Sequence record: PQ724394.1
Strand: one strand, 5' to 3'
Source of the DNA: a phage
DNA length: 64,000 nt
Shown here: positions 1 through 64,000 of the stretch, one piece after another
Position numbering within the stretch: position 1 is the first letter of the stretch
How the letters are laid out: each line of letters opens with the position of its first letter
Notes under the pieces: generated by a model
The model's input: the letters and a program-made list of their open reading frames with translations, nothing else
What the model was told of the DNA's origin: nothing
The model's database searches: none
Program-made: the position numbers and the translations under genes

Positions 1-519
1 CATCATCTCATCTTCATCATTAATTAATTGTAAGTTTGCTACACGGGTAGATTCAGGAAATGCTCCTGGGAACTCTTCAGGGGGAGCAGCACACAACATT
101 TTAAAGATTTCTTCCTGATAATTGTACACAAATGGTGCATCATTAATACAAAAGATATTAAATGTGCCGTAGAAGTTATAAGATGCGAAATTCCTTGCCA
201 CGTTGAAGTCTTTAGAGAAGCTCATCACGCGGTCGAATTCAATCGTAGCACCTACACACATCGTAGATTCAAGATACTTCATAGTCTTTTTAGATATACC
301 GCGATAGAGCTTATCAGGCACTACAGAAGTCAGATTCTTACGAATGATTTTGTTCAAAGTTTCTTGGATAGAATCTGGTTTATTTTCCATACACTGCCAG
401 AGAGTGCTCTGTTCTAAATCAGAATACACCTCATCAATTTCTATCTGAGTATTCTCACGGAAATCATCGCATTTGGCATTGTTGATAAATTCTGCTAATT
501 TATGGCTCGGATATAACAT
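1..519 (-). CDS. ModA/ModB-like ADP-ribosyltransferase, partial (3' end runs off window start)
   Basis: ATG at 519 preceded by GAGGAG RBS; N-terminus MLYPSHKLAEFINN...LYRGISKK; paralogous to 574-1143; YRG and S-x-S-like motifs; lies where T4 modA/modB sit relative to gene 56. Confidence 0.45.
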   Translation of the reverse strand, partial: MLYPSHKLAEFINNAKCDDFRENTQIEIDEVYSDLEQSTLWQCMENKPDSIQETLNKIIRKNLTSVVPDKLYRGISKKTMKYLESTMCVGATIEFDRVMSFSKDFNVARNFASYNFYGTFNIFCINDAPFVYNYQEEIFKMLCAAPPEEFPGAFPESTRVANLQLINDEDEMM

Positions 520-544
520 ATTATTCTCCTCAGTTGATAGAAAG

Positions 545-574
545 ATAGTACCACAAGCTTCCTTGCCTGTAAAC
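545..574 (-). promoter_or_regulatory. early promoter cassette (GTTTAC -35, TAnnAT -10)
   Basis: Copy of the recurring motif GTTTAC-N17/18-TAnnAT-AGACCTATCAAC upstream of the gene starting at 519. Confidence 0.55.
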
Positions 575-1143
575 TAAAAATCCAACATTTTTAAATGAAT
601 TATTTTGTACTCGATTTCGTATGGGTCTCTTTTGATAGTTTCGATTTCCACAATCTCAAATCGTGATAGGCTAGAGACCATGAACTCACATTCGGTTTCG
701 ACCATATCATAGAGGTCAATACGGGTTTCATCTATTTCAAGTTCGTCTACATTCCCTGCAAGAACAAGGTCAATAGCGTGGTTGTAGTAGTCAAAAATGA
801 AGGGTGCATTCCTGAGACTTAAAATAGTTTTGGTTCCATATTCCCATGCCCCTGCGAACTGACGAGCCTGAGAGTATTGTGTACTAAAAGAAGTAACCCG
901 ACCAGGAGACCACTGACATCCGACAGAAAGAACTTCAAGTTGTTCAAGTTCCATAGGGGTAATCCCACGATAAAGCTCTACAGGAACGACTGAAGTAACA
1001 TGCTTACGAACTAGTTTGTCTAGGTCGTAATGGAGGTTAGGGTCTTTTTTGGCATCCAGACATTTCTCTAACAACGCTTGTTCAGATTTTGAAAATTTGG
1101 AATTGATTCGGTCTTGATAAAGGCATTTTTGTTCGATGTTCAT
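574..1143 (-). CDS. ModA/ModB-like ADP-ribosyltransferase (R-S-E type candidate)
   Basis: 189 aa; LYRG, SFSTQ and ECE motifs; tandem paralog of the upstream ORF. Confidence 0.5.
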   Translation of the reverse strand: MNIEQKCLYQDRINSKFSKSEQALLEKCLDAKKDPNLHYDLDKLVRKHVTSVVPVELYRGITPMELEQLEVLSVGCQWSPGRVTSFSTQYSQARQFAGAWEYGTKTILSLRNAPFIFDYYNHAIDLVLAGNVDELEIDETRIDLYDMVETECEFMVSSLSRFEIVEIETIKRDPYEIEYKIIHLKMLDF

Positions 1144-1198
1144 ATGACCTCCAGTGATTTAGAGGTCATTATAACACGAAGGGAAGGGTTGTAAAACT

Positions 1199-1387
1199 TT
1201 ATTTTACCCAAGGAGCCCAGGGTGGAGGGTCTTGATAGTAAGAAGCTAGGTCGGCCAGGGCATCTTTAGGCAACTTAAAGCCGTGCTTCTGTATAATCAT
1301 ATCAAGTTCATTGACAAGGTCAATAGGCGGCTCCTGAGTTGTTTCAGGCTCAGGGTCCGGAATGACGAACATATCAAATAAGTCCAT
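1199..1387 (-). CDS. hypothetical protein (62 aa)
   Basis: ORF in the minus-strand early gene series, start overlaps next gene stop. Confidence 0.35.
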   Translation of the reverse strand: MDLFDMFVIPDPEPETTQEPPIDLVNELDMIIQKHGFKLPKDALADLASYYQDPPPWAPWVK

Positions 1388-1878
1388 TAGTAACCACCGA
1401 TAGGACCATAACCATACATACGAGCTCGTAACTTAGCATCACGAATAGCTTCTTCGGTCGGGGTAAAGCGCAGGCCTATATCAAAGTGTTTCCAAATCTG
1501 ACATTCTACTTCTATAAGGTCTTCGACGGTAGAAATCAGATAAGTACGACCTTTAAGACGTTCATTGGACATTCTATCAGTATCTTTATAGAAAATATCC
1601 GTTGTTCCTTCGGCATACGGGTCCGCCGGATAACGATAGCCTTTGATATGCAAGGCTTGAGCCACACTAAAAGGGCATCCCTCAGCAACATCAACGTTTT
1701 GATTATGGCGTACTTTCATCATAACATTTTCAGGAAGATTGATATCTTTTAAGCGCGATTCTAACTGGGTGATAGAATTCATGCCGTTGTCAACAAGGAT
1801 AAGGGCAGCCGTGGCATCATAAGGACGCGTTTGACCGGATGAATCACGCACATGGAATTCTAGTTCATAAACTTTCAT
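1387..1878 (-). CDS. hypothetical early protein (163 aa)
   Basis: Long ORF, same strand as neighbours, ATGA-type coupling with the upstream gene. Confidence 0.5.
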
Positions 1879-2028
1879 TATGTTTTCCTCTTTTTAGTTT
1901 ACCTACTAAAGGGCCATCCGGAATTTTATTTTCCTGGATGTATTTCTCGTTTTCTTCCATCATTTTACTACCAATTTTAAGAAGCAAATCCATTGCCTCT
2001 TTAGTACGTGCTTCAGCTTCTTCAATAG

Positions 2029-2229
2029 TCATGATTTATCCCCATAGATATCACGCATAATCCTAAGGGCCTCGCGCTCTAATTTCTTTTCGCGCTCTTC
2101 ACGGATACCTTTAAGAATCCATTCCTCGGATTCATGTTTCATTTCTGCGTTAGCTTGGTCTAACCAACCGTCATCAAGATAATCTCCAGGACGGTCTAGC
2201 CAATCTTTAAGCCATGATAAAGGTTTCAT
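2029..2229 (-). CDS. hypothetical protein (66 aa)
   Basis: ORF coupled to 2229-2576. Confidence 0.35.
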
Positions 2230-2576
2230 TAATCACACGAGCTTGACGAAGAGTCACAGCTTCCTGAGTCAGAATAAGACGAATCGCCGGTCCAAGAACT
2301 AACGGCAGCCGCTACTACAATAGGAGTGGTATCAATATAATTTTGCCTTTGCGCTCGCTCGTCTTTTAATTTTTCTAAACGGGCCTTTAATTTGTCGGCA
2401 TTTAAGCTCGAAGCGTGAGACCCAACATTGCCTGCTTTTTCAGGCTGACGGATAACTTCTTCCATCATACCGTCACCCATATAAACATATTCTCTTAGCT
2501 TGACATCTGAAGGCCTGATAGGGACCATGCCTTCACCTGGTTTAGTCTTGAAAAAATTCTTAAGCCAATTAATCAT
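2229..2576 (-). CDS. hypothetical protein with Ser-rich C-terminus (115 aa)
   Basis: ORF; C-terminal SSYSDSGSCDSSSSSCD low-complexity tail. Confidence 0.4.
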   Translation of the reverse strand: MINWLKNFFKTKPGEGMVPIRPSDVKLREYVYMGDGMMEEVIRQPEKAGNVGSHASSLNADKLKARLEKLKDERAQRQNYIDTTPIVVAAAVSSWTGDSSYSDSGSCDSSSSSCD

Positions 2577-2782
2577 AGGAAACCTCGTTTAAATTCAACT
2601 TTATCAATATCATCGGTCTCGTGACGGATTTCGGCGTTAAATTCGATAGAACCGTCTTCATGCATCATAAATGAATGGACAATAACTTCGGTATACCAAG
2701 GAGTATAGAAGTACTTTTTCAATACGTGATTAGCGATAATTTCATCCAAAGTTTTATTTGGTTTAATCCAACGATTTAACAT
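2573..2782 (-). CDS. hypothetical protein (69 aa)
   Basis: GAGGAG RBS upstream of ATG at 2782; early promoter cassette immediately upstream. Confidence 0.45.
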   Translation of the reverse strand: MLNRWIKPNKTLDEIIANHVLKKYFYTPWYTEVIVHSFMMHEDGSIEFNAEIRHETDDIDKVEFKRGFL

Positions 2783-2808
2783 AGTGTTCTCCTCTATAAG
2801 ATACGTCT

Positions 2809-2838
2809 ATCTTAACATGGTCTACTCGTAAAGTAAAC
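2809..2838 (-). promoter_or_regulatory. early promoter (GTTTAC-N18-TAAGAT)
   Basis: -35 GTTTAC at 2833-2838 with -10-like hexamer; upstream of gene 2573-2782. Confidence 0.5.
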
Positions 2839-2848
2839 TACTAAAACG

Positions 2849-2870
2849 AAAAAAGGAACCCGAAGGTTCC
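2849..2870 (-). terminator. intrinsic terminator
   Basis: GGAACC-TTCG-GGTTCC hairpin followed by T-run on the minus strand, after soc. Confidence 0.65.
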
Positions 2871-2876
2871 TTATAA

Positions 2877-3110
2877 TTAAACAATATCAGTTGGCGTAAA
2901 CATCGCCTCGTTCTTGGCCTTCCAGTCGGCAGCATCAGTCACTACCGTAGAATATGCTGCCTTTTCAGATGGGAAAGTCTGATAATGCGCATTAGCAATA
3001 CGATGTGCATCGGAATAGATTTCAAACGGAACTGAAACCTCAGTACCTTTAACTTCTTTACCTTCACCAGCTGCATGCGTAAAGGTTTTGATATTAACGA
3101 AACCACCCAT
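2877..3110 (-). CDS. soc: small outer capsid protein Soc
   Basis: 77 aa; recognisably similar to T4 Soc (VNIKTF...HYQTFPSEKAAYSTV); TATAAATA late promoter upstream; hairpin terminator downstream. Confidence 0.8.
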   Translation of the reverse strand: MGGFVNIKTFTHAAGEGKEVKGTEVSVPFEIYSDAHRIANAHYQTFPSEKAAYSTVVTDAADWKAKNEAMFTPTDIV

Positions 3111-3141
3111 AATTAACTCCTTTGTTGTTTAATTACAGGTG

Positions 3142-3149
3142 TATTTATA
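3142..3149 (-). promoter_or_regulatory. late promoter (TATAAATA) for soc
   Basis: Exact TATAAATA about 32 nt upstream of the soc ATG. Confidence 0.6.
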
Positions 3150-3291
3150 ACTTACAATTTGGCTGCTTTCCAAAGTTGTTCAATAATCTCTTGGTCTATT
3201 TCTTTAGTTATTTCATTACGTAATAAGGCAGTAAGGGCTTTCGCCCTTTTCTTATTCAACTTTTTGAGTTGTCGTTTATTTAAACGAGGCA

Positions 3292-3813
3292 TTAATAACC
3301 TCGGTCTTGACGAGCAAAGTTCTCGGCATTTTTCAGATAATACAGTTTAAAGATTTCTTCAGCAGTCAGACCAAGACCTTGGAACATATTCAGAACAAAG
3401 TGAAGAATATCAATCATCTCGAATTTAATTTCGAGCTGGTCTTCAGGAGACAACTCGTCAATACGACGGTTACGGAATTCACCGTGTTGAGCTTTCCAAG
3501 GCTTCCACACACTAGAGGCAGCTTTTTCGCCATTACTCATACCGCCAAGAGAAGTCAGCAGTTCACGGAATTCATCATCAATATAATCTTTCTGGTTGCG
3601 AAGCCAGTCGACAACTTGACCAGCCGTAGCTAGTTCATCGGGATTGGTGTTGAATTCTGATTTTTCAGTGGCCAGACGAACCTGTAATGATTTCTGCATA
3701 TCAAGCATAACTTGCAGAGGGTCTTTATCTTCGTGAATCAGAGCATTAAAATAAGCTTCTTCAGCTTTATCAACACCAGCAATAAGTTGAGAACATTCAT
3801 TAAAATGAGCCAT
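3292..3813 (-). CDS. 56: dCTP pyrophosphatase (dCTPase, MazG-like)
   Basis: 173 aa, same size and position as T4 gp56, adjacent to primase gene 61. Confidence 0.85.
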   Translation of the reverse strand: MAHFNECSQLIAGVDKAEEAYFNALIHEDKDPLQVMLDMQKSLQVRLATEKSEFNTNPDELATAGQVVDWLRNQKDYIDDEFRELLTSLGGMSNGEKAASSVWKPWKAQHGEFRNRRIDELSPEDQLEIKFEMIDILHFVLNMFQGLGLTAEEIFKLYYLKNAENFARQDRGY

Positions 3814-3904
3814 TATATTTTTCCTTTTTCAATTCATTAATAAGTTAGATAATTATAAACTGCTAGATTAAAGCGAATAAATATTAATTTAACAGGAGGA
3901 TAAC

Positions 3905-4105
3905 ATGGGCAGTATTTTTTACCAAATCTGGAAATTGGCAGAAAAGAAAGACAAGAAAATGATGTTAGGTTTTCTTGCGCTAGACGTATTCCTTTGGAAT
4001 CTTCTAGTAGTCCCTGTAGCCGCTAGCCAAGGGGTAGTTTTACCAGCGGTTACAATGGAACACGTGTTAAGCATAATTGGATTCTTTAGCGGAATCCCTG
4101 CTTAA
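3905..4105 (+). CDS. hypothetical small hydrophobic protein (66 aa), opposite strand
   Basis: Strong AGGAGG RBS 7 nt before ATG at 3905; hydrophobic segment; sits in the 56-61 intergenic gap. Confidence 0.35.
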   Translation: MGSIFYQIWKLAEKKDKKMMLGFLALDVFLWNLLVVPVAASQGVVLPAVTMEHVLSIIGFFSGIPA

Positions 4106-5130
4106 ATCTTGGAATATTTAGAAAGTCTCATTTTTGCCATTAGACCTTGGGCTATATTAGCTTTCATATATGCCAATACATCATTTATATCAGCTTTATC
4201 TTTCATAACCATATCATTTATATCTTTAGAAGGCCATGGAGCCTTGTCCCAGAATAGAACCCTTTCACCGGCATCAACTAGGCGTTGCATACGTTTAATT
4301 GTGTCAGGATGACGGGGTTCATTGTCCATTACCCAGGCACGAGTTTCTTTACATGGAACCATAGCCAAGTCCAACGACCCACCAGTAATTGCTATTGCGT
4401 TAGGTACGAATAATGAATCAATAGGACCTTCCATTACCCACACCAATTGACGTTCGTCAACTGTATCCATTCCATATATTTTTGTAGCTTGGTCATGAGC
4501 TTTTATTGTAATATATTTTTGTGGAGCATCTTTACGCAAGGCTCGACCCTGGAAACTTTCTATTTGTTTATCCTTATTGAAAATAGGAATAACCAAACGA
4601 GGCTCAGGCATTTCTTTAGAATAGGTCCCTGGATTCACTGAGTTAACCAATGCAGGCCATTCTTTAGTAAACCATAACCGATTCCATTTATTTTCAGGAA
4701 TGCACCGCAGAGTTACATACTTAATAATAGGATGGTCTTTCGGCATTCTATCTAATCGTTCACAGAAATTAAGCTTTTCGATTACGGGCATCTTAGCTTT
4801 AATTTTTTCAGATATCTCCACCTTAGGTGCAGCTTGTCTCCCGAACGATTGCTCTTTATGTTTCTCAAGAATATATTCGCGATATAAATCAGGCTCATAT
4901 TCGTATAGGTACTTCTTAATTCCTGCCGAATAATCACAGTTAAAACAGTGTAGCATTACAGAGCCGTCATTGGCCGGATAGGCCCAGAATCGAGCTTTGT
5001 TTTCATCTTTTTGGGAGTCACCACATACACGGCAACGACAATTTAATTTAAAATCACTACCAGTTACTTGTCTGAATTTAGGTTGGTAATTCAAGGCACG
5101 TACAGCAAATTCTCTATCGACATATGACAT
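4102..5130 (-). CDS. 61: DNA primase
   Basis: 342 aa, same length as T4 gp61; N-terminal Cys4 zinc ribbon (CRCRVC...CFNC) followed by a Toprim-like region. Confidence 0.95.
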   Translation of the reverse strand: MSYVDREFAVRALNYQPKFRQVTGSDFKLNCRCRVCGDSQKDENKARFWAYPANDGSVMLHCFNCDYSAGIKKYLYEYEPDLYREYILEKHKEQSFGRQAAPKVEISEKIKAKMPVIEKLNFCERLDRMPKDHPIIKYVTLRCIPENKWNRLWFTKEWPALVNSVNPGTYSKEMPEPRLVIPIFNKDKQIESFQGRALRKDAPQKYITIKAHDQATKIYGMDTVDERQLVWVMEGPIDSLFVPNAIAITGGSLDLAMVPCKETRAWVMDNEPRHPDTIKRMQRLVDAGERVLFWDKAPWPSKDINDMVMKDKADINDVLAYMKANIAQGLMAKMRLSKYSKI

Positions 5131-5346
5131 TATTTTTCCTTGGGCTCTAAATTAATAGAGCCATTATATCATTCGTTTTCGGATTTTTCTTTACGCTTTT
5201 TAGATGGGATTTGTTCAGGCCCTTTGTTGACGACTGCGCCCGAGGTAGTTCCGGAGGCAATATTAGATGGATTTCCACCTGCATCGCCTGCGACCATATC
5301 TTCGTTCATAACTTCTTTAAAAGATTTCATAGGCTCCTGGCCTTAT

Positions 5347-5538
5347 TTATATTACGAAAATAGCTTTATCACCATTTGCATCAGTGACTTCATATGTATC
5401 TTCGTGGTAAAGTGGAATAATCCAAGTTAAGCCATCACCTGCAATAATATGGATAGCTTCTTGGTCTTTTGATACGATTTCATATTCTTCGAATAATTCG
5501 AATACAGAAATCTTAGAGCCCGTACACATTGCAGTCAT
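5347..5538 (-). CDS. hypothetical protein (63 aa), 61.1-like position
   Basis: ORF in conserved position between 61 and 41. Confidence 0.35.
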   Translation of the reverse strand: MTAMCTGSKISVFELFEEYEIVSKDQEAIHIIAGDGLTWIIPLYHEDTYEVTDANGDKAIFVI

Positions 5539-5539
5539 A

Positions 5540-5980
5540 TTAACCTCGGTTCATAAAGGCATTAAAAATCTGGTCGTCGATTGAATAAACAGGAGCTTCC
5601 AGAATTTTCAACAGACTGTTTTTGATATACTTGCTAGGGATATCCATATTAACAGCATCGTTCAATTCATTGTCCGGGAGGATGTCTTTAAATTCAAACC
5701 CTTCAAACTCAACCTTGTCAGGAATACCATCAGCGAAAAAATAGACCAATTGGTGCATTGCATTACATGAAAATAATTTAGACCTCACCTCAATAAGTTC
5801 TTGCCAATGGTTTAATTCTCTGTTAAGAAGTTTATGGGCCATTGTAATTCTATCATCACTATCAACAAGAAAATAACCTAGGTACTGGTGGTCGTCGCTC
5901 CAAAACATCCTGTATGCTTGTGCATTTGGATTTTTACAACGAAGCTTTTTGATAACTAAATTTCTGTTAATCTTATTCAC
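5540..5980 (-). CDS. hypothetical protein (146 aa), 61.2-like position
   Basis: ORF in conserved position between 61 and 41. Confidence 0.45.
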   Translation of the reverse strand: MNKINRNLVIKKLRCKNPNAQAYRMFWSDDHQYLGYFLVDSDDRITMAHKLLNRELNHWQELIEVRSKLFSCNAMHQLVYFFADGIPDKVEFEGFEFKDILPDNELNDAVNMDIPSKYIKNSLLKILEAPVYSIDDQIFNAFMNRG

Positions 5981-6266
5981 CTGTCACCTCTTTAACAATA
6001 TTTTTGTTATCGAAATTAGCATCACAGTACAGAACATAGTTATACTGCATAACACCACTGGAAGCCAATTGGTCAGATACTTCTTTAACCATATCAGGAC
6101 GGTCGCGTTTAGTGATGTTCATGATATCAGCGTAAATCTGATGTTCAACTGACTCTTGGTCTGCAGTCATAGACCATTCACAAAGGTCTTTATCCAATCC
6201 AGCTGTAACCGGAGCTGTGCCACATGATGCTACTGTAAGGATTGCTGCGATTAATAACTTTTTCAT
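5973..6266 (-). CDS. sp: spackle periplasmic protein Sp (61.3)
   Basis: 97 aa with signal peptide; strong similarity to T4 Sp as I recall it (DKDLCEWSMTADQ...VMQYNYVLYCD); early promoter cassette upstream. Confidence 0.7.
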   Translation of the reverse strand: MKKLLIAAILTVASCGTAPVTAGLDKDLCEWSMTADQESVEHQIYADIMNITKRDRPDMVKEVSDQLASSGVMQYNYVLYCDANFDNKNIVKEVTGE

Positions 6267-6294
6267 TTTTAACTCCTCATTAGTGGATAGGTCT

Positions 6295-6324
6295 ATAGTA
6301 TCACTACCATAGACCGTTGTAAAC
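6295..6324 (-). promoter_or_regulatory. early promoter cassette
   Basis: Full conserved motif copy upstream of sp. Confidence 0.65.
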
Positions 6325-6325
6325 T

Positions 6326-6565
6326 TTATTTTAACGAATCTTCCAAATAAATTTTACGGAATTTACGTTTTGTCTGACGAATCTGACGCTTAGTAGGCTT
6401 CACAGGAAATTCGAAGAACTCTACGTATTCTTGTTCATAATCGTTGTGACCAACTGAAAGAACTAGTTCCCAGCTGCTTACGGTGCGTTGGATAAACATA
6501 TTATGCTTACCAAAAGATTTATTCCAAAAGGAGCTAGGGGTTGGCTTCATTAATACAATATTCAT
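6326..6565 (-). CDS. hypothetical protein (79 aa)
   Basis: ORF in the 61-41 interval. Confidence 0.4.
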   Translation of the reverse strand: MNIVLMKPTPSSFWNKSFGKHNMFIQRTVSSWELVLSVGHNDYEQEYVEFFEFPVKPTKRQIRQTKRKFRKIYLEDSLK

Positions 6566-6706
6566 TTATTCCTCGTCTTCATGTTTATGAGCAATTTCTT
6601 CGAATTCGCTATCGCAGTCTAAACAGGTTGCATTGTCCCAAGCATCAAATACTGCCTGGTCTTCACATACTGAACAACCACATACTACACATTCAACCTC
6701 TTCCAT

Positions 6707-6910
6707 TTAGATTTCCTCAATGCGGGCATCATATTCAAAAACTTTATTGTCATTAACAAAGGCTTTAACCAGTGCATTATTCACTTCTGCATACTGCACT
6801 GTAACCCATTCAATCATTTTTTGGTCACTAACATCCAGCGCAGTTTCTTTGGTAAACATATTACCGTTTTCAAACCAACCAATAAACACTACGTTCTCTA
6901 ATTTATACAT
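6707..6910 (-). CDS. dmd: Dmd-like antitoxin (discriminator of mRNA degradation, 61.5)
   Basis: 67 aa; resembles T4 Dmd (VVF.GWF.N..MFTKE...QYAEVNKALVKAF); conserved position just before gene 41. Confidence 0.6.
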   Translation of the reverse strand: MYKLENVVFIGWFENGNMFTKETALDVSDQKMIEWVTVQYAEVNNALVKAFVNDNKVFEYDARIEEI

Positions 6911-7240
6911 TTAGATTTCCTCACAGAAGGCCCATTCAGCGTGATAAACCGTAGCGCCTTTGGTATCATTTAAACAAACCACATCTACCGGAGCAATTAC
7001 ACGATAAAGACGAGGTTCTCCTCCCACTGAACGAGCTGCTCGTCCAGCATAAATCTTAGCCAAACCAATATCCTCAGTAAAGAACACACGGTTCAGGTTT
7101 TTCTTACGACCGGTTTCAGACAGAACTCCTGTTTCCTCAGGAGGACAAAGCATATTACCAATATTAGCAAAACTACAACTTCCGTGATAATACACTTTAT
7201 ATTCTGCTTTACAGTCGATGGTTTTCATTTTGTTCTCCAT
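6911..7240 (-). CDS. hypothetical protein; candidate Arr-family (H-G-S) mono-ADP-ribosyltransferase
   Basis: 109 aa; YYHGS at residues 17-21, downstream FFTED and PVD; early promoter cassette upstream; extra gene between dmd and 41 relative to T4. Confidence 0.5.
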   Translation of the reverse strand: MENKMKTIDCKAEYKVYYHGSCSFANIGNMLCPPEETGVLSETGRKKNLNRVFFTEDIGLAKIYAGRAARSVGGEPRLYRVIAPVDVVCLNDTKGATVYHAEWAFCEEI

Positions 7241-7253
7241 TAGTTGATAGGTC

Positions 7254-7283
7254 TATAGTATCATGCCTACAGGAGAAGTAAAC
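7254..7283 (-). promoter_or_regulatory. early promoter cassette
   Basis: Full conserved motif copy upstream of 6911-7240. Confidence 0.65.
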
Positions 7284-7292
7284 CCTTAAAAC

Positions 7293-7313
7293 AAAAAAAG
7301 GAGCCGAAGCTCC
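7293..7313 (-). terminator. intrinsic terminator after gene 41
   Basis: GGAGC-TTCG-GCTCC hairpin plus T7 run. Confidence 0.7.
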
Positions 7314-8753
7314 TTAAAATTTGATAGATGCTGCTAAATCGTCTAAATCGCTTCTATTAACACGTGACTGGCGATTGACCTCTGCTTGGCGGTTCATTTC
7401 ACCTGTGGCCTCACGAACAGTGTTCACTGGGCCTGGGTTAGAATCGTCTTCAACTTCATACCAACGTTGGTTTCCTTTCTTAACACCAATCTTAAATTTG
7501 TTGTAGTAGCTCTTATCGCCATAACGAGATTTAAGCTGCTTAATCATCTGCATACCCATCTGAGCAAACTCTTCTGTCTCGACCACACCTAACATGAAGT
7601 CTGCAGTATGTGCAATACCAAAGGATTCAGCGATATCAGCCATATCGATTTCGGCCGCAACGTTCGCACCACGAGTAGTCTGGGCTGCTGTCCATAGCAA
7701 TAATTTCTTCTCTACTGCAAGACCACGTAGTTCTTCGGCAACCATCTTAATCAATCCGTAACTGTTTTCAGAGAAAACTTTCGTACGGGATGAAGCACAG
7801 ATAGCCAAGTAGTCGACGATAACGACCTGTGGGACAAAGTTTTGTTTGAGCTTGTATTCGTTTAATAATGCACGGAATGTATCGGCATTAGCACCACCAG
7901 TAGGATATTGTTTAATCTTTAAACGACCTAAAGTAGCAGTTGAACGCCACTTATCCATCTTAGCTTTATATTCAGGCCATGAGACGTGACCATCGTCAAT
8001 ATCATCCAGTGATACATCTAGAAGGTTGGCATCGATACGCTTAGCACATACTTCCTCTGCCATCTCCATGGAGATATAAAGAACATCATAACCGGATTGA
8101 AGGTAATCAGCAGCCAATGAACACAGTCCAAGAGACTTACCTACGTTTGTTCCTGCCAACAATACGTTTTCAGTACCAAACTCAGCGCCACCCTTGGTAA
8201 TCTTATTCAGAATATTAAGACGGAATGGAACCTTACGGGCTTTATCAGAATAACTTTTAAAACGTTCTTCATAGTCATCCATCCAGTCATGGCCTAATTC
8301 AGAATCGAAACAAATCGATAATGCATCTCGCATGATATCCGGAATGGCACCAATACCTGGGAGTTTTCTATTTTGTTGCTCAACCGGAAGGTCGGCATTA
8401 GTTTGAATTTCAATAATTTTTGAAGTGGCATTATACATCGCTGCCTTCTGAACATATTTCTCTGTCTCTTTAACCAACCATTCTTGGTCTTCAGGGCCTG
8501 CATTCAGAGAATTTAAAAGCTCTTTAGCTCCTTGATGTTCAACTTCTGAAAGGGTGCTGTTATCTAATGCAATACTCAAAGCATTTTTAGAAGGCACCGC
8601 ATTATATTCATTGACATGTTTTTTGATTTCTTTGAAAAGGGTCTTTGCCGGACCCTGGTCAAAATAAGAATCATTCATATAAGGCCAGACCTTAGTGAAA
8701 TAATCACTATTGCCTAGCAGTTGAGCCAAAATAGTTTCTACCACTTCCACCAC
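7314..8753 (-). CDS. 41: replicative DNA helicase (DnaB-like)
   Basis: 479 aa; Walker A GTNVGKS; N-terminus matches T4 gp41; hairpin terminator immediately downstream. Confidence 0.95.
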   Translation of the reverse strand: MVEVVETILAQLLGNSDYFTKVWPYMNDSYFDQGPAKTLFKEIKKHVNEYNAVPSKNALSIALDNSTLSEVEHQGAKELLNSLNAGPEDQEWLVKETEKYVQKAAMYNATSKIIEIQTNADLPVEQQNRKLPGIGAIPDIMRDALSICFDSELGHDWMDDYEERFKSYSDKARKVPFRLNILNKITKGGAEFGTENVLLAGTNVGKSLGLCSLAADYLQSGYDVLYISMEMAEEVCAKRIDANLLDVSLDDIDDGHVSWPEYKAKMDKWRSTATLGRLKIKQYPTGGANADTFRALLNEYKLKQNFVPQVVIVDYLAICASSRTKVFSENSYGLIKMVAEELRGLAVEKKLLLWTAAQTTRGANVAAEIDMADIAESFGIAHTADFMLGVVETEEFAQMGMQMIKQLKSRYGDKSYYNKFKIGVKKGNQRWYEVEDDSNPGPVNTVREATGEMNRQAEVNRQSRVNRSDLDDLAASIKF

Positions 8754-9067
8754 CTCTTAGATTTAATTTTATCCAGTTCTTCTTGTATTTGCATTGTAAC
8801 ACATTTTTCTACATGAAGCGCTAGCTCTTCTTTTCGGTCTTCGGAAGGCGTTCCGAAATCAACCGACACTTTTCCATCTTTCTCAATAACAATATTCATC
8901 ACATAAACGATGTGAGCAGTGCCATCAGGCAATGTAAGCATAATTTCCTGCTTAACAGAACCCATTGACTTACGGATTATATCTAACGATTTCTCATAAT
9001 AACGAGGGTCGCTAGGACCCTCTTCAGTATCTTTAACAAAATTATCTAAATCAGATAAATCAGTCAT
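8738..9067 (-). CDS. 40: gp40-like head vertex assembly chaperone
   Basis: 109 aa ORF in conserved position between uvsX and 41. Confidence 0.5.
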   Translation of the reverse strand: MTDLSDLDNFVKDTEEGPSDPRYYEKSLDIIRKSMGSVKQEIMLTLPDGTAHIVYVMNIVIEKDGKVSVDFGTPSEDRKEELALHVEKCVTMQIQEELDKIKSKRWWKW

Positions 9068-10232
9068 CTAAATCCATCTCTTCTAAATCGTTTTCAATAT
9101 CTGCAGCACTTTGAGCGTCACCACTCAATTTAACTGCAACATTCTTAGAGACACGAGAGTTAATAAGGTCGTTCACGGCATCATCGACTTCTTTAATAGA
9201 ATTAATTGCACCAAGCTTATACTTATTCTCGATTGCTTCACGGAACGGGGCATGTTTAAACAGCGGTCCCCAGAACTCGACACAATCGGTAGCTTTAGCA
9301 CGCCATGATTTTTCTTCTTGAACCATTTCACCCGTGGTTTCATCAAGGAATGCACGATTATACCAGCCGGCTTTAGGTTTCACGACAAAGCCAATATCAG
9401 TAGCCATTTCGAGCAGACCACTAAATGGGTCGATACCACCTTCAAAGTTCACAGTAATTGGGAACGTTGATTTCTCTTTAACAGTACGAGATTTTTCGGC
9501 CTTCAGGGTGAAGTCATAACCAGTGAGCTCGGTACCATCTTTAACCTGACGTTTAGAGATAAAGAACACAGTAGAAGCAGAGTACAGAATACCAGTACCA
9601 CCACCCATAATCTCTTTAGGATACATTCCACCAATTTCCATAGCCGTATGGTTAATTGCTACACAAGGAATATCCTTGATAGTCAGATAAGGTGTTACGA
9701 TACGGAACAGAGATTTCAGAGACTTAGCTCGAGTCATATCACCTACAACTTTCTCGTTCAAAGCATCTTCGGTTTCTTTCTTAGAAGCGGTGTTACCGAT
9801 GGAGTCGATAAAGATAATAACCTTTTCGCCACGAGTAATTTCTTCTAATTGGTTGGTCATGTCAACCTTCAGTTGTTCGACTGACTGGATTGGCGTATGA
9901 ACCACACGTTCCAGGTCAACACCCATTGAACGGAAATAAGATTCTGAAGCACCGAACTCAGAGTCATAGAACAAGCAAATTGCGTCTGGATATTTCTTCA
10001 TATATGCCGCAACCATAGTTAATCCAAACAACGTTTTAAAGTGTTTAGACGGTGCAGCAAAGATTGTCAAACCTGATTGTAAGCCTGCATTCAACGCACC
10101 ACCCAATGCAATATTAAGCATAGGAATACGAGTAGGAACTTCGTCACGACCATTAAACAATTTAGATTTGGTCAGATCGGCAGTCATTTTAGAAGTAGAA
10201 GCTTTAATCAAACGGGATTTTAAATCGGACAT
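9060..10232 (-). CDS. uvsX: UvsX recombinase (RecA-like)
   Basis: 390 aa; N-terminus MSDLKSRLIKASTSK nearly identical to T4 UvsX. Confidence 0.95.
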   Translation of the reverse strand: MSDLKSRLIKASTSKMTADLTKSKLFNGRDEVPTRIPMLNIALGGALNAGLQSGLTIFAAPSKHFKTLFGLTMVAAYMKKYPDAICLFYDSEFGASESYFRSMGVDLERVVHTPIQSVEQLKVDMTNQLEEITRGEKVIIFIDSIGNTASKKETEDALNEKVVGDMTRAKSLKSLFRIVTPYLTIKDIPCVAINHTAMEIGGMYPKEIMGGGTGILYSASTVFFISKRQVKDGTELTGYDFTLKAEKSRTVKEKSTFPITVNFEGGIDPFSGLLEMATDIGFVVKPKAGWYNRAFLDETTGEMVQEEKSWRAKATDCVEFWGPLFKHAPFREAIENKYKLGAINSIKEVDDAVNDLINSRVSKNVAVKLSGDAQSAADIENDLEEMDLDD

Positions 10233-10310
10233 TATATTTTTCCATAGGCACCATTATATTTTTCTCACGTTTTTAAGATAGGGTAATTATATCACTTCAC
10301 AGTTACAGCA

Positions 10311-11204
10311 TTAAAGGACCACGTCCTCATAACGTGGCATTTCGTACTCAGAATGAATATGGGCACCGAAATAAATGAATTCAGCCAGACCAGGATGAAA
10401 TACTAAACCCGGGTTTTCATGATAAATGATATGTGGCCTTGATTTCAGAATCTGATAATATTCAACCTTACTCGGTTTGAATTTAACAATCTCTACGTCA
10501 GGACGATAGTCTTCACGCTTAAATGAATCATTCGGGTCGGTGATATAAAGACGAGCACCTTCAGCGGCAGCTTGGTCTACAACTCTTTCGAATTGATAGC
10601 ACTTATCCGAAATACGGAATGGATGGAAAATACCATCAATTTTAATAGGCGCTAGACCTTCAGAGTAACGCTCAATTACTGCAGGATTAATTACCTTTTG
10701 GTCTACAAAAATCTTATCAGAGGATGCACCTCGTGACACCAGGACGTCTTTCTGGCATTGATTCAGGACTGTAGTATAAAGTGAACGTTCAACTGAAGCC
10801 ACATCAATATCAATGAACTCGTCGATATAATAACGAGGAACTTCAGGGTCCATTGTGATATTAAAGTTGAATTGTACGGTATGAGCACCATCATAACCGG
10901 TGATATCGGTTACCAGTCCTGAGCAATCATAGTATTCGATTAGTGAATCGACTACAAACTCATTTTCAGACCAGAAATGTTTACGGGTTTCATAAGCATT
11001 TTCTTTATACCAAAGTGGTACGAAATTCAGTTCTGGGAATAATTCAATGCATTCTTTGATATCGCTCGAATTTCTAGGATAAGCCAGATAATCACCTGGA
11101 CGAGCACGATTTAAATGGAGTTGAAAATTACCGTCCTTAAGGACGGCATATTCACCTGTTTCGTAACTACGCATACTGAAAATAGGAACGATAAACAAAC
11201 TCAT
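10311..11204 (-). CDS. hypothetical protein occupying the beta-glucosyltransferase position; candidate hmC sugar transferase
   Basis: 297 aa; no recognisable similarity to T4 beta-gt; first gene of a coupled cluster with the gene-42 homolog. Confidence 0.55.
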   Translation of the reverse strand: MSLFIVPIFSMRSYETGEYAVLKDGNFQLHLNRARPGDYLAYPRNSSDIKECIELFPELNFVPLWYKENAYETRKHFWSENEFVVDSLIEYYDCSGLVTDITGYDGAHTVQFNFNITMDPEVPRYYIDEFIDIDVASVERSLYTTVLNQCQKDVLVSRGASSDKIFVDQKVINPAVIERYSEGLAPIKIDGIFHPFRISDKCYQFERVVDQAAAEGARLYITDPNDSFKREDYRPDVEIVKFKPSKVEYYQILKSRPHIIYHENPGLVFHPGLAEFIYFGAHIHSEYEMPRYEDVVL

Positions 11205-11899
11205 TTCAGGAAACCTCGGACGTAGTCAAAATCACGTTCAAACACGTGTGCACTTACCATGGTGTGGGAATATGTACCTAAACCGACACCACACTGTTCA
11301 GCAATAAATGCCATCAGTTTACCCTGCAGATAGAAATCCAGCTGCATAACAACAGCACAGTTCTGTGAACGCATATGGGTATGTGCATACAAACGTCCGT
11401 CACGAATATAATACGTTACCGAATCGGTGCAAGGATATTCTAAGGATTCGTCAGAATCAAGGAGGGCTTGGTCTTGTTCTTGGAGAATCTGGAACACAAC
11501 TCTTCGCGAGTTAGCCTTTTCTTTAAGCTCTTTAAGTAGGGCTGGGAGTTGGGCCACAATTCGAGGTCCGTAGAAAGTGTTGAAGTTTGCAGGCAATACG
11601 TCACTTTTCGGCTTATCAATGAACTTAGCAACATTAGGGTATTCCTTAAATGCTTCGGCAGCGTCAGTACCACCAGAAATCATAAATTTCCAAAAGGATT
11701 CGGCATATTCATAACTAATACGATTGATACGTGGGTCGGTGAATTTATAGGTGCTTGCATCCAGTACTTCTACCGAAGCAGAACCAATTTCATAACAACG
11801 TCCGATACGAGAATCAACTGCAAACTGTGGAGCTTCCAGGATTTCTTCGTTCATTTGTTTAAATGCATTTTCAAAACTAACAGCGGTAATGTGTTTCAT
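11201..11899 (-). CDS. 42: dCMP hydroxymethylase (thymidylate-synthase superfamily), diverged
   Basis: 232 aa; TS-like fold motifs (catalytic Cys in YPCTDS, SRRVVF, Asp at the cytosine-specifying position); position of T4 gene 42. Confidence 0.75.
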   Translation of the reverse strand: MKHITAVSFENAFKQMNEEILEAPQFAVDSRIGRCYEIGSASVEVLDASTYKFTDPRINRISYEYAESFWKFMISGGTDAAEAFKEYPNVAKFIDKPKSDVLPANFNTFYGPRIVAQLPALLKELKEKANSRRVVFQILQEQDQALLDSDESLEYPCTDSVTYYIRDGRLYAHTHMRSQNCAVVMQLDFYLQGKLMAFIAEQCGVGLGTYSHTMVSAHVFERDFDYVRGFLK

Positions 11900-12432
11900 T
11901 TATTCACCTTATTTTCAATATATTCGTTCAGACGTTTTAATTCTACCATATCAACATTAAGCAAATTATTATGGCCGTCATGATTTAAGATTTTAAACAC
12001 GTTTTCAAAACATGTTTCGTATTGCCGGATAGTTAGGTTGAACTCATCTTTGGTTAATTTAATAAGGTCGTCTTCGAAGTCTTCGTCTAACGGGTTACGA
12101 GTTAAAATAACCTCGATAACGTTAAATTCGGATTTAAACCCTTTCCAATCTTCCAGTTCTACATAAGGGTCCATTTCACCACGAAGGAATCCTGAGTAAA
12201 CAATATTACTTGGATAACCACGGTCAAGGATATAAACGAAATTAGGGTCTAAAAACTTATACAGAGTTTCAACTAAAGCCTTATCGTTATCAGTTCCTAA
12301 TGAAATACACTTGCCATTAATCTTTTTAGGAAAATCAATAAGGCGGTATTTCTTATTGGATAACAGATTTTTAATTAAAGTGGACTTCCCGGAATTATCC
12401 GGGCCGTCTATAACAATGATTTTTGGATTCAT
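11896..12432 (-). CDS. P-loop kinase (dNMP/thymidylate-kinase-like)
   Basis: 178 aa; Walker A IVIDGPDNSGKST; stop/start overlap with flanking genes. Confidence 0.65.
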   Translation of the reverse strand: MNPKIIVIDGPDNSGKSTLIKNLLSNKKYRLIDFPKKINGKCISLGTDNDKALVETLYKFLDPNFVYILDRGYPSNIVYSGFLRGEMDPYVELEDWKGFKSEFNVIEVILTRNPLDEDFEDDLIKLTKDEFNLTIRQYETCFENVFKILNHDGHNNLLNVDMVELKRLNEYIENKVNK

Positions 12433-12827
12433 GGATGATAGGCCTTATAACTATCAAGAGTTCCTTCACGAACCATTTCTTTAAAGTGGTCAGGACGGAT
12501 TGCTCGGTCATCGATGATAAAAGTATAACTCGGCTTGTGTGTAAGCAAATTGTGATATTTCAATCCAATCTTTTCAAGGTTCTTAACCAATGCAGGAACT
12601 ACTTCAACCAAGATTCGACCTGGGCCACATGAAGTCATGCCACGGGCGGTGAACAATGTAATCTCGTACCCTTCATCATAAAGCTTATTAATCATGGACA
12701 CCATTTCGGTGTCCGGTTTAAAGTTCTCATAATCACGGTCATGGTTCCAAATCGTGATTGTGTTATCGATATCAAAACATAAATGCGGCTTATTTTCTAC
12801 TCGATGCGACATTAAATTTTCTTCCAT
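12429..12827 (-). CDS. HAD-superfamily phosphatase (small)
   Basis: 132 aa; motif I FDIDNTIT, motif II LFTAR, motif III/IV K...IIDD. Confidence 0.6.
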   Translation of the reverse strand: MEENLMSHRVENKPHLCFDIDNTITIWNHDRDYENFKPDTEMVSMINKLYDEGYEITLFTARGMTSCGPGRILVEVVPALVKNLEKIGLKYHNLLTHKPSYTFIIDDRAIRPDHFKEMVREGTLDSYKAYHP

Positions 12828-14515
12828 TGTTTGTGGAGTTCAGTAGAACCTGTAGGTTTATATTTTACACCAGTTTCCTGGTCAAGCAAAACCCACTTAT
12901 CAGGACAACGAGTAATAATTTGGGCCGTGATAGGGTCACGGACTTCATCGACAAATTCACCCGTAATAAGCTTACGCTTACGAGGATGCCGCTTCAGCAG
13001 CACACTCAGTTGGTACAAACCGTTATAATAAGCACCCAGAGCTTTCAGAGGGTTATTCTTAAAGTAACCTGCCAGCGCCATCCAAATAACAGCAATCCAG
13101 AGCTTGTGCTTAAATGTGCACATAGGGATATCGTCTAAAGGCATAACCTTTTCGATATCAACGAATACACGAGTTCCGTTACGAGTTAATCCACCCCATA
13201 GAGGGTCTGAGTTAAATTTATCATAGCCATCGATAGAATAAAGCACCTTAGCTTCATCATAAATCGCAGGGCCTTTAGAACTATTACCGAAATAACCGCG
13301 TGGGTCGATGATTTTAATATCACCTTCGTCCGACAGCATAATATTACTATAGTGCGGGTCACCATGAATAAGTTGGTACGGTTCTTTATGTTCAGACAGA
13401 ATTTCTAGTGCATGGCGGAGAAGTTTTTCAGGGTCGCCTACTTTGAAATCGTTAACATGGGTAATACCCTGTGGAGCAAAGCCTTCAATCAATCCAGCAA
13501 TAGAAGCATTACGAATAAGGACCTTGTCCAATACTTCTTTCTTAACATCGGAATACCATTGTTCATCGGAAGGATTATCGATAGTTCCACCGAATGAACG
13601 TAATGCACTAATGACCTTATAAACCATGAGGACTTTAGTTTCTTTGGACATAAACCGGTAGGCATCTGCCATGGTACGACCAAAGATACGTTCCATTTTA
13701 ATGAATTCGCCTGGAGAAAAGTCTACAATGCTAGGAACGAATTCAGAATCAATAGAATTATACCAATTGATTTCTTTAGATTGAATTTCTTTACCTAATT
13801 CGTTAGTTGGTACTTTAATAGCTAGATTCTCGGTGAATTCTAATTTATTAAATTCACGATTAATTTCAGATTCTTCATGGGCCTTAGCCAGTTTCAATTT
13901 GTCACCGACATCAACTACAAAGTCTAGTTTACGTTCGGTCAAATAGACCATTGAATCCAGGTTATCAGCAAGGTCTTCACCATAATTAGAACGGTCGAAA
14001 CCTGTCCAGTTAGCCACCTGATACAAACCAACTACACCGCCACCAGTACCAATTTCACGTAAGTACGGTTCTTCAAATGTAAAACGACAGTCGGTCCCAT
14101 AGGTATAACAGTAGTCGTTACCCCATTCAACTTTATGACCGATAGGAATGATGTCACACCAGTTAAACAAGACATTATGGCCAATGATATCTTCGGCAAT
14201 GCAATCGATAGCATGGGCCGAACCATTAGCAACATCAACGTTACGAATAGTGAATTTAGGCTTATCACCAGTAATCATGTTAATGGATTTAATATAGCCT
14301 TTAACGAGGTCGTTAAATTTGCTGTGAATAACCAGAATAATTTCATCCGATTGGTTACTATACAAATCATACAAATGCTTTAATACCGTATGTTGTTTGT
14401 AGTTAACCAATACCTTCGGGATTTCGTTAGTAATTGGATACAACCGTGAGCCAAGACCTGCGCCTAAAATAACAACCTTTTTCATTATCTGTTCCTCAAG
14501 TGAATGTAGGTACAT
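12812..14515 (-). CDS. bifunctional nucleotidyltransferase / protein-kinase-like (APH/choline-kinase fold) enzyme
   Basis: 567 aa; N-terminal ILGAGLGSRL nucleotidyltransferase signature; C-terminal HGDPHYSNIM...IIDPRG kinase motif. Confidence 0.75.
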   Translation of the reverse strand: MYLHSLEEQIMKKVVILGAGLGSRLYPITNEIPKVLVNYKQHTVLKHLYDLYSNQSDEIILVIHSKFNDLVKGYIKSINMITGDKPKFTIRNVDVANGSAHAIDCIAEDIIGHNVLFNWCDIIPIGHKVEWGNDYCYTYGTDCRFTFEEPYLREIGTGGGVVGLYQVANWTGFDRSNYGEDLADNLDSMVYLTERKLDFVVDVGDKLKLAKAHEESEINREFNKLEFTENLAIKVPTNELGKEIQSKEINWYNSIDSEFVPSIVDFSPGEFIKMERIFGRTMADAYRFMSKETKVLMVYKVISALRSFGGTIDNPSDEQWYSDVKKEVLDKVLIRNASIAGLIEGFAPQGITHVNDFKVGDPEKLLRHALEILSEHKEPYQLIHGDPHYSNIMLSDEGDIKIIDPRGYFGNSSKGPAIYDEAKVLYSIDGYDKFNSDPLWGGLTRNGTRVFVDIEKVMPLDDIPMCTFKHKLWIAVIWMALAGYFKNNPLKALGAYYNGLYQLSVLLKRHPRKRKLITGEFVDEVRDPITAQIITRCPDKWVLLDQETGVKYKPTGSTELHKQWKKI

Positions 14516-14545
14516 TATACACTATTTTTAATAAATTTCTATTGC

Positions 14546-15046
14546 TTAAATCTTATCTTTACCGTATTCCATGCACTGTTCTACTGCAGCAGGCACTTTG
14601 GTCTTAAGCTTGTTGATTTGTTTCTTATAATCACGAGCCTTATCGAAGCTCTCGGTTTCGAGCATTTCGTAATAACGAGCCTCGTGGACAGAAATCTGTA
14701 AATTGATATGGTTTACACACATAGCATACAGTTTCTGCTTTTTGTACAAATCATCTTGGCGCTTCATTTCTGCCTGGTGTTTGGCTAGTACCGCTTCACG
14801 CTTAGACTCTTGTTCACGTTGGAATTCTATTTCCCTTTGAGCATATTTTGCACAGTTATTACCACATTGATTATTAGCTCGGGTATACACAAGTCCAGAA
14901 CCGGCATGGAATTTCATCTCGCCGTCGAATTGTTTCTGTTCAGCTGCAATACGAGCTTTACCAACTTCATCAGCCGAAACTGCATCACCGTATTGGACTG
15001 CGCAACCTGATAGGAGCATACTCATTGCGATAATTAACTTTTTCAT
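14546..15046 (-). CDS. lipoprotein (166 aa)
   Basis: Signal peptide with lipobox LLSGC; Lys/Glu-rich coiled region; adjacent to imm. Confidence 0.6.
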   Translation of the reverse strand: MKKLIIAMSMLLSGCAVQYGDAVSADEVGKARIAAEQKQFDGEMKFHAGSGLVYTRANNQCGNNCAKYAQREIEFQREQESKREAVLAKHQAEMKRQDDLYKKQKLYAMCVNHINLQISVHEARYYEMLETESFDKARDYKKQINKLKTKVPAAVEQCMEYGKDKI

Positions 15047-15053
15047 AATATCC

Positions 15054-15191
15054 TCAATTAAAACAGTTATACTTAATTTGTGCTATAAGAATAATCCATC
15101 CCATGATTAATGTTGGAATCATTGGAGGAATTGCCACTGCCCAATAAACGGTAAAGGCAGCCATTATAAGAAATAAAATAATTATCTTCAT
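15054..15191 (-). CDS. small hydrophobic membrane peptide (45 aa)
   Basis: ATG overlaps imm stop (ATGA); translated by hand; its stop overlaps the RBS of the lipoprotein gene. Confidence 0.35.
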   Translation of the reverse strand: MKIIILFLIMAAFTVYWAVAIPPMIPTLIMGWIILIAQIKYNCFN

Positions 15192-15424
15192 TGTTTAACG
15201 ATAATGATTTGTGCATTTGATTTACGTTCAGCGACGATAGCCCAGATTAAAGCCACTACCCAACCAATCATCGTCCATCCTAACAGGAGATTAAGGAAGA
15301 AGATTCCGACATTGCTACGGGTGCCTCGCAGAAGAGCCAGAATCCATGGTAAAAAGTAACCAATGAACATAATAAACAGAGAACCGAATCCTAAAACACC
15401 AGCACTAACGATTAAAGCTTCCAT
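15188..15424 (-). CDS. imm: Imm-like superinfection immunity membrane protein
   Basis: 78 aa, two hydrophobic helices; conserved position between 42 and 43; early promoter cassette upstream. Confidence 0.6.
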   Translation of the reverse strand: MEALIVSAGVLGFGSLFIMFIGYFLPWILALLRGTRSNVGIFFLNLLLGWTMIGWVVALIWAIVAERKSNAQIIIVKQ

Positions 15425-15454
15425 TATAATTTCCTCATGTAGTTGATAGGAAGG

Positions 15455-15484
15455 ATACTACCACGTTCCATGTGGTATGTAAAC
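15455..15484 (-). promoter_or_regulatory. early promoter (GTTTAC-N18-TAGTAT)
   Basis: Upstream of imm. Confidence 0.6.
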
Positions 15485-15486
15485 AC

Positions 15487-18198
15487 TTAAAAGTCGAACA
15501 TGTCAAATAATGTTGCTTTTTTCTCGTAGTCGATTTTAGCAGACTCAGTAAAACCTGTCAGAGGTTTGATAAAGGTCTTTTGGAACAGTACGTTGTAGTC
15601 CATCCAACGGAGGACTTGGTCACGAATCTGAATCGGAAGTTCAATACCTGACGGCCATGCCATACAAGCTTCACCGAACGGGTTGCCTTCTTTAAGTGGC
15701 AGTACATATACCTTTTCACCATCAACGATTCGAGGCATTGTCAAATCACCAGCAGAAGCACGCATGTAAGCTAAGCAACCTTTGATGTGGTACGGACATT
15801 TAGAACCAGGGAAACCACCTTCATTATATTTCTCGATGTTGTTAGCACTGGATACTGCAGCAATGCTTACATAGTCTAGTTCGTTAAATTCCTTATTAAA
15901 CTGTTTGAAATATTCTTGCAAAGAGGCCTCGCCTTCTTGAAGCATACGACGGATACATTCTTTCAGAGCTTTCTGAACCGCTTTAGGTGTACTTGATTTC
16001 TGGGTTTCGAGACCCATGATTTTCAAGTGTGGTTCGGCATAACGAGTACCTTCCATGTCCCAAACGTTCAGTGCATAACGTTTCTTGCCTGTCCAGAATC
16101 CACCAAGACCTTTAGAACCAAGTGGAGGACCAGCGATAGCTTCTCGGTCCATGAACATCAAGTGCTGTTTATTGTTCATGTATTCACACATCTCACGGAA
16201 GCCTGCATCAATAGCTGGTTCCATACGTTCACGTGCAAATTTATCTAAGAAGTCAACCCAGTGGTTGGTATCACGGAATTTGTCTTCGCCTACTTTATTG
16301 ATGATTGCATCGGCCTTAACATAAATGGAGTCGGTATCACCATAGAGCACGAACTTCTGGTTTTCAGTCTTGCACACACCATTCAGATATTCGTTAACCT
16401 TACGTTCAATCCATTGGAGGGCCATTTGACCAAACAATGTTATTGCAGTTGCGTTCCTGAGGTCATAGTAACGGAACCATACGTTACCAAGTGCACCATA
16501 AAGGGAGTTGATAAGCAATTTACGGTTAATCTGAGCAGTCATACCTGCGACTTCAGTACGTTCGGCTTTGAACAACATTTCTTTTAAAGAAGATGCTGAC
16601 AATTTTTTAATCTGGGCTTTGACTTCGTCAGAGAAGTCGAAACGATAATCAACATCCAATGGACTATCAACAGACAGATTAGGATTTTCTAATGCTTCTT
16701 TAATTAACTCACCATTACGTTGAGCTGCAAGCATATAACCTTTATGTTCTTTACGTTGTAAGAACACCTTCGTGATTTCTGTAGGAATCACACCATCACG
16801 GTCTTTATAGTACATCATGCCGTTAGGAGAGCAACTGTAGGTGTCGCTAGGACGCGGAGCAGTTCCGGCAATATATTCATGTATCGGCGCGTTTGCGAAT
16901 GTCCCTGCGATGGTCTCTGGGCTTATATTCACTTGTCGAATGATACTCGGGTACAGAGATGTAAGGTCGAAACTCATTACATATTTGTACGCGTTAGGAA
17001 TAGGTTCCTTAACGAAAGCACCCGGATAAGGTTGAACCGCATGCGATTTGGCCTGAGGAATAACTTTACCCTGTTCTTTAAGGCTATTAAAGATAATAGC
17101 GTCCCAAGTCTTAATTGGACTGAACACCGACTGAATCTGCATCTTGGCATAGTAACCCATGTCCAGACTAAGAAGAATGAACTGGCGTTTCATATCAATC
17201 TGCACAACACGATATACGTCGATAATGTTATAGGAAATATATCGTTGGTGGTTCGTCTCACGTAACTTGGAGATAGGACCATCATATTTCAACTTACCTA
17301 CTTTCAATTCATATTCAGAAACATAATCCAGAGAATAAGAAGGCTGGTTGGTGAAGCTGAATTTTTTATAAAGGTCGATATAATCCAGAACAGAGATACC
17401 GAACAGTGTAATAATTTCGCGAGCGCCGTACATGTTCTCGATAACTTTAACACGAGTCTTACGATGCGGGCTTAATCGCTTAGCAGTGTTCTCACCAAAC
17501 AGATTTTTCAGACGGTTATAAACGTATGGCACGTCAAATGATTCAACGTTCCATCCAGTCAAAATCACAGGAGTTTTCTGTTGCCAGAAATTAAGATACT
17601 CAAGCATCATTTCTTCTTCAGAATTAAACGGAAGATAAACGATTTTGTCAATGATTTCCTGTGGAACTTCGTCACCACCTTCGTCTTGGAGTTTCTCAGC
17701 GATTTTAATCGACCACTCTTCGACCGTACCATAAGGTGAAACTAAAAGGTCAAATACATAGAATTTATCATCAATCGAGTCGTAGTGAGTAATGGCATCG
17801 ATAGGATGTTTAGCCTGGGCAGGTTCAGGGAATCCATCAGGAGATGTTACCTCGATGTCGAAGTTAGCAATACGAATCTTGGAAGAATCATACTTGATTT
17901 CTTTACGATAGGTATCAGACAAATAGGCTAATTTATAGTCATCCATACCAAGGGCTTCGAGACCCATATCGTCCATGCGCTTCATCCACTGAGAAGCATC
18001 GCGCATTGAATTGAATTCTTTCTTAACACAGCCCTTACCGTAGATGTCAATATATTTTACGGCTTGCTCCGGGTTAGCATGCATAAACATTGTAGGCTTG
18101 TAAGGAACTTCACGACTACGTTCGTTACCATTTTTATCGATGTAACGTTCGAGAATATTATCACCGATTTGTTCGACTGTCAAATAGAATTCTTGCAT
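15487..18198 (-). CDS. 43: DNA polymerase (family B)
   Basis: 903 aa from MQEFYLTVEQ; YGDTDS and exonuclease FDIE motifs; high similarity to RB69 gp43 as recalled; RBS AAGGAAA before ATG at 18198. Confidence 0.97.
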   Translation of the reverse strand: MQEFYLTVEQIGDNILERYIDKNGNERSREVPYKPTMFMHANPEQAVKYIDIYGKGCVKKEFNSMRDASQWMKRMDDMGLEALGMDDYKLAYLSDTYRKEIKYDSSKIRIANFDIEVTSPDGFPEPAQAKHPIDAITHYDSIDDKFYVFDLLVSPYGTVEEWSIKIAEKLQDEGGDEVPQEIIDKIVYLPFNSEEEMMLEYLNFWQQKTPVILTGWNVESFDVPYVYNRLKNLFGENTAKRLSPHRKTRVKVIENMYGAREIITLFGISVLDYIDLYKKFSFTNQPSYSLDYVSEYELKVGKLKYDGPISKLRETNHQRYISYNIIDVYRVVQIDMKRQFILLSLDMGYYAKMQIQSVFSPIKTWDAIIFNSLKEQGKVIPQAKSHAVQPYPGAFVKEPIPNAYKYVMSFDLTSLYPSIIRQVNISPETIAGTFANAPIHEYIAGTAPRPSDTYSCSPNGMMYYKDRDGVIPTEITKVFLQRKEHKGYMLAAQRNGELIKEALENPNLSVDSPLDVDYRFDFSDEVKAQIKKLSASSLKEMLFKAERTEVAGMTAQINRKLLINSLYGALGNVWFRYYDLRNATAITLFGQMALQWIERKVNEYLNGVCKTENQKFVLYGDTDSIYVKADAIINKVGEDKFRDTNHWVDFLDKFARERMEPAIDAGFREMCEYMNNKQHLMFMDREAIAGPPLGSKGLGGFWTGKKRYALNVWDMEGTRYAEPHLKIMGLETQKSSTPKAVQKALKECIRRMLQEGEASLQEYFKQFNKEFNELDYVSIAAVSSANNIEKYNEGGFPGSKCPYHIKGCLAYMRASAGDLTMPRIVDGEKVYVLPLKEGNPFGEACMAWPSGIELPIQIRDQVLRWMDYNVLFQKTFIKPLTGFTESAKIDYEKKATLFDMFDF

Positions 18199-18255
18199 TT
18201 CATTTCCTTTATAGACGAGTGATTGTCTTTTGTTTGTTGATGAATCATTATACTC

Positions 18256-18276
18256 CAAAAAGGGACCGAAGTCCCT
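18256..18276 (-). terminator. intrinsic terminator upstream of gene 43
   Basis: AGGGAC-TTCG-GTCCCT hairpin plus T-run. Confidence 0.65.
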
Positions 18277-18280
18277 TTGC

Positions 18281-18496
18281 TTAAATTTCTATTGCCAAAC
18301 GTTTAATTGTTAGATTGCCATCTTCGTCTTTAGTTCTAATCATAGCCTGAAAGACTTGCTGACCTGGATGTAGTAACTTATGGAGGTCCTTTTGAAATTC
18401 TATTTGGAGCTCTTCGGAAAGGTCAAAAACAGTTTGAGTTGGTGAAAGCCCGTACACCTCTTTAAGACGTTCACACATTTCAATTTCAAGAATCAT
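18281..18496 (-). CDS. hypothetical protein (72 aa) between regA and 43
   Basis: ORF with ATG 1 nt after regA stop; start chosen at internal Met to avoid overlapping regA. Confidence 0.35.
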   Translation of the reverse strand: MILEIEMCERLKEVYGLSPTQTVFDLSEELQIEFQKDLHKLLHPGQQVFQAMIRTKDEDGNLTIKRLAIEI

Positions 18497-18497
18497 A

Positions 18498-18860
18498 TTA
18501 ATTACCAATGGTATACTTAGACAATAGTTCCCAGTCATTTTTCTGTTTAAAGGAAATGACACGGAAATTATTAGTAATTTCGAACAATTCAGAATCGTCT
18601 ACAATATCAATAAGTCCCCAATCCTTAAGAAGCTGGGCGATAGAATCACGGCGTTGGTAGTCTTCACCATCGATATCTACCTGGCGACCGTCCATACGCA
18701 ACATCTCTTTAAAGTGGACAATATAATACCGTCCTTGCTTTTGCAAAATGTGACAGGATTGATATAGTTTCTTTTCTTTATTATTGGCGATACCCATACG
18801 AGTCAGGGTCTCTTTCACTTTCAAGAAGTCTTCAGGTTGTTTCAGAGTAATTTCAATCAT
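18498..18860 (-). CDS. regA: translational repressor RegA
   Basis: 120 aa; MIEITLK.PEDFLKVKETLTRMGIANNK nearly identical to T4 RegA. Confidence 0.9.
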   Translation of the reverse strand: MIEITLKQPEDFLKVKETLTRMGIANNKEKKLYQSCHILQKQGRYYIVHFKEMLRMDGRQVDIDGEDYQRRDSIAQLLKDWGLIDIVDDSELFEITNNFRVISFKQKNDWELLSKYTIGN

Positions 18861-18866
18861 TTTAAT

Positions 18867-19439
18867 TTACCATTCCAATGCTTTCTTTTTCAAGTCTTTT
18901 TGTTCTTTCACATTTTTGGTTACAGATTTCAAGAACTCGTCCGTAACCAACCCTTTCATCTTCTTAAGCATTGCCGGAAGATGGCCTTTAATTTTATAAG
19001 TCTCGAGATAACGATAAGCGTCATCATTATTAATTGAATGGTATTTCATCAATAAACGAGTAATAAAAACTACACTAACTTCATCATCATGGGCCTTAGC
19101 CCATTTACCAAATCTTTTACCCTTAGGAACAGCATGTAAAAGATAATTGAAGTGACTTTGGTCGTCAAGTTTAAGACAGTTAACCATCGCGGCTTGCATA
19201 ATGCAATCTACGTGTTGGCTCAAACTATTATCTAGCCAAAATTGATTATAGTTTTCTGATTGAGCTAAGTTACGTTGTTTTTTACCGTATGTGATATCGT
19301 TCATAATGGCAAACAATTCGTTTTCAGCCTTTTCTTTAAATGAATCGGCTAAGGCTTGAATAGCAGCGTCGTTACGTTGTTTCCAAGCAACTTCATGTTC
19401 ATTCAGTTCAACGTCATCATCAAAAAGACTTATAGCCAT
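18867..19439 (-). CDS. 62: clamp loader small subunit
   Basis: 190 aa; similarity to T4 gp62; coupled to gene 44. Confidence 0.9.
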   Translation of the reverse strand: MAISLFDDDVELNEHEVAWKQRNDAAIQALADSFKEKAENELFAIMNDITYGKKQRNLAQSENYNQFWLDNSLSQHVDCIMQAAMVNCLKLDDQSHFNYLLHAVPKGKRFGKWAKAHDDEVSVVFITRLLMKYHSINNDDAYRYLETYKIKGHLPAMLKKMKGLVTDEFLKSVTKNVKEQKDLKKKALEW

Positions 19440-20389
19440 TGGAGCTCCAGAGCAAGTTGGATAAACAGATATGTCAGGTGAATTTCTGGGTTAGCAGCAA
19501 TACCATGGTATTGGTTATTTTCACCGACGATTTCATACATTCTAACAATGCTTGGTCCAGGCAATTTACCATATAGTTCGTTAGCCAATGTCATAATAAA
19601 GTTGGCATAATCATTGACATGACGTGGAGCTAATGCACGGAGTTCTTTAAAGTTTTTATCTTTCAGTGCAGCCACTACTTCATCAATAGGCGAATTGGTA
19701 TTCATTACAATACTCAAAATGCCTGTATCGATTTTACCACTTGAGGAATAACGGTCTAGTTGGTTAACTGTTTTACGGAAGTCAGGGAAGTTTTGTTTAA
19801 CTAAAGCAGCAATAACTTTAAGGTCTTCGACTTCAACATTTTCATTTTTACAAATTGCTACAGCACGATGAATCATTTCTTTCATCATGGATGTTTGGTC
19901 AGCTGGAGTGGCTTCACCAAATTTAATTACACGACAACGGGATTGAAGTGGACCGATGATACCATCAATATTGTTTGCTGTAATAATTACAGAACAGTTT
20001 GAGGAATAGGCCTCTAAGAATGAACGAAGGTGGCGTTGAGCTTCAGCTACACCAGCACGGTCGAATTCGTCAATAACAATTACCTTACGTTTACCTTCGA
20101 TAGATTTAGAAGATGCAAAACGAGTAAGTTCGTTACGAACGAAATCAATACGACAGTCAGAACCGTTAACAAACAACATGTCTGAATTTGTATCAGCACA
20201 CAATGCTTTAGCCACGGTAGTTTTACCTGTGCCTGGTGAAGCAGAGACTAGGATAATGTTAGGGATTAGGCCCTTATTAACAATGGCTTGGAGAGTTTCT
20301 TTATCATGAGCAGGCAGAATACATTCAGATAAAGTACCTGGACGATATTTCTGTTCCCACATGAATTCATTATTATTTACTGTAAGCAT
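19430..20389 (-). CDS. 44: clamp loader large subunit (AAA+)
   Basis: 319 aa; Walker A SPGTGKTT; N-terminus like T4 gp44. Confidence 0.95.
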   Translation of the reverse strand: MLTVNNNEFMWEQKYRPGTLSECILPAHDKETLQAIVNKGLIPNIILVSASPGTGKTTVAKALCADTNSDMLFVNGSDCRIDFVRNELTRFASSKSIEGKRKVIVIDEFDRAGVAEAQRHLRSFLEAYSSNCSVIITANNIDGIIGPLQSRCRVIKFGEATPADQTSMMKEMIHRAVAICKNENVEVEDLKVIAALVKQNFPDFRKTVNQLDRYSSSGKIDTGILSIVMNTNSPIDEVVAALKDKNFKELRALAPRHVNDYANFIMTLANELYGKLPGPSIVRMYEIVGENNQYHGIAANPEIHLTYLFIQLALELQWL

Positions 20390-20450
20390 ATTAATTTCCT
20401 CAGGTTTGTTTTTACATTATACTCCAAGGGAGGAAATTCCTCCCTATGCT

Positions 20451-21149
20451 TTAGAACGAGTGGCTTGAGCCTGCTTCCATAGCTAATACATAAGAAGCTT
20501 GTGTACCTTCAAACTTAGCCGCAAATCGAGCATCCTGACCTTCACCACGGGCCCATAGCAATACATGGTAATCAGCCGGCATCATTTTCATATTGGTTTT
20601 GTTAATGATGAACTTAAAGTCAGGGCCATCATGGTCAGCCACGACCAGAGAATACAATGGACGTGCCAGGTCCTTATCATCAACTTGTTTGTAGCCATTG
20701 ATTACAATTTTACCGTTGTCTACGGTAATAGCAAATGTATCGATACTCAGACCAGAGGACACACGCATCAACTGTTGATAATCTTCGGCCTTCAGGTCAA
20801 AAATAACTTCAGCCACTGGGAACGGGATAGCTTTACTTGGGAATGCGATTGTGCTTGGGTCGGCAATAGGCCACTTAATTGTTGAACGTTGGTCTTTAAT
20901 AATTAATGTGGTTTGGTCTTCACTTACCGAAACTTCAGCACTTTCTGATACCAAAGACAGAATACTTAAGAAGCCATTCAAATCATAGATGGCTGCTTCT
21001 ATATCGAAGGTATCACTTACAGTAGCTTCACCATAACTTGCACCAGTAACAGATCGGGTTAGAATAGTGTTACCAGGTTTAAGCATGATACCTGGGTTGA
21101 TACTAGAGAAGTTTTTCAGAATGTTCAGGGTTTCTTTAGAGAATTTCAT
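20451..21149 (-). CDS. 45: sliding clamp
   Basis: 232 aa; similarity to T4 gp45 throughout. Confidence 0.95.
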   Translation of the reverse strand: MKFSKETLNILKNFSSINPGIMLKPGNTILTRSVTGASYGEATVSDTFDIEAAIYDLNGFLSILSLVSESAEVSVSEDQTTLIIKDQRSTIKWPIADPSTIAFPSKAIPFPVAEVIFDLKAEDYQQLMRVSSGLSIDTFAITVDNGKIVINGYKQVDDKDLARPLYSLVVADHDGPDFKFIINKTNMKMMPADYHVLLWARGEGQDARFAAKFEGTQASYVLAMEAGSSHSF

Positions 21150-21174
21150 AATGTTTCCTTATCAAGTCAAATTA

Positions 21175-21609
21175 TTAAGCAATTACGATCATTTGTTTAC
21201 GGATTGATTCAGGCAGAGATTCAATATACTCTGGAATCTTGGAAGCAATAATAGAACCGGCTTCAAGCAACTGCTCATCAGGGTCGACGCAATAATCATC
21301 TTCTAAACGTTCAGAACCGTCGCGGTCGATAACAAGTTTAGCACCTGCAGCCAAAGAATCTTTAAAGTGTTTACGCATGATTTCAATCCACTTATCAGAT
21401 ACATCGTTATCGATGATACTGTACAGCATAAACTTGGTTTCTTGTGGAAGAGACTGCAGTCGGCGTGCAGAGTCGGTATCAATATTCAGTACCCATGATT
21501 TACGGATACGGTTCTGATTATGTGGGTTGGAATCAGTACGGATGGTTTTAACTTGGATATCTTTAACGGTAACGCCATTAGAAGTAGCAAACATAATATT
21601 TTCTCTCAT
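21175..21609 (-). CDS. rpbA: RpbA-like RNA polymerase binding protein
   Basis: 144 aa ORF in rpbA position between 45 and 46. Confidence 0.5.
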   Translation of the reverse strand: MRENIMFATSNGVTVKDIQVKTIRTDSNPHNQNRIRKSWVLNIDTDSARRLQSLPQETKFMLYSIIDNDVSDKWIEIMRKHFKDSLAAGAKLVIDRDGSERLEDDYCVDPDEQLLEAGSIIASKIPEYIESLPESIRKQMIVIA

Positions 21610-21650
21610 TTAGTTGGTAAATGTATTATAAATCAATATTTTAAAGCAAT

Positions 21651-21842
21651 TTAATCAAAATACTCATAGACAAACCATGCTGGATTTCTATTTGACATGA
21701 TTGTAACATATTCTGACTTAAAAGCATTTTGGAGATAATCTTCAGTAACAAGATGTTCGTCTCCAGAGAAGTTGTTAACTAAAACATATCTCTTTATTTC
21801 TGGAACGGCCAACAAATGCTGGCCTGTTATAAAATCACTCAT
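21651..21842 (-). CDS. hypothetical protein (63 aa)
   Basis: ORF coupled to gene 46. Confidence 0.4.
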   Translation of the reverse strand: MSDFITGQHLLAVPEIKRYVLVNNFSGDEHLVTEDYLQNAFKSEYVTIMSNRNPAWFVYEYFD

Positions 21843-23521
21843 TCCATCACCGTGAATCGTCCAACTTTCTTCATTTGAAGATGTTGGCCATAAGCTTGTG
21901 GGTCATGGTCTCGGTGAGAGATAATGAACACGTTCGTATCCTCAAGGCTATTCAAGATGGTTGCAATGCTCTTAACGCCTTCAGCGTCAGTTGCACTGTC
22001 AAATACCTCATCAAGAATCAGTGTGGATATATTAACACCTGATACCCTAGAAGCAATATCACGCCATGTAAAAAGTAGTGCGATATCAATACGTGCTTTC
22101 TCACCCTGTGAAAATGAAGCATAACTAAAGTCTTCACGTCCACGTGATTTAATCGTCTCATTGAATTCTTCGTCTAGGGTAAAGACGTAGTCCGCTTCCA
22201 TAATCTTCAAATAAGAATTAATCTGCTTATTAAAGATAGGAATGTATTTCTTAATAATGGAACCTTTAATACCAGTATCCTTCAACATTTCTGTCAGAAT
22301 TCCACGATGATATTTTTCCATTACCAAGGACGATTTGGTAGAGACGATTTTATCAAGCTCTGCTTGAAGCGCAGCAATCTCTTCGGCATTACTTACAAAC
22401 TCAGCTGCTGCCTGGTCAATTAATACCTTAACCTTTTTAGCTTTCTCTACAGCAGTAATGGCTTGCTGTTTATGAGTAGCTATCTGAGATTTAATAGCCA
22501 AAGCTTTATTGCGTTGTTCGGTTACTTGGTCTTTAATGAGCTTGAGTTCTTGGTATTGCTCATTAATCTTATCCAAAGATTTTTGAAGCTCAAAGTTTTT
22601 ATCCTTAATTTTAGTAAGGATATTACCATGCTCTTCTAACCCTTGCATACACGTAGGACACTGGCCACCGGTTTCGTATAACTTAATTACCTTTGTAAAG
22701 GTTGCCATATCATTTTTGATTGCAAATCCTTTATTACTCAGGTCACTCATGGAGTTGCTAGGGTCATCACCTACGATAACATTGAGTAATTCATCAGTCA
22801 GGGATTCTATGCTCGCCTTCGCAGTCCTGGCTTCTTTAACGAGCTCATCATACATTAATTGTAGACGGGCAGCGTTCTCGCCAGATAATTTACGTTGACG
22901 TTCTTCGTTGTCATTATAAATTTTAATTTGTTGGGTAATAGAATCTTGCTTAACGTCTATTACTTGGATTTGGCTATTAGTCTCACGAATCAAAGATTTG
23001 TTCAACTTATCCATATCCGCTAATACAGAAACCTCTAAGAGGTCTTCGACGAGTTTTCTTCTTGCAGGAGTGGATAGGCCCATAAAAGGGGTATATCCAG
23101 CTGTGCCGAGTACGACGATTTGTTTGAAGCTTGCGTAGGACATTCCGATAAGCTGTTCAAATTCCGCTTGGAAGTCTTTACTGCTGGCAGATTCATCAAG
23201 ACGTTCACCGTCACAAGAGATTTCAAAAACGTTGGGTTTTTGCCCGCGTTTGATATAGTATTCTTTGCCATCATATTCCATCCACAGTTCGACCAAAAGG
23301 TCTTTCTTGTTACTTGAGTTAATCAACTGCCCTTTCTTAACATCGCGAAAAGGCTTACCGAACAGAGCAAATGTAACGGCTTCAAGGAATGTTGATTTCC
23401 CTGCACCATTTTTACCAGTGACTAAGGTCTTTTGGACCTTATCAAGTTGGATTGTAATAGGCTGCTGCCCTACCGACATAATATTTTTATACGTTACTTT
23501 CTTTAACTTAAAAGTCTTCAT
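21839..23521 (-). CDS. 46: recombination endonuclease subunit (SbcC/Rad50-like)
   Basis: about 560 aa; Walker A GKNGAGKST; long coiled-coil; start chosen at MKTFKLKKV by similarity to T4 gp46. Confidence 0.9.
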   Translation of the reverse strand: MKTFKLKKVTYKNIMSVGQQPITIQLDKVQKTLVTGKNGAGKSTFLEAVTFALFGKPFRDVKKGQLINSSNKKDLLVELWMEYDGKEYYIKRGQKPNVFEISCDGERLDESASSKDFQAEFEQLIGMSYASFKQIVVLGTAGYTPFMGLSTPARRKLVEDLLEVSVLADMDKLNKSLIRETNSQIQVIDVKQDSITQQIKIYNDNEERQRKLSGENAARLQLMYDELVKEARTAKASIESLTDELLNVIVGDDPSNSMSDLSNKGFAIKNDMATFTKVIKLYETGGQCPTCMQGLEEHGNILTKIKDKNFELQKSLDKINEQYQELKLIKDQVTEQRNKALAIKSQIATHKQQAITAVEKAKKVKVLIDQAAAEFVSNAEEIAALQAELDKIVSTKSSLVMEKYHRGILTEMLKDTGIKGSIIKKYIPIFNKQINSYLKIMEADYVFTLDEEFNETIKSRGREDFSYASFSQGEKARIDIALLFTWRDIASRVSGVNISTLILDEVFDSATDAEGVKSIATILNSLEDTNVFIISHRDHDPQAYGQHLQMKKVGRFTVME

Positions 23522-23771
23522 CGTTATAAGCATCCTTGATGCATGATTCAGCCATATGAATTAATGTTTCTGGAGTATCATCTACCATTACATTAAAGCT
23601 AAATTCCACAGCCCAATCGGTAGCAACATAAACTTTAATAAGCTCGCCGGTATCACGAGTGCTCACGGCTTCAAACCAGAACTTAATTGTACTAGGTTGG
23701 CCATCATCGTCAATAACTATACAGTCGTGTTCCAGTTCAAGTCCTGATTTTTTGAATTCATCTAAAGTCAT
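23508..23771 (-). CDS. hypothetical protein (87 aa)
   Basis: ORF between 47 and 46. Confidence 0.45.
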   Translation of the reverse strand: MTLDEFKKSGLELEHDCIVIDDDGQPSTIKFWFEAVSTRDTGELIKVYVATDWAVEFSFNVMVDDTPETLIHMAESCIKDAYNDEDF

Positions 23772-24790
23772 CGTGTAACCTCATTATAAAGTTGTGCGGC
23801 CATAGTCTTAAGGGCTTTAACGTCTTCTTCAGTGTGGCCATCAGGAAGGGCGTCGATATAATCATACATCATATCCAAGAGGGATTTAACTTCATCTTCC
23901 TCTTCAGAATCATCGATATCAACACTATTATCTACCTTAGACACAATACGTAAAGAGTGAACAACCTTTTCAAGCTCTGATTCGAACTTAGTAAGGCCGT
24001 CATCGATTTTATCGACTATAACACGAACTGCGATATTTGTAAAATCTTTGTAATCGATAGTCGCATTAGGATAATGAATCTTACGATGCCAACAGGTTTC
24101 ATTAATGATGAAATCCATTTTATGAGTTTCGGTATCGAAAATCCAGAAACCACGAGGGTCGTTCTCATCGCCTGCAGTAAGGGTCCATGGAGTACCAATG
24201 TACTTGACGTTTGCTGCATCAGAAATAGTATGGAAGTGGCCTGACCAAACTTGCTTATACTTTTTAAGGAAATCAGGTTCTAAACCATGGGATTTCATTC
24301 CTTTATAGAAATAGAAACCATTTAATTCCCAATGGCCAACACAGAAATCTGCTGTGGTATTTTTGATATGGTCCATGATATCGGTCGTGTTTTCTTCACA
24401 CATCCATGGAATCAAATCAATTTCGGTGCCATCAAAGTTAACCGTAGTAGGTTTCTCAATAACCTTGATATGGTCATATTTACCGAGAACTTCAGAAGCA
24501 GCATTAGGAGTCAAGGTATTTTTGTAGTGCATATCATGATTACCAACAATGGTATACATGGTAATGCCATTAGCTTTAAGCAAATCAGAGATTTCGCGAG
24601 CGAATTCCATACACTTATGGGTAATTGCTTTACGAACGTCAAAGATATCACCGTACTGAATCCATACAGTAATGCCATTTGCTTTAGAATAATTGATAGC
24701 GTCTTGGATACCTTGACGTTGGATATTTTGTACCCACACATCATCGGCCTTAACTCCAAGGTGCCAGTCACCTGTGTTTAATATTTTCAT
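23768..24790 (-). CDS. 47: recombination endonuclease subunit (SbcD/Mre11-like phosphoesterase)
   Basis: 340 aa from MKILNTGDWHLG; metallophosphatase motifs (GDxHD-like, GNHD). Confidence 0.9.
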   Translation of the reverse strand: MKILNTGDWHLGVKADDVWVQNIQRQGIQDAINYSKANGITVWIQYGDIFDVRKAITHKCMEFAREISDLLKANGITMYTIVGNHDMHYKNTLTPNAASEVLGKYDHIKVIEKPTTVNFDGTEIDLIPWMCEENTTDIMDHIKNTTADFCVGHWELNGFYFYKGMKSHGLEPDFLKKYKQVWSGHFHTISDAANVKYIGTPWTLTAGDENDPRGFWIFDTETHKMDFIINETCWHRKIHYPNATIDYKDFTNIAVRVIVDKIDDGLTKFESELEKVVHSLRIVSKVDNSVDIDDSEEEDEVKSLLDMMYDYIDALPDGHTEEDVKALKTMAAQLYNEVTR

Positions 24791-24930
24791 AAGCCGAGCA
24801 CCGTTATCGCAATGCAAAATAAAATTATTGAGATGAACCCATCAGGAGTAGAAAAGAATCCTATCCAACAGGCTCGTGTGAATGTGCAGAATGCCATGAA
24901 TAACACGACATATCCTAAAAGTAATTCCAT
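24787..24930 (-). CDS. small hydrophobic peptide (47 aa)
   Basis: GAGGAG RBS; stop overlaps gene 47 start; sits where T4 alpha-gt would be. Confidence 0.35.
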   Translation of the reverse strand: MELLLGYVVLFMAFCTFTRACWIGFFSTPDGFISIILFCIAITVLGL

Positions 24931-24950
24931 ATGTTCTCCTCAGTTGGTTC

Positions 24951-24976
24951 ATTTTATCATCCGAATATAAAGCAAA
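24951..24976 (-). promoter_or_regulatory. MotA-type middle promoter candidate
   Basis: TTTGCTTTA box, 11-nt spacer, TAAAAT; directly after the gene-47-upstream terminator hairpin. Confidence 0.4.
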
Positions 24977-24993
24977 AAAGGAGCCTAAGCTCC
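24974..24993 (-). terminator. intrinsic terminator
   Basis: GGAGC-TTAG-GCTCC hairpin plus T6 run. Confidence 0.65.
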
Positions 24994-25430
24994 TTTACCA
25001 ATTAATACACCATACAGAGGTTCATGAGAAGACCTGAACTTGATAGGCTTATAGGTAATAGTACCTTCATTTTCTGCTTTAATACGAGCGGCTTCAAATT
25101 GAAGTATCATCTCATTTTTGTCAGATTTAATCTTATCAAAATCCATCGAATTCGTCATTCATAAAACCTCTTAAACTTTTTCGTATTCGTCATTCATAGC
25201 TTAAAAATCCGGATGTTCGTCTTTCATTAGCCACCTGTCCATGTTATCATCGTTGCCACCACTTCTTAAGTTGATGTGAATCCACCCAAACCTTGGCTAC
25301 AGGCTCAATCCGAAAAATTTCGTCGGAATATTGCCCGACCATTTTATATTCGGTTTCAGTCTGCTTAATACAAATATTACCGTATGAGCGAAGTCTGAAG
25401 GCGGCTCCAATAAGAAGCCGTTTAAAGGGT

Positions 25431-25742
25431 TTATTTACTAGCGCCATTGATAATTTCCCAAATCTGTTTACGCGTAGTTTCCCACATAACTCTAACGATT
25501 TCGTCAGTAGTTGGTTGACGGTAAATACCACGTAATTTAATTATAGCATATTTGTAAGCTTCGAAATTGTTTTCGAGAACAGCGCCCTGAGCATGTGTAT
25601 TAAGACGCTTAATTTCACGGGCATTCTTTTTAAGAATTTTGGCAGCTTGAGAAGCGGCTTCTTTAGCATTATTCTCTTCTAAACGCTTCTGGGCTTCTTC
25701 AATTTGCTCTTCGGTCAATTGAGAAATGTCGGTGCTTTGCAT
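25431..25742 (-). CDS. hypothetical protein (103 aa)
   Basis: ORF between 47 and 55. Confidence 0.4.
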   Translation of the reverse strand: MQSTDISQLTEEQIEEAQKRLEENNAKEAASQAAKILKKNAREIKRLNTHAQGAVLENNFEAYKYAIIKLRGIYRQPTTDEIVRVMWETTRKQIWEIINGASK

Positions 25743-25743
25743 A

Positions 25744-25992
25744 TTAATCCTTGTAATTCAGTTTTATATAAAAATCTTCGTCGGTAACGTGATAGTTATA
25801 AGTTAATGTTCCTTTTTCAGCTTTAATTTCTACCGAATCAGGGTGTTTTGGGTCTATTACAATAGGAAGCTTGGCAATATCCTTAAGATACATTTTAAGA
25901 ACATAAGGAATTGCCGAATACTCTCCATCTACTTCTTCTAAAAGGCCTACCAGGTTAATCTTGAGTTCCATATAAAAAATCCAGCTCACCAA
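25744..25992 (-). CDS. hypothetical protein (82 aa)
   Basis: ORF between 47 and 55. Confidence 0.4.
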
Positions 25993-26512
25993 CTTTAGAT
26001 TCGGCGCTCTTATCAGACCCTGGCGCTTTAACTAAAGAGGTTTCGTACTGAGTCATTTTGTCGTAAATATCCTGGATAAAAGTTTCATCTGCGATACCTA
26101 CCATGTCGTCGTCATTAGCGTCATAAACGTTATGGACGAAGTAGCTGTATTTCTTTGCCATTTCTTTACGTTCTTTCTTGATACGCTGAACAAAGGCATT
26201 AAAACAAGCCATAGTGATATATGCATGTGGGTTGTCGTATTTTGTTTCGTCGAAGTTATGAAGACCTTTAATGGAAGCTTCGATTCCATCAGCAATCATT
26301 TCTTGCTTCCAAGATTGGGTATATCCGGAGAAGTTGAAACGCTTAGAAAGGCCTTCAGCAATGAGCATAATAGCCAAGCCGATAACGTCGTTCTGACGAA
26401 CTATTTTATTAGGGTCGGTATTTTCTCGGAGTTCCGTTTTCCACTGGGTAATGGCTTTCAGAAGCTCCTTATTATTTACATAGTTATTTTTAGTCAGTTT
26501 AATTTCGGTCAT
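25955..26512 (-). CDS. 55: late-transcription sigma factor
   Basis: 185 aa, same length as T4 gp55; conserved position. Confidence 0.85.
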
Positions 26513-26551
26513 TGTTACCTCAGATAACTCAAATCATAGGTCTATTATATC

Positions 26552-26579
26552 ATAGTATTTGGAGACCCGTTTAAAGCAT
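26552..26579 (-). promoter_or_regulatory. MotA-type middle promoter candidate upstream of gene 55
   Basis: ATGCTTTA box with TACTAT about 12 nt downstream. Confidence 0.4.
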
Positions 26580-26842
26580 CAGCGGAGTAAGCAATAAGCC
26601 TGAAATACGGTTTCAAGGATTTGTATGAACTCGGGATAAGAAATTGTATCAGTACATCCATGTTCGGACATATATCCGCAAAATTCTTTAAAAAGTTCCG
26701 GATAATCCCGATGGTTGTATTTGGAAATATGAGACTTCCATACTAAAGAAGTCTCACCACAAACAAACTCAACATCCATACAGTTATCTATTAAGAAAAA
26801 TCCGAGACCTTCATAAGCGAGGGTGGTGGATATGGGTTTCAT
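26579..26842 (-). CDS. hypothetical protein (87 aa)
   Basis: ORF. Confidence 0.4.
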   Translation of the reverse strand: MKPISTTLAYEGLGFFLIDNCMDVEFVCGETSLVWKSHISKYNHRDYPELFKEFCGYMSEHGCTDTISYPEFIQILETVFQAYCLLR

Positions 26843-27063
26843 TGTAGGAATCGAGCTCCTTCTAATGCATCATCAAGATTATCAAACTCATCGACGTAAT
26901 CAATACCGCCAACTTCATCTTTAGCGTATAGCCAGTACCGTTTAAATTCATATTCGATAATAAAGTGGTCACCTTCAATCTGGAGAGCCCCATCACCATT
27001 AAATTGAACTGCATAACCTGTAAAGCGGACATCATTCAGGAGTTCTTCTTTCATAGCAATCAT
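26839..27063 (-). CDS. hypothetical protein (74 aa)
   Basis: ORF coupled to the downstream gene. Confidence 0.4.
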   Translation of the reverse strand: MIAMKEELLNDVRFTGYAVQFNGDGALQIEGDHFIIEYEFKRYWLYAKDEVGGIDYVDEFDNLDDALEGARFLQ

Positions 27064-27100
27064 TCCAAGTTTTTATCGTAATTAGAGAGTTTTATTTTAA

Positions 27101-27430
27101 TCATTTCGCAGCCTTAACAATTTTCAGGTCAACGAATTTTTTCTTACGTTGATTCTTCATACGACGGATGGTTTTGTCTGTAATTTCACCCGGCTGCCAA
27201 GCTTTAGATTCGACACCAAAGGCGGCAACATCAAACTCGTCGAGAATATATTGAACCAGGATTTCACGAATACCGTTCTTACCAATTTTTTGGTCTTTAG
27301 AGTGCATAATTGGTAACAGTTCAGCAACCCATTGGTCAAGAACCTGAGGAGTTACAAAGCCGGTTTTCATCAGTTCGTTAACTTTATCGAAAGCGAAAGA
27401 GTTCAGTACGTTTTTAATAGCTTGTGACAT
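27101..27430 (-). CDS. hypothetical protein (109 aa)
   Basis: ORF; early promoter upstream; shares a 26-nt initiation region with gene 34022-34867. Confidence 0.45.
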   Translation of the reverse strand: MSQAIKNVLNSFAFDKVNELMKTGFVTPQVLDQWVAELLPIMHSKDQKIGKNGIREILVQYILDEFDVAAFGVESKAWQPGEITDKTIRRMKNQRKKKFVDLKIVKAAK

Positions 27431-27469
27431 AATAATTTCCTCAGTTTAAAATTTATAATCCGTGGGGCC

Positions 27470-27499
27470 ATTATACTCTGGTCCCAAGAGTTTGTAAAC
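27470..27499 (-). promoter_or_regulatory. early promoter (GTTTAC-N18-TATAAT)
   Basis: Upstream of 27101-27430. Confidence 0.55.
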
Positions 27500-27699
27500 T
27501 ATTTTTGTGCTAATGCACCTTTCCAGCCTTCATACATCATCGCGGCTGATATCAATATTGCTCCTGAGCATTTTGAATATTTGTTATTCCAAAACCAGTT
27601 TAGAAAAACTTCGTCATCAATACCTTGGGCTATCATGTTTTCAAAGAACTGACGACGGGCTTCAGCAATTCGTTGTGATAATTTAGATTCAGGATTCAT
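27499..27699 (-). CDS. hypothetical protein (66 aa)
   Basis: ORF. Confidence 0.35.
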   Translation of the reverse strand: MNPESKLSQRIAEARRQFFENMIAQGIDDEVFLNWFWNNKYSKCSGAILISAAMMYEGWKGALAQK

Positions 27700-27924
27700 T
27701 TAAATTTTCCAGTTACCGTTTTCATCAATAAATTCAATCCAGTCATTTACTGACCACTTAGTCGTATCGCCTTTTGGAGCAACATTTAAGGTGTATAATC
27801 CTTGTTTAAAAAGCATACGTTTGATATTCATATTTTCCTCAGCTGTAACGATAGCACTCGTTTGATTTACGTTTTGCAACTCGATGAGAAGTATTGTAAT
27901 CAGGTTCATCGTCATTGTAAACAT
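27700..27924 (-). CDS. hypothetical protein (74 aa)
   Basis: ORF. Confidence 0.35.
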   Translation of the reverse strand: MFTMTMNLITILLIELQNVNQTSAIVTAEENMNIKRMLFKQGLYTLNVAPKGDTTKWSVNDWIEFIDENGNWKI

Positions 27925-28132
27925 CTTTTTTCAGCTTTCTCACTTCTTTACGAAGTTGGCGATTCATTTCATTCTTAACTTCAGAATCAACGCCACGCAT
28001 ACGTTTCCACTTGTCAGAACGGAAGATATTTTCTTCAACTCGTTCCTGACTTACGCCGTCTGGTGCTTTACGACGTCCGGAATAATAAAAATCTTTTACA
28101 GACAATTCTTTACGACGGATAGTTTTACCCAT
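27839..28132 (-). CDS. hypothetical basic protein (97 aa)
   Basis: ORF overlapping its neighbour by 86 nt; start uncertain. Confidence 0.3.
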   Translation of the reverse strand: MGKTIRRKELSVKDFYYSGRRKAPDGVSQERVEENIFRSDKWKRMRGVDSEVKNEMNRQLRKEVRKLKKDVYNDDEPDYNTSHRVAKRKSNECYRYS

Positions 28133-28134
28133 AG

Positions 28135-28389
28135 TTACCTCAACAGTTTGTATCCAATAAGATTTTTAATGTACTGGATATCTTTGATATCCAAATCCAA
28201 CTTAAGGTCTTTCAGACGGTCGGCCAAGGTCAAAAAGGTTACATGCTTCCAATTCTTCACTGGGCAGCAATAAGTCTTAGGACCATTTGCAATTTCAATA
28301 TTCTTATCAGTGACGGTGAGAAAAATTAGGCGCTCATCATCCAGATTAAGGGTGACGACATTTTTCATTGAATGCAATTTCAGGCTCAT
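28135..28389 (-). CDS. hypothetical protein (84 aa)
   Basis: ORF. Confidence 0.4.
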   Translation of the reverse strand: MSLKLHSMKNVVTLNLDDERLIFLTVTDKNIEIANGPKTYCCPVKNWKHVTFLTLADRLKDLKLDLDIKDIQYIKNLIGYKLLR

Positions 28390-28562
28390 AATTTAATTTC
28401 CTTAGCTATCGAACAAAATACACCACGGTCACAAATCATTTTAATATTAAGGTCAATTATAGTATACCACACGTCCAGGCTAGATATTTCAGTTACTAGA
28501 ACAGCTTTGCCATTGATTGAATAATACTGGTTGACTTTAATTTCTTTATCTTGGATAGTCAT
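28386..28562 (-). CDS. hypothetical protein (58 aa)
   Basis: GAGGAG RBS and early promoter cassette upstream; translated by hand. Confidence 0.35.
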   Translation of the reverse strand: MTIQDKEIKVNQYYSINGKAVLVTEISSLDVWYTIIDLNIKMICDRGVFCSIAKEIKL

Positions 28563-28590
28563 AATGTTCTCCTCATGTGTTGATAGGATA

Positions 28591-28620
28591 GACTATAACA
28601 CGTGAGGAGAGGAAGTAAAC
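28591..28620 (-). promoter_or_regulatory. early promoter (GTTTAC-N17-TATAGT)
   Basis: Upstream of 28386-28562. Confidence 0.6.
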
Positions 28621-28621
28621 A

Positions 28622-28939
28622 CTAATCTTCAATTAAATCTCGGTCATAGCCAAGCTCAATCAAAAGGGATTTGAAGGCAGGAATATTTTCTATTTTCTTA
28701 TTATCAACAAAGATTACAGGATAGCGTATAGCTAAGCTCTTGAAGCCAGCACGTTTGGCCAATGATACTATAAGAGGCTTATCATATACTGCGCCTGACG
28801 GCGTCTGGTTAATCACAGGATAGAAAGTATATTGGATAGAAAGGGAATTTAGGAGCGATAGAACTGCAATGCACCCTGGACAGCGCATGACCGTCTCAGG
28901 GATACCGTAAATCTCAATTTTAGTTAACTTTTGGTCCAC
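28622..28939 (-). CDS. glutaredoxin/NrdH-like redoxin, probable GTG start
   Basis: Thioredoxin-fold pattern KIEIYG...CPGC; AAGGAG RBS 8 nt upstream of GTG at 28939; the longer ATG-initiated frame overlaps the neighbouring gene. Confidence 0.45.
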   Translation of the reverse strand: MDQKLTKIEIYGIPETVMRCPGCIAVLSLLNSLSIQYTFYPVINQTPSGAVYDKPLIVSLAKRAGFKSLAIRYPVIFVDNKKIENIPAFKSLLIELGYDRDLIED

Positions 28940-29216
28940 AGGAAATAACTCCTTGGTAGTCCCAAGTTTTGATAACTTCGTCTTCATTAGTTCCATACGG
29001 GATGTAAATCTGGATAAGGAACCCAGTATCATCAAAAGAGAAGTAGACAGTAGGTTTAATACCATGAATCTCTGAAAGAGCATAGATGTCCTTGAGGTCA
29101 TCTTCCTTATCTTTAAAGAATTCTGGGTTCAGGTCACAGTCATGGAAGTACCATTCTTGGCCAAACTTGTCCCAAGCGCCCCAATCAGTAGCTACATACT
29201 CTTCAAAACGTTTCAT
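28920..29216 (-). CDS. hypothetical protein (98 aa)
   Basis: ORF. Confidence 0.4.
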   Translation of the reverse strand: MKRFEEYVATDWGAWDKFGQEWYFHDCDLNPEFFKDKEDDLKDIYALSEIHGIKPTVYFSFDDTGFLIQIYIPYGTNEDEVIKTWDYQGVISCGPKVN

Positions 29217-29440
29217 TCTTTCACCTTCATCATTTTAGAAATAACACTATGAACAGACTGGATTCGTTTTTCGAACTCAGAATCTTCAAGACCCTTTTCA
29301 GTACTCAGCGCACCAATCATCACAAACAGCAATCCAAATGGGATAACCAGGATTAAAAGGCACACAATAAACAGGACAAATGTAATATTGGCCAGGATAT
29401 CAGAAGCAGCATTACGAAATTTATTCATACGATAGTCCAT
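29213..29440 (-). CDS. hypothetical membrane protein (75 aa)
   Basis: ORF with hydrophobic helix. Confidence 0.4.
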   Translation of the reverse strand: MDYRMNKFRNAASDILANITFVLFIVCLLILVIPFGLLFVMIGALSTEKGLEDSEFEKRIQSVHSVISKMMKVKE

Positions 29441-29534
29441 GTATTAGTTACAACAAATAACCATTGGGCAGGATACTCAACACCCATGCGCCGGATAATA
29501 TCATTCATAGATTCGGTTAAGGCATAAAAATTAA

Positions 29535-30008
29535 TCATTTAAGCGATTTCCTCAGTTGTTTTTTAAATGAATCGACCATTTGTTTCTTTGTGTCAGATTC
29601 ATTATAAGCCATTCCGTGTGAAAGCATTTCAGCAATCATTTCTTCCTTACCTAATCTACTGAACTCTTTGGTTTTATCAGGAACGAAATTAGGATGGATA
29701 TTGTTTTCAGTATAATCAGATTTCAGATAGACCAGCAAATTCTCTAACCATTCGAGGTAGTCAACATTTTGACCTTTAAGACCAGAACGGTTGAACTTAT
29801 GCTTCATTTGTCCTTCTGCAGCATTGCACAGGTTACATAGTAAACCACGAACCTTACCGGCTTTTGGCCCATTCAATTCATGGTCGTGGTCAAGGTGGTT
29901 ACTTTGAACATCAGGGTTTAATTCACGTTTACAAATCAAACACTTACCATGTTGTGCATCATAAAGTTTTTGTTTTTCTTCTTTGTATAGTTTGCCAGTC
30001 AACAACAT
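29535..30008 (-). CDS. 49: endonuclease VII (Holliday junction resolvase)
   Basis: 157 aa; about 90 percent identical to T4 endo VII as recalled (MLLTGKLYKEEKQK...CNLCNAAEGQMKHKF). Confidence 0.95.
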   Translation of the reverse strand: MLLTGKLYKEEKQKLYDAQHGKCLICKRELNPDVQSNHLDHDHELNGPKAGKVRGLLCNLCNAAEGQMKHKFNRSGLKGQNVDYLEWLENLLVYLKSDYTENNIHPNFVPDKTKEFSRLGKEEMIAEMLSHGMAYNESDTKKQMVDSFKKQLRKSLK

Positions 30009-30509
30009 AATAAACCCTTACCATTATTAGATAAGGGTATTTATTAAACGTTATAAAATGAGCGATGCAACCGTTTAAATTGACGAATCATCTTTTTGGT
30101 AGGACGGGTGTATAATCCTACACAAGTGGCCATAAACTGGTCAGTAGGACTTCCTTTGATAAGAAGTTTCCATACCTTGTCACCATTTAACTTTTCAGTA
30201 TAGACTAATACAGTTTTCATCAGAACGCCTTATCAGCAAAGCGGAGTTGAGCTTCAAGCCAATGGATATAATCGGCTGCGGCTTTAATTAAATCAGACTC
30301 TAGGTCAGGTAAAGAACCCGAATCCGATAACTCGTAAAGCGAATGTTCAATCAGACGGCCTTTATGACGGCCAACTTCAATTTTGGTACTCATATCCAAA
30401 CTCCATATCGATTAAATCATTGTTTGAAGGTTCATTATACTCTATTTCGGAATCGTTGTAAACTGGTTCCTCTGGCTCGGTAGTTTCCCACCGAGCGACA
30501 TACCATGGC

Positions 30510-30818
30510 TTAACGGTCACGCCACCAACTACTTACTTCAAAATCAGGCTCGCCGTTTTCCCAATACCAAGGGCCAACCGGGTGCCAATCACCATGCTCA
30601 TCTTCTTCAAATTCTTCGGATTCGAGCCCGACGTATTGCCATTGGACTTCATAAGCAATGCCGCCGATTACAACGGTGTTCTCGCCGTATGGGTGAGCTA
30701 CAACAAAGTCAATACCTTCTGCTTTAGCCAACCAAACCATATATTCATATAGTTTATATTCTAGGTCGTCTTCGGTGCCATCACCTAGAAAAATGGTTTG
30801 TTCATTTAATTCAATCAT
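30510..30818 (-). CDS. hypothetical acidic protein (102 aa)
   Basis: ORF. Confidence 0.4.
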   Translation of the reverse strand: MIELNEQTIFLGDGTEDDLEYKLYEYMVWLAKAEGIDFVVAHPYGENTVVIGGIAYEVQWQYVGLESEEFEEDEHGDWHPVGPWYWENGEPDFEVSSWWRDR

Positions 30819-30972
30819 TTAAAGTTCCAGAATGAAGCCCCAACTAGAAATAAAGGCCAACAAATCATAGACGTCAACCACCAACAAAAATCACCGGAAT
30901 CATCCAATTTAGCTAGGGTCTTAGCATAACCAATGCCGATGATAAGATACAAAACACCCAACAATAATTCAA

Positions 30973-31236
30973 TCATTTGAAATATGCTCGCAGTTGGTCA
31001 AAGCCACCAATAGAAGTTCCATCAGGAGCAAATACCTGAGGCATAGTCAAACCTACTTGAGATTCACGTCCAAGAGCAGCCAGGAGTTCAGCAATCTTCT
31101 CATCATCAAATACACCTTTTTCCGGCATCACGTTAATGAATTCGTAAGGTTGTTTCTTAACATCAAGCAGACGTTTAGCATTATCACAGAAAACACAACG
31201 GTGAATATTTGAATCGTAACCATAAACTTTAAACAT
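30973..31236 (-). CDS. nrdC: thioredoxin/glutaredoxin NrdC
   Basis: 87 aa; MFKVYGYDSNIH.CV.CDNAKRLL nearly identical to T4 NrdC. Confidence 0.9.
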   Translation of the reverse strand: MFKVYGYDSNIHRCVFCDNAKRLLDVKKQPYEFINVMPEKGVFDDEKIAELLAALGRESQVGLTMPQVFAPDGTSIGGFDQLRAYFK

Positions 31237-31237
31237 T

Positions 31238-31474
31238 TTAAATTCCTAATACTTGTTTGAATGCTTCAGAACGGTCAAGTTCTGTTCCGTATTTTTCGAG
31301 GTGTTCGTATTTTAAATCATACACATCAGATAGTATATTATTATACGAACGAGTTAAAGCAGATTTCAATACTGAATAACTGTCCGGAAATTTACCATGC
31401 TCTTTATAATAAGCCAGAGTAAGTTCGCGGACTGCCTTATCGGCAGCCTCTACATATTCTTTACGCTTTGCCAT
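31238..31474 (-). CDS. hypothetical protein (78 aa)
   Basis: ORF; start placed at internal Met to minimise overlap. Confidence 0.4.
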
Positions 31475-31772
31475 TTTCGTCTCGCTCAAATTTGTGTTTG
31501 CAATGGCGGCATTTATATCGAAGATTACTGGTTTGCCAATGGACCAATTGAACCTGTTCTGTGCCACACTTAGGACAGTTAGGAACATTCTTAGAAGCTT
31601 GTTCTCGTCGTGCGACCATAGCCATTACTGCATCCCAATTAACGGCATCACCATAATCATCACAACCATGAATTTTACCAACCAATTCAACTTCAACATC
31701 CTCGGCTTTAATAAATTTCAATAAACCGGTATTAGATGCTGAAGCAATATCTTCAGCTAAACGTTGTTTCAT
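31461..31772 (-). CDS. zinc-ribbon protein (103 aa)
   Basis: CPKCG...CRHCKHKF four-Cys ribbon. Confidence 0.45.
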
Positions 31773-32779
31773 TTCAACAGCTCCAGAGCCTGTTCAAGAC
31801 GGTCTAAACGATTGGTAGACTCTTCCCAAAGTTTCTTGGCAGCGGTATATTGGCCAGTCAGTTTTTTGTTAATAGCCAAGGCATCTTTATACGCTTTTTC
31901 TAAGGCAACGATTTCCGGTAACTTGGATTTAGTAATTGGTGTATGGGCCATGATAGGGCTGTTCAAGTCGTTAATCAAGTCTTCTAATGTAGCAGGCTCT
32001 TTATCAGTATTCACAATTTCCTCACATTTTTCTTGGTAAATTTCAGCGTCAGTTTTTGGAACAGGCCATTTGATTTCGCGAACTGTTACTAAAACTTCAT
32101 ATCCTTTCCAGCCTAAGTGGTGTTTAACTTCTTGGGTCTCATATTTCTCTACTGTATCCATCAAAGCTAAGGCTTGTTCGATAGTATTCAAGGTATCGTA
32201 AGCAATATCTTGATACTTTACAACTTCCGCATCATCTTTAGGTTTCCAACTAGGTGACCAAATAACAGAAATAATAGCTTTTCCTTTATAACTATTTGTT
32301 TTAATCATGCAATTAGCCATCGGGTGAATAGTACGACAATCACCGGAAACTATAGTTTTAGAGGCCGCTTTGAGAATTAATGCAGAGTTAGCCTTGAATT
32401 CGCTAACCCAACGTTGCGGAAATAAACTACTAGGGTCCATACCTTTAATTTTGACATAATCTTTTATGGTATCACCAAACCATTTGTAGCTAACAACATG
32501 GTTAGAACCCGGATATTTCTCTTTACCGAACTCAGAAAGGATGTCCTTATTGACCAGTCGAGAAAGCAGTCGAGAACCTTTAAATGTATCTACGATATCA
32601 GGAATAAACAAACGACCCGCTATCTTTTCGATTTCAGCTTTGAAACAGCGCGATAATGCATCATCAATTTGGTCGACCCATTTATTGATATTAGAAACTA
32701 TTACCACATATGGGGTTAATGGAGGGGTTTTGTCAGTGATATACTTAGTAAAGGCATTAATGTATTCAGTACGGGTCAT
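31769..32779 (-). CDS. hypothetical protein (336 aa)
   Basis: Long ORF; start at ATG 32779 with GAGGAG RBS; early promoter cassette upstream. Confidence 0.55.
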   Translation of the reverse strand: MTRTEYINAFTKYITDKTPPLTPYVVIVSNINKWVDQIDDALSRCFKAEIEKIAGRLFIPDIVDTFKGSRLLSRLVNKDILSEFGKEKYPGSNHVVSYKWFGDTIKDYVKIKGMDPSSLFPQRWVSEFKANSALILKAASKTIVSGDCRTIHPMANCMIKTNSYKGKAIISVIWSPSWKPKDDAEVVKYQDIAYDTLNTIEQALALMDTVEKYETQEVKHHLGWKGYEVLVTVREIKWPVPKTDAEIYQEKCEEIVNTDKEPATLEDLINDLNSPIMAHTPITKSKLPEIVALEKAYKDALAINKKLTGQYTAAKKLWEESTNRLDRLEQALELLK

Positions 32780-32807
32780 GATATTCTCCTCAGTAGTTGA
32801 TAAAAGG

Positions 32808-32837
32808 ATTATACTCCATCCGTCCTTGGATGTAAAC
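32808..32837 (-). promoter_or_regulatory. early promoter (GTTTAC-N18-TATAAT)
   Basis: Upstream of 31769-32779. Confidence 0.6.
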
Positions 32838-32838
32838 A

Positions 32839-33744
32839 CTATTTTAGAGCTAATAGTGCCGCGCTGAGCTTGTCACGCTGGTTTTCCATATTCTTGATGC
32901 GGGTCAATACGTCTTGAATGCTCTTTTTCTCATCTTCAATCTGACCATTTAAACGGTGGATTGATTCCTGAATGCTATCTGCATAATAGGTCTCAATAGG
33001 TTTCATCGTAGGGTTAGTAACAACCAAAGAATTATCAGGTTTAATTTTCCAATGATACGGTTCGGAATTGAATGGACTAGGCACAGCAGTGGTTTTGAAT
33101 TTGTCATAGGCAGCATACTGGCCTACGCTGTCACATGATACTGTAGAGGTAGCGGTAGATATACGACGTTCCATTTGTGGGTCCTTTTGTTGGGATTGAT
33201 AAGGGGCATAAGATAAAAGATATTCGCGAGTTAGTTTAACATTAAAATACACTGCATCGGCTTGCCCTGAACAATCGGCATATTCATCGGTTGTAACTTT
33301 ATACGATTCTACCGCTTTAATACGATTTAATGCTTCTTTGAATAGGGTTTTGAATGCTTCACGAAGAGCCTTATTACCTTTTGAGGTAGGACGGAAACGA
33401 ACTTGAATACCGTCAGCCAGAATATTAATGACTAGGTTATGAGCCGTAAAATTAATATTCTTGATATTAACAGGAACCGTAGAAATACGTCCTGCAGTGG
33501 CCAAGAGGTCTTTGATATTAGCCCGCAATGTTGCACCAAACAGGTGGGCTGGGCACCGGCAATAATCGTTCAAAGAACTAATATAGGTCCCTTTACGTCC
33601 TACACCATAAGTATAATTACCATTACAAATATGACCAAAGTCGGCCAGCCGATCGATAGCGATACGACGAGTCGTATCGTGGTCGTATATAGAATATTCT
33701 TTACGTGTTTTAATGTTCATATTAAAGTCCAAATAATTTTTCAT
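32839..33744 (-). CDS. hypothetical protein (301 aa)
   Basis: Long ORF, C-terminal coiled coil. Confidence 0.55.
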   Translation of the reverse strand: MKNYLDFNMNIKTRKEYSIYDHDTTRRIAIDRLADFGHICNGNYTYGVGRKGTYISSLNDYCRCPAHLFGATLRANIKDLLATAGRISTVPVNIKNINFTAHNLVINILADGIQVRFRPTSKGNKALREAFKTLFKEALNRIKAVESYKVTTDEYADCSGQADAVYFNVKLTREYLLSYAPYQSQQKDPQMERRISTATSTVSCDSVGQYAAYDKFKTTAVPSPFNSEPYHWKIKPDNSLVVTNPTMKPIETYYADSIQESIHRLNGQIEDEKKSIQDVLTRIKNMENQRDKLSAALLALK

Positions 33745-33937
33745 AGAATTTAGCGAAAGGCCATGCGATACACATTATAATGCCCACTATCCAAAACATA
33801 GGCCATGCTAAAGTAGTGAATACTGCATCATACTCATCACCGGTTTCATACGGACTATCAAACTTATGGAGCAGTACAGTAGTAATGAATCCTATCACAA
33901 AATATCCAAAAATAGAACCAATAATTAAAGTAGTCAT
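33722..33937 (-). CDS. hypothetical membrane protein (71 aa)
   Basis: Two hydrophobic helices. Confidence 0.45.
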   Translation of the reverse strand: MTTLIIGSIFGYFVIGFITTVLLHKFDSPYETGDEYDAVFTTLAWPMFWIVGIIMCIAWPFAKFYEKLFGL

Positions 33938-34021
33938 ATTAACCTATAATGTTTGAGAAAATTAGCCACAGAACACCCGTGGCTACGATTACATATCCAA
34001 GAACAGCGAGCCATTCCATAA

Positions 34022-34867
34022 TTAATCCTTAAGAAGATTTAGGATATCGATATATTTCTGACGTTCAGCCTTAGCTTTGGCATTCAGACCAGAGAGTCGG
34101 AAAATCTCATCATCTTGTTGTTGGATTGTAACATTCAAGCAAGTAAGCAAATTGCTAAAATACTCAATCTGGGCTTGATGTTTCTCATTGCTGCGCACTG
34201 GTACAGGTTCCATTTTAGGAGCTTGTTCTGAATGCTCTTCAGCCAGGTCTTTAATTTTATAAAGTTTAATACGTTGACCTACTCCAGTTTCAGCATCACC
34301 AAAACTAAGAACACCGTGCTGTTCTAATTCAGACAGGGCTAATCGGAGATGGAACTTCCAGTTGTCATATTGACAACCACTAAAAGTTGAAATGGTATAC
34401 TCATTTTCATTTCCGGGGTGGTTAACAATATTAAAGATAATCCAATCGCCTGAACCATTGGTCTTAAAGGTCATTTGTTTATCAAGACCTTTTGCAAGGC
34501 GAGCGCCAAGAGCCAGTAGACGTCGTTGGTTGGCATGAAGGTCTTGAACAACTTCGTCAAATGACATCGCAGGGATTAAACGACCGTAGAGGTCGTAGCC
34601 TTTGTTATAATTTTTAAGAATAATTTTGGCATTAGCACGAGACAACATACCTGTTTTACGAAGAGTTTTCATGACTCGGTCTTCTAACGTAAACGAACCT
34701 TTAGTCTTGTCAAAGATTTTAGTGAAGTCATCTTTAACAGTACAAACATTGAACTTGTCCCACATCATATATAGGACCTTTTCAACCACTTCTTTAGAAC
34801 TAGGAATACGGCCAAATTTAACAACTTTTTTAACTTCAGAACGAATTTGATTAATTGCTTGTGACAT
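34022..34867 (-). CDS. hypothetical protein (281 aa)
   Basis: Long ORF; MotA-type promoter upstream. Confidence 0.55.
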   Translation of the reverse strand: MSQAINQIRSEVKKVVKFGRIPSSKEVVEKVLYMMWDKFNVCTVKDDFTKIFDKTKGSFTLEDRVMKTLRKTGMLSRANAKIILKNYNKGYDLYGRLIPAMSFDEVVQDLHANQRRLLALGARLAKGLDKQMTFKTNGSGDWIIFNIVNHPGNENEYTISTFSGCQYDNWKFHLRLALSELEQHGVLSFGDAETGVGQRIKLYKIKDLAEEHSEQAPKMEPVPVRSNEKHQAQIEYFSNLLTCLNVTIQQQDDEIFRLSGLNAKAKAERQKYIDILNLLKD

Positions 34868-34904
34868 AATAATTTCCTCAGTAAGTAATTAAGAACCTAG
34901 AACC

Positions 34905-34929
34905 ATTATACCATCCTTGGTATAAAGCG
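34905..34929 (-). promoter_or_regulatory. MotA-type middle promoter candidate
   Basis: GCTTTA box, 12-nt spacer, TATAAT; upstream of 34022-34867. Confidence 0.4.
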
Positions 34930-34930
34930 T

Positions 34931-35455
34931 TTATGCGAGAACCGTCTTTAAACGCTCTTCAAATTTCTGAAGCAGAGCTTGGCGTTCAGCTCGTTGTGAT
35001 TTGTACTGCTCGATACGACCTGAAGTGAGGGCGTACTGTTCGTTTACTGATTCCCGCATAAATTCAGGAATCTCTTTACAAGCTTTGATTTCGTCAAACT
35101 TATCAATAACTGCTTGTTGTTCAGCAATCAAGTTATCGAAATAAGCGATATCTGATTTAACGTTTGCCAGGTCAGATTCAGTAGGCATTAAACGTTTATT
35201 ACGCTCGGCTTGATAAGCTTGGTTGGTTTCACGACTCCAGTGAAGAGTACGTTTTTTGTTGGTGTTTTTATAGAGCTCTACAATACCAACTGAATCGATT
35301 ACAGCAATCCAGTTCCAACGGCTTTTGTAAATCTCTCCTCCAGATACGGTAATCTCATTACCACAAGCAACATCATTAAAGAACTTGCTTTGTTTTTCAG
35401 ATTTGAAATTACCATTGTTAAAATTAATCAGTGAAAAAATATCTTTAGCGTTCAT
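34931..35455 (-). CDS. hypothetical protein (174 aa)
   Basis: GGAGG RBS; early promoter cassette upstream. Confidence 0.5.
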   Translation of the reverse strand: MNAKDIFSLINFNNGNFKSEKQSKFFNDVACGNEITVSGGEIYKSRWNWIAVIDSVGIVELYKNTNKKRTLHWSRETNQAYQAERNKRLMPTESDLANVKSDIAYFDNLIAEQQAVIDKFDEIKACKEIPEFMRESVNEQYALTSGRIEQYKSQRAERQALLQKFEERLKTVLA

Positions 35456-35480
35456 GATAACCTCCAGTAGTTGATAGGTC

Positions 35481-35510
35481 TATAGTATCATTTCTACTGG
35501 AGATGTAAAC
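35481..35510 (-). promoter_or_regulatory. early promoter cassette
   Basis: Full conserved motif copy upstream of 34931-35455. Confidence 0.65.
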
Positions 35511-35512
35511 AA

Positions 35513-35854
35513 CTAATAAAAACTTTTTTCACCGGCTTGCCCACTAAACCATGCGGATTGGGTGTTCTCTTTCCGTTGGTGTTCAATACGAATACGGTAT
35601 TCGTTCCTGATGGCGTAGAGTTCATCCCTGAAGTCGCCTGCCAACTTAACCTGCTTACGGTCTAGATTTATTAAGGCTTGGGTCTTCGCTGCCAAGAGCA
35701 GTCTCCTGTAGTCTCCTTCTTCACAATCGGTTTTATAAACTCTATTGGTATATCCGTCGATAACTTCCTTATCATAGTCCTCGACGGACCGTTTCATGGC
35801 TTTGGAAAAAGTCTGACCTGCATTAAAAAGATTGTAAATAAATTGTTCGAACAT
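35513..35854 (-). CDS. hypothetical protein (113 aa)
   Basis: ORF. Confidence 0.45.
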   Translation of the reverse strand: MFEQFIYNLFNAGQTFSKAMKRSVEDYDKEVIDGYTNRVYKTDCEEGDYRRLLLAAKTQALINLDRKQVKLAGDFRDELYAIRNEYRIRIEHQRKENTQSAWFSGQAGEKSFY

Positions 35855-35864
35855 AATTTCACCT

Positions 35865-36845
35865 TTATTTCAGAAGTGTAACTTCAGCGATTTCGCTCCA
35901 GTCATTTTTATCGGTGGCAATGAAGTCCGCCAGATAAAGAGCCGTACGCAATGATACGTTACGAAGACGAGATACATTAGCCTTCATCCATGCTAAAGCT
36001 TGATAAGTCTCAGCATCAGTCAGACCTCGGTTTTGCATCATATCAGTGGACAGGATAACGTCTTCAACACGAACCATAATCTCTTCGTTCGAGTGAACTC
36101 CGAGGTCCAAGTAAACTGAACGAGATACTAAAGCCTGGAGGTGCGGAGCAAGTTTAGTACCACGTTCTAATTCACGGTCAATATCAACGTTGGTGATGAA
36201 CACGATGGTGCCTTCGTATTCGAATTCTTTATCGATATTTTTATCATCGAGATAAGAACTTGAAGTGCTCCAGCACACCTTACGTTTCTCTCCTGTATCC
36301 AACGCCGCTTTAAGAAGGTTCAGGATATCCATGTCAGAGAATACATCAACATCATCAATAAGAAGAACACTATTAGGGCCGCGGTTATTCCAAAGCTGCT
36401 CGTAAAGACCGATTCCACTAATCTTTCCGTTGATTGATTTATATTCGATAGTTTCATTTTCGTGGGCATTTTGTAATGCTTTATCCAAAGAGTATGTTTT
36501 ACCAATACCTGCGGCACCGGAGATGATAAGGGAACGAATTTTACCATCGATGATTCCGTTAGTCATCATGTTCATTACTTTAAAACGTTTGTTGATGCGG
36601 TGTTTCATTTCTTCGGCGGATTCAGTAATCACCGCAGGAGCTTCGGCACCTTCCATTTCGATGTCACATTTGAACACCCATACACCACGTTCAACACCAT
36701 CAATCTGTACAAATACCTTACCATCACCGAGATGAGCTTCGGATTCATGAATTTTATTAGGGAACCAGGTTTTACCTGAACTCATGAACGTACCAGAGAT
36801 TTCATTACCACGATAGATACCTTTGTTGATTTTGATAGTTAACAT
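35865..36845 (-). CDS. AAA+/P-loop ATPase
   Basis: 326 aa; Walker A GAAGIGKT, Walker B LLIDDVD, sensor FITN. Confidence 0.6.
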   Translation of the reverse strand: MLTIKINKGIYRGNEISGTFMSSGKTWFPNKIHESEAHLGDGKVFVQIDGVERGVWVFKCDIEMEGAEAPAVITESAEEMKHRINKRFKVMNMMTNGIIDGKIRSLIISGAAGIGKTYSLDKALQNAHENETIEYKSINGKISGIGLYEQLWNNRGPNSVLLIDDVDVFSDMDILNLLKAALDTGEKRKVCWSTSSSYLDDKNIDKEFEYEGTIVFITNVDIDRELERGTKLAPHLQALVSRSVYLDLGVHSNEEIMVRVEDVILSTDMMQNRGLTDAETYQALAWMKANVSRLRNVSLRTALYLADFIATDKNDWSEIAEVTLLK

Positions 36846-36881
36846 TTTATTCTCCGTTTAACTCAGTAGATTTGATAGGTC

Positions 36882-36911
36882 CATAATAACATGCTCTACG
36901 AGAGTGTAAAC
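36882..36911 (-). promoter_or_regulatory. early promoter (variant cassette)
   Basis: GTTTAC at 36906-36911, variant spacer; upstream of AAA ATPase gene. Confidence 0.5.
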
Positions 36912-36930
36912 TCTTTTTTGCACTAAACCC

Positions 36931-36953
36931 AAAAAAGGACCCCGAAGGGTCCT
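36931..36953 (-). terminator. intrinsic terminator
   Basis: GGACCC-TTCG-GGGTCC hairpin plus T6 run. Confidence 0.7.
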
Positions 36954-36961
36954 AAATTTAG

Positions 36962-37972
36962 TTAACGGTAATAAGAGTTGTGGTTGTCAAGGTACACCTC
37001 TTCGACGAACTTGTCCCAGAACTTCATGTCCACCTTCGCAGGCATACCATTCTTAGCTGCCTGGATGGCCAGAACTTCAACTAAATCGACAGTATCTTCA
37101 AGAAGTTCTTGAACTTCTTTAAATGGTAATTCACCAGCTTTAATCAGCTTAATGATAGAGGCTTCACGCAATGGGAATACCAAGTCACCAGTTTGGTAGA
37201 TTTCCATCAATTGGTACCCGGCACGATAAGCATGGCTCAGAGCTTTCCAGTCAATACCTTCATTGGCTTCAGCCTTACGAGCACGTTCGCCATATTCGGC
37301 ATCGAGTTTATTCAGAGATTGCTTAAGCTCGACCAATGACAAAGTAGTTTGGTACTTACGTCCGAGGACAGTATAGAACGTTTGAGGACCTGTTTTCTCA
37401 TGGTTATGAAATACCCATTCGCAAAACTCGTTTTCAGGGAGCCTGTGCTTGATATCTTCTACCTTAGTCCGACGTAAACGATCCGGAATGCCTTCTTGAT
37501 AATCAACCCATTGTTCAGGAATCTGGTTAACAATTGCCAGTACACCACGCAGTGCAGCCAATCGAGAACCTTTAACACCATATTTAGAGGCTTGCTTACG
37601 GACGTACCCTAAATAGGCTTTCATGTTAGTTGTATAGAAACGCGAACGGTTATCTTGGATAAATTTCCATACATCAGGTAAATCAGATTTAACCACTAGT
37701 TCAGGTGGAGTGTGGAGCATATCCAGAGCAACGGTTTCGCCTTCAGCAGCCAGTTTAAAGAAATATTTCAGACTGTAAAGCTCATGGTCAACATCATCTT
37801 TAGTGTTTTTGGAAGCAGTGTTATTCGTATTCAGGTTGGTATGGTTCATTGCCGTACCTAACAGAATATCACGCGGATGCGGAACAAAGATTTCTTTAAA
37901 ATCGACATCAGATTCCGGAGTACTTGTTCCATAAAGATGGCTACCGAAGTAGCCTTTCATAACTGTTCTCAT
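36962..37972 (-). CDS. polymerase-beta-superfamily nucleotidyltransferase-like protein
   Basis: GSHLYGTSTPESDVDF (G-S-x11-D-x-D) motif; ATG at 37972 overlaps upstream stop; hairpin terminator downstream. Confidence 0.55.
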   Translation of the reverse strand: MRTVMKGYFGSHLYGTSTPESDVDFKEIFVPHPRDILLGTAMNHTNLNTNNTASKNTKDDVDHELYSLKYFFKLAAEGETVALDMLHTPPELVVKSDLPDVWKFIQDNRSRFYTTNMKAYLGYVRKQASKYGVKGSRLAALRGVLAIVNQIPEQWVDYQEGIPDRLRRTKVEDIKHRLPENEFCEWVFHNHEKTGPQTFYTVLGRKYQTTLSLVELKQSLNKLDAEYGERARKAEANEGIDWKALSHAYRAGYQLMEIYQTGDLVFPLREASIIKLIKAGELPFKEVQELLEDTVDLVEVLAIQAAKNGMPAKVDMKFWDKFVEEVYLDNHNSYYR

Positions 37973-38421
37973 TCTTTGTTCTCGAAGTGAATTACAGGAC
38001 ACATCTTAGATTTACGAGCTTTAATGTATTGGACGACGATATTTTCTTTAATTTCCTTTCCTTCACGTTTAGCTTTAATTCGTTCCCATTCCTTTTCTTC
38101 TCTACGGGCATCATACCATGCATGTAAATTCATCGCACCGAATGCTAAACCGATGGATAGCGCAATAATAAGAGCTATTGCAGTCAACCCTAAAACAAAC
38201 CCGAGGCTCAACAGAACGGGAGTACTTAATACAAAGAAATGCTCTAATACACCAGCGCCTGCAACAGTTAATCCAAAAAGCGTACTACCTACAACAACAG
38301 CACAAGCAAAACAAGCCCAAATCATTTTCCAGAAATAAGCACACAAAGAGTGCGGTCGAGAATGACTGTCATAAAAACGGTCGTGTAATTTAACGTGCCA
38401 AGAGTTTGAATTGATAATCAT
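37969..38421 (-). CDS. hypothetical membrane protein (150 aa)
   Basis: Several hydrophobic helices. Confidence 0.5.
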   Translation of the reverse strand: MIINSNSWHVKLHDRFYDSHSRPHSLCAYFWKMIWACFACAVVVGSTLFGLTVAGAGVLEHFFVLSTPVLLSLGFVLGLTAIALIIALSIGLAFGAMNLHAWYDARREEKEWERIKAKREGKEIKENIVVQYIKARKSKMCPVIHFENKE

Positions 38422-38431
38422 AATATTTTCC

Positions 38432-38992
38432 TTAAGGGTTCATAGTTGGGATAACAGAGTTCAGATAAGAGACTAAAACTTTTAGCTCGTCTTTAGTAAA
38501 TACCACTTCATTTTCACCGTCGTGTCTTTGGGTCAAGGATAGCAAATCACGACCCTGGTGTTGATACACGGATAATTCGGTATCATAATCCAGTTCTTCT
38601 TCATCACCTTCAAATGTTTCACTAGAACGAATCACCGCATCTTGACCTGGAACTTTCCATTCAACTTCAGGCTTGCATTCTTCCTGGAACAGTTTAAAAA
38701 TACATTTAAAGAAATTACTAGAATTCCTAATGCTTAGACATTCCGTATCAGTTTCGATATTAAATCCGTCTTCATTTTTATAAATCTGGGCCCATACATC
38801 GTCGTTAATATCAAACGATGCTCTATGGCGTCCATCAAGATACCCATCTTTATCCAAAACCTTTAAATCATAAAGTGGTTTAATATCTTGGATAGTTAGT
38901 ACGATTTTATCGTCTTCTTGGCAAATCTCAATAGCATTATCAACTACTTCAGCGGTCAGTTCACCAAACAGCTCAGATGTTTCGATAATCAT
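38432..38992 (-). CDS. hypothetical acidic protein (186 aa)
   Basis: ORF. Confidence 0.5.
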   Translation of the reverse strand: MIIETSELFGELTAEVVDNAIEICQEDDKIVLTIQDIKPLYDLKVLDKDGYLDGRHRASFDINDDVWAQIYKNEDGFNIETDTECLSIRNSSNFFKCIFKLFQEECKPEVEWKVPGQDAVIRSSETFEGDEEELDYDTELSVYQHQGRDLLSLTQRHDGENEVVFTKDELKVLVSYLNSVIPTMNP

Positions 38993-39002
38993 TTTTATTT
39001 CC

Positions 39003-39233
39003 TCAACGGTTATGTTTTAAAATACTATAAAGTTCTTCGACTTGGCTTGCATCCAGATAAATGACCTCGTCGTCTTGTTCCAGGACAATTCCACCTTTAA
39101 TAAGATTCCACTCTACCACTTCAACGGTCATATCATCACCAGAACCTGCTAATGTTTCAGGTTTCAAAACAATAACACCATCTTCAGAATTACCACTCGG
39201 GTCGTATAAACTCATCTCATGCTCCTGTGCCAA
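39003..39233 (-). CDS. hypothetical protein (76 aa)
   Basis: ORF. Confidence 0.4.
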   Translation of the reverse strand: MAQEHEMSLYDPSGNSEDGVIVLKPETLAGSGDDMTVEVVEWNLIKGGIVLEQDDEVIYLDASQVEELYSILKHNR

Positions 39234-39469
39234 CAGTTACGTGGCTCACGTTTAAAAATTTCATCATGCATTGACTGACAACCTATACAGTATATCACAC
39301 CTTTGATAGCTTGACGTCGTGCTTCAGGAATCTCTTCATCACAATCAAAACAATATTTAGCCGATTCACGTTCAACTGCTACTTGCTTACGGGCGTGTAC
39401 TATAGCGGCCTGTACGACCGCTTCCATTTCGAGCTGTTCAGCTCCGTCCTTAGCAAATCCAACAGCCAT
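39212..39469 (-). CDS. zinc-finger protein (85 aa)
   Basis: CFDCDEE...CIGC four-Cys motif, DksA/TraR-like arrangement. Confidence 0.4.
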   Translation of the reverse strand: MAVGFAKDGAEQLEMEAVVQAAIVHARKQVAVERESAKYCFDCDEEIPEARRQAIKGVIYCIGCQSMHDEIFKREPRNCWHRSMR

Positions 39470-39651
39470 TATGCTTTCAACTCATTAAGATACTCAACCA
39501 AGGCTGCTTTAGAGTTAGCCAAATCTCGTTTACACTGCTCTATTCCGGAATACGAATAGCCTTCGCAATGTTCTACTGCAATATCATAAGAATCGCGTTC
39601 AACATCGCTAGCAAGTTTGATAATTTTCTCAATCTGTTCAGTAGTTAACAT
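39469..39651 (-). CDS. hypothetical protein (60 aa)
   Basis: ORF. Confidence 0.35.
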   Translation of the reverse strand: MLTTEQIEKIIKLASDVERDSYDIAVEHCEGYSYSGIEQCKRDLANSKAALVEYLNELKA

Positions 39652-39655
39652 AATA

Positions 39656-39892
39656 TCACCAGTATTTGTTGATAGTAGAAATTAATTCTTGGGCTTGAGT
39701 GGTCTTCAGCTTACACCCACAACCCTTTAATGTGTCTTTAAGGAGCCATGGTTCCTTGAGCTCGTCCTTTTCTAGGCGAATTCTGTACCCTCGGTAGTCA
39801 GCAAATATACTTCGGTCGTCGAATATCTTAATCTCAAGGAGGTGGTTATTGATTTCGTATTCCAATGAAACCGTAGTACTTGTAAGTTTCAT
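39656..39892 (-). CDS. hypothetical protein (78 aa)
   Basis: Early promoter cassette upstream. Confidence 0.45.
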   Translation of the reverse strand: MKLTSTTVSLEYEINNHLLEIKIFDDRSIFADYRGYRIRLEKDELKEPWLLKDTLKGCGCKLKTTQAQELISTINKYW

Positions 39893-39919
39893 ACTGTTCT
39901 CCTCATTAGTTGATAGGTC

Positions 39920-39949
39920 TATAGTATCACGTTCCTAGAGGATGTAAAC
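39920..39949 (-). promoter_or_regulatory. early promoter cassette
   Basis: Full conserved motif copy upstream of 39656-39892. Confidence 0.65.
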
Positions 39950-39956
39950 ACTAAAA

Positions 39957-39984
39957 CGAAAAAAGGTCCCACCGAAGTGAGACC
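39957..39984 (-). terminator. intrinsic terminator
   Basis: GGTCTCAC-TTCG-GTGGGACC hairpin plus T-run. Confidence 0.65.
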
Positions 39985-39989
39985 TTTGA

Positions 39990-40376
39990 TTATTCTAACG
40001 TTAACAAATACTTAGTCTGGTAAAAGACACCAGTGATGTCGTCCAAAGTCGATTGGATGGCCTTAGGAAGATTTTTGTAGATTTTATCAGACGCTTTAAT
40101 AAGTTCATCAAGAAAATCTATGGGGTCTTTAGGCAGTTCTGAAGCAGATGGTAGTGATGCTTTATATTCTTTGCCACTAAATCCTAAATACTGTTCACTG
40201 AACTGGTCTAGTGGTCCTTGAACTTCTGTATAATAGAAGTCATATGCTTTGTGTCTTGCATAGCTTTTGGTTTCCAAATGGGCTGACTTAAAATAGGCTA
40301 AAGAAACCAACAGCCAGCCAATATAAGAATCTACTTCAGTCCCTCGACTAAGTACGAAATCATTGAATTTCATCAT
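39990..40376 (-). CDS. hypothetical protein (128 aa)
   Basis: ORF; hairpin terminator downstream. Confidence 0.45.
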   Translation of the reverse strand: MMKFNDFVLSRGTEVDSYIGWLLVSLAYFKSAHLETKSYARHKAYDFYYTEVQGPLDQFSEQYLGFSGKEYKASLPSASELPKDPIDFLDELIKASDKIYKNLPKAIQSTLDDITGVFYQTKYLLTLE

Positions 40377-40653
40377 CTACCTTCATTAGTTTAGCGTATC
40401 GTTCTCCGATAGCCCGACCTTCAATCGAGCAAGACTCTATTGTATTGCAATTTGAAATTTTCCAAGAAGCAGTTACATAAGCCCAGTAGTCTTCGGAGGC
40501 CTTTACACTAGGTTTACTCATTTGCGCATAAACTGGCATCGCACTACTAGCAAAGGCGTCCATCAATTTAGGGTCGGATTTGTTTGCTAGTGAAGATGTT
40601 GGGCTTAAACATCCAATCATAAGGATACAAGCCACTGTACGGAAAATACCCAT
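40360..40653 (-). CDS. rI: RI-like lysis inhibition regulator (periplasmic antiholin)
   Basis: 97 aa; N-terminal signal-anchor; same length and position relative to tk as T4 rI. Confidence 0.5.
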   Translation of the reverse strand: MGIFRTVACILMIGCLSPTSSLANKSDPKLMDAFASSAMPVYAQMSKPSVKASEDYWAYVTASWKISNCNTIESCSIEGRAIGERYAKLMKVDDEIQ

Positions 40654-40743
40654 ACAAAAGTCCTTTGTTATTTTATACGAATTTGCCTTTCGGCCTTAAC
40701 CGATAGCGATTACCAAAAGCTAAAGCTCTACGGTTAGTATTAC

Positions 40744-40751
40744 TATTTATA
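40744..40751 (-). promoter_or_regulatory. late promoter candidate (TATAAATA) upstream of rI
   Basis: Exact TATAAATA about 90 nt upstream of the rI-like ATG, in a structured leader. Confidence 0.35.
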
Positions 40752-41025
40752 GCTTTTTAAGCTTGCGACAATAAGAATAGAACACGTCGTTAAAATTATA
40801 TTCAACCCAATTCCTCTGTATAGGCGAGGTAATGGAAAGCATATAATGCGCTTTAATTAAATCCATCCCATTTTTATTAGGGCATTCTTTATTATTAGCA
40901 TTATACGTCGCTGCTACAACTTCTATCTCTCTTTTGTAAGCCGCATCATCCATGATGGGCGAAAGAACAATATAAGAGATGGCCACAGCGAACGCTAGAA
41001 TTAAAATCTTTGAATTTAGGTCCAT
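40747..41025 (-). CDS. hypothetical membrane-anchored protein (92 aa)
   Basis: N-terminal hydrophobic helix. Confidence 0.4.
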   Translation of the reverse strand: MDLNSKILILAFAVAISYIVLSPIMDDAAYKREIEVVAATYNANNKECPNKNGMDLIKAHYMLSITSPIQRNWVEYNFNDVFYSYCRKLKKL

Positions 41026-41032
41026 AGTACCC

Positions 41033-41605
41033 TCAACTCGTTATTTCTATCCAGTGCTTCCTGCACAATGACACGTAAGAATCGTTGCCACCTATAGAAA
41101 CTTGGGCTCCGTCCTTAATTGCGACACCATCTTGGACCCTAGCAGTCATAGTAGCTTTACGGCCGCAATGGCACACACCTTTGTACTCAACGAGTTTATC
41201 TGCCGTAGCGAGTAATTCGGCAGAACCAGGAAACAGTTTACCCTGAAAATCAGTTCTTAGCCCATAACACATAACCGGAACGTTATAATTGTCTACTATC
41301 TTTGCCAGTTGTTTTATCTGTGTAGGTTCTAAGAACTGTGCTTCATCCACAAACACACAGTGGATATCTTTTTGAGATTCAGCCCAACGATAGAACTCGT
41401 ATAGGTCCATATCTGGAGTCACTGCATTAGCCTCTTGACTAATCCCTATACGAGACGAAATGGTATGGCTTGATTCTCTATTGTCTATCGCAGGCTTTAA
41501 AAGGAGCACGCCCATACCACGTTCTTTATAATTATGGGCGGCCGTTAGCAATGAAGCGGTTTTACCGGAGTTCATTGCCGCGTAGTGAAAATAAAGTTGA
41601 GCCAT
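41033..41605 (-). CDS. tk: thymidine kinase
   Basis: 190 aa; P-loop NSGKTASLL; C-terminal CxCG zinc motif. Confidence 0.9.
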   Translation of the reverse strand: MAQLYFHYAAMNSGKTASLLTAAHNYKERGMGVLLLKPAIDNRESSHTISSRIGISQEANAVTPDMDLYEFYRWAESQKDIHCVFVDEAQFLEPTQIKQLAKIVDNYNVPVMCYGLRTDFQGKLFPGSAELLATADKLVEYKGVCHCGRKATMTARVQDGVAIKDGAQVSIGGNDSYVSLCRKHWIEITS

Positions 41606-41784
41606 ATTACCTTCTTAAAGACTATTTACATAAGCAATTAATTCATTTTCCTTTTTAGAAAACTCATCCTCTTCGCCGCCTCTCCAATCCCAATCCAGAG
41701 AGTTATCAAATTCGCATTCTATATTAAGTTCCATGAGCTCATGGATAAGCTCAAACAATTTGTCTTTCTGTTCTTTACTCAAAC

Positions 41785-41991
41785 TCATTTGGGTTCCCCA
41801 TATCGCACAAATTTAGGATGTTCGCAATAACCGGAATGAAAACCTTCACCCTTATGATTAGAACATCCTTTATTAGAACAGTACCACCAGTAATCAAATT
41901 CACATTCCATTTCATCGTTGCATAAAGCGGCGATTACTGGCCATTCGCATTTTTCACATTTGGCCGTTTTAAGAATTCGGGCTTGGCTCAT
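41785..41991 (-). CDS. hypothetical Cys-rich protein (68 aa)
   Basis: Multiple Cys/His (CEKCEW...CSNKGCSNH...C). Confidence 0.4.
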   Translation of the reverse strand: MSQARILKTAKCEKCEWPVIAALCNDEMECEFDYWWYCSNKGCSNHKGEGFHSGYCEHPKFVRYGEPK

Positions 41992-42185
41992 AATTCAATT
42001 CCGTCCATAGCCAAAATTCTTTTTCGTTGGGCCTTGAGAGCTGTTTGGGTTTTGTCATAATCTTCTTGACTACCGCTAGGCTGTAAAGCCGCTACTTTTT
42101 TGGCCAAGTGAATAAGCTTATCCAAGTTTTCAACAATACGTTCTTGTTCTTCATTCAGGCTCATAACCATTGCACCTTTAAGCAA
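41988..42185 (-). CDS. hypothetical protein (65 aa)
   Basis: ORF. Confidence 0.35.
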   Translation of the reverse strand: MLKGAMVMSLNEEQERIVENLDKLIHLAKKVAALQPSGSQEDYDKTQTALKAQRKRILAMDGIEL

Positions 42186-42373
42186 TATTCTTCTACATGC
42201 TGTTTACGTTTATTTTTATCTATAAAAGTATATTCAACATATTCACCGATATACCATTTATCCGTGTTGTGTTGGCTTTTTATAGGGCATTTAGTTACTC
42301 GGGTTTCGGTCCAGCGCCGAATAATTTCGGCTTTGTTTTTAGGGTCAAACGGATGTGGGTAGTGTGCTTTCAT
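42161..42373 (-). CDS. hypothetical protein (70 aa)
   Basis: ORF. Confidence 0.35.
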   Translation of the reverse strand: MKAHYPHPFDPKNKAEIIRRWTETRVTKCPIKSQHNTDKWYIGEYVEYTFIDKNKRKQHVEEYCLKVQWL

Positions 42374-42824
42374 AATCCACCACTATTAAATCAATATCAG
42401 GGGTAAACATGTCGATTAATTTAGAAACCTTGTCCCAATCACCGCCAGCAATACCACAACCAATGCGAGGAATATAAATTCTTGGTTTAAACAAAAGAGT
42501 TTCTGCTTGTAGATTTAATTCTATCATACAGTTTACTAAAGCACCGTAATCAAGATTAGGGCCTGGTTCGTATTGTGTATACAAGTTATAGCACATACCA
42601 AACCCTGCAGGCTTATGTTTAAAAACAATAGACATGTCGCCTAATTTATCACGAGAACCGTATTCAGTAGTGGTCTTATCAATTTCTAATATTTTAGGAT
42701 AGGCTCTTGCTAATTGACCAGCAACACCTGAACCCATAGTATGAAAACAGTTGCACCCATGTGCAATAATATTACCTTGGAGAAACAGGGCGACGATATC
42801 GCCCTTAATATAATCAATAATCAT
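42345..42824 (-). CDS. macro-domain protein (ADP-ribose binding/hydrolase family)
   Basis: 159 aa; macro motifs HGCNCF.TMGSGVAGQL and PRIGCGIAGG. Confidence 0.7.
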   Translation of the reverse strand: MIIDYIKGDIVALFLQGNIIAHGCNCFHTMGSGVAGQLARAYPKILEIDKTTTEYGSRDKLGDMSIVFKHKPAGFGMCYNLYTQYEPGPNLDYGALVNCMIELNLQAETLLFKPRIYIPRIGCGIAGGDWDKVSKLIDMFTPDIDLIVVDYESTLPTSV

Positions 42825-43177
42825 TTAGAGTTTAGCCCTCGGTTGTAAGAGTCAACGAGTCTGTCTACCATAGACGCGCACATTTCTTTGTACTTTTTAT
42901 CAGATGGAACACATTCAGTAACGTTTAGACGTTGCTCGTATCTTTTAGAAAGAGTTTTCTCTTTCATTCGGCGATGCTCGACGTCGTTCTGCCCATCTTT
43001 AAAAGCAGCTGTTATTTTTGAACTGAATTCAATAACACATTCAGTATTACTCGGATGACAATAATCTTTTGCTGTACGGGTGGCATACTCGACAATTGAA
43101 TTATTTGTATCATCAACCTGTGATGCTAATACTCCCGGAGCAATCAACATAAGCGCTATAGTCATCTGTTTAATCAT
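42821..43177 (-). CDS. secreted hypothetical protein (118 aa)
   Basis: N-terminal signal peptide. Confidence 0.45.
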   Translation of the reverse strand: MIKQMTIALMLIAPGVLASQVDDTNNSIVEYATRTAKDYCHPSNTECVIEFSSKITAAFKDGQNDVEHRRMKEKTLSKRYEQRLNVTECVPSDKKYKEMCASMVDRLVDSYNRGLNSK

Positions 43178-43717
43178 TTAATATACCGCCTCAAACATCT
43201 TTTTAGATTTTAGGTAATTGGCCTTTTCTAGAACTTCGGAAGCATATTTACTGCCTGCTTTGACATTCCAGCCCGCATTATAAGAAGCAATCGCTTTTCT
43301 CAGGTCACCTTTGTGAACATTAATCCAATAAGACAGCTCAATGTAGGCCCAAGAGGCACTGTTCTGTCGTTTTTGGACCATACGAATTATTTCTTTGTCT
43401 GACATCTTCCAACCTACCTGTTGAACACGACTTCTTAACGTAGGCAAGTAATTTTGGAACATGCCATAAGCATGGTGCTTATCTTTATTTAAACCTTGAT
43501 TAATTCCAGCAGATGATTCCTGCCATAATAATCCGGCCATTATATATCCTAATCCTTTTTGATTAGGGTTTTCTTTGAACTTTCCCGACTTTTGGTATTG
43601 TTCACCGAAAGCATACGCATAATGTAAATTATCGAGTTGTTCATTACTGAAAGTAGGCTCTACGCTATAGGCAGACATACTAACTGTCAATAGTAAAGTG
43701 GCTAATACTTTTTTCAT
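43178..43717 (-). CDS. secreted lytic-transglycosylase-like protein (SLT domain)
   Basis: Signal peptide; LWQESSAG and SYNAGW motifs. Confidence 0.55.
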   Translation of the reverse strand: MKKVLATLLLTVSMSAYSVEPTFSNEQLDNLHYAYAFGEQYQKSGKFKENPNQKGLGYIMAGLLWQESSAGINQGLNKDKHHAYGMFQNYLPTLRSRVQQVGWKMSDKEIIRMVQKRQNSASWAYIELSYWINVHKGDLRKAIASYNAGWNVKAGSKYASEVLEKANYLKSKKMFEAVY

Positions 43718-43729
43718 GAGACCTCATTA

Positions 43730-44188
43730 TTAAAGATAGATTACTTTCGTGCTGGTTTTACCTTCTAAACGTTTAGAGTTAACAAATGCCATACGACATT
43801 TTAATGAATATCCTTTATCAGGATGTTTACGATCTACGGTCATACCCAACCATAAGGTTTTATCGGTAATCTCGAGACGCAGTGGACGATACACCTTACC
43901 TGGAATAATTTCAGATTCTACGTCAGGAAGAGGCTCCTGGATTAAAAATTCATGGATTTCTTTAACATGATTGTGGAGCTTCTTGAACAAAGAGAAAACA
44001 TATTTTTCGTCAATTTCACGTTGGATAGCACGGTCCAACAAGTGATTAGAGTACTTAATAAAGAAAGCTGGGACCCCGCTCTTAATGGCGGCTTTTTTGA
44101 TGGACGCGTTAAGTTCACGAAATTCGGTTTCGAACTGACGACGTAATTTGTTGCGGCGGATGAATACTTCTGAATTAATTTCTGACAT
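43730..44188 (-). CDS. regB: RegB endoribonuclease
   Basis: 152 aa from MSEINSEVFIRRNKLRR; strong similarity to T4 RegB; the longer frame runs into the promoter cassette. Confidence 0.85.
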   Translation of the reverse strand: MSEINSEVFIRRNKLRRQFETEFRELNASIKKAAIKSGVPAFFIKYSNHLLDRAIQREIDEKYVFSLFKKLHNHVKEIHEFLIQEPLPDVESEIIPGKVYRPLRLEITDKTLWLGMTVDRKHPDKGYSLKCRMAFVNSKRLEGKTSTKVIYL

Positions 44189-44215
44189 TTTGTAATCTCC
44201 TGTAGTTGATAGGTC

Positions 44216-44245
44216 TATAGTACCACGTCTACAGGAGATGTAAAC
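44216..44245 (-). promoter_or_regulatory. early promoter cassette
   Basis: Full conserved motif copy upstream of regB. Confidence 0.65.
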
Positions 44246-44250
44246 TGCTT

Positions 44251-44529
44251 TTAGTATTTTTCCTCGGGTTGGAAAACGGAACGACAGGCCCACATGGATG
44301 CTTCTTTCAAGCGTTCGATTGCCGTGCGAATCTGGGCGAGACGTTCATGAGTGAGGTCGAATTCTTCACCACTCATTTTATCAACACCTGAGCATGTAAA
44401 GGCTTCAACGTATTCTTCTTCTAGTGCTTTAAAGATTAAGCCTAATCGAACTTCAGCATCTTTAATGGCATTCACTTTACTGATTTTATCGTCGGTATGT
44501 GGCTTGTAACCCTTGATATCTTCAATCAT
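44251..44529 (-). CDS. hypothetical protein (92 aa)
   Basis: ORF. Confidence 0.4.
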   Translation of the reverse strand: MIEDIKGYKPHTDDKISKVNAIKDAEVRLGLIFKALEEEYVEAFTCSGVDKMSGEEFDLTHERLAQIRTAIERLKEASMWACRSVFQPEEKY

Positions 44530-44744
44530 TTCGCTTCCTCATCAGATGCAATATCATATTCTACAAAACGAAGGCCATCGTATCCACCACTAACAGAGAT
44601 ATACGTAGTCGGGTAAACAATTTCTTTACCATTCCATTGGCCGCCGTCCCAACATTCCATAAAGCCTTGTTCGCCCTGTTCGTGGAACCAGTCAACAAAC
44701 ATCTTCAGAGCTTCATCAGAGCCTTCAATTGTCAATTTAGACAT
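44526..44744 (-). CDS. hypothetical protein (72 aa)
   Basis: ORF. Confidence 0.4.
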   Translation of the reverse strand: MSKLTIEGSDEALKMFVDWFHEQGEQGFMECWDGGQWNGKEIVYPTTYISVSGGYDGLRFVEYDIASDEEAK

Positions 44745-45033
44745 ATTTTTTCCAGTCAGAAATCATATGAATCTCTTGGTCATACGTCAAGAGACTGCGA
44801 GTAATAATACCCTTACACGGCCCTGAGATGAACTCGAGGGTGAAGTAAGGAACCTGTTTCATTAATCGGATGCTTGGGGCATGACATCTAAAACGAGAGC
44901 CCTTAAAGGGCCCTGACATGAATACATATTCCAATGGATAGAAATAAGCATATTCGAAATTTGCAGTAAGGTCCTCTCTTCGAACCTTACGTGAGAAATA
45001 ACAGAACTCAAAAAGCTCTTCATCAGTCATCAT
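44737..45033 (-). CDS. hypothetical protein (98 aa)
   Basis: ORF. Confidence 0.4.
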   Translation of the reverse strand: MMTDEELFEFCYFSRKVRREDLTANFEYAYFYPLEYVFMSGPFKGSRFRCHAPSIRLMKQVPYFTLEFISGPCKGIITRSLLTYDQEIHMISDWKKYV

Positions 45034-45557
45034 TGCATTCCTATCACAAAGAACAGTGGCAGAGGTTTAGAACCCTGGCACATAAATTTGTTAATCATTA
45101 CCTGGTAAGCTTCATAGAACTTATCCATCGATGGAAGGCGCATTGGCTCTTCGATAATAATCAATAATCGAGTAACTGATAGACCACGATACTTATGGAA
45201 GTTATCTTCGTCTAAAAATGAACGCACAGTATCATATACAACAAACCCAGGACCTTCTACCTGAAGGTGTGGGTGGGCCTTAGAAACCCTTTTTATTATA
45301 TTACAGATTTCTCGTGAGCGATGCGAAGAACTCGACATAACAATCACATCATTACCCTTGGAAACCCAATCAGCCGCGAACTGGGCAAGGGCACTTGTTT
45401 TACCTGTTTGACGCCCACCGTCAAGTCGAAGAGTACCAAACTCTTGCATTCTTGAAGTAGGTTCGTACCAGGTATATTGGTCTGAGTCTAAACGTTCAAT
45501 GGCGCGTTCAGCGAAGGCGTGCATTAAGGTTAGATAAATAGGGGTTAAAAATTTCAT
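45030..45557 (-). CDS. hypothetical P-loop protein (175 aa)
   Basis: Walker-A-like GGRQTGKTS and hydrophobic-Glu-Glu Walker-B-like LLIIIEEP. Confidence 0.45.
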   Translation of the reverse strand: MKFLTPIYLTLMHAFAERAIERLDSDQYTWYEPTSRMQEFGTLRLDGGRQTGKTSALAQFAADWVSKGNDVIVMSSSSHRSREICNIIKRVSKAHPHLQVEGPGFVVYDTVRSFLDEDNFHKYRGLSVTRLLIIIEEPMRLPSMDKFYEAYQVMINKFMCQGSKPLPLFFVIGMQ

Positions 45558-45704
45558 AGTGGTCTCTTAGTTGTGGGCCGTTCCTTGGCACATTAATTCG
45601 TCCCTTTCTGCATTTACCCATTACCGCACTTGGGCTCGACCTTATTACAGGTTGGCAGGAGTCCCTCACAGAATTGTGAGGTCCAGGTTGCTCCCATTTA
45701 ATTA

Positions 45705-46064
45705 TTAAAGATGGTCAAGTGCTGGGTTGTGAGGTTTTTCTGCTTTAGTAGTGTTTTTGTGCCAATCTGATTTAGAGACACGAATTGCATCAGCGCCATA
45801 AGAACTCTTAAGGATGCCTTTTTTATTGTACACACTTACTGAAGTAAGAGAATCACCGTTCCAAGTAGCATGGACGAAGTTGGATTTAGATTTAAGCTCT
45901 TTAGCCAGGCTCTGATTAGTAGCCATAGAAGCAAAATCTTTACCCGTAACTTTAAAGACTTCAGACGGGTTCAGGCCTTCTTTAGCCTTAGCCAACTGTT
46001 CAGGCGACATACCTTCATTAATGCGTTGGGTAGATTCTGTAATAAATTCTTGATAAGTTTTCAT
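45705..46064 (-). CDS. internal-protein-like head protein with capsid targeting leader
   Basis: N-terminus MKTYQEFITE|S matches the T4 internal-protein leader with prohead-protease site after Glu10. Confidence 0.55.
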   Translation of the reverse strand: MKTYQEFITESTQRINEGMSPEQLAKAKEGLNPSEVFKVTGKDFASMATNQSLAKELKSKSNFVHATWNGDSLTSVSVYNKKGILKSSYGADAIRVSKSDWHKNTTKAEKPHNPALDHL

Positions 46065-46106
46065 ATTATTCCTTAAGTTGATAGAAGTATTCTATCACGG
46101 ATTTAA

Positions 46107-46523
46107 TTAAGCGTAAATAGCCTTGCCATAGTGTTTGTACCAGGTAGGACGTTGTGCAATTTTTTCATCCAAACGGGCTTGTGAAATAGCGATAGAAGCT
46201 TCGTGAGGAACATAATCACCACGGAATTCCTGAGGAATATCACTAATGTCCTGGACTGTAGTATCCTTGATATTAAAGCCACGTTTTAAACATTCAGCTA
46301 TAAGCTCAATTTGACGCTTACGTAAAAATTCAAGCTTATCATAAAAGAATGTAACATGGCCCGTACCAAGTATAAAAGTAGGGCTGATTTTAAAATCACG
46401 AACACGTTTACCGTTAGCAACATGCTTACGAACCGCACCGAAAACACGTGGTAATTCACGGTATTCAGCCATTAAGTGTTGGTCAGCCAATTCAGATACT
46501 AAGGTAAGGTTGATACGAGTCAT
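46107..46523 (-). CDS. denV: endonuclease V (pyrimidine-dimer DNA glycosylase)
   Basis: 138 aa; essentially identical to T4 DenV as recalled ([29 protein letters not shown]). Confidence 0.95.
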
Positions 46524-46548
46524 TTTAATCTCCTGTAGTTGATAGGTC

Positions 46549-46578
46549 TATAGTATCATGCCTACTGGAGATGTAAAC
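46549..46578 (-). promoter_or_regulatory. early promoter cassette
   Basis: Full conserved motif copy upstream of denV. Confidence 0.65.
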
Positions 46579-46583
46579 TGCTT

Positions 46584-47072
46584 TTATCTATAAGCGGCCC
46601 AAGTACCTGTTTTAAAGGCGGCGATAACACGCTTGGCACGATTCGGGGTTTGCTTGTACCAACGAGACTGCGCCAGGTTAACTGCGGCGTCATCCCAACG
46701 TTTCTGTTGGAGCATACGCAGAGAGTTGGTAAACCCCGCTACACCAGCTTCACCCATTTGGAAGACCATATTAATCAATGCACAACGACGAACTTCGTCC
46801 AGCACATCATAAACTGGTTTCAATTTAGGATTACGCATTATAGCTCTACGAGCATTTTCCACTGAACGATTAAAGAGTTGTTCAGCTTCAGCCATAGTAA
46901 TACGACCATTACAAACTCGACCCATAAGCTTATCAAGTTCAGCGCGAGCAACATCTTTAGATGGGTTCTTGGTAACTAACTGGCCTATACCAATAGTCCA
47001 ATAACCTTCAGTGTCTTTATAAAGATTTAAATCAAGACCTTCGTCTTGACGTAACATATCAAAAATATCCAT
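46584..47072 (-). CDS. e: lysozyme (endolysin)
   Basis: 162 aa; matches T4 lysozyme ([16 protein letters not shown], catalytic Glu/Asp/Thr context). Confidence 0.95.
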
Positions 47073-47095
47073 AATTACCTCCTGATTATAGGAGG

Positions 47096-47103
47096 TATTT
47101 ATA
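47096..47103 (-). promoter_or_regulatory. late promoter (TATAAATA) for lysozyme gene e
   Basis: Exact TATAAATA immediately upstream of a CCTCC...GGAGG hairpin that contains the e Shine-Dalgarno. Confidence 0.65.
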
Positions 47104-47550
47104 TCAAAAGAGTGAATCTAAAACCTTAAACATCGACTGGCCCATGACGTATTCCCATTGCGGACGTTTAATCAAAGCGAAAGCGTCGAATTCTGGAATC
47201 GTACGACCATCAGGGAACGTATGGTAAGCCGTACATTTGCAATTCTTGAACTGCTCGTGTTCGACAGGCACAGTATATAAGAACAGGTGTAGATTCTTAT
47301 TGCTTGAATATTTGAACTCACCTAGGTCTTTCAGGAACGCAGGGTCGTATGCCGTGAATCCAATCTCTTCTTCGGTTTCACGCATTGCTGCTTGAATAGG
47401 CTCTTCGCCTGGTTCGACATGACCTTTAGGAATGTCCCATTTATGACGCATGTTCTCTGGATTACGAGAGCCTGTTACACGACCCATAACCAATTCTTTA
47501 TCGGCGGTCATGAACAAAATACCTGCGGATAATTCTTTAACTTTACTCAT
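47104..47550 (-). CDS. nudE: Nudix hydrolase
   Basis: Nudix box [23 protein letters not shown]; start at [10 protein letters not shown]. Confidence 0.8.
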
Positions 47551-47779
47551 CGTCTCGTTTCCATGATTGTTCAAAAATATCTCGTATAATAATTTCAACA
47601 CACGTTTCTGTTGACGGACTTTCACTATCAGATATTTGGACCATATAATCAGAAATAGGTCGGAACAAATCCAAGTCGCTTTCTAAATCTTCTTTGATTT
47701 TCTCTTCTGATGTTCCAGTGTCATAGGAATACAGATACGAATCGCATGACTCGGATTTAATATAAATCGCAATACTCAT
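47543..47779 (-). CDS. hypothetical acidic protein (78 aa)
   Basis: ORF. Confidence 0.4.
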   Translation of the reverse strand: MSIAIYIKSESCDSYLYSYDTGTSEEKIKEDLESDLDLFRPISDYMVQISDSESPSTETCVEIIIRDIFEQSWKRDDE

Positions 47780-48363
47780 TTACGGCATTCCTCAATAAAA
47801 GAGTTTAATGTATTTTTCTTAGTGATATCGTCATACACCTTTTTAACTTTAGAAATACGAAAAGGTACTTCAACAACTGCAGTCCATAAAAATGATGCGA
47901 TAAGTCCTAAGATAGCCGCAGACATCGCTGAAGCAAATAGCGTAATAGGCAGGTCATTATCCGTTGTCAGGAAAAACCCTAGGAGTGGGAAAAATAATAT
48001 CCCCATCCAAACATAGAACCTAGAACTCACTAATTTGTCGTATTCATCACTCCATGTACGAAAGCCGTATTTTTTGCTATAACAAATCAATGGGTCTGGT
48101 GTCTGTTCTTTATGGGGTTCCGGTTGCCAACCATTTACGATATATCCCATTTTATATTCCTCAATTAAAAGTTGTTTCATTTCAGCAGTACAACCTGACC
48201 AATCTATTGTACTGGCTGAAATTCCTTCATCGCCATCATCAATATTTCGCCAGGACTTTTTAATAATCATATTCTCACCACTTGGGATAATGATTCCGGC
48301 ATTTTCTGACCGACGGATGAAGTTTACATCAACACCCATGCATCCGGGTTCATAAAGGGCCAT
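47776..48363 (-). CDS. hypothetical membrane protein (195 aa)
   Basis: Two C-terminal TM helices; C-terminal FIEECRK motif. Confidence 0.45.
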   Translation of the reverse strand: MALYEPGCMGVDVNFIRRSENAGIIIPSGENMIIKKSWRNIDDGDEGISASTIDWSGCTAEMKQLLIEEYKMGYIVNGWQPEPHKEQTPDPLICYSKKYGFRTWSDEYDKLVSSRFYVWMGILFFPLLGFFLTTDNDLPITLFASAMSAAILGLIASFLWTAVVEVPFRISKVKKVYDDITKKNTLNSFIEECRK

Positions 48364-49049
48364 TACCAGCCCTCCATAGGGAATTCCAGATATACTTGAG
48401 CATTAACGCGGATTTCATTTGTAATCTTTTTAACACGGTCGGTATTACGAGACACACGACCAAACCAGCGCCAACCGTTACTTACTGCACGAGAACCTGT
48501 ATGCCATGTCTGCCAATCAAACTGGAGCAATGTGCGGTCAGGAGCATCCCACTTGGTTAGTTCATTGGACTCGATTTTTTCCAGAACTTCTTTATGCCAC
48601 TGGCGATAGATAAGTTCGCCTTCAGGAATCTGGCTAAATTGTGCAGTTCCGGTTGCAAAATAAGTAGGACACACATCAGCGTTAACAAGACCAAGAATAT
48701 GTTCAGAATGGTATCGAGGATTATCATAATCAGGTTGCCCTGCAGTAATAAAGTGTTGACCAACCGGAATATCCGGACGTGGTACATCATCATGGTGATA
48801 ACCTGGGATAGCAGGATACCAACCAGGCATAAGCATATGAACTCGAGAATCAAATACAACCTGGTCGGTGTTCCACTCATCTGGCAGGTTCATGATGAAG
48901 CTGCGAGTAATAGGGCCGCCGTTATCAAAAGCGAAGGCCAACGAACTGTTGAAGAACATAGTTTCATTTTTGATTTTATCGTTAGAAATTTTACCGGCAA
49001 AACTACCTACTGCACGAGCTTTGGAATTAAAAGTTTTCGGGCCGTTCAT
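48363..49049 (-). CDS. hypothetical protein, possible 2OG-Fe(II) oxygenase-like
   Basis: 228 aa; H-x-D (HHDD), distal His (WHTGSRA) and R-x-S spacing. Confidence 0.45.
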   Translation of the reverse strand: MNGPKTFNSKARAVGSFAGKISNDKIKNETMFFNSSLAFAFDNGGPITRSFIMNLPDEWNTDQVVFDSRVHMLMPGWYPAIPGYHHDDVPRPDIPVGQHFITAGQPDYDNPRYHSEHILGLVNADVCPTYFATGTAQFSQIPEGELIYRQWHKEVLEKIESNELTKWDAPDRTLLQFDWQTWHTGSRAVSNGWRWFGRVSRNTDRVKKITNEIRVNAQVYLEFPMEGW

Positions 49050-49063
49050 AATATTTTCCTCAA

Positions 49064-49276
49064 TTACTTTTTGTTGAAAAAGTACATTTTACCTTTAGGG
49101 GATAAGGATACACGAAGTGCGTTACCGATACCAACTGAACATTTAACCAGGTCGGCAGATTTCAATTCACCAAATGCTTGACGAAGGTCACCGTCACGAG
49201 TGTTAACCATCAGGCATTTAGCACCAGCTGCACGAACTTCGTTTAACATGTTTATTGCTTGGTTAGAAAGTTTCAT
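49064..49276 (-). CDS. hypothetical protein (70 aa)
   Basis: ATG at 49276 with RBS; the longer frame runs into the promoter-like motif. Confidence 0.4.
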   Translation of the reverse strand: MKLSNQAINMLNEVRAAGAKCLMVNTRDGDLRQAFGELKSADLVKCSVGIGNALRVSLSPKGKMYFFNKK

Positions 49277-49307
49277 TTTATTCTCCATTTCACTCTGTTG
49301 TTTTGAT

Positions 49308-49342
49308 AGGTCTATAGTATCACACCTATAGACCTTGTATAC
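49308..49342 (-). promoter_or_regulatory. promoter-like cassette variant (-35 GTATAC)
   Basis: Conserved GATACTATAGACCTATCAAAAC segment with degenerate -35; upstream of 49064-49276. Confidence 0.4.
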
Positions 49343-49354
49343 TGTTTTATGCAA

Positions 49355-50314
49355 TTATTTTTCGAAAGGACGAATTAAATGTTGATTACGCTTAAACCGG
49401 TTGATGTAGTCACTTTCACCTAGGGTCCTATACATATTCACTACAGCTTGGTAGTTTTCCCAAGCATACTCACGGAACCATCCAGAAGTAATGGAGGTAC
49501 AGACTTTTTCCAGAGCAACATGGAAGCTCACGGATGGAGAGATATTAAAGTCATTAGGAACCTGCGAACGCTCCAGAGCAAGTACACATGCTTCTTCATA
49601 AACGCCGGCCAGTTTAATAGCTTCAGGCAAAGCTTCAAACTTCTCACGTGAGGTCATGACTTCAGAACCATCCTTCATATAAAAGGTATACGCTGGACGT
49701 CCGGCTAATGCCACAGCTTCATGGATAGAGTCGTGGTCTAATGTATAAATGGTATCATTAAAGAACGATGATTTGTTTACATCCAATTTAGGATGAGAAT
49801 AGCTCAACGTTTCTTTCTGACGTTGCAGCATGATTTCTTGGAGCTCTTCATTCAAGGTTACACCTTTATTACGAAGATATTTGATGTGGGACATCGTCTT
49901 CAAAAAGAAAGGGTTGTTCTTCAAATAACGATGGCTCATTTTGATGGCCAGACAGATATCAGGTGTGGCCCAATAGAAACCCGTAAGACGGTCCTTTTTA
50001 ATATGATTTTCGGCATATTTCAGGAGACGATAACTTGAAGTGAAATCTTCGCCCTGAAGCTCACCGGTGATTTCTCGTACGTTAGTCAGGGCACGGACGA
50101 TATAAGCTTCAAAATAGGTTTCTTTACCATTGTGCATACATTTAAAGGCCTGGACATCAGGGTTATCCACAGGAACATGAGCGCCGAACATCCGGGCTTT
50201 AAATTGATTCCATGAGCCTTGGTCGGCAATAAAATCCCAATCAGAATTTTCGATATACTTACTTTCAATCAGACCAGCGTGGTGCAGTGCACGAGAACCA
50301 ATAACTAGCATCAT
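49355..50314 (-). CDS. hypothetical protein (319 aa)
   Basis: Long ORF; loose G-S...D-x-D pattern near the N-terminus. Confidence 0.5.
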   Translation of the reverse strand: MMLVIGSRALHHAGLIESKYIENSDWDFIADQGSWNQFKARMFGAHVPVDNPDVQAFKCMHNGKETYFEAYIVRALTNVREITGELQGEDFTSSYRLLKYAENHIKKDRLTGFYWATPDICLAIKMSHRYLKNNPFFLKTMSHIKYLRNKGVTLNEELQEIMLQRQKETLSYSHPKLDVNKSSFFNDTIYTLDHDSIHEAVALAGRPAYTFYMKDGSEVMTSREKFEALPEAIKLAGVYEEACVLALERSQVPNDFNISPSVSFHVALEKVCTSITSGWFREYAWENYQAVVNMYRTLGESDYINRFKRNQHLIRPFEK

Positions 50315-50516
50315 AATATTTTCCTCATTAATAAAGACGAGTTACTTCATATTTACCCAGTTCAGATTTTTTTGCTTCAATACGCGTTGCGGCTAGATTA
50401 GCAGCCTCTAGTGAAGAAAATTGGACCACTTGGGAAGTATTCTGCCTTACGCCACCTTGTGGGTGAGTAACAAAAACAATAAGAACATTATACATAATAT
50501 TTTCCTCAGAGTAAAC

Positions 50517-50756
50517 TTAAATTTCAGCAACGTAATCGTTATGCAATTCCCACATATCATCAGAATTATTCTTAATGATAGGAATTATCTCATTAGAGAT
50601 TTCTTCTGCATAAGGGTCGTTGATACAGTGGGCATCTTCAAAACGAACACCGTAATCAGACTTCTTATAGGCAAAGCCATAAATCTTTTTAAACTTGGCA
50701 CGACTAATGCGTACCGGCTCATCAGACTTATCAGACAGTGGAGAGTAATACCACAT
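50517..50756 (-). CDS. hypothetical protein (79 aa)
   Basis: GAGGAG RBS. Confidence 0.45.
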   Translation of the reverse strand: MWYYSPLSDKSDEPVRISRAKFKKIYGFAYKKSDYGVRFEDAHCINDPYAEEISNEIIPIIKNNSDDMWELHNDYVAEI

Positions 50757-50800
50757 AATGTTCTCCTCATGTTTGAGTAAGGTAATAGTAACACAAGTTT

Positions 50801-51130
50801 TTAGAGTTGTACATCACTTCTGCAATATTCTAAAAATAATTTATCGCTGTCTACTGTATCCCAACGTCTCCAAGATGGGTTCCAGACCAAAGCGTTGTCA
50901 CCACAATCATTGAGCTTAAAATGGTCATAGTACATAGCTATGTGTCTAGTCTCGTCACCAGAGAACCCTAGTATAGGCTCGCCATGGGTATGATACATAT
51001 GATGGTGCATTGAGAGGTCGCATTTATAAAACATCTCACGTTTACCACGGACGAACAAGAAAGCTTGTCCATTCATATAGAATTCTTTATCTGTTTTCAA
51101 AAGATATTTGAATACTGAATCTTTGTGCAT
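50801..51130 (-). CDS. hypothetical His-rich protein (109 aa)
   Basis: AGGAGG RBS before ATG at 51130; HHHMYHTH cluster. Confidence 0.45.
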   Translation of the reverse strand: MHKDSVFKYLLKTDKEFYMNGQAFLFVRGKREMFYKCDLSMHHHMYHTHGEPILGFSGDETRHIAMYYDHFKLNDCGDNALVWNPSWRRWDTVDSDKLFLEYCRSDVQL

Positions 51131-51161
51131 AAGTCCTCCTACCACATCCTTGTGGTTATTA

Positions 51162-51386
51162 TTAACAGCTACTTGGGTACCAGATTTTACCATCAGAGCG
51201 AGCAACGAAGGTACGACCAGCTTCTTCACCATAACAAGAGCTATTCAGCCAATCTTCAAGACGAACTTCACCGTCGTAATCATCTAGCTCAACACCAAAA
51301 TCCTGAGCAGAAGCCATATCTTTTACTTTCTTATACAGCGCAGCCAGTTCAAGAGCTGCTTTTTCTAATTCATTAATATTAGACAT
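51162..51386 (-). CDS. small protein, member of tandem family with C-terminal W-x-x-S-S-C tail
   Basis: AAGGAA RBS; ends ...KIWYPSSC. Confidence 0.5.
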   Translation of the reverse strand: MSNINELEKAALELAALYKKVKDMASAQDFGVELDDYDGEVRLEDWLNSSCYGEEAGRTFVARSDGKIWYPSSC

Positions 51387-51395
51387 TTTTATTCC

Positions 51396-51626
51396 TTAGC
51401 AAGACATAGAGGAGTTAAACCAGAAACCCTGGCCATCATTGATGCCGTAATCACTGCGAATCCAGTCATATTCTTCATATTCTTCGCTAGAAGCCGGAAT
51501 ATAACGTTGGAAACGGTCTGCGGCGTGTAAATTAAAAATTTCACCGGTTTTATCGGCCAACTGCTCGCCTTCACAGATTAGTGCACGGATTTGGTCTTCG
51601 ATTTCTTTAACAGTTTTAGCAGTCAT
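51396..51626 (-). CDS. small protein, tandem family member
   Basis: AAGG RBS; ends ...GFWFNSSMSC. Confidence 0.5.
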   Translation of the reverse strand: MTAKTVKEIEDQIRALICEGEQLADKTGEIFNLHAADRFQRYIPASSEEYEEYDWIRSDYGINDGQGFWFNSSMSC

Positions 51627-51635
51627 TTTATTACC

Positions 51636-51833
51636 TTAACATTCGTAAGAGGAGGACACCCAAGAGGTACCACTAATAGTAATACAACCGTTATAAAGCG
51701 TTATATGTCGTTCTAAGTCACGAGCACCATCAATATAGATATCAGCTTCTTCGCGTTCTTCTTTACAAATCTGAATAACGTTTTCAATAGCCGCCGCTGC
51801 GGTACGGATTGCACAATCTAATTCACGAGACAT
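51636..51833 (-). CDS. small protein, tandem family member
   Basis: AAGGAA RBS; ends ...TSWVSSSYEC. Confidence 0.5.
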   Translation of the reverse strand: MSRELDCAIRTAAAAIENVIQICKEEREEADIYIDGARDLERHITLYNGCITISGTSWVSSSYEC

Positions 51834-51842
51834 AATATTTCC

Positions 51843-52124
51843 TTAACATTCAGAAGAAGAGGACACCCAACCGCCAGTTGCGAGGTCAGTTGTATAGTCA
51901 TGAGTATTAACAATAGCCCATTCAGGATGACCATCTTCTTCCCAATGGGCAAGGTCAGCTTTCAAGGCGCCAGGAGAATAATAGTCACCGCCCATACCGC
52001 GAGCAGGGTATATATTAAAATGAGTCTCATATTTGTCTGCAATTTCCTCGGCACGACGAATAGCTTCATGAATTTCTTTTACTGCGGCCAGAAGCTCTGG
52101 ATGGTTATGATTATCATTCATCAT
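51843..52124 (-). CDS. small protein, tandem family member
   Basis: AAGGAA RBS; ends ...GGWVSSSSEC. Confidence 0.5.
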   Translation of the reverse strand: MMNDNHNHPELLAAVKEIHEAIRRAEEIADKYETHFNIYPARGMGGDYYSPGALKADLAHWEEDGHPEWAIVNTHDYTTDLATGGWVSSSSEC

Positions 52125-52133
52125 AGCTTTTCC

Positions 52134-52424
52134 TTAGCACATTGCCGAAGAGGAGACCCAGGCACCAACTGTAACGACGCCATTTTCAACTTCACCGCCA
52201 TTGTTTTCAATTTCATCTTTAAACCACTGGGAGCATTCATAACCAACAGGGTAGTAGGTACGTCCTGAGCCATAATCACCTGTTCCGAATTGAATACCGT
52301 ACTTATCGGCAATAGCTTCACATTTGGATTCGATGATATCTACTTTACCGAGCAGGGCATAGATAGCTTTTTCTGCAGATTTCTCGTCGTTGTATTCAGG
52401 GATTTCAATTTCAATTTTATTCAT
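52134..52424 (-). CDS. small protein, tandem family member
   Basis: AAGGAA RBS; ends ...GAWVSSSAMC. Confidence 0.5.
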   Translation of the reverse strand: MNKIEIEIPEYNDEKSAEKAIYALLGKVDIIESKCEAIADKYGIQFGTGDYGSGRTYYPVGYECSQWFKDEIENNGGEVENGVVTVGAWVSSSAMC

Positions 52425-52810
52425 GATTTACATTCCTTAATAAAGGTTTCAAGGTCATTACGTTTGGTTTGTTTTACATACTCATTATAATTAGCCATCT
52501 CTAAAGCATATCTCTTACGGATGGGGGCATTCAAAGCATTTGTATGGCAAATATCATACACTAGAGGGATAAAATAAGCCACGACAGCCGGAGCGATTAT
52601 CATATAGAAACCCATCTCAATAGGCATGACTCCTTCGATTGCGGCCATAACTGTGGTCATTACCAGACCAACCAGACCGCCGAGCATACCTGTGACAATT
52701 CCCGTGAATAAGGAAATAGCAATATCATATTCAGCCAATTGATAAACATGCGATGAAAGACTAGGCCGTTCCATTTTGAACCTCTTTAGCGTATTCACGG
52801 CATTCAGCAA
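52421..52810 (-). CDS. hypothetical membrane protein (129 aa)
   Basis: Hydrophobic helices; C-terminal FIKECKS. Confidence 0.45.
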   Translation of the reverse strand: MLNAVNTLKRFKMERPSLSSHVYQLAEYDIAISLFTGIVTGMLGGLVGLVMTTVMAAIEGVMPIEMGFYMIIAPAVVAYFIPLVYDICHTNALNAPIRKRYALEMANYNEYVKQTKRNDLETFIKECKS

Positions 52811-53303
52811 TAAAGCGATTAAGCTTCCGTTGTTGTTTACGACTTTCTAATGTGTACTCAGCAGTTAAGATACCAAGCTCGGCTTTATCATAATTTTTAA
52901 TATCGGTGTAAGATGGTCGACGGTCGACCATTCCAAATACATCACCATTTTCTAAAGCCACATAGCATACTAAATGGTAATCATCGTCTGCTATATTAAG
53001 AAGCACACAATCATTGCTCTCATTTAAAGAATATACTGAATAACGTAGTCCAGCGAATTCCACTCGTTGAATAGCCAGATTTACGTCAATAATTTCCAAA
53101 GCATCTTCAAAAGAAAGGTCTTCAGCTAAAGCAAAAATAAAAGGTAATTTGGTAGTATCGCCACGGCTAGATGTTCTGCTTAAGAAATCGTTTGAATAGC
53201 CTAGGTCTTGGCGAATTCTATAAAGAACTGAATTGGTTTCATGGGAAAGACCACTATTTTTAAACCAATCAATATTTGATATAAGGTTATCATATAAACT
53301 CAT
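52761..53303 (-). CDS. hypothetical protein (180 aa)
   Basis: ORF; C-terminal region contains FIAECREY. Confidence 0.45.
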   Translation of the reverse strand: MSLYDNLISNIDWFKNSGLSHETNSVLYRIRQDLGYSNDFLSRTSSRGDTTKLPFIFALAEDLSFEDALEIIDVNLAIQRVEFAGLRYSVYSLNESNDCVLLNIADDDYHLVCYVALENGDVFGMVDRRPSYTDIKNYDKAELGILTAEYTLESRKQQRKLNRFIAECREYAKEVQNGTA

Positions 53304-53351
53304 AATATTCTCCTCTCCTCCAAATAGGGAGACTTCGGTCTCCCGGTAACA

Positions 53352-53945
53352 TTACTTAAGTGAATTGATGTAGTCTTCGATATCGGCTGAAGTCGTATCC
53401 ATTCCAACTTGAGGGCCTTTAAACGTTTCTACACGCATCAGTGTATCTTCAATATCAATCTTAGTCAGTGCAGCGATTTCAACAACGTCATCAGCAGTAG
53501 CAATACCAAGGGCGGCCATATTACGAGTTTCACGGATGTACTCGAGCTTAACGGCCAGTTCCTGACGAGAGTCATCAAGTTCCTTGACCTTCAGTTTAAT
53601 TTCATTACGCATTTCGATATAATCGTCAGCTTTCTTACGAAGTTGAGTAGCTGTACGACGATAAAGGAGGCCAAGTTTAGCATGCACCTGGACATCTGCA
53701 CCTTCTTTAATCAGTTTACGAATTTCGCGTTCTTTAGAAGCAGCCAGTTGGTCTTTTTCATTTGCCAATGCACGAATGCGTTTTTCTTCATTCACAGACT
53801 TAACATGAGCAGTCTGGAGTTCGGTAATTTTATCAATCAGGGTAGAAGCAGCTTTAGTATACTGGTCTTCGATTGACAGGTTCTGAGCCATCGCGGTACC
53901 CAGTTTAGAACGGATGAATTCAACAATTTTCTTTAAAGTATTCAT
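53352..53945 (-). CDS. coiled-coil protein, possibly PspA/IM30-like
   Basis: 197 aa from [10 protein letters not shown]; heptad-rich; GAAGGAAA RBS; early promoter (GTTTAC-N18-TATAAT) upstream. Confidence 0.45.
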
Positions 53946-53988
53946 AGTATTTCCTTCAGTCGGTTGGTATTTTGTAATCCATGAGGAC

Positions 53989-54018
53989 ATTATACCCTGT
54001 CCTCTGAGGGTTGTAAAC
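53989..54018 (-). promoter_or_regulatory. early promoter (GTTTAC-N18-TATAAT)
   Basis: Textbook sigma70-like spacing upstream of 53352-53945. Confidence 0.6.
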
Positions 54019-54020
54019 AT

Positions 54021-54419
54021 TTATTTCATTTTTGCGAGGCAAATTTCATTGGCTTCCCATTGAGCTTGCTTAATAATAGCTTTGGATACAGGAACCCTTT
54101 GGCCATAAGTTTTTGACGTTGAGAGAACAATATATTTGTTTGCCTCATTATGCCAACCTAGTGATTTTTCACCATGAGTACCTTTAATCACAGCTGACAC
54201 CTCAACAGAGCAACCACCATCAGAAATCTTGGTTTCTACAATCCATTCATTTCTCTCGACAGCTTCAATTTCCGATCTCCTTTTTTCTTCATACATGGCG
54301 GCCCAATCAGTTTTTGCCAAGCTGAAAGTAAGAGCTTTCTCTAATTCTTTGGCAGCTTTTTGTTGTTCGGGTGTTAATGAATTATACAACTCTTGCATTT
54401 CTTTATCTTCGATATTCAT
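54021..54419 (-). CDS. hypothetical protein (132 aa)
   Basis: ORF. Confidence 0.45.
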   Translation of the reverse strand: MNIEDKEMQELYNSLTPEQQKAAKELEKALTFSLAKTDWAAMYEEKRRSEIEAVERNEWIVETKISDGGCSVEVSAVIKGTHGEKSLGWHNEANKYIVLSTSKTYGQRVPVSKAIIKQAQWEANEICLAKMK

Positions 54420-54476
54420 TATGCTCTCCTCAAATTATAGGCTCATAATATCTCAATCATGAGCCCATGTAAACAA

Positions 54477-54740
54477 TTATTTCATATTATTGAAATAATC
54501 TTCCGCATCAAAATCGTTATCGTGATAAACTTTGGTAGACAATTTGACGTAACCTTCGGCAGCAAACATATTAACCACAACCTTTACGGTATACCATTGT
54601 CCATCATCATTACCCATTACTGCGTAAGTTTCAAATATGGGATGGTCATCACCTATAACCTTAATATCGTTAACAGTAGCACCAAATTCTTCAGGAACGC
54701 ATTTCATAAAGAAATTAAACAATTCACCGTAATTATCCAT
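54477..54740 (-). CDS. hypothetical protein (87 aa)
   Basis: ATG at 54740; early promoter cassette upstream. Confidence 0.45.
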   Translation of the reverse strand: MDNYGELFNFFMKCVPEEFGATVNDIKVIGDDHPIFETYAVMGNDDGQWYTVKVVVNMFAAEGYVKLSTKVYHDNDFDAEDYFNNMK

Positions 54741-54774
54741 TTTACTCCCCTTCACACTGTTGTTTTGATAGGTC

Positions 54775-54804
54775 TATAGTATCACGTTTAAAGGAGGTGT
54801 AAAC
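54775..54804 (-). promoter_or_regulatory. early promoter cassette
   Basis: Conserved motif copy upstream of 54477-54740. Confidence 0.6.
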
Positions 54805-54835
54805 AACTTTGTGAAATTATTTTTAGATTAAACCC

Positions 54836-54858
54836 CCTAAAAGGAGACCGAAGTCTCC
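54836..54858 (-). terminator. intrinsic terminator (short T-run)
   Basis: GGAGAC-TTCG-GTCTCC hairpin, T4 run. Confidence 0.5.
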
Positions 54859-54863
54859 TTTCA

Positions 54864-55481
54864 CTATTTACGAGTCTTTTCGAACTGAGCTGCGTCTCCG
54901 GCCAGACGACGTGCTTGACGAAGTTTGTTATCAATTTCTTCGCGCATAGGCTGGGTGTACTTAAGGCCTTCAACTGTCAGGTAAAGACGATAGAGGTCCG
55001 GCGTGTCCAGGTTGTTAATGTGTTGGCCGTTACGAAGGGCATTGAATTCACGAACAACCTGTTTTGTTTCAGATTCGATTTCTGAAATCAAAGAAGCTAG
55101 CTGGTTATATTTTTTAACAATAGTAGTGGTGTCAAACTTGATTTTAGATTTAGGAGCTTCTTTTACAGGCTCTGCTTTAGGCGCCGGTTTCGGTGCTGCA
55201 ACTTTGGTTGGGGCTGCTGGTTTAGCAACAGGAGCTTTAGCTGGTTTAGCAGGCTTAGTAGCGCCACCGGCTACGATATCTTTAAAAGCTTTGGAAGCTT
55301 TGTAATATTCTTTCTGGCTACTAGTATCAAAACCATACATATCATAAACGTTTTTAAAGAACTCAGTAGTGGTTTTAGTCCCGGAAATTTTATCATAAGC
55401 CGCTTGCCACATATCTTTAGTCATGCGCAAGCCGGCTTCACTCAGAACGCTTTCGTTCAAAAATTCATTGTAAGTTTTCAT
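54864..55481 (-). CDS. internal-protein-like head protein (Ala/Pro/Lys-rich) with capsid targeting leader
   Basis: N-terminus MKTYNEFLNE|S; low-complexity KPAKPAKAPVAKPAAP segment; TATAAATA late promoter upstream; terminator downstream. Confidence 0.55.
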   Translation of the reverse strand: MKTYNEFLNESVLSEAGLRMTKDMWQAAYDKISGTKTTTEFFKNVYDMYGFDTSSQKEYYKASKAFKDIVAGGATKPAKPAKAPVAKPAAPTKVAAPKPAPKAEPVKEAPKSKIKFDTTTIVKKYNQLASLISEIESETKQVVREFNALRNGQHINNLDTPDLYRLYLTVEGLKYTQPMREEIDNKLRQARRLAGDAAQFEKTRK

Positions 55482-55509
55482 TATTGTTTCCTGTGTTAAT
55501 TAACTTATC

Positions 55510-55517
55510 TATTTATA
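55510..55517 (-). promoter_or_regulatory. late promoter (TATAAATA) for internal-protein-like gene
   Basis: TATAAATA about 30 nt upstream of ATG at 55481; directly follows a terminator hairpin. Confidence 0.55.
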
Positions 55518-55518
55518 C

Positions 55519-55546
55519 AAAAAAGGCCCAACCTTTTGGAAGGGCC
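55519..55546 (-). terminator. intrinsic terminator (copy 1 of duplicated cassette)
   Basis: GGCCCTTCC-AAAA-GGTTGGGCC hairpin plus T6 run. Confidence 0.65.
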
Positions 55547-55551
55547 GTAAA

Positions 55552-56106
55552 TCAGTTCTTGTAGAACCGGAACGGGTTCACGTGGAAGGCTAACATAGCT
55601 TTAGGGATTTTACGAGACAAAAGGCTCTTAAGCTTCCATCCACAGTACACGCGAAGGTAAAATGTGATTCCGCCGACCTTAAGATAAGGAACTGAAGCAA
55701 ATACACCCCAGGCATCATCATTCCACATCCATAACCAACCATGGTGGGCTTTATCAGGAGAACCTGATTCTACGTCAGGATTGCCGCGATAATGGAATTC
55801 TGAACTACAATCACGTCCTAGTTTATGATAAGCAAAGTTATAAGCTTTATTTCGCCATAGCCAAGCTACTCTCTGGAGATAAACACCACCAGGCATTTTC
55901 CTGATTTTAGCCCAACGTTTAATATGACCTTTATCGCCGTCAATTGGATTATCGTATGTCATCATCCAATCAAAACCGTATGGCAATTTACCAGTCTTTT
56001 TATTGTAGAAAGGAACCACAAAAGGCGCAAGGATAACAGCCAGAACCATAGAGATAAAATCTAGTGGGACCAACAGAATCCAACTCAAATATTTTAAAAG
56101 TTTCAT
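55552..56106 (-). CDS. hypothetical membrane-anchored protein (184 aa)
   Basis: N-terminal TM helix; flanked by duplicated terminator/late-promoter cassette. Confidence 0.5.
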   Translation of the reverse strand: MKLLKYLSWILLVPLDFISMVLAVILAPFVVPFYNKKTGKLPYGFDWMMTYDNPIDGDKGHIKRWAKIRKMPGGVYLQRVAWLWRNKAYNFAYHKLGRDCSSEFHYRGNPDVESGSPDKAHHGWLWMWNDDAWGVFASVPYLKVGGITFYLRVYCGWKLKSLLSRKIPKAMLAFHVNPFRFYKN

Positions 56107-56132
56107 ATTATTTCCTAAGTTAGTTTACTGTA

Positions 56133-56140
56133 TATTTATA
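56133..56140 (-). promoter_or_regulatory. late promoter (TATAAATA)
   Basis: TATAAATA about 28 nt upstream of ATG at 56106; part of duplicated cassette. Confidence 0.55.
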
Positions 56141-56141
56141 C

Positions 56142-56169
56142 AAAAAAGGCCCAACCTTTCGGAAGGGCC
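56142..56169 (-). terminator. intrinsic terminator (copy 2 of duplicated cassette)
   Basis: GGCCCTTCC-GAAA-GGTTGGGCC hairpin plus T6 run. Confidence 0.65.
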
Positions 56170-56189
56170 TTTAACCTAGGGTAACCTTG

Positions 56190-56480
56190 TCGGGGTTCCA
56201 CCTGCTAGGCAAGTGTTTGTACGAAACGCCGGGATTCGAACCCGGTTATTAAGCAGTTGACGCTACTCAATATTTTTTTAAAAGGCCATATCTCGACCAT
56301 ATCCGAACGTTCCGTCAAAAACGCTACTCGGCTTACGGCAAAGATATTTCCTCGAATCGATAATTCGATGCGCCGTTTCAGCTGTGATAGTAAAGAACCA
56401 GAACACAGTAAAACTGTGGGAGGAACTATACTCCAGGGAACTTCAGTCCGACGACTTACCGGTAGCGACCCGGTTTCTTG
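56190..56480 (-). ncRNA. possible small stable RNA(s) with tRNA-like T-arm, adjacent to tRNA cluster
   Basis: CCGGG-TTCGAAT-CCCGG T-arm-like element at 56229-56245 without foldable anticodon or D arms; several palindromes; analogous position to T4 stable RNAs C and D. Confidence 0.3.
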
Positions 56481-56482
56481 TT

Positions 56483-56558
56483 TGGTCGAGACAGTAGGGA
56501 TCGAACCTACGACCCAGGACTTAGAAGGTCCTTGCTCTTCCTTCTGAGCTATGCCTCG
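56483..56558 (-). tRNA. tRNA-Arg (anticodon TCT)
   Basis: Hand-folded cloverleaf: 7-bp acceptor stem, D arm GCTC/GAGC, anticodon loop CTTCTAA, T arm GTAGG-TTCGATC-CCTAC, CCA encoded. Confidence 0.8.
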
Positions 56559-56562
56559 TATT

Positions 56563-56637
56563 TGGCGGACATGCATGGATTCGAACCATGGACCAATTGA
56601 TTAACAGTCAACTGCTCTACCGCTGAGCTACACATCC
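56563..56637 (-). tRNA. tRNA-Asn (anticodon GTT)
   Basis: Hand-folded cloverleaf: acceptor stem with two G-U pairs, D arm GCTC/GAGC, anticodon loop CTGTTAA, T arm CATGG-TTCGAAT-CCATG, CCA encoded. Confidence 0.75.
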
Positions 56638-56641
56638 GAAT

Positions 56642-56715
56642 TGGTGGCCCTGGGTGGAATCGAACCACCATCCAGCGATTATGAGTCGCTCGCTTGACCG
56701 TCCAGCTACAGGGCC
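56642..56715 (-). tRNA. tRNA-Met or Ile-lysidine (anticodon CAT)
   Basis: Hand-folded cloverleaf: perfect 7-bp acceptor stem, anticodon loop CTCATAA, T arm GGTGG-TTCGATT-CCACC, CCA encoded. Confidence 0.75.
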
Positions 56716-56783
56716 TTAATTCTATTATGAAAGGCTCTTTGAGGGAAGAACCTTTGGTAATAGAGGGTATTAATGATAGAGTA

Positions 56784-56810
56784 ATAATATCACATAATTC
56801 TTAAAGCATA
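56784..56810 (-). promoter_or_regulatory. MotA-type promoter candidate upstream of tRNA cluster
   Basis: TATGCTTTA box, 12-nt spacer, TATTAT; oriented toward the tRNA genes. Confidence 0.35.
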
Positions 56811-57085
56811 TTAATGTAATCAAGTTTAATAGAAGCAATCTTCAAAGGATTTTTAAAGATGTCGTATTCGACCAACCCATTTTCATTTGCCGTATAAAAA
56901 GTAAAGTTAACAGAATTATAGCGTTGGCTGTTAACTTTGAGTTTAACATCGCTTGAACTACGGCCAATATTAACCTGTTGAACATCAAGCACAGCATCTT
57001 TGCCGTAATTTCGAATCAACAACTCAGCTGCAACCTGATCGGATTTATAGCCATTCTCTGGATTAGTAACCTTAACGTATAACAT
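56801..57085 (-). CDS. hypothetical protein (94 aa)
   Basis: ORF. Confidence 0.4.
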   Translation of the reverse strand: MLYVKVTNPENGYKSDQVAAELLIRNYGKDAVLDVQQVNIGRSSSDVKLKVNSQRYNSVNFTFYTANENGLVEYDIFKNPLKIASIKLDYINML

Positions 57086-57490
57086 TTAACCCTCGTCTAC
57101 AATAGTGTGGGTATTGGCATTAACAATCTGCCACCAGCCAAAACGATTAGAACCGTAAAGAGGCTTATTCTCGTTTTCTTTAATGATATCGCGCAGTTCA
57201 TCTTCAGAGAAGGCTTTAGCGATTAAATCAGTATACCCACCGCGTGGATAATAATTATCACCCGCAAACAAAAGGAAATTTACCTTTCCGGAAGGAACAT
57301 ATGCTTCCTTAGGATACTTGTTTCCTGCATGGTCTACCACTTCAATATAACGGTAAGGAATATCAGTACTTTCAACCCATTGCCATGCTGCAGCAGGGGA
57401 TTCAAAAGCATCTACACCTAAACGATTATCTTCATCTTTAGACGGATTATTTTCGTAATCCGCATATACATAATATTCAATGTTCATCAT
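57086..57490 (-). CDS. hypothetical protein (134 aa)
   Basis: ORF. Confidence 0.45.
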   Translation of the reverse strand: MMNIEYYVYADYENNPSKDEDNRLGVDAFESPAAAWQWVESTDIPYRYIEVVDHAGNKYPKEAYVPSGKVNFLLFAGDNYYPRGGYTDLIAKAFSEDELRDIIKENENKPLYGSNRFGWWQIVNANTHTIVDEG

Positions 57491-57672
57491 TCACCTTTAG
57501 AGATTTTATCCATAACGAAAGAGATTGAACCAATTAAGAATGCCACTACTAAAGAGATTGTATTCTCGGAAGTTGTAAGCAAATCCAACATGAATCCTGC
57601 AAACATACTAAAGCCAAAAGCAGTAACGGCGGCCAGTGCAGTAACATTTCTAATTAATTCACAACGTTTCAT
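57487..57672 (-). CDS. hypothetical membrane protein (61 aa)
   Basis: ATG at 57672; early promoter cassette upstream. Confidence 0.4.
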   Translation of the reverse strand: MKRCELIRNVTALAAVTAFGFSMFAGFMLDLLTTSENTISLVVAFLIGSISFVMDKISKGE

Positions 57673-57707
57673 TTTATTCTCCAATCACTCATTTGTTTTG
57701 ATAGGTC

Positions 57708-57737
57708 TATAGTATCATGCCTATAGACCTTGTAAAC
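57708..57737 (-). promoter_or_regulatory. early promoter cassette
   Basis: Conserved motif copy upstream of 57487-57672. Confidence 0.6.
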
Positions 57738-57749
57738 ATCTTTTTTAAA

Positions 57750-58004
57750 TTATTTTAGGTCTTCTAGACGTTTCTTCATCTTAGAGCCATTCTTAGCAAT
57801 TTCGCCAGCGTCTGAACATAGAGCCAAAAGGGCTTTAACTTTAGTCTGGTCACCTTTAAAGGAACTCGGGTCAACAGAATCAGCAAGTTCTTTAATACGC
57901 GCGAACAAACGTTCGGCTTCAGCTAAAGCAGTACCAAGTTTTACTTCCATACCGTGTGAGGATTCGGTTAGAGGTTGCGCAGAAAATTCTTGATAAGTTT
58001 TCAT
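57750..58004 (-). CDS. internal-protein-like protein with capsid targeting leader
   Basis: N-terminus MKTYQEFSAQPLTE|S. Confidence 0.5.
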   Translation of the reverse strand: MKTYQEFSAQPLTESSHGMEVKLGTALAEAERLFARIKELADSVDPSSFKGDQTKVKALLALCSDAGEIAKNGSKMKKRLEDLK

Positions 58005-58022
58005 TTTGTTCCTTAGTTTAAA

Positions 58023-58924
<902 letters not shown>

Positions 58925-58932
<8 letters not shown>

Positions 58933-59686
58933 TTTTATTTCCTAATAATTTATCAATAGTAGTGTATAGTTCAGAAAGAGTGCCGTTATTTTCAACAACA
59001 ACGTCACCAGGTAAAATTGGTAGACCCGCTTCAGTGATGTGCGAGTCTTGTACTTGACCGGTTTCAGCGCGAACTACATGAATAATCGTAGCACCCATCG
59101 CTCTGAGCGAATCAATTTCGTGTGTTTGACGAACATCAGGTACGACATAGTATTTCGCATCAGAGTATATTTTATCAAAATAGTCTAAAGCGAACAACTT
59201 AACCCAATACATCTTATCAAATTGGTTAACAATAATATCAGTCCCAAGGGTCTGCATGAGACGACGTACTGACCAATTGTTATTTTTATTTATTACTTCA
59301 AATAGCTGGTCTTTTGTTTCTTCAGACAGATATTGGACCGGGGTAAGACCATAATGATACGCGGTAAGAACATCAATTCCCGGAATAGGAAGGATATTAT
59401 TCAGCTTAACAATAGCATGTTCAAAAATATCAACCACATCATACGGTTTTAAAGGAATGATTTCTTCACGGTCATAACCGATACCTTCAAAACAATTAAA
59501 ATCTAATTTAGGCATATAGCTACGGTCGAATACAGGGTCATCAGATATGTATTCATAAGCTTCAGCCAGATACTTTTTAATAGGACCTGCGAGTTGGAAT
59601 TTTACGGAATCCATATTTTCAATTACATAGTTAGCAACGGTATCCTTACCGCTACGTTTGATTCCTACAATTGATATTAGTTTCAT
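58925..59686 (-). CDS. 1: deoxynucleoside monophosphate kinase
   Basis: P-loop GIKRSGKDT; similarity to T4 gp1. Confidence 0.9.
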
Positions 59687-60276
59687 TATTTTCTCATAGA
59701 TGGATGCATAGACATACGAGCCACACGTTGTTCGGCATACGAATCAATTTGTGGACGACCTGTAACTATTGTACCATCTATTTCTACAGCAAACGACTTG
59801 AAGTTGAATGTTGCTGTAGCGATTATAGCAGGGTCGGAATCTTCTTTATAAGAGTACTGAATCTCGGAAAGGTCGGATGGCCAACCGCCGTAGTAATGAA
59901 TGCTCATTACGATTTTCTGTTTGTTGTTATCAAGAATGTGGAGGGTAATCGCTTCAGGCAAGCCTTTAGGGTGCCAGGCTTCAGATTCATGTGTTACATA
60001 ATTGTTTAATGATAGCATCCATTTATAAACGTCCATCCATGATTTCAGCTCACGGTCTACAAGAAAGTTTACAATCAAGGGGTCGAATTCTACTGTAGAA
60101 CCTGGCAGCTTAGCACGATGTATGCCCTGGGTCGATCCAGGGACGTCTGAGATAGGAATATGGATACCCGGTAGTGTTACATCTTGCACGTTCAATTTGA
60201 ATGACTGCGTCATTCCTGAGTCACTAACCTCTAAGATAAAGTTGGTAGTGTTAGTTTGGTTAAATAAACCGTTCAT
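59686..60276 (-). CDS. 3: gp3-like tail completion / sheath stabiliser
   Basis: Position between genes 1 and 2; start at ATG 60276 with AGGAA RBS. Confidence 0.5.
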   Translation of the reverse strand: MNGLFNQTNTTNFILEVSDSGMTQSFKLNVQDVTLPGIHIPISDVPGSTQGIHRAKLPGSTVEFDPLIVNFLVDRELKSWMDVYKWMLSLNNYVTHESEAWHPKGLPEAITLHILDNNKQKIVMSIHYYGGWPSDLSEIQYSYKEDSDPAIIATATFNFKSFAVEIDGTIVTGRPQIDSYAEQRVARMSMHPSMRK

Positions 60277-60361
60277 AGGATTCCTATATTGCTTAAGTCC
60301 TAGCCAGTGTATAATGGTCCTAGGTCTGTTCCATTCAATAACTGGCTGGGATAATAGATTA

Positions 60362-61189
60362 TTATGCGTTCTTCCATACTTTCTGAGCTGAGTAACGCTT
60401 ACCTTTAGACATGAATTGCTGAAGCGGAAGCATGACCACATTAGCCCAATCAGAAGGTTTTATTTCTACTAAAGGACCCTTGATATTTCCAGGGATATAA
60501 GCCTTAATCATCACGTCAGCGCCAGCGAATCCTTTTACCTTACTCCAATCGATTTTTAATTTAGTCGAGTTCGTAATGGTAGGTGTACTCGCGTATTGCT
60601 TCAGCAATTCTTCTAGAAATTGTTGGCGCGCTTTAGGCGGAATATAGTGTAAGTTCAACCCGTACATCAGATTATGCTTACCAAGTCCAAGATAAATGAT
60701 TAAAGGATATTTGTCCCAGTAGGGTAATGTGTCCTTGTGTTTAGCATCATAGATATAAGCATAAAGCTTGCCAGGAGATGGTTTAGATACCTGGTGTCCA
60801 CGAATTCCTTTCTTTAATGTTTCTGTAAACCATTTAGCTGATTTATTGTTTACAGCAGCGCCTTCGTTAGCAATCTTATCACGAATACTCTTTCTAAAAC
60901 TATTCACCAAAATTAATTGACGTTCGGCTTTGGTCAATTTATTGCCAGGTTTCTTCTGGAGTTTTTCGACCTGTACAGCAGTTTTAATTCGACTAGAATA
61001 TCGAGACATCGCAGATGTAAAGCTAGAATACTTAATGCCTTTATCTTCAGCGAATTTCTTAGCCGAGACACCTTTGGCCTTAGCTTTGGCATATTCAACA
61101 CCTAAAGCTATCCATTGTTGCTCTGAACGAGTAGGCTTAGAACCTTTTGTGGTTTCAGTAGCCTCATTGATGTAGGAAAATATACTCAT
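60362..61189 (-). CDS. 2: gp2-like DNA end protector
   Basis: 275 aa; ATG overlaps gene 4 stop (ATGA); position. Confidence 0.6.
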
Positions 61190-61635
61190 CCTTTCCATCC
61201 TAATTTTTTCAGTGAGTTTTCAGTTATCAATCTAAAATTGATTCCCATTTTATCTGCTGTAGCTTTAGCAGCTTTCCATTTATCTTTATTTACACTCCAT
61301 GTATAATGTTCATTGATATATCTCTTTTTAGCAGCTGTAGTCATTTTAGCAGGAGCCGCCGGAGGATGGGTTTCTTTAAAAGGTTTGACTTCAAAAAAGA
61401 ATTGTTGGCCGTTATCAAACTTAACCCAGAAGTCCATAAAATATCGACGTTTCTTTCCATCAGCATTACTAAAATACGGAATAACTACCTCTTCAGAGTT
61501 CCATTGGACTACGTTAGGATGATTGTCAAGCCAACGCATGAGCCATGCTTCCCATGAGGAACGATATTGGATTTTCTTCCAGTCACCTTTATATTTTTGT
61601 AAGTTGGTAGGTTTAAATTTCCCTGAGTAAGCCAT
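61186..61635 (-). CDS. 4: head completion protein
   Basis: 149 aa; MAYSGKF...NVV.W.SE...[10 protein letters not shown] pattern like T4 gp4; divergent late promoter upstream. Confidence 0.7.
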
Positions 61636-61646
61636 AGTTGCCTCCT

Positions 61647-61654
61647 TATAAATA
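61647..61654 (+). promoter_or_regulatory. late promoter (TATAAATA) for gene 53
   Basis: TATAAATA 28 nt upstream of the gene 53 ATG. Confidence 0.65.
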
Positions 61655-61661
61655 TTAATAT

Positions 61662-61669
61662 TATTTATA
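61662..61669 (-). promoter_or_regulatory. late promoter (TATAAATA) for gene 4, divergent from the gene 53 promoter
   Basis: Reverse-complement TATAAATA 27 nt upstream of gene 4 ATG. Confidence 0.6.
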
Positions 61670-61681
61670 CTCGGAGGCCCT

Positions 61682-62284
61682 ATGCTCTTCTCATTTTTCG
61701 ATCCTATCGATTACGAATCAAAAACAGTCAAGCCAGATTCCGGCTCATTAACAAATGCCGATGTATTGAGCGTGCCGATGACTGATATATTTAGAAATTA
61801 TAAAGAATATTTTGATAGAGTGGCTAAAAATTATACACTAAAAACTTATTATATCAATGGAGCCCCGCGTCCGGAAGAATTAGCCCATCTTCTTTATGGC
61901 AATGTCCAATTATATTGGGTTTTACTGATGTGTAATAATATATACGACCCGTATTATGGATGGATTACTGGTCAAGAAGCCGCCTACCAAGCAGCCATCC
62001 AAAGATATTCTACAGCTGGTGGAAACCAGGTCCTTTACCATGTAAACGAAAAAGGCGAGAAATTCTGGAATCTTGTCAACACACCAGAAAATCCGTATAC
62101 TTGGTATGATAAAGGCGATACAGAAAAACGTTATCCTCAATACGAAGGCCCATTGGCCGCAGTAGATATTTACGAGGATGCTATTCGCAAAAATGAATAT
62201 AAGCGCGAAATAAAAATTATAGACCCTAATGATATTGAGTCTTTTATTTCTGCTCTTATTCGTGAAATGGAGAAAGCCCTCTAA
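61682..62284 (+). CDS. 53: baseplate wedge protein
   Basis: 200 aa; plus strand; TATAAATA 28 nt upstream; similarity to T4 gp53. Confidence 0.75.
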   Translation: MLFSFFDPIDYESKTVKPDSGSLTNADVLSVPMTDIFRNYKEYFDRVAKNYTLKTYYINGAPRPEELAHLLYGNVQLYWVLLMCNNIYDPYYGWITGQEAAYQAAIQRYSTAGGNQVLYHVNEKGEKFWNLVNTPENPYTWYDKGDTEKRYPQYEGPLAAVDIYEDAIRKNEYKREIKIIDPNDIESFISALIREMEKAL

Positions 62285-64000
62285 TGATTAACATGTCTGA
62301 TAATTTAAGTTGGTTCGTCGGTGTAGTTGAAGACCGAATGGACCCACTCAAACAGGGCCGAGTACGCGTACGCGTCTGGGGTATGCATCCATATGAAAAA
62401 GTACAAGGTCCCGTAAAAGGTCTTCGTACAGAAGATTTACCATGGATGTCGGTATTAATGCCTACATCTTCTGCCTCTGTTTCAGGTATCCAAACCGCTA
62501 TGACTGGTATGGTCCCAGGTACACAAGTTTACGGACACTTTCTTGATAAGTGGAAATTAAACGGGCTTGTCCTCGGCACATACGGTTCGGCTTCAAAACA
62601 AAAGGCAAATCCAAACGAAGGTTTTAGTGACCCAACAGGACAGTATCCGCTTTATTTAGGTAATGATGCCGCTGCACTAAACCGAGGTGGTGAAGTTGGA
62701 TATGATGCCACTTCTAACGTAATACAAGATGCAAACACTGATGTAGGTATTAATCCGGATGGATTAGATTTAAGCCAAGTTAAGCCTGATGATAATCCTA
62801 ATTTCACAATAGAAAACATGCTTCATCGTGATGAGGGTCTTCGTCTGAAGGTATATTGGGATACCGAAGGATACCCTACTATTGGTATAGGTCACCTTAT
62901 TACACCACAACCTATTAGAGATATGAATCAGATAAACAAAATATTATCTAATCAAATAGGCCGAGAAGTTAAAGGTAACCCTGGTGCAATATCAATGGAC
63001 GAGGCTTCCAAGTTATTCCAAGAAGACCTTAAAAAAGTTCAAAACGATATAGGTAGGCATAGTGTTGTAGGTCCTGTTTACAATAAAGAAAACCGTTCAA
63101 GACAAATGGCCCTTGAAAACATGGCTTTCCAAATGGGTTTAGGTGGGCTTGCTAAATTCCGTGGTATGCTCAGTGCAATGCTAATAGGTGATTATAAAAA
63201 GGCATTTGAGGAAGCTCGCAATTCAGTATGGTTCAACCAAACTAAAGGCCGAGCATCAAGGGTATCAATGATTATCCTTACAGGTAATATGGAATCATAT
63301 GGTATTATGGCCCCTAAAGAAAGAGAATTTAATGGCCGTTCTTATAGGATGATTCAAACCTTTGCAGCCCCTACAAATTCTGACCCTGCCGACCCGTGGA
63401 CCCCGGAAGATACAAGGATTCTTTTTAAAGAGCCGGATTCTAGTTATAAAGGCGAATACCCGTATGTCCAAACCATGCAAACTGAAGGTGGGCATATCCA
63501 AGAATTCGATAACACCCCAGGGCAAGAACGTTACCGATTAATCCACCCTACAGGTAGTTACGAAGAAGTCGCTCCTGACGGACGTAAAACTTCTAAGACA
63601 GTAGCCGATGGGTATTATATGACCCAAGGCGATTCTAATACTTATGTCGGCGGTAATAATAAAGTCAATATAGGTGGTGATGAAACCTATTATAATATGG
63701 CAAACGTTCGACGTCAAACTGACGGTTCTGAAAGCATCCATATTCGTGGTAATGAAACCAAAACAGTAGAAGGCGACGGGACCCTTATTGTTAAAGGAAA
63801 TGTTACGGTTATTGTTGAAGGCAATGCCGATATAACTGTTAAAGGTGATGCAAAAACCTTAGTCGAAGGCAACCATGATTATACAGTAAATGGAAATGTT
63901 AAGTGGTCGGTAAACGGAAACGTCGATATGACTGTTGCCGGTAATTGGTCTGAAACTATGTCGACTATGAGTTCTATTGCGTCCGGTCAATATACTATTG
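62284..64000 (+). CDS. 5: baseplate hub / tail lysozyme gp5, partial (continues beyond window end)
   Basis: ATG overlaps gene 53 stop; N-terminus NLSWFVGVVED...DLPW like T4 gp5; no stop before window end. Confidence 0.7.
   Translation, partial: MINMSDNLSWFVGVVEDRMDPLKQGRVRVRVWGMHPYEKVQGPVKGLRTEDLPWMSVLMPTSSASVSGIQTAMTGMVPGTQVYGHFLDKWKLNGLVLGTYGSASKQKANPNEGFSDPTGQYPLYLGNDAAALNRGGEVGYDATSNVIQDANTDVGINPDGLDLSQVKPDDNPNFTIENMLHRDEGLRLKVYWDTEGYPTIGIGHLITPQPIRDMNQINKILSNQIGREVKGNPGAISMDEASKLFQEDLKKVQNDIGRHSVVGPVYNKENRSRQMALENMAFQMGLGGLAKFRGMLSAMLIGDYKKAFEEARNSVWFNQTKGRASRVSMIILTGNMESYGIMAPKEREFNGRSYRMIQTFAAPTNSDPADPWTPEDTRILFKEPDSSYKGEYPYVQTMQTEGGHIQEFDNTPGQERYRLIHPTGSYEEVAPDGRKTSKTVADGYYMTQGDSNTYVGGNNKVNIGGDETYYNMANVRRQTDGSESIHIRGNETKTVEGDGTLIVKGNVTVIVEGNADITVKGDAKTLVEGNHDYTVNGNVKWSVNGNVDMTVAGNWSETMSTMSSIASGQYTI

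Follow-up and report, generated by a model that had tools for sequence, protein, structure and literature searches.

Repeated early promoter-leader sequences of the T4 type in the early region of a JS98-like Dhakavirus

Short, related sequences recur upstream of genes throughout the 64,000-nucleotide stretch of phage DNA analysed here (the window; PQ724394.1), raising the question of what kind of element they are and what they do at these positions. The window belongs to a JS98-like Dhakavirus and, with its genes running from modA to gene 53, covers the early region known from T4; the repeats are very probably T4-type early (sigma-70, immediate-early) promoter-leader cassettes, composite elements of the same kind as the published promoter-early stem-loops (PeSLs). 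T4-like phages place a strong early promoter, a short leader and a ribosome site before their first-expressed genes, and the ~22 real copies in this JS98-like coliphage are largely ordinary because the PeSL element type is already known. A preliminary description had proposed T4-type early promoters, and the cassettes show the published PeSL anatomy, with an AT-rich upstream region, promoter, promoter-overlapping stem-loop, Shine-Dalgarno sequence (SD) and ATG, and agree with the published T4 early consensus of GTTTAC at -36 to -31, A-rich sequence at -40 to -44, and C at -3 to -1.

The motif GTTTAC-N16-19-TAYWAT matches 17 times, every match lying on the minus strand between 545-574 and 57709-57737 and all but two being intergenic, compared with 0.30 matches expected and a maximum of two among 100 dinucleotide shuffles. 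A relaxed scan, which tolerated a single mismatch in the -35 or a different TAnnnT hexamer at the -10, adds six convincing intergenic copies at 49342, 46118, 28620, 15484, 2838, and 1196, giving 23 in total and upholding the earlier count of at least 16. One copy is doubtful: the ATG of ORF 50328-50495 falls within the spacer of the match at 50487..50516 (minus strand, as are all cassettes and terminators below), the TATAAT of this match belongs to coding sequence, and both box and stem are absent, hence it is probably a chance match and probably no functional cassette. The downstream box AGACCTATCAAC occurs exactly in five copies and with at most one mismatch in nine, each time immediately 3' of the -10 hexamer. 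The copies had been called near-identical, which suits a subfamily of 10 cassettes (70% identity, with exact runs of 24–30 nt such as TGATACTATAGACCTATCAA) but not the whole set of 23, whose members average 47% identity in pairwise comparisons across 51 nt. All but one of the 23 fall outside the 7.3–27 kb block of replication genes, the sole cassette within it lying directly after the gene 43 stop, upstream of an imm-like gene (15422..15484).

Each cassette sits 0–15 nt past the stop codon of the upstream gene, with the final codons of that gene forming the A/T-rich UP region, and continues through the -35 GTTTAC, a 17–18 nt spacer ending in TGn, and the -10 TAYWAT into a conserved CCTATCAA box spanning the transcription start, which is predicted from spacing to be the A of ATCAAC. 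A leader, usually of 18–34 nt, precedes the SD and ATG, which lie 18–55 nt downstream overall. The SD is usually GGAG followed by A-rich sequence, the type cleavable by RegB, whose gene is present in the window. As the preliminary description had suggested, GGAG is frequent here, serving 17 of 23 promoter-proximal genes compared with 13 of 111 other genes (odds ratio 21, p=4e-9), and the published RegB site, GGAGRAYARAA, is matched exactly at four places in the window, all of them cassette SDs. The claim that many copies are preceded by a terminator is partly right, holding for five of the 23, with canonical terminators (GC stem, UUCG loop, T-run) found 10–35 nt upstream of the cassettes at 2838, 7283, 36911, 39949, and 54804; these lie at 2849..2872, 7293..7315 (after gene 41), 36931..36953, 39959..39987, and 54839..54860, the last being a terminator-like hairpin with a UUCG loop and a T4 tail.

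The stem-loop in the preliminary description was that of these upstream terminators, and the hallmark of PeSLs, a stem-loop overlapping the promoter, was overlooked. This stem-loop is real, and is the one that defines published PeSLs. In ~60% of copies the spacer is complementary to sequence further downstream, which may be the SD or else the -10/+1 region; in both geometries the 5' arm precedes the predicted start. Spacers pair with their own downstream sequences at a mean of -10.7 kcal/mol, compared with -7.6 ± 0.53 kcal/mol for swapped partners, with none of 20000 permutations as low. The signal replicates in 58 non-redundant promoters of other Tevenvirinae genera (z=-15), including those of Yersinia phage ZN18, Serratia phage CHI14, and Citrobacter phage CF1, and in T4 itself the stem-loop is found at regB, denV, and ipII, with the 15-bp T4 regB stem analogous to that of the window. 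Stems of -10 kcal/mol or lower are present in 58% of promoters, compared with 6–10% in direct-repeat and upstream controls, whilst eight of 22 window cassettes have weak stems only.

At regB (44186..44245) the SD is predicted to be masked by a stem of 11 perfect base pairs, ATCTCCTGTAG / CTACAGGAGAT (-18.2 kcal/mol), and upstream of nrdC.8 (35453..35510) by the 11-bp stem ATCTCCAGTAG / CTACTGGAGGT. Masking of the SD is also predicted upstream of denV (46521..46578) and of an e.8-like ORF (54738..54804). Upstream of ORF 6911-7228 (7226..7283), TTCTCC in the spacer is complementary to the SD, GGAGAA, which is an exact RegB site (GGAGAACAAAA), and upstream of 55.6 (28560..28620) the pairing is between CTCTCCTCA in the spacer and TGAGGAGA at the SD. 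Stems flanking the -10 are found upstream of sp (6264..6324; GGTCTAT / ATAGACC, -13.4 kcal/mol), 55.2 (27428..27499; GAGTATAAT class, TGGGACC / GGCCCCA), ORF 49064-49276 (49274..49342; GTATAC/TACTAT, a RegB consensus SD, and the 10-bp stem AGGTCTATAG / CTATAGACCT), e.6 (53943..54018; GAGGAC / GTCCTC), ORF 54021-54419 (54417..54474; 12 bp, -17.2 kcal/mol), and trna.4 (57670..57737; 10 bp, with a RegB consensus SD). A promoter inside the 3' end of 55.5 (27829..27922), with a 55-nt leader to 55.4 and a CGATGA / TCATCG stem, is less certain than the intergenic copies. Stems are weak at a promoter that lies in the coding sequence of 49.1 and precedes ORF 30220-30393 (30391..30463), and at the cassette of modA, a gene cut by the window edge (517..574; -35 574-569, -10 550-545, box CTATCAAC, SD GAGGAG, ATG at 519, -6.4 kcal/mol). 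The remaining cassettes lie upstream of modB (1141..1196; TTTTAC/TATAAT, SD GGAGG), mrh.2 (2780..2838; GTTTAC/TAAGAT), nrdC.4 (32777..32837), the AAA-like nrdC.10 (36843..36911; SD GGAGAATAAAA, a RegB consensus), and ORF 39656-39892 (39890..39949). A further copy, ATTTAC/TAGAAT (46062..46118), overlaps the stop codon of denV and drives ORF 45705-46064.

The position of the 5' arm suggests how such an element most likely works. Host RNA polymerase would fire the cassette promoters in the first minutes of infection, yielding RNAs whose SD would be open because the 5' arm is missing, and which would be translated and later inactivated by RegB. Read-through RNA from upstream would carry both arms, with the hairpin masking the SD or otherwise marking or attenuating the junction. 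If true, the expression of each gene would be tied to its own early promoter. Consistent with this, the SD has a predicted probability of 0.41 of being unpaired when the RNA reads through from upstream, compared with 0.60 for the cassette's own transcript (p=9e-5), with 6–8 cassettes moving from 0.25 or less to 0.5 or more; the nrdC.8 cassette moves from 0.01 to 0.48 and that of the e.8-like ORF from 0.13 to 0.67. The gain in accessibility is only modestly larger than at control genes (0.19 compared with 0.09, p=0.04). That the stem-loop might mask the SD solely in read-through RNA is an idea, and as the stem flanks the -10 and leaves the SD untouched in about a quarter of cassettes, masking cannot be its sole role.

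The stem-loops could instead be terminators or attenuators of upstream transcription, as proposed for RB49 and phi1, rather than translational masks, a reading we regard as possible but unlikely. One RB49 stem-loop reduced downstream lacZ expression as much as rrnB T1, though this assay cannot tell termination from translational or polar effects. Furthermore, among 80 stems there are 15 that flank the -10, make no contact with the SD and reach the predicted start or stop a few nucleotides from it, and another insulator would be useful since only five of the 23 cassettes have a separate canonical terminator. Against termination, the 3' arms are followed by ATCAAC or A-rich SD spacers with no U-tract, and in 22 of the 80 stems three or more nucleotides of the SD core are paired. 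Additionally, denV orthologue promoters of different genera keep the SD paired through different arm sequences and even different geometries, and the 5' arm always lies on the upstream side of the predicted start. Counting against the masking reading itself, RNAalifold detected no structure at a conserved position in a MAFFT alignment of these orthologues, a consequence of the shifting arms.

Doubtful to a similar degree is the proposal that the cassettes are primarily mobile recombination modules, with flanking genes recently acquired and with the spread and near-identity of the copies arising from cassette-mediated insertions. Two junctions do show the textbook signature of recombination: the single e|denV cassette of the window is a chimera of two JS10 cassettes that flank a 1.1-kb ipIII module, and JS10 has a small ORF between two near-identical cassettes of ~45 nt (a duplication of the nrdC.10 cassette) where the window has one. 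The e|denV junction takes at least five different configurations among relatives, paralogous leader subfamilies have the 24–30 nt exact runs in common, box similarity is slightly higher within than between genomes (0.46 compared with 0.39, p=0.001), and mini-circles have been demonstrated in RB49/phi1. Several differences from relatives lie at or next to cassettes, with a 233-bp ORF insertion ending exactly at the -35 of the modB cassette, an unrelated ORF replacing ORF 39656-39892 in CLBP2 and dhabil with its boundary at the SD/ATG, the cassette at 54417..54474 forming one boundary of a 1.09-kb segment absent from JS10, the ORF 45705-46064 module absent or replaced, and ORF 57750-58004, just upstream of the trna.4 cassette, replaced in all three full-length relatives. 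Indel or replacement boundaries touch 12 of 23 cassette junctions compared with 34 of 111 others (odds ratio 2.5, one-sided p=0.043), but this enrichment is not significant within hyperplastic regions (odds ratio 1.9, p=0.13), 34 of the 46 touched junctions have no cassette, and late promoters likewise coincide with boundaries at 3149 and 55517. Cassette junctions also have long spacers (median 59 nt compared with -1), so they would tolerate breakpoints in any case.

Whether close relatives lack the cassettes was looked at, and 20–21 occupy orthologous positions in each of the three full-length relatives, contrary to the earlier view that they mark recent insertions. Most of the genes they drive are conserved T4 orthologues (modA, modB, sp, imm, nrdC.4/.8/.10, regB, denV); the AAA ATPase once taken for an accessory insertion is nrdC.10, one of these orthologues, and the supposed Arr-like accessory gene is unsupported, with no Arr domain found among 20 cassette-adjacent proteins. 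The box recurs in T4, as does the denV cassette itself, which points to functional constraint and not to recent spread. PeSL-type shuffling is thus only partly supported, by the two junctions above but not as a general account of cassettes whose positions are conserved and whose boundary enrichment is weak. As short dispersed repeats at gene boundaries, promoter-leader cassettes probably serve on occasion as crossover points for the gain, loss or swap of small gene modules, a side effect rather than their main role.

It is highly improbable that the complementarity works at the level of DNA, as a cruciform or a site for a dimeric regulator shutting off early promoters. At several promoters the stem is a perfect inverted repeat with the -10 at its centre (for example AGGTCTATAG-N8-CTATAGACCT) and the mechanism of T4 early-promoter shut-off is unknown; however, the arms covary and differ in sequence between promoters, which leaves no shared site for a protein, and the 3' arm ranges in position from the -10 to the SD. 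Furthermore, internal G:T pairs outnumber A:C pairs 8 to 1, which points to selection on one strand (the sense strand or RNA). Chance, or an artefact of composition, has practically no standing: a generic sigma-70 scan shows no excess (61 promoter-like sites compared with 56.6 expected) and the 17 strict matches include one (50516) that seems spurious, but the motif statistics, with all matches on the coding strand, and the conservation of the sites in relatives refute it.

Among known systems, the cassettes differ in nothing of kind from the T4 early promoters (reviewed in Hinton 2010, PMC2988021; logos in Nolan 2006, PMC1524935), 'uber' promoters of the same UP/-35/TGn/-10 design, with the box CCTATCAA strongly conserved in the Dhakavirus set. 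The PeSLs of RB49/phi1 (Arbiol et al. 2010, PMC2839356), for one of which terminator or attenuator activity was shown, have the same order of parts (an AT-rich stretch holding the stop codon, then an early promoter with its -35 and -10, stem-loop, SD, ATG), a stem-loop mostly between the -35 and -10 or overlapping the -10, a concentration in hyperplastic regions, and occasional cassette-to-cassette exchange. In contrast, their -35 is TTGACA rather than the T-even GTTTAC, the window stems are not poly-G/poly-C, and many window 3' arms are the SD itself, a point absent from the PeSL papers, whose text contains neither 'sequest' nor 'translational'. The T4/PST PeSLs, described with those of KVP40/nt-1 (Comeau et al. 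2014, PMC4122927), have the consensus TTTACW-N17-TAYWAT seen here and the same polymorphic e-ipIII-ipII-denV locus, and the denV cassette of T4 is almost identical to that of the window; repeats at the IP locus of T-even phages were reported by Repoila 1994, as cited in a later paper. Whilst PMC4122927 places the stem-loops just upstream of the promoter, the statistically supported stem in the window, and in T4 by the present scan, spans the -10. The proposed masking follows a logic already established for late promoters in T4, where hairpins that contain such a promoter sequester the SD at e, soc, 49, and I-TevI (Uzan & Miller 2010, PMC3014915). These hairpins mask only read-through RNA, since their 5' arm lies upstream of the internal start, and the e-type hairpin is conserved in the window at 47070-47103. 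The internal promoter of the cassettes is instead early, with the arm in its -35/-10 spacer, a version we did not find described as a general rule in the accessible literature. Finally, the cassette SDs match the RegB/S1 target site GGAGRAYARAA (Durand et al. 2006, PMC1702504) and are predicted cleavage targets in this phage.

The recurrent promoter motif noted in the preliminary description is readily recovered, with GTTTAC-N16-19-TAYWAT occurring 17 times between 545 and 57737, on the minus strand only, compared with a mean of 0.30 in shuffled sequences. A scan that tolerates a single mismatch in the -35, or a different TAnnnT hexamer, recovers six further intergenic sites (49342, 46118, 28620, 15484, 2838, and 1196) with the same box, Shine-Dalgarno (SD) sequence, and ATG, while a generic sigma-70 consensus scan reveals no excess (61 sites vs 56.6 expected), so that the T4-specific motif alone is informative. 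The cassettes are all located on the coding strand, facing modA, modB, sp, imm, regB, denV, and others, with one in the 20-kb replication block (7.3–27 kb) and 22 in the other ~41 kb, and thus share with promoter-early stem-loop (PeSL) elements a preference for hyperplastic regions. The feature is real, statistically overwhelming, and already explained: these are T4-type early promoter/leader cassettes that belong with the PeSLs and occur here in a Dhakavirus. Their description as near-identical holds for a subfamily of ~10 copies (70% pairwise identity over 51 nt, exact shared runs of 24–30 nt) and not for all 23, where the mean is 47%, with the dodecamer AGACCTATCAAC present at ≤1 mismatch in 9 copies, each time abutting the -10. 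Two strict matches (27922 and 30463) overlap coding sequence, each falling within the 3′ end of a gene. A further strict match, 50516 (50487–50516, a perfect GTTTAC-N18-TATAAT), is probably spurious, its spacer holding the SD and ATG of ORF 50328–50495; this 55-aa ORF is removed by an exact 161-bp deletion in five relatives.

The anatomy of the cassettes is that of T4-type early (sigma-70/Alt) promoters, with a GTTTAC hexamer, a spacer of 17–18 nt ending in GTGA/GAG just before the -10, a TAnnnT -10, and a TGn/GT-rich motif upstream. An AAA run 5′ of the -35 in the consensus, where information peaks, corresponds to the A-rich UP element (-40 to -44), and as the stop codon of the preceding gene is found 0–15 nt 5′ of the -35 in most copies, this region falls inside the preceding gene. 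The ends of the cassettes likewise resemble those of PeSLs: the 5′ end is AT-rich and holds the stop codon of the upstream gene, and the 3′ end carries the SD and start codon. A CCTATCAA box is conserved 3′ of the -10, at about 1.1 bits per position over all 23 copies. Based on the usual spacing and the published preference of T4 early promoters for C at -3 to -1, we infer that transcription starts at the A of ATCAAC, the 7th nucleotide after the -10. The CCTATCAA box is common to several other Tevenvirinae genomes, with a second version (TCCTACACAAAC) in others, which identifies it as a lineage-level promoter/start element rather than a genome-specific repeat. The denV cassette of T4 (NC_000866, 65355–65413, L087; GTTTACATCTCCTGTAGGTATGATACTATAGACCTATCAACTACAGGAGA) is nearly identical to 46521–46578 of the window, a likeness far above that of the flanking DNA of both genera, and one that could reflect either strong constraint or horizontal exchange.

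Megablast of the 34–47 kb portion of the window retrieves the JS98-like phages of the genus Dhakavirus (dhabil, CLBP2, JS10, and JS98) at ~95% identity, in 8–9 pieces. According to the JS10 and dhabil annotations, the gene order is modA/modB, soc, 56, 61, sp, dmd, 41, uvsX, 43, 45, 46/47, 55, 49, nrdC, tk, vs, regB, denV, e, the tRNA cluster, 57, 1, 3, 2, and 4, all on the minus strand, followed by gene 53 on the plus strand, and the window, as judged from this order, corresponds to what is classically the early region in T4-type phages. Within the early block, just one candidate gene lies on the opposite strand, a 66-aa ORF (3905–4105, plus strand) located in the 288 bp that separate genes 56 and 61 and annotated in dhabil as dhabil_90. 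Unlike the window, dhabil carries a 644-bp homing-endonuclease gene between genes 3 and 2 (L006 12255–12905, against 60361–60363 of the window), an indel that has no connection to the cassettes. Rfam at the gathering threshold yields nothing but three tRNAs. ARAGORN additionally calls a 97-nt tRNA-Phe (aaa) at 56219–56315 on the minus strand, which has a good T-arm (CCGGGTTCGAATCCCGG), goes unrecognised by Rfam, and gives sub-threshold chance matches only in a permissive scan of 56100–56500. It lies inside a 217-bp segment missing from JS10 and JS98, and may be a tRNA that has degenerated or been interrupted.

The SD sequences of the cassettes are indeed frequently GGAG, at 17/23 cassettes compared with 13/111 other genes (p = 4e-9). 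The published RegB/S1 site GGAGRAYARAA has four exact matches in the window, all of which are cassette SDs; regB itself is encoded at 43730–44188. The cassette SDs thus match the RegB-targeted early type, and are predicted to be open in the cassette's own transcript. The hairpin terminators said to precede many copies are confined, in canonical form (GC stem, UUCG loop, T-run), to 5/23, at 2849–2872, 7293–7315, 36931–36953, 39959–39987, and 54839–54860, each on the minus strand and next to a cassette. These five share a UUCG tetraloop, a GC-rich stem, and TTTTTT(C/G)GTTTTAG-like tails, and constitute a separate, small family of repeats.

A different stem overlaps the promoter itself. Side-by-side reading of the copies reveals that the -35/-10 spacer is complementary to sequence 3′ of the -10, with stems formed by ATCTCCTGTAG and CTACAGGAGAT at 44245 (regB), AGGTCTATAG and CTATAGACCT at 57737, and GGGCTCAT and ATGAGCC at 54474. 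When each spacer was paired with its own downstream 44 nt and compared with the downstream regions of other promoters, own partners gave a mean of -10.7 kcal/mol vs -7.6 ± 0.53 for swapped partners, with 0/20000 permutations reaching the observed value and a stem of ≤-9 kcal/mol present in 14/22 window cassettes. The effect recurs in 58 non-redundant, non-Dhakavirus promoters found around the lysozyme gene in other T4-like phages, including Yersinia phage ZN18 (Tequatrovirus), Serratia phage CHI14, and Citrobacter phage CF1 (-11.3 vs -6.7 ± 0.31, z = -15). In T4 itself, the stems are -21 (regB), -17.8 (denV), and -16.8 kcal/mol (ipII). Control regions remain at background (direct repeat, -6.3; region 5′ of the -35, -6.2), and ≤-10 kcal/mol is attained by 58% of promoters vs 6–10% in controls. 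Internal non-Watson-Crick pairs are G:T in eight cases and A:C in one (p = 0.02), an excess suggesting that selection acts on the sense strand, i.e. on RNA. RNAalifold, applied to 11 denV-promoter orthologues aligned with MAFFT, predicts no consensus pairs, since the arms lack positional homology, and partner-swap permutations were used instead.

As to what the stem does, RNase III processing sites were set aside, the stems being merely 7–15 bp. Termination or attenuation is the reading given to the PeSL stem in the literature (Arbiol et al. 2010, PMC2839356; Comeau et al. 2014, PMC4122927), where SD sequestration is unmentioned; no U-tract is found 3′ of the stems described here. Among 80 promoters, the stem pairs ≥3 nt of the SD core in 22, flanks the -10 in 15, takes other forms in 11, and is weak in 32, with the 3′ arm of the -10-flanking stems ending around the predicted start, 5–10 nt past the -10. 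Whatever the geometry, the 5′ arm precedes the predicted start, and the hairpin is therefore possible only in RNA reading through from upstream. In the window, predicted SD accessibility is 0.41 for read-through RNA and rises to 0.60 for the transcript that the cassette itself would initiate (p = 9e-5), with large shifts at 54804, 46578, 44245, 39949, 35510, 28620, and 7283. The -35/-10 spacer is the sole unconstrained sequence 5′ of the start and is the site of a putative anti-SD, which is present in 25/80 promoters, with CTCC at spacer positions 2–4 in 24/25. In denV promoters SD pairing is kept across genera by different arms (AGTAG/CTAC, CAAG/CTTG, and GTTTG/CAAAC), and in some orthologues the 5′ arm lies directly 3′ of the -10 rather than in the spacer, a pattern that, from sequence comparison, would be expected from selection for SD pairing and not for a particular sequence or for termination. 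Upstream canonical terminators reveal no pattern of anti-correlation with SD-masking stems (n = 5).

It is conceivable, if somewhat short of probable, that the promoter-embedded stem of T-even early promoters acts as a general translational switch set by RNA origin, and not as a terminator. Translation and RegB exposure of a gene would then be possible only from RNA begun at its own early promoter, with the SD remaining paired in read-through, middle-mode, and late RNAs. Since RegB needs single-stranded GGAG, promoter-proximal RNA would be both translatable and RegB-sensitive, and read-through RNA neither. If true, this would provide a built-in post-transcriptional shut-off of immediate-early genes in Tevenvirinae, and would be relevant to the steep fall in early protein synthesis, which has long lacked an explanation. 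Full-text literature searches, with key older T4 papers outside their scope, returned no statement of SD masking at early promoters; older T4 work, for example Liebig and Rueger 1989, may already have noted spacer-SD complementarity. A hairpin with the same architecture is established for the late promoters at T4 e, soc, 49, and I-TevI (Uzan & Miller 2010, PMC3014915). At 47070–47103 on the minus strand, a late promoter (TATAAATA) is followed by CCTCCT...AGGAGG, which pairs the SD of the lysozyme gene e; the phage has here retained the classical hairpin that controls translation of T4 e.

The cassettes had also been proposed as gene-shuffling modules. Alignment of the window with three full-length and six 20-kb relatives reveals 20–21 positionally conserved cassettes in each full-length relative, and the same genes thus do not lack their cassettes in close relatives. 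Masked runs of ~100 nt in one contig (L013) produce false events, all within genes and absent from the junction counts. Indel or replacement boundaries touch 12/23 cassette vs 34/111 other junctions (134 gene junctions in total; OR 2.5, one-sided p = 0.043), falling to OR 1.9 (p = 0.13) within hyperplastic regions, and the longer spacers at cassette junctions (median 59 nt vs -1 nt elsewhere) by themselves favour surviving breakpoints. Two junctions show the signature expected of shuffling. At e|denV, JS10 and JS98 carry a 1.1-kb ipIII module between two cassettes, whereas the window has a single cassette whose 5′ part resembles the e-proximal copy and whose 3′ part resembles the denV-proximal copy, the crossover falling within GTTTAC(A/T)TCTCC; at nrdC.11|nrdC.10, two near-identical cassettes of ~45 nt enclose an additional small ORF in JS10. 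Cassette-mediated exchange is supported by such individual examples, but not as the principal explanation for the cassettes or for most local differences in gene content. The window (46523–46584, against JS10 L002 13360–14396) is without both the ipIII module and the accompanying ORF of JS10/JS98, and further relatives carry inserts measuring 366, 405, or 1447 bp at e|denV, where at least five configurations exist among relatives, in keeping with the polymorphism of the internal-protein locus for which the PeSL literature cites Repoila 1994.

Variable cassette-driven genes are small ORFs (39656–39892, 45705–46064, and 54477–54740). As to the other supposed accessory insertions, a Pfam scan of 20 cassette-adjacent proteins detected no Arr (rifampin ADP-ribosyltransferase) domain, and the AAA-like gene is the conserved nrdC.10, present in JS10, dhabil, and CLBP2. 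Late promoters (TATAAATA) also lie exactly at replacement or deletion boundaries, at 3149 and 55517 (also 56140), the differences being a soc-adjacent ORF swap in JS10 and a 0.7–1.1 kb segment missing in JS10 and two further relatives (L010 and L013); module boundaries thus coincide with late as well as early regulatory signals.

For annotation, the cassettes define some 22 early transcription units in a Dhakavirus, together with its RegB-sensitive genes, and the shuffling idea is tempered, with the cassettes being conserved regulatory elements and crossover points merely on occasion. The most interesting remainder is the hypothesis of the promoter-embedded stem as an origin-specific SD mask, with the genus-spanning, statistically strong pairing of the spacer with the SD or start region suggesting a simple rule, by which T4-like phages may confine immediate-early gene translation to promoter-proximal RNA.

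The finding itself is a rediscovery of known biology, namely T4 early promoters and PeSL cassettes, previously mentioned merely in passing for a JS98-like phage, with the PeSL literature mentioning JS98 for the g43 locus only. Comeau et al. 2014 (PMC4122927) extended PeSLs to T4/PST with the consensus TTTACW-N17-TAYWAT. The comparison with PeSLs made in the preliminary description was right, although it drew on the upstream terminators, and the defining promoter-overlapping stem was missed. Like PeSLs, the window cassettes have a stem-loop that overlaps the promoter, and they therefore fit the structural definition of these elements.

Follow-up and report, generated by a model that had tools for sequence, protein, structure and literature searches.

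An open reading frame between dmd and gene 41 of a JS98-like phage probably encodes a minimal, Arr-related ADP-ribosyltransferase-superfamily protein

What is encoded by the minus-strand open reading frame (ORF) that lies between dmd and helicase gene 41 in a T4-type phage, at a place where T4 itself has no gene, and on what might its product act? The ORF is part of a 64,000-nucleotide stretch of phage DNA (sequence record PQ724394.1; hereafter, the window) from a Dhakavirus, that is, a JS98-like, T4-type phage, with genes in the same order as in JS98. In T4, genes 41 and dmd are only 58 nt apart, as expected from the claim of the original prediction that T4 has no gene between them. The original prediction proposed that the ORF encodes a small ADP-ribosyltransferase (ART) resembling the rifampin ADP-ribosyltransferase Arr, and that the phage carries a multi-component ADP-ribosylation toolkit. 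The second proposal agrees with the content of the window, which encodes a Mod-like ART (positions 574-1143) and a macro-domain protein (42345-42824). A NudE-like Nudix protein is also encoded in the window (47104-47625). Among phages, T4 is the textbook example of ADP-ribosylation and has three enzymes of the R-S-E type, Alt, ModA, and ModB.

The ORF is a real, conserved gene. It is 98-99% identical to its counterparts in JS98, IME08, and VR5, and pairwise dN/dS values of 0.10-0.19 against orthologues indicate purifying selection. The ORF list gives minus-strand ORF 6911-7240, which counted from the first ATG encodes 109 aa, the length assumed in the original prediction. The ORF stands, but that length very probably does not: translation almost certainly begins at the second ATG (7228) and yields a product of 105 aa. 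Four observations support this start: the full 105-position profile of PHROG 2110 is covered by residues 5-109 of the 109-aa ORF (E 3e-60); the JS98 orthologue is annotated at 318 nt; the upstream ATG is absent from JS98 (CAACTTGGAG in JS98 vs. CAACTAATGGAG in the window); and a GGAG sequence precedes the second ATG by 7-10 nt (Table 1). We number residues from the second ATG unless 109-aa numbering is stated, and the motif at issue is accordingly Y13-Y14-H15-G16-S17.

Table 1. Positions of the ART gene, its predicted functional residues, and neighbouring features in the window
Feature	Position	Strand	Basis or remark
Helicase gene 41	8753-7314	-	Upstream neighbour
Intrinsic terminator AAGGAGC-TTCG-GCTCCTT + T-run, end of gene 41	7298..7315	-	Terminator scan
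T4-type early promoter GTTTAC-N17-TACTAT, putative driver of ART-dmd-orf46-61.4	7255..7283	-	
Alternative upstream ATG	7240	-	Product would be 109 aa
Shine-Dalgarno GGAG for ATG-7228	7235..7238	-	Read from sequence; 7-10 nt upstream
CDS, predicted 105-aa Arr-like minimal ART	6911..7228	-	PHROG 2110, JS98 orthologue, dN/dS, ART fold
H15-G16-S17 codons, putative NAD-binding H-G-[ST]	7178..7186	-	Aligns with Arr His19-Gly20-Thr21
E38-T-G-R41-K-K-N44 codons, family-specific basic loop	7097..7117	-	At Arr/PARP 'D-loop' position
F49-F50-T51 codons, strand beta2	7076..7084	-	Aligned to Arr 'IYIT'
Y60-A-G-R63 codons, central helix	7040..7051	-	Y60 99%, R/K63 97% conserved
ART/dmd junction GAGGAAATCTAAATG (Shine-Dalgarno + stop + start)	6908..6922	-	Exact-copy count
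dmd, antitoxin against RnlA/LsoA	6707..6910	-	Pfam Dmd E 2.3e-20; JS98 annotation
Identical GAGGAAATCTAAATG copy, dmd/orf46 junction	6704-6718	-	Exact-copy count
orf46, small Cys-rich 46-aa protein, third cistron	6566..6706	-	PHROG 13952
gp61.4 (TifA-like), fourth cistron	6326..6565	-	Pfam DUF7279; JS98 'T4 gp61.4-like'
Next early promoter, just past gp61.4	6295-6324	-	GTTTAC pattern scan

The gene has the sequence features of the first cistron of an early transcription unit. The window has 19 matches to the pattern GTTTAC-N16-18-TANNAT, every one of them on the minus strand, vs. 0.64 expected, and these sites are evidently the early promoters of the phage; the promoter of T4's own dmd has the same form. 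One such site lies between the gene-41 terminator and the ART start, which bears out the early promoter that the original prediction had assigned to the ORF. The flanking promoters and the zero-length intergenic gaps indicate that ART, dmd, orf46, and 61.4 form one early transcription unit, in which the ATG of dmd follows the ART stop codon without a gap and has its Shine-Dalgarno sequence within ART codons. Beyond the promoter that follows gp61.4 come spackle and other genes, up to primase gene 61. In T4, dmd and tifA (61.4) form an early two-gene operon with an early promoter, and dmd, tifA, and adfA (61.2) inhibit the host toxins RnlA/LsoA, ToxN, and DarT. Since the corresponding gap in T4 is so short, the ART gene is an extra first cistron in the anti-toxin, counter-defence cluster between genes 41 and 61, and its operon position hints, through guilt by association, at a counter-defence role.

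The structural model assigns the protein to the ART superfamily. The split beta-sheet of the ART fold was found for the 105-aa protein, with lower model confidence in the D-loop region (pLDDT 64-74), and the ART claim of the original prediction stands on this point. The best structural match in Foldseek comparisons with the PDB, at weak E-values of 0.06-0.3, was the NAD lobe of Tpt1/KptA. Sequence comparisons point to Arr. The ORF alone matches Pfam Arr-ms at E 0.05 (14.2 bits; gathering cut-off 25) and, in NCBIfam, matches only the Arr equivalog, below threshold (12.4 bits vs. a cut-off of 130); single-sequence and close-family searches of PDB sequences gave no match. At the level of the family, Pfam Arr-ms is matched by 34 of 52 diverse members (best E 1.2e-8), no other family is matched consistently, and some members embedded in large proteins exceed the Arr-ms gathering score (27-31 bits). 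A profile built from diverse members retrieves, among PDB sequences, Arr (2HW2/9IAF, E 1.9e-4) and Arr-2 (9IBA, E 4.6e-3); the sole other row, an aminotransferase at E 1.7, is noise, which leaves Arr as the sole meaningful match. Alignment of the family profile with an alignment of 28 true Arr proteins in hhalign gives a probability of 97.1% (E 5e-11); with default settings the alignment ends at residue 84, with relaxed settings it extends to residue 101, and the homology thus spans residues ~9-101 and covers Arr to about residue 98 of 135. The results uphold the Arr-like reading of the original prediction. We conclude from the profile comparisons that the protein is an ART-superfamily member with Arr as its nearest sequence relative, and that the phage family is a sister of Arr inside the superfamily, not an Arr orthologue.

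Kinship with Tpt1/KptA (9LD3, 1WFX, 6E3A) appears to be structural only, because hhalign comparison with Tpt1 C-lobes is weak (11.9%). The phage protein is without the N-terminal RNA-binding lobe that bears the Arg-His-Arg of the Tpt1 tetrad, and it has Phe at the second catalytic position, where Tpt1/KptA has His. Membership in Tpt1/KptA itself was rejected, since neither the two-lobe architecture nor the Arg-His-Arg-Arg tetrad is present. T4 Alt, ModA, and ModB are likewise phage-encoded early ARTs that reprogram the host, but they belong to the R-S-E clade and comprise about 200-680 aa, whereas the present protein is H-type, comprises about 100 aa, and is unrelated to them in sequence. AcrF11 (6KYF), from a different phage group, is 19% identical and has no detectable sequence-profile relationship to the family. 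ART-PolyVal (PF18760) co-occurs with domains of the phage family in the same giant proteins but is a separate family, matched weakly from 1 of 52 members.

The residues of the NAD pocket agree with the assignment. The segments on which the original prediction drew, YYHGS at 17-21, FFTED at 53-57, and PVD at 84-86 in 109-aa numbering, are all present, and profile alignments with Arr confirm that H-G-S falls at the Arr His19 site. F49 aligns with Arr Tyr49 (Phe in 98% and Tyr in 1% of the family), T51 with Arr Thr51 (97% conserved), and A57 with Arr Ala57. The alignment with Arr takes in a hairpin as well, G69-G70...Y75-x-V77, and a late strand, G91...Y95. Y60 sits 11 residues past F49, which is the spacing of the two nicotinamide-stacking tyrosines in DT/PARP-type ARTs. 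An aromatic residue at the position of Arr Tyr49 stacks on the nicotinamide, and, according to the Arr paper, the nicotinamide site is where the Gly20 backbone binds, and the pocket has Ala57 as its floor. The basic loop stands at the position assigned to the D-loop in the Arr paper; E38 is 98% and R41 97% conserved, the E-x-G-R part is common to Arr (E40-x-G-R43), and the loop is 4 residues longer than that of Arr and carries R-K-K-N.

Outside the pocket the protein departs from Arr (PF12120, NF033144; 2HW2, 9IAF, 9IBA). It ends at residue 105, whereas full-length Arr comprises about 135-143 aa with an F-P-G-N-P-T region, and it is thus about 30-40 residues shorter and without the C-terminal helices. 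Arr activity requires His19, Tyr49, and Asp84, the last of which sits near rifampicin O23; in the phage protein the His of this H-Y-D triad is kept, the Tyr is Phe, and Asp84, with the surrounding EDDPN, is absent. Relaxed hhalign places Arr Asp83-Asp84 opposite C85-L86, in a low-confidence stretch, and position 86 is L/I/V/M in about 85% of the wider family. The acidic residue of PVD, to which the original prediction had drawn attention, is not supported as the catalytic one, since Arr Asp84 falls opposite L86 (at low confidence) and the wider family has D/E at position 82 in just 57%. Conservation of D82 and D88 is limited to the T4-like clade, position 84 is E in 51% of the wider family, and no family-wide conserved acidic residue was found in the C-terminal half among 103 diverse domains. 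E103/E104 were considered as catalytic residues and rejected: they are conserved in the T4-like clade only, and their conservation need not be catalytic, because the next gene has these codons, GAGGAA, as its Shine-Dalgarno sequence. The triad apparently reads H-F-hydrophobic, which is no argument for inactivity: the H-Y-I/L mono-ART PARPs and Tpt1 (H-H-h) also have a hydrophobic residue in third place and are active transferases. Variants of the H-Y-E/I/L/Y type are mentioned in the Arr paper. Given that no acidic residue of the C-terminal half is conserved across the family, the protein may transfer ADP-ribose poorly or in an atypical way, act as an NADase, or only bind.

Fold, homology to Arr, conservation of the NAD pocket, selection, promoter, and place in the operon are computed results; from them we infer catalytic activity and a class of target. 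Our preferred reading, to which we assign a probability of roughly 0.55, is that the gene encodes an early NAD+-dependent mono-ADP-ribosyltransferase whose action on a host macromolecule serves takeover or counter-defence. According to this reading, the protein would be a stand-alone, minimal NAD+-binding ART domain of about 95-105 aa from a phage-borne sister family of Arr; it would be transcribed from the T4-type early promoter as the first cistron before dmd-orf46-61.4; and, within minutes of infection, it would use NAD+ to mono-ADP-ribosylate a host macromolecule, adding to T4-like phages a fourth, evolutionarily distinct H-type 'writer' beside the Alt/ModA/ModB-type enzymes. The acceptor would more readily be a phosphate-bearing or nucleic-acid group, or a protein modified through substrate-assisted catalysis, than a rifamycin-type small molecule. 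Four considerations lean this way: the protein has no Arr-type Asp; its presumed acceptor side is surrounded by R63 and the invariant loop E-x-G-R-K-K-N; in structure it comes closest to the NAD lobe of Tpt1/KptA; and its operon partners act against RNase toxins. The choice of target thus draws on composition and context. Because the gene heads an operon of genes with proven anti-toxin function, its target may reveal a new host-takeover or anti-defence mechanism, possibly one that operates on RNA. A literature search found no experimental study of the ART protein.

A more specific version, to which we attach only a small chance, holds that the protein is the smallest natural ART known, that its H-F-hydrophobic site supports a Tpt1/KptA-like attack on NAD+ by a nucleic-acid phosphate oxygen, and that it caps RNA terminal phosphates with ADP-ribose. 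If so, its substrates would be RNAs of the host or of defence systems, such as fragments of tRNA or mRNA produced by RnlA, ToxN, or PrrC-type nucleases, or antitoxin RNAs; the ART gene would supply an enzyme at the head of the dmd-tifA anti-RNase-toxin operon; and the macro-domain and NudE proteins of the window would be candidate erasers or processors.

The kinship with Arr raises the alternative that the protein modifies a small molecule, be it a rifamycin-type inhibitor of RNA polymerase (RNAP), some other antibiotic, or a diffusible compound used in defence or signalling, and by inactivating it protects the host RNAP that the phage needs or disarms a chemical defence. In its favour, the protein has no closer sequence relative than Arr, it would work as a stand-alone enzyme without a targeting domain, and T4-type phages use, and depend on, host RNAP throughout infection. 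True Arr genes are, moreover, described in some actinophages in the survey by Iyer, Burroughs, Anantharaman, and Aravind (2022; PMC9503650). We nonetheless consider this alternative unlikely. Its score of 12.4 bits, against a cut-off of 130, sets the protein apart from the Arr equivalogs and makes a rifampin-type substrate improbable; EDDPN, F-P-G-N-P-T, and the last ~35-40 residues of Arr are lacking, and IYAGRA stands in place of Arr WGAEL; the loss of the catalytic Asp84, the residue near rifampicin O23, argues against Arr-type chemistry on a rifamycin hydroxyl; and the hallmark of the family is a basic loop, not a hydrophobic cleft.

A second alternative is that the protein has no transferase activity and either consumes NAD+ as a glycohydrolase or binds NAD or ADP-ribose, in the manner of a sponge or decoy that would counter NAD-derived immune signals or the ART or NADase effectors of the host. 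Consistent with this, the NAD pocket is invariant yet no catalytic acid can be recognised as conserved; the very small size of the protein also fits, and phages are known to encode sponges against nucleotide signals. Three points make the alternative doubtful in our view: the transferase activity of H-Y-I/L PARPs and Tpt1, the conserved surface Arg/Lys residues, which suggest an acceptor site, and the occurrence of homologous domains in effector arrays beside other enzymes.

The position of the gene before dmd raises a third alternative, that the ART is a type-II toxin that ADP-ribosylates RNA or another essential target and that the adjoining Dmd, coupled to it in translation, neutralises it, in addition to acting against RnlA/LsoA. 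A 'p0068-family ART + Dmd' pair is predicted as a phage toxin-antitoxin system by Iyer et al. (2022; PMC9503650), who place the ART beside Dmd in Escherichia, Shigella, and Salmonella phages, assign it to the H-Y-[EDQ] clade, and speculate on RNA targets; the p0068-family ART is very probably the present gene, matched by description rather than by accession. The tight ART/dmd junction described above fits such a pair, as does the C-terminal position of the domain in 30 of 148 representative proteins, a position often taken by toxin domains. The adjacency to Dmd seen here is, however, not matched by family-wide linkage. Dmd lies downstream of the ART at 10 of 66 viral loci, all in the closest Escherichia-phage clade, and an iterated search found no Dmd within 3 kb downstream at the other 56. 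Neighbouring genes at the 66 loci fall into 31 unrelated clusters downstream and 29 upstream, and no conserved partner gene (antitoxin, immunity, or eraser) was found among these loci. In Slopekvirus, Pseudotevenvirus, Tulanevirus, and Lazarusvirus, the ART gene lies elsewhere in the genome, beside unrelated small ORFs; of the small ORFs that follow the ART in other genera, none encodes Dmd. At loci L015, L020, L021, and L023, an orf46 homolog is joined directly to the ART, and T4 has dmd with no ART at the locus.

The sequence of the junctions offers another account of the adjacency. The 15-nt GAGGAAATCTAAATG occurs as 2 exact copies in the window, vs. 0.03 expected, and the same 15-nt junction joins the ART to different downstream genes in other phages. 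Because the two copies bracket dmd, this microhomology accounts for a cassette-like gain and loss of dmd, and points to modular shuffling, not obligate function, as the source of ART-dmd adjacency. A toxin-first order, with the promoter upstream of the ART, in a phage of lytic lifestyle, likewise needs no addiction. On this survey of loci, the published suggestion of a toxin-antitoxin pairing of the ART with Dmd is weakened, the ART does not appear to be an obligate partner of Dmd, and we give the toxin alternative little credence. A neighbour of ~290 aa is kept upstream of the ART at 11 loci, in Klebsiella, Cronobacter, and Aeromonas phages; it has no homolog in the window and no Pfam domain.

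The family to which the gene belongs is widespread. A tblastn search found ART homologs in 610 phage records, with at least 80% query coverage in 601, from phages of Escherichia, Klebsiella, Acinetobacter, Aeromonas, Enterobacter, Shigella, Cronobacter, Vibrio, Citrobacter, Proteus, Morganella, and Erwinia, among others; a plasmid search found no ART homolog, and PADLOC gave no match. Most annotations in the 610 records give the homolog no function, and a few GenBank records already carry the label 'putative ADP-ribosyl transferase'. The ART assignment, which on the sequence comparisons is sound, had thus been made before by GenBank annotators and, very probably, in the 2022 survey. What makes the gene of interest is its minimal size, its unusual apparent triad, its wide spread in T4-like phages, and its place at the head of the dmd-tifA unit; at about the minimal size of an ART domain, the protein is attractive for structural and engineering work.

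Across the family, the NAD-pocket residues H15-G16-S/T17, F49-x-T51, A57, and Y60 are invariant. H-G-[ST] is kept in 111 of 113 near-full-length homologs, the exceptions being one protein with a chimeric N-terminus and one metagenomic H-to-Y variant; loss of the motif in orthologs, which the original prediction had named as grounds against itself, is not what we observe. A profile search of 1.8 billion representative proteins yielded 242 relatives. In 103 diverse domains (positions shifted by +1 for an insert state), residues conserved at 97-100% are H15, G16, [TS]17, P29-P30, T33, E38, R41, V48-F49, T51, A57, Y60-A61, R/K63, G69-G70, G91, and A100, with column frequencies in the motif of 100% for H, 100% for G, and 99% for [TS]. 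The remaining alternative, a chance H-G-S in an unrelated small phage protein that is not an ART, could appeal to the low information of a tripeptide (estimated to occur once by chance in ~2% of proteins of this size), to the single-sequence E of 0.05 to Arr-ms, and to the lack of a PDB sequence match, but we regard it as very improbable and effectively refuted already, because the motif is invariant in the family and has the backing of profile and fold.

The domain architectures of the wider family support the preferred reading in that they suggest an effector directed at the host as infection begins. Among the 148 representative proteins, 91 are stand-alone, at 160 aa or less; in the remainder, which reach 3924 aa, the domain is C-terminal in 30, internal in 21, and N-terminal in 6. 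The large proteins that were scanned carry an ART-PolyVal, NUDIX, GNAT, Toprim, DUF7178, or minor-tail/tape-measure (PhageMin_Tail) module, an architecture that, as judged from domain content, is of the polyvalent or virion-delivered effector type. A divergent solo member of the family was also found in a phage-like contig.

Two identical copies of a 15-nt junction, GAGGAAATCTAAATG, composed of an SD, a stop and a start, flank dmd, the antitoxin gene against RnlA and LsoA, where 0.03 copies would be expected in the window. In related phages, the same GAGGAAATCTAAATG junction links the gene for the Arr-like ADP-ribosyltransferase candidate (ART) straight to orf46, the 46-aa ORF that lies beyond dmd, or to other genes, which suggests, from sequence, exchange of cassettes through microhomology at the 15-nt junction.

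Across the 66 viral ART loci examined, the recurrent neighbors of ART are gene 41 upstream, Dmd downstream and only one other, a conserved protein of ~250-295 aa that is encoded upstream of ART in 11 loci, from Klebsiella, Cronobacter and Aeromonas phages, that has no Pfam domain, and that is not present in the window. Two related phages carry a second Dmd-like ORF, which, judged by its sequence, looks like a tandem Dmd paralog.

Coordinates of features in the window and in ART loci of other phages (L numbers; locus-internal coordinates)
Feature	Position	Strand	Match or remark
Junction GAGGAAATCTAAATG, two copies	6704-6718; 6908-6922	-	either side of dmd
orf46, Cys-rich, very acidic	6566-6706	-	PHROG 13952; between dmd and 61.4
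146-aa ORF	5540-5980	-	PHROG 8539; position of T4 61.2/adfA
189-aa ORF, Mod-like ART	574-1143	-	PHROG 832 'RNA polymerase ADP-ribosylase', E 1e-37
Early-promoter-like site	545-574	-	directly downstream of Mod-like ART ORF
159-aa macro-domain protein	42345-42824	-	Pfam Macro 31.6 bits, cut-off 22
NudE-like NUDIX protein	47104-47625	-	
Hairpin CTCCTGAGGAAACAGGAG	7126-7143	-	inside ART CDS
Second Dmd-like ORF, longer (~110 aa)	L014 3532-3873; L017 3492-3824		after dmd; jackhmmer E ~1e-14
~250-295-aa upstream protein, examples	L024 2086-2970; L002 1613-2482; L004 1690-2448		

With the cysteine pattern C6-x2-C9-x-C11-x2-C14 ... C28-x2-C31, the orf46 product resembles a small zinc-ribbon protein; T4 has no gene at this spot. 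Pfam AdfA matches the 146-aa ORF only faintly, over the final 15 AdfA residues, and the match (E 0.006) falls short of the cut-off. Here the anti-DarT factor may have been replaced, or may have diverged strongly.

The Mod-like ART mentioned in the original prediction can be identified as the 189-aa ORF by its PHROG match; Pfam gives no match for this ORF. The macro-domain and NudE-like proteins are possible ADP-ribose erasers or processors, encoded in the same genome as two ART types.

The pattern GTTTAC-N16-18-TANNAT occurs at 19 sites in the window (545 to 57737), vs. 0.64 expected, in every case on the minus strand, and many of the sites have a near-identical spacer, e.g. ...TCTCCAGTAGGCATGATACTAT. 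Together, the 19 sites look like a map of phage early promoters.

Within the ART family, a single metagenomic homolog, P0053, has FYYGS in place of FYHGS, replacing the predicted catalytic His by Tyr; either the change is an error in sequencing, or P0053 may be a copy that has lost its activity in nature. A terminator scan of the window returned a terminator-like hairpin within the ART CDS, spanning the codons of residues ~29-35; its tail is T-poor, and the hairpin is therefore probably a chance match.

Follow-up and report, generated by a model that had tools for sequence, protein, structure and literature searches.

A JS98-type T4-like coliphage lacking nrdD-nrdG between genes 55 and 49, with a probable deletion history and a GTG-started nrdH

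By sequence comparison, the window (the whole 64-kb stretch of phage DNA that was analysed) derives from a T4-like coliphage of the JS98 type (Dhakavirus). Taken together, it is very probable that this phage carries the RB69/T4-type string of small genes between genes 55 and 49 without the nrdD-nrdG (class III) cassette and that the nrdH gene of the string starts at a GTG codon. The cassette was most likely lost by deletion. A nucleotide search with a 4.2-kb query returned 54 records with at least 80% query coverage, and the identity to the annotated JS98 genome (NC_010105) was 98.1% over 4.2 kb. Gene order and content were the same in JS98 and other Dhakavirus phages (JS10, IME08, and VR5), in which nrdH-ORF073-55.8 adjoins gene 49. 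JS98 diverges from the window by a few percent, and its RefSeq record has an 88-aa nrdH and no annotation of a 37-aa ORF found here.

Gene content of the 55-49 interval

The interval was found to contain 12 small genes, all encoded on the minus strand and none longer than 109 aa, based on the ORF listing and the JS98 annotation. Eleven are annotated in JS98 and the other is the conserved 37-aa ORF (Table 1). Genes 55, 55.1-55.6, nrdH, 55.8, and 49 follow one another in this order on one strand, as seen by comparing the window with T4 and RB69. Ten of the 12 genes (all except 55.4 and the 37-aa ORF) were scanned, and each matched a PHROGs family over most or all of its length. These are therefore real genes, which rules out that they are chance ORFs. 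The Pfam and PHROGs alignments of gene 55.1 both begin at residue 4, and this gene may start at its second ATG (27054). No late promoters (TATAAATA) were detected within the interval, and the number of sigma-70-like sites (10, with 12.4 expected) was not above chance.

Table 1 Genes of the 55-49 interval, its boundaries, and nrdC in the window.
Feature	Position	Strand	Basis or remark
Gene 55, late sigma factor, left boundary	25955..26512	-	185-aa ORF; gp55 at matching JS98 position
RB69 ORF072c-like small gene (DUF7200)	26579..26842	-	Pfam PF23830, E 6e-33; phrog_1822 end to end; JS98 annotation
Gene 55.1 (DUF5495)	26839..27063	-	Pfam PF17599, phrog_1662; JS98 annotates 216 nt
Gene 55.2 (DUF7570), 109 aa, largest of the interval	27101..27430	-	ORF listing, JS98 annotation, Pfam, PHROGs
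Gene 55.3 (DUF5490)	27499..27699	-	ORF listing, JS98 annotation, Pfam, PHROGs
Gene 55.4, 43 aa, internal ATG of a 74-aa ORF	27700..27831	-	Mapped JS98 annotation, ORF translation
Gene 55.5 (DUF5499)	27839..28132	-	ORF listing, JS98 annotation, Pfam, PHROGs
RB69 ORF079c-like small gene (DUF7290)	28135..28389	-	ORF listing, JS98 annotation, Pfam, PHROGs
Gene 55.6	28386..28562	-	phrog_2283 end to end; JS98 annotation
Phage 'nrdH', 105-aa CPGC glutaredoxin-fold protein	28622..28939	-	GTG start 28939; Shine-Dalgarno AAGGAG 28954-28949
RB69 ORF082c-like small gene	28920..29216	-	phrog_2749 end to end; 3' end overlaps nrdH start by 20 nt
Gene 55.8, small predicted membrane protein	29213..29440	-	phrog_1930 alignment begins at residue 5
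Conserved 37-aa ORF	29425..29538	-	ORF listing, junction alignments; unannotated in JS98; sequence MINFYALTESMNDIIRR
Gene 49, endonuclease VII, right boundary	29535..30008	-	157-aa ORF very close to T4 gp49; JS98 annotation
nrdC	30973-31236		True nrdC, separate from 'nrdH'

RB69 (Mosigvirus) and T4 (Tequatrovirus) have the same string of small genes and a GTG-started nrdH but differ from the window in having nrdG and nrdD between 55.8 and 49, as do VR20 and JD18. RB69 shares homologues of ORF072c, ORF079c, and ORF082c with the window and also has ORF075c, and T4 further has mobC and the I-TevII intron. The T4 order is 55.8-nrdG-mobC-nrdD (with the intron and I-TevII)-49. The initial annotation, which had counted about a dozen ORFs under 110 aa and placed nrdH, nrdG, and nrdD here on the T4 map, was thus right on both points. 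The T4 NrdD exons, NrdG, MobC, and I-TevII gave no match to the 64-kb window by tblastn (best E about 2), and neither this search nor the comparison with VR20 revealed nrdG or nrdD between 55.8 and 49. VR5, VR7, and Entb_45 have the same layout without nrdDG as the window. This layout is already known, having been annotated in JS98 since 2007 and listed in a 2013 survey table (PMC3653736). T4 gene 49.2, which RefSeq names as a ribonucleotide reductase, has no Pfam family and is absent from Dhakavirus too, with too few genomes for a link.

The junction and the direction of change

In the alignment of the window with VR20, homology extends over 28500-29429 and resumes at 29538, with 108 nt between these points here and 2398 nt in VR20. 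The 37-aa ORF occupies this exact site, its ATG overlaps the stop codon of gene 49 (AAATGA), and nrdD-nrdG would sit upstream of it. A small ORF follows nrdG in Tequatrovirus, Mosigvirus, Gaprivervirus (VR20), and Jiaodavirus. It is annotated as hypothetical in VR7, VR5, Entb_45, and JD18, and is unannotated in T4 and RB69 as it is in JS98. A degraded nrdD/nrdG remnant at the junction was considered and rejected, since what the 108-nt segment matches in T4, VR20, and RB69 is the small ORF after nrdG and not the coding sequence of nrdD or nrdG. The start of gene 55.8 conserved across phages is probably ATG 29428, judging from homologues of 216 nt in VR20, VR7, and VR5, and overlaps the stop of the 37-aa ORF (ATGA).

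The junction sequences show microhomology together with the small ORF. The missing block extends from the start codon of nrdD exactly to the start codon of the post-nrdG small ORF. With these boundaries, the gene 49 stop overlaps the ATG of the small ORF (AAATGA|TTAA), and the chain of start/stop overlaps from 49 through the 37-aa ORF, 55.8, and the ORF082c-like gene to nrdH is preserved. The deletion most likely occurred by a crossover between the two short A-ATGA junction repeats, after which the allele would have passed between related phages by homologous recombination. VR7 (vB_EcoM_VR7, Gaprivervirus) has the same junction without nrdDG, with no difference over about 42 nt spanning the gene 49 stop and small-ORF start. 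We give roughly even chances to a wider proposal, namely that the nrdD-nrdG block is a cleanly bounded exchangeable cassette with A-ATGA start/stop-overlap ends, that recombination in genes 49 and 55.8 has exchanged alleles with and without nrdDG among Tevenvirinae genera, and that the 37-aa ORF encodes a real conserved micro-protein whose translation is coupled to that of the preceding gene, whichever this is.

The direction of change is most likely loss, as suggested by the distribution of the cassette rather than by a dated tree. The opposite direction, in which this lineage started out without nrdDG and the other phages acquired it by insertion, is unlikely, though several observations fit it. 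The presence of nrdDG varies within one genus, being absent from VR7 and present in VR20. The gene 49 sequences of these two phages are 98% identical over their initial 300 nt, but VR20 differs from its close relative VR7 in having a T4-like 3' end of the gene. The nrdD gene of VR20 is 97-99% identical to that of T4 while the flanks are far more diverged, which shows that the cassette can also be gained by recombination. At the 55-49 locus, nrdDG is likewise missing from T4-like phages of Acinetobacter (record comparison; PMC4177764). However, Tequatrovirus, Mosigvirus, Gaprivervirus (VR20), and Jiaodavirus all have nrdG-nrdD at one and the same position, nrdG lies near nrdH in Krischvirus (Phi1), and a single loss that then spread, or a small number of losses, is a simpler account than a large number of identical insertions.

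Start codon and family of the nrdH redoxin

The assignment of the nrdH start to GTG 28939 is well supported by sequence conservation. The codon (28939-28937) is in frame and is separated by a 9-nt spacer from AAGGAG (28954-28949), which verified the start and ribosome-binding site proposed at first reading. The GTG and the AAGG of the Shine-Dalgarno sequence are invariant in five aligned genomes (the window, JS98, VR20, T4, and Entb_45), and the GTG is also found in RB69. With the GTG-started protein as tblastn query, each of the 60 sampled rows showed homology beginning at residues 1-10, and query coverage reached 80% or more in 1334 of 1342 records. The KIEIYGIP strand preceding CPGC is conserved. 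T4 nrdH is annotated with a GTG start, and T4, VR5, and VR7 annotate the long form (105 aa in VR5 and VR7).

It is very unlikely that the redoxin starts instead at ATG 28888, before CPGC, as in the 88-aa JS98 annotation, or at an upstream ATG (28987). ATG is a commoner start codon than GTG, and the RefSeq records of JS98, VR20, and RB69 use shorter forms. However, phages outside Dhakavirus have Gly, Ser, Trp, or His in place of the Met at 28888, and a start there would remove the conserved first beta-strand of the fold. The 105-aa annotations of VR5 and VR7 also stand against a shorter start, and the invariance of the GTG and Shine-Dalgarno core against either alternative. The T4 sequence has an in-frame TAA 12 nt before the GTG and no ATG in the space between them, which excludes any start of the conserved protein further upstream in that phage. 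The GTG assignment would correct the nrdH start in several RefSeq records.

The redoxin of the window is 60% identical to T4 NrdH from residue 2 and matches the phrog_22 thioredoxin domain (E 9e-14). A direct phmmer search against PDB gave no match for the redoxin; only the family profile reached T4 glutaredoxin (1AAZ, E 1.8e-6, 84 of 87 residues). This profile places the KIEIYGIP strand on residues 3-8 of 1AAZ, so that KIEIYGIP...CPGC, with invariant Cys20 and Cys23, is aligned to KVYGYD...CVYC, and at the sequence level the invariant Pro74 aligns to the Pro of MPQVF that precedes beta3. The register of beta1, CxxC, and the proline before beta3 is therefore shared with T4 glutaredoxin (NrdC, 'T4 thioredoxin'; PDB 1AAZ, 1ABA, 1DE1/2), from which the redoxin differs in having CPGC rather than CVYC and about 15 extra C-terminal residues (LGYDRDLIED). 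The T4 record carries the note 'has glutaredoxin activity'.

Bacterial NrdH-redoxin, the electron donor of class Ib NrdEF, is likewise a small CxxC glutaredoxin-fold redoxin and has the same name. Its motif is C-V/M-Q-C, whereas that of the window redoxin is CPGC. The NCBIfam NrdH model (TIGR02194) did not match the window redoxin, the Pfam Glutaredoxin model (PF00462) scored 18.6 bits, below its gathering cut-off of 22.9, and no nrdE/nrdF partner is annotated in JS98. On these alignments, the phage 'nrdH' is paralogous to T4 glutaredoxin (NrdC) and distinct from bacterial NrdH, and it is independent of nrdDG.

Reductase genes of JS98-type phages

We searched three complete Dhakavirus genomes (JS98, Esco_phi_B-01, and CLBP2) with NrdD and NrdG of T4, VR20, JD18, and Phi1 and found no match at E<=0.01, while the VR20 positive control was recovered. 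NrdA, NrdB, and NrdH were all found in the same three genomes, as expected. Neither component of a class III reductase (the ~600-aa glycyl-radical NrdD and its ~155-aa radical-SAM activase NrdG) was thus detected in the window or in these three genomes, which supports that nrdD and nrdG are missing rather than relocated. The initial annotation had left both options standing, and of these we retain the first. The window makes up about 38% of a genome of about 170 kb, the absence from the remaining ~106 kb resting on relatives, and T4-type genomes are mosaic, with gene cassettes that do move. Nevertheless, we see barely any probability that nrdD and nrdG lie beyond the window, since one of the three genomes without them, as judged with four divergent query sets, is 98% identical to the window, and the published table agrees: JS98, JS10, IME08, and VR7 have only nrdB-nrdA, class I only (Dwivedi et al. 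2013, PMC3653736, Table S1). An assembly or laboratory-deletion artefact of a single sequence is scarcely credible, with the identical junction in 48 independent phage records and the 37-aa ORF detected in 60.

With nrdD-nrdG missing, the phage would keep class Ia nrdA/nrdB elsewhere in its genome, as seen in the three complete relatives, together with the glutaredoxin-fold nrdC and 'nrdH'. Established T4 biology suggests that its anaerobic dNTP supply would have to come from host enzymes and nucleotides salvaged from host DNA. Beyond annotation hygiene the finding has little consequence, though it points out one small unannotated conserved ORF. It confirms that the reductase encoded by JS98-type gut coliphages is solely the oxygen-dependent one, a mild curiosity given their isolation from stool and a point of relevance to their therapeutic use in the anaerobic gut.

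Absence of nrdD and nrdG

The 4.2-kb query across the interval between genes 55 and 49 matched Escherichia phage JS98 (NC_010105; Straboviridae, Tevenvirinae, Dhakavirus) over its full length at 98.1% identity. Other JS98-like phages were 95-98.5% identical, and 54 phage records covered at least 80% of the query in one place. Window positions equal JS98 positions minus ~11,966, so the window corresponds to about 12-76 kb of JS98.

The initial annotation had placed nrdH, nrdG and nrdD between genes 55 and 49 of T4, and had proposed that nrdD and nrdG, the class III anaerobic ribonucleotide reductase genes, were missing or relocated in this phage. The T4 record agreed with this map, the order being 55, 55.1-55.6, nrdH, 55.8, nrdG, mobC, nrdD (with the I-TevII intron), 49. 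RB69 follows the T4 order but has neither mobC nor the intron; three extra 'RB69 ORF' genes are common to it and the window. In VR20 (Gaprivervirus) and JD18 (Jiaodavirus), nrdD and nrdG likewise lie between 49 and 55.8.

T4 NrdD exon 1 and exon 2, NrdG, MobC and I-TevII had no match in the 64-kb window using tblastn (best E about 2), and T4 NrdH matched at 28625-28930 with 60% identity. We then reconstructed the complete genomes of three Dhakavirus phages (JS98, Esco_phi_B-01 and CLBP2) from the phage collection and queried them with NrdD and NrdG from T4, VR20, JD18 and Phi1. No match was found at E<=0.01 in any of the three, while NrdA, NrdB and NrdH were detected in all of them and the VR20 locus was a working positive control. 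Dwivedi et al. 2013 (PMC3653736) list JS98, JS10, IME08 and VR7 as 'nrdB-nrdA, class I' only, and in their tree legends these phages are in the class Ia tree and absent from the nrdD tree. Because the searches of the window and the three genomes were negative and this table agrees, nrdD and nrdG are missing; the three complete relatives speak against relocation, the other option proposed. Their absence in JS98-type phages is already on record.

Gene content of the interval and its junction with gene 49

As initially described, only small ORFs lie between genes 55 and 49. The JS98 annotation places 11 genes there (RB69 ORF072c-like, 55.1, 55.2, 55.3, 55.4, 55.5, ORF079c-like, 55.6, nrdH, ORF082c-like and 55.8), and an additional 37-aa ORF brings the total to 12, with a largest product of 109 aa. 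We scanned 10 of the proteins against Pfam and PHROG, leaving out gene 55.4 and the 37-aa ORF. All 10 matched a PHROG family, nine over essentially the whole length, and six matched a Pfam DUF. These matches rule out chance ORFs and identify the scanned ORFs as genuine conserved phage genes.

Features of the region between genes 55 and 49 (window coordinates)
Feature	Position	Strand	Remark
gene 55	25955-26512	minus	ORF listing and JS98 annotation
55.1	26839-27063	minus	second in-frame ATG at 27054
sigma-70-like site	27470-27498	minus	55.3/55.2 intergenic gap
hairpin	28563-28621	minus	intergenic region downstream of nrdH that holds the hairpin
nrdH (redoxin)	28622-28939	minus	CPGC protein
nrdH GTG	28939-28937	minus	in frame
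AAGGAG	28954-28949	minus	nine bases upstream of GTG
hairpin	28952-28966	minus	inside 3' end of gene upstream of nrdH
55.8	29213-29440	minus	second in-frame ATG at 29428
37-aa ORF	29425-29538	minus	
small-ORF stop/55.8 ATG overlap	29425-29428		
gene 49 stop/small-ORF ATG overlap	29535-29538		
gene 49	29535-30008	minus	ORF listing and JS98 annotation

The second ATGs of 55.1 and 55.8 are likely the true starts, with profile alignments beginning at residues 4 and 5, respectively; JS98 is annotated with the longer 55.8. A strong sigma-70-like match (TTTACA-17-TATAAT, 11/12) is a candidate early promoter, and the overall count of such sites across the interval showed no excess over chance. The 12-bp near-perfect hairpin downstream of nrdH (CTCCTCACGTGT ... 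ACACATGAGGAG) is overlapped by another such site (TTTACT-16-TATAGT) and holds the GAGGAG ribosome-binding site of 55.6 in its 3' arm, which may allow T4-style translational occlusion.

The window is homologous to VR20 up to 29429 and again from 29538, with 108 nt replacing 2398 nt of VR20. This segment is the 37-aa ORF (MINFYALTESMNDIIRRMGVEYPAQWLFVVTNTWTIV), which is unannotated in the RefSeq records of JS98, T4 and RB69. Homologues were found directly after nrdG in VR20, RB69 and JD18, after nrdG but frameshifted to 27 aa in T4, and directly after gene 49 in VR7, VR5 and Entb_45, which lack nrdDG. The sequence has diverged heavily, yet the lengths (32, 37, 39, 41 and 42 aa) differ by whole codons only, an argument for a coding ORF.

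In nrdDG-bearing phages the cassette ends are AAAATGA|CAATTG (49 stop/nrdD start) and AACATGA|TTAAAT (nrdG end/small-ORF start), and the window junction reads AAATGA|TTAAT. This junction is the product expected of a crossover within the A-ATGA microhomology and preserves the chain of start/stop overlaps, in which the small-ORF ATG overlaps the gene 49 stop and its own stop overlaps the conserved second ATG of 55.8, the PHROG alignment start. The chain continues through 55.8/ORF082c-like and a 20-nt overlap into nrdH.

Start codon and family of the redoxin

The GTG start and AAGGAG site proposed for nrdH were well supported. In a 5'-region alignment of the window, JS98, VR20, T4 and Entb_45, the GTG and the AAGG Shine-Dalgarno core were invariant in all five genomes and neighbouring bases variable. 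T4 nrdH is annotated from GTG (VKQNKIEVYGIPDEVGRCPGC) and RB69 has the same codon; the aligned T4 row has an in-frame stop codon (TAA) 12 nt before the GTG, making an earlier start impossible in T4. The 105-aa GTG form, also annotated in VR5 and VR7, matched 1342 phage records using tblastn, with at least 80% coverage in 1334. All 60 sampled alignments began at residues 1-10, upstream of Met18, the start annotated in JS98. Outside Dhakavirus that position is Gly, Ser, Trp or His, and the IE-YGI strand ahead of it is invariant. The 88-aa JS98 form loses beta-strand 1, and this annotation is almost certainly wrong.

The 3' arm of a short hairpin (CTTGG-GACTA-CCAAG) overlaps the first bases of the AAGGAG site and might couple nrdH translation to upstream ribosomes. 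The RB69 nrdH frame (5590-5862 of its locus) ends …FLNDKKQRYCRV before the stop, unlike the LGYDxDxIED tail kept in other phages, which suggests a frameshift or truncation.

A profile built from nine phage NrdH sequences matched T4 glutaredoxin (NrdC; 1AAZ/1ABA) at E about 2e-6 over 84 of 87 residues, aligning EIYGIP with KVYGYD, CPGC with CVYC, and the invariant Pro74 with the Pro of MPQVF. The redoxin did not match the bacterial NrdH model and scored under the Pfam Glutaredoxin cut-off, which makes 'NrdH' a historical name; the protein is a divergent paralogue of the phage glutaredoxin. Formate, not a redoxin, is the reductant of class III reductases, and retention of nrdH without nrdDG is therefore no paradox.

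Exchange of the cassette and probable consequences for the phage

Gene 55.8 adjoined gene 49 in 48 of the 1174 phage records matching the junction query, and 60 records had the small ORF in the window's form. Beyond Dhakavirus, the adjacency was observed in VR7 (Gaprivervirus) and Entb_45 (Kanagawavirus). The same locus also lacks nrdDG in an Acinetobacter T4-like phage, in agreement with PMC4177764.

VR7 and VR20, of one genus, show 97% identity to each other in nrdH and 93% in 55.8. Within gene 49 their identity falls from 98% over the first 300 nt to only 85% over the final 174 nt, a stretch in which VR20 is closer to T4 (79%) than VR7 is (69%). Compared with T4, VR20 (2683-4500 of its locus) is 97-99% identical in NrdD, 80% in NrdG and 66-78% in flanking genes; VR7 lacks the cassette. 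This suggests that nrdD moved recently between genera by recombination, perhaps through homing-endonuclease-driven co-conversion. Cassette presence or absence is therefore a recombining polymorphism. Since four genera carry nrdG-nrdD at one and the same position, we infer loss in the JS98 lineage; this direction is not proven, because gain by recombination clearly also happens.

T4 gene 49.2 (8507-8827 of the T4 locus), labelled 'ribonucleotide reductase' in RefSeq, had no Pfam match, and this label does not appear to be justified. The gene is absent from both the window (49.1/49.3 region, ~30400-30900) and the three Dhakavirus genomes and present in nrdDG-bearing T4 and VR20, a co-occurrence from very few genomes.

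The observation is confirmed and its interpretation supported; lack of nrdDG in this interval is standard for a well-known phage genus and has been published. The analysis adds only a little to this: a corrected start of nrdH for several RefSeq records, a conserved micro-ORF at the junction, and cleanly bounded cassette ends together with evidence for inter-genus exchange. This phage type encodes nrdA/nrdB, nrdC and nrdH but lacks reductases of class II and class III. dNTP synthesis by phage enzymes would need oxygen; in its absence the phage would have to draw on NrdDG already present in the host and on nucleotides freed from the host's DNA.
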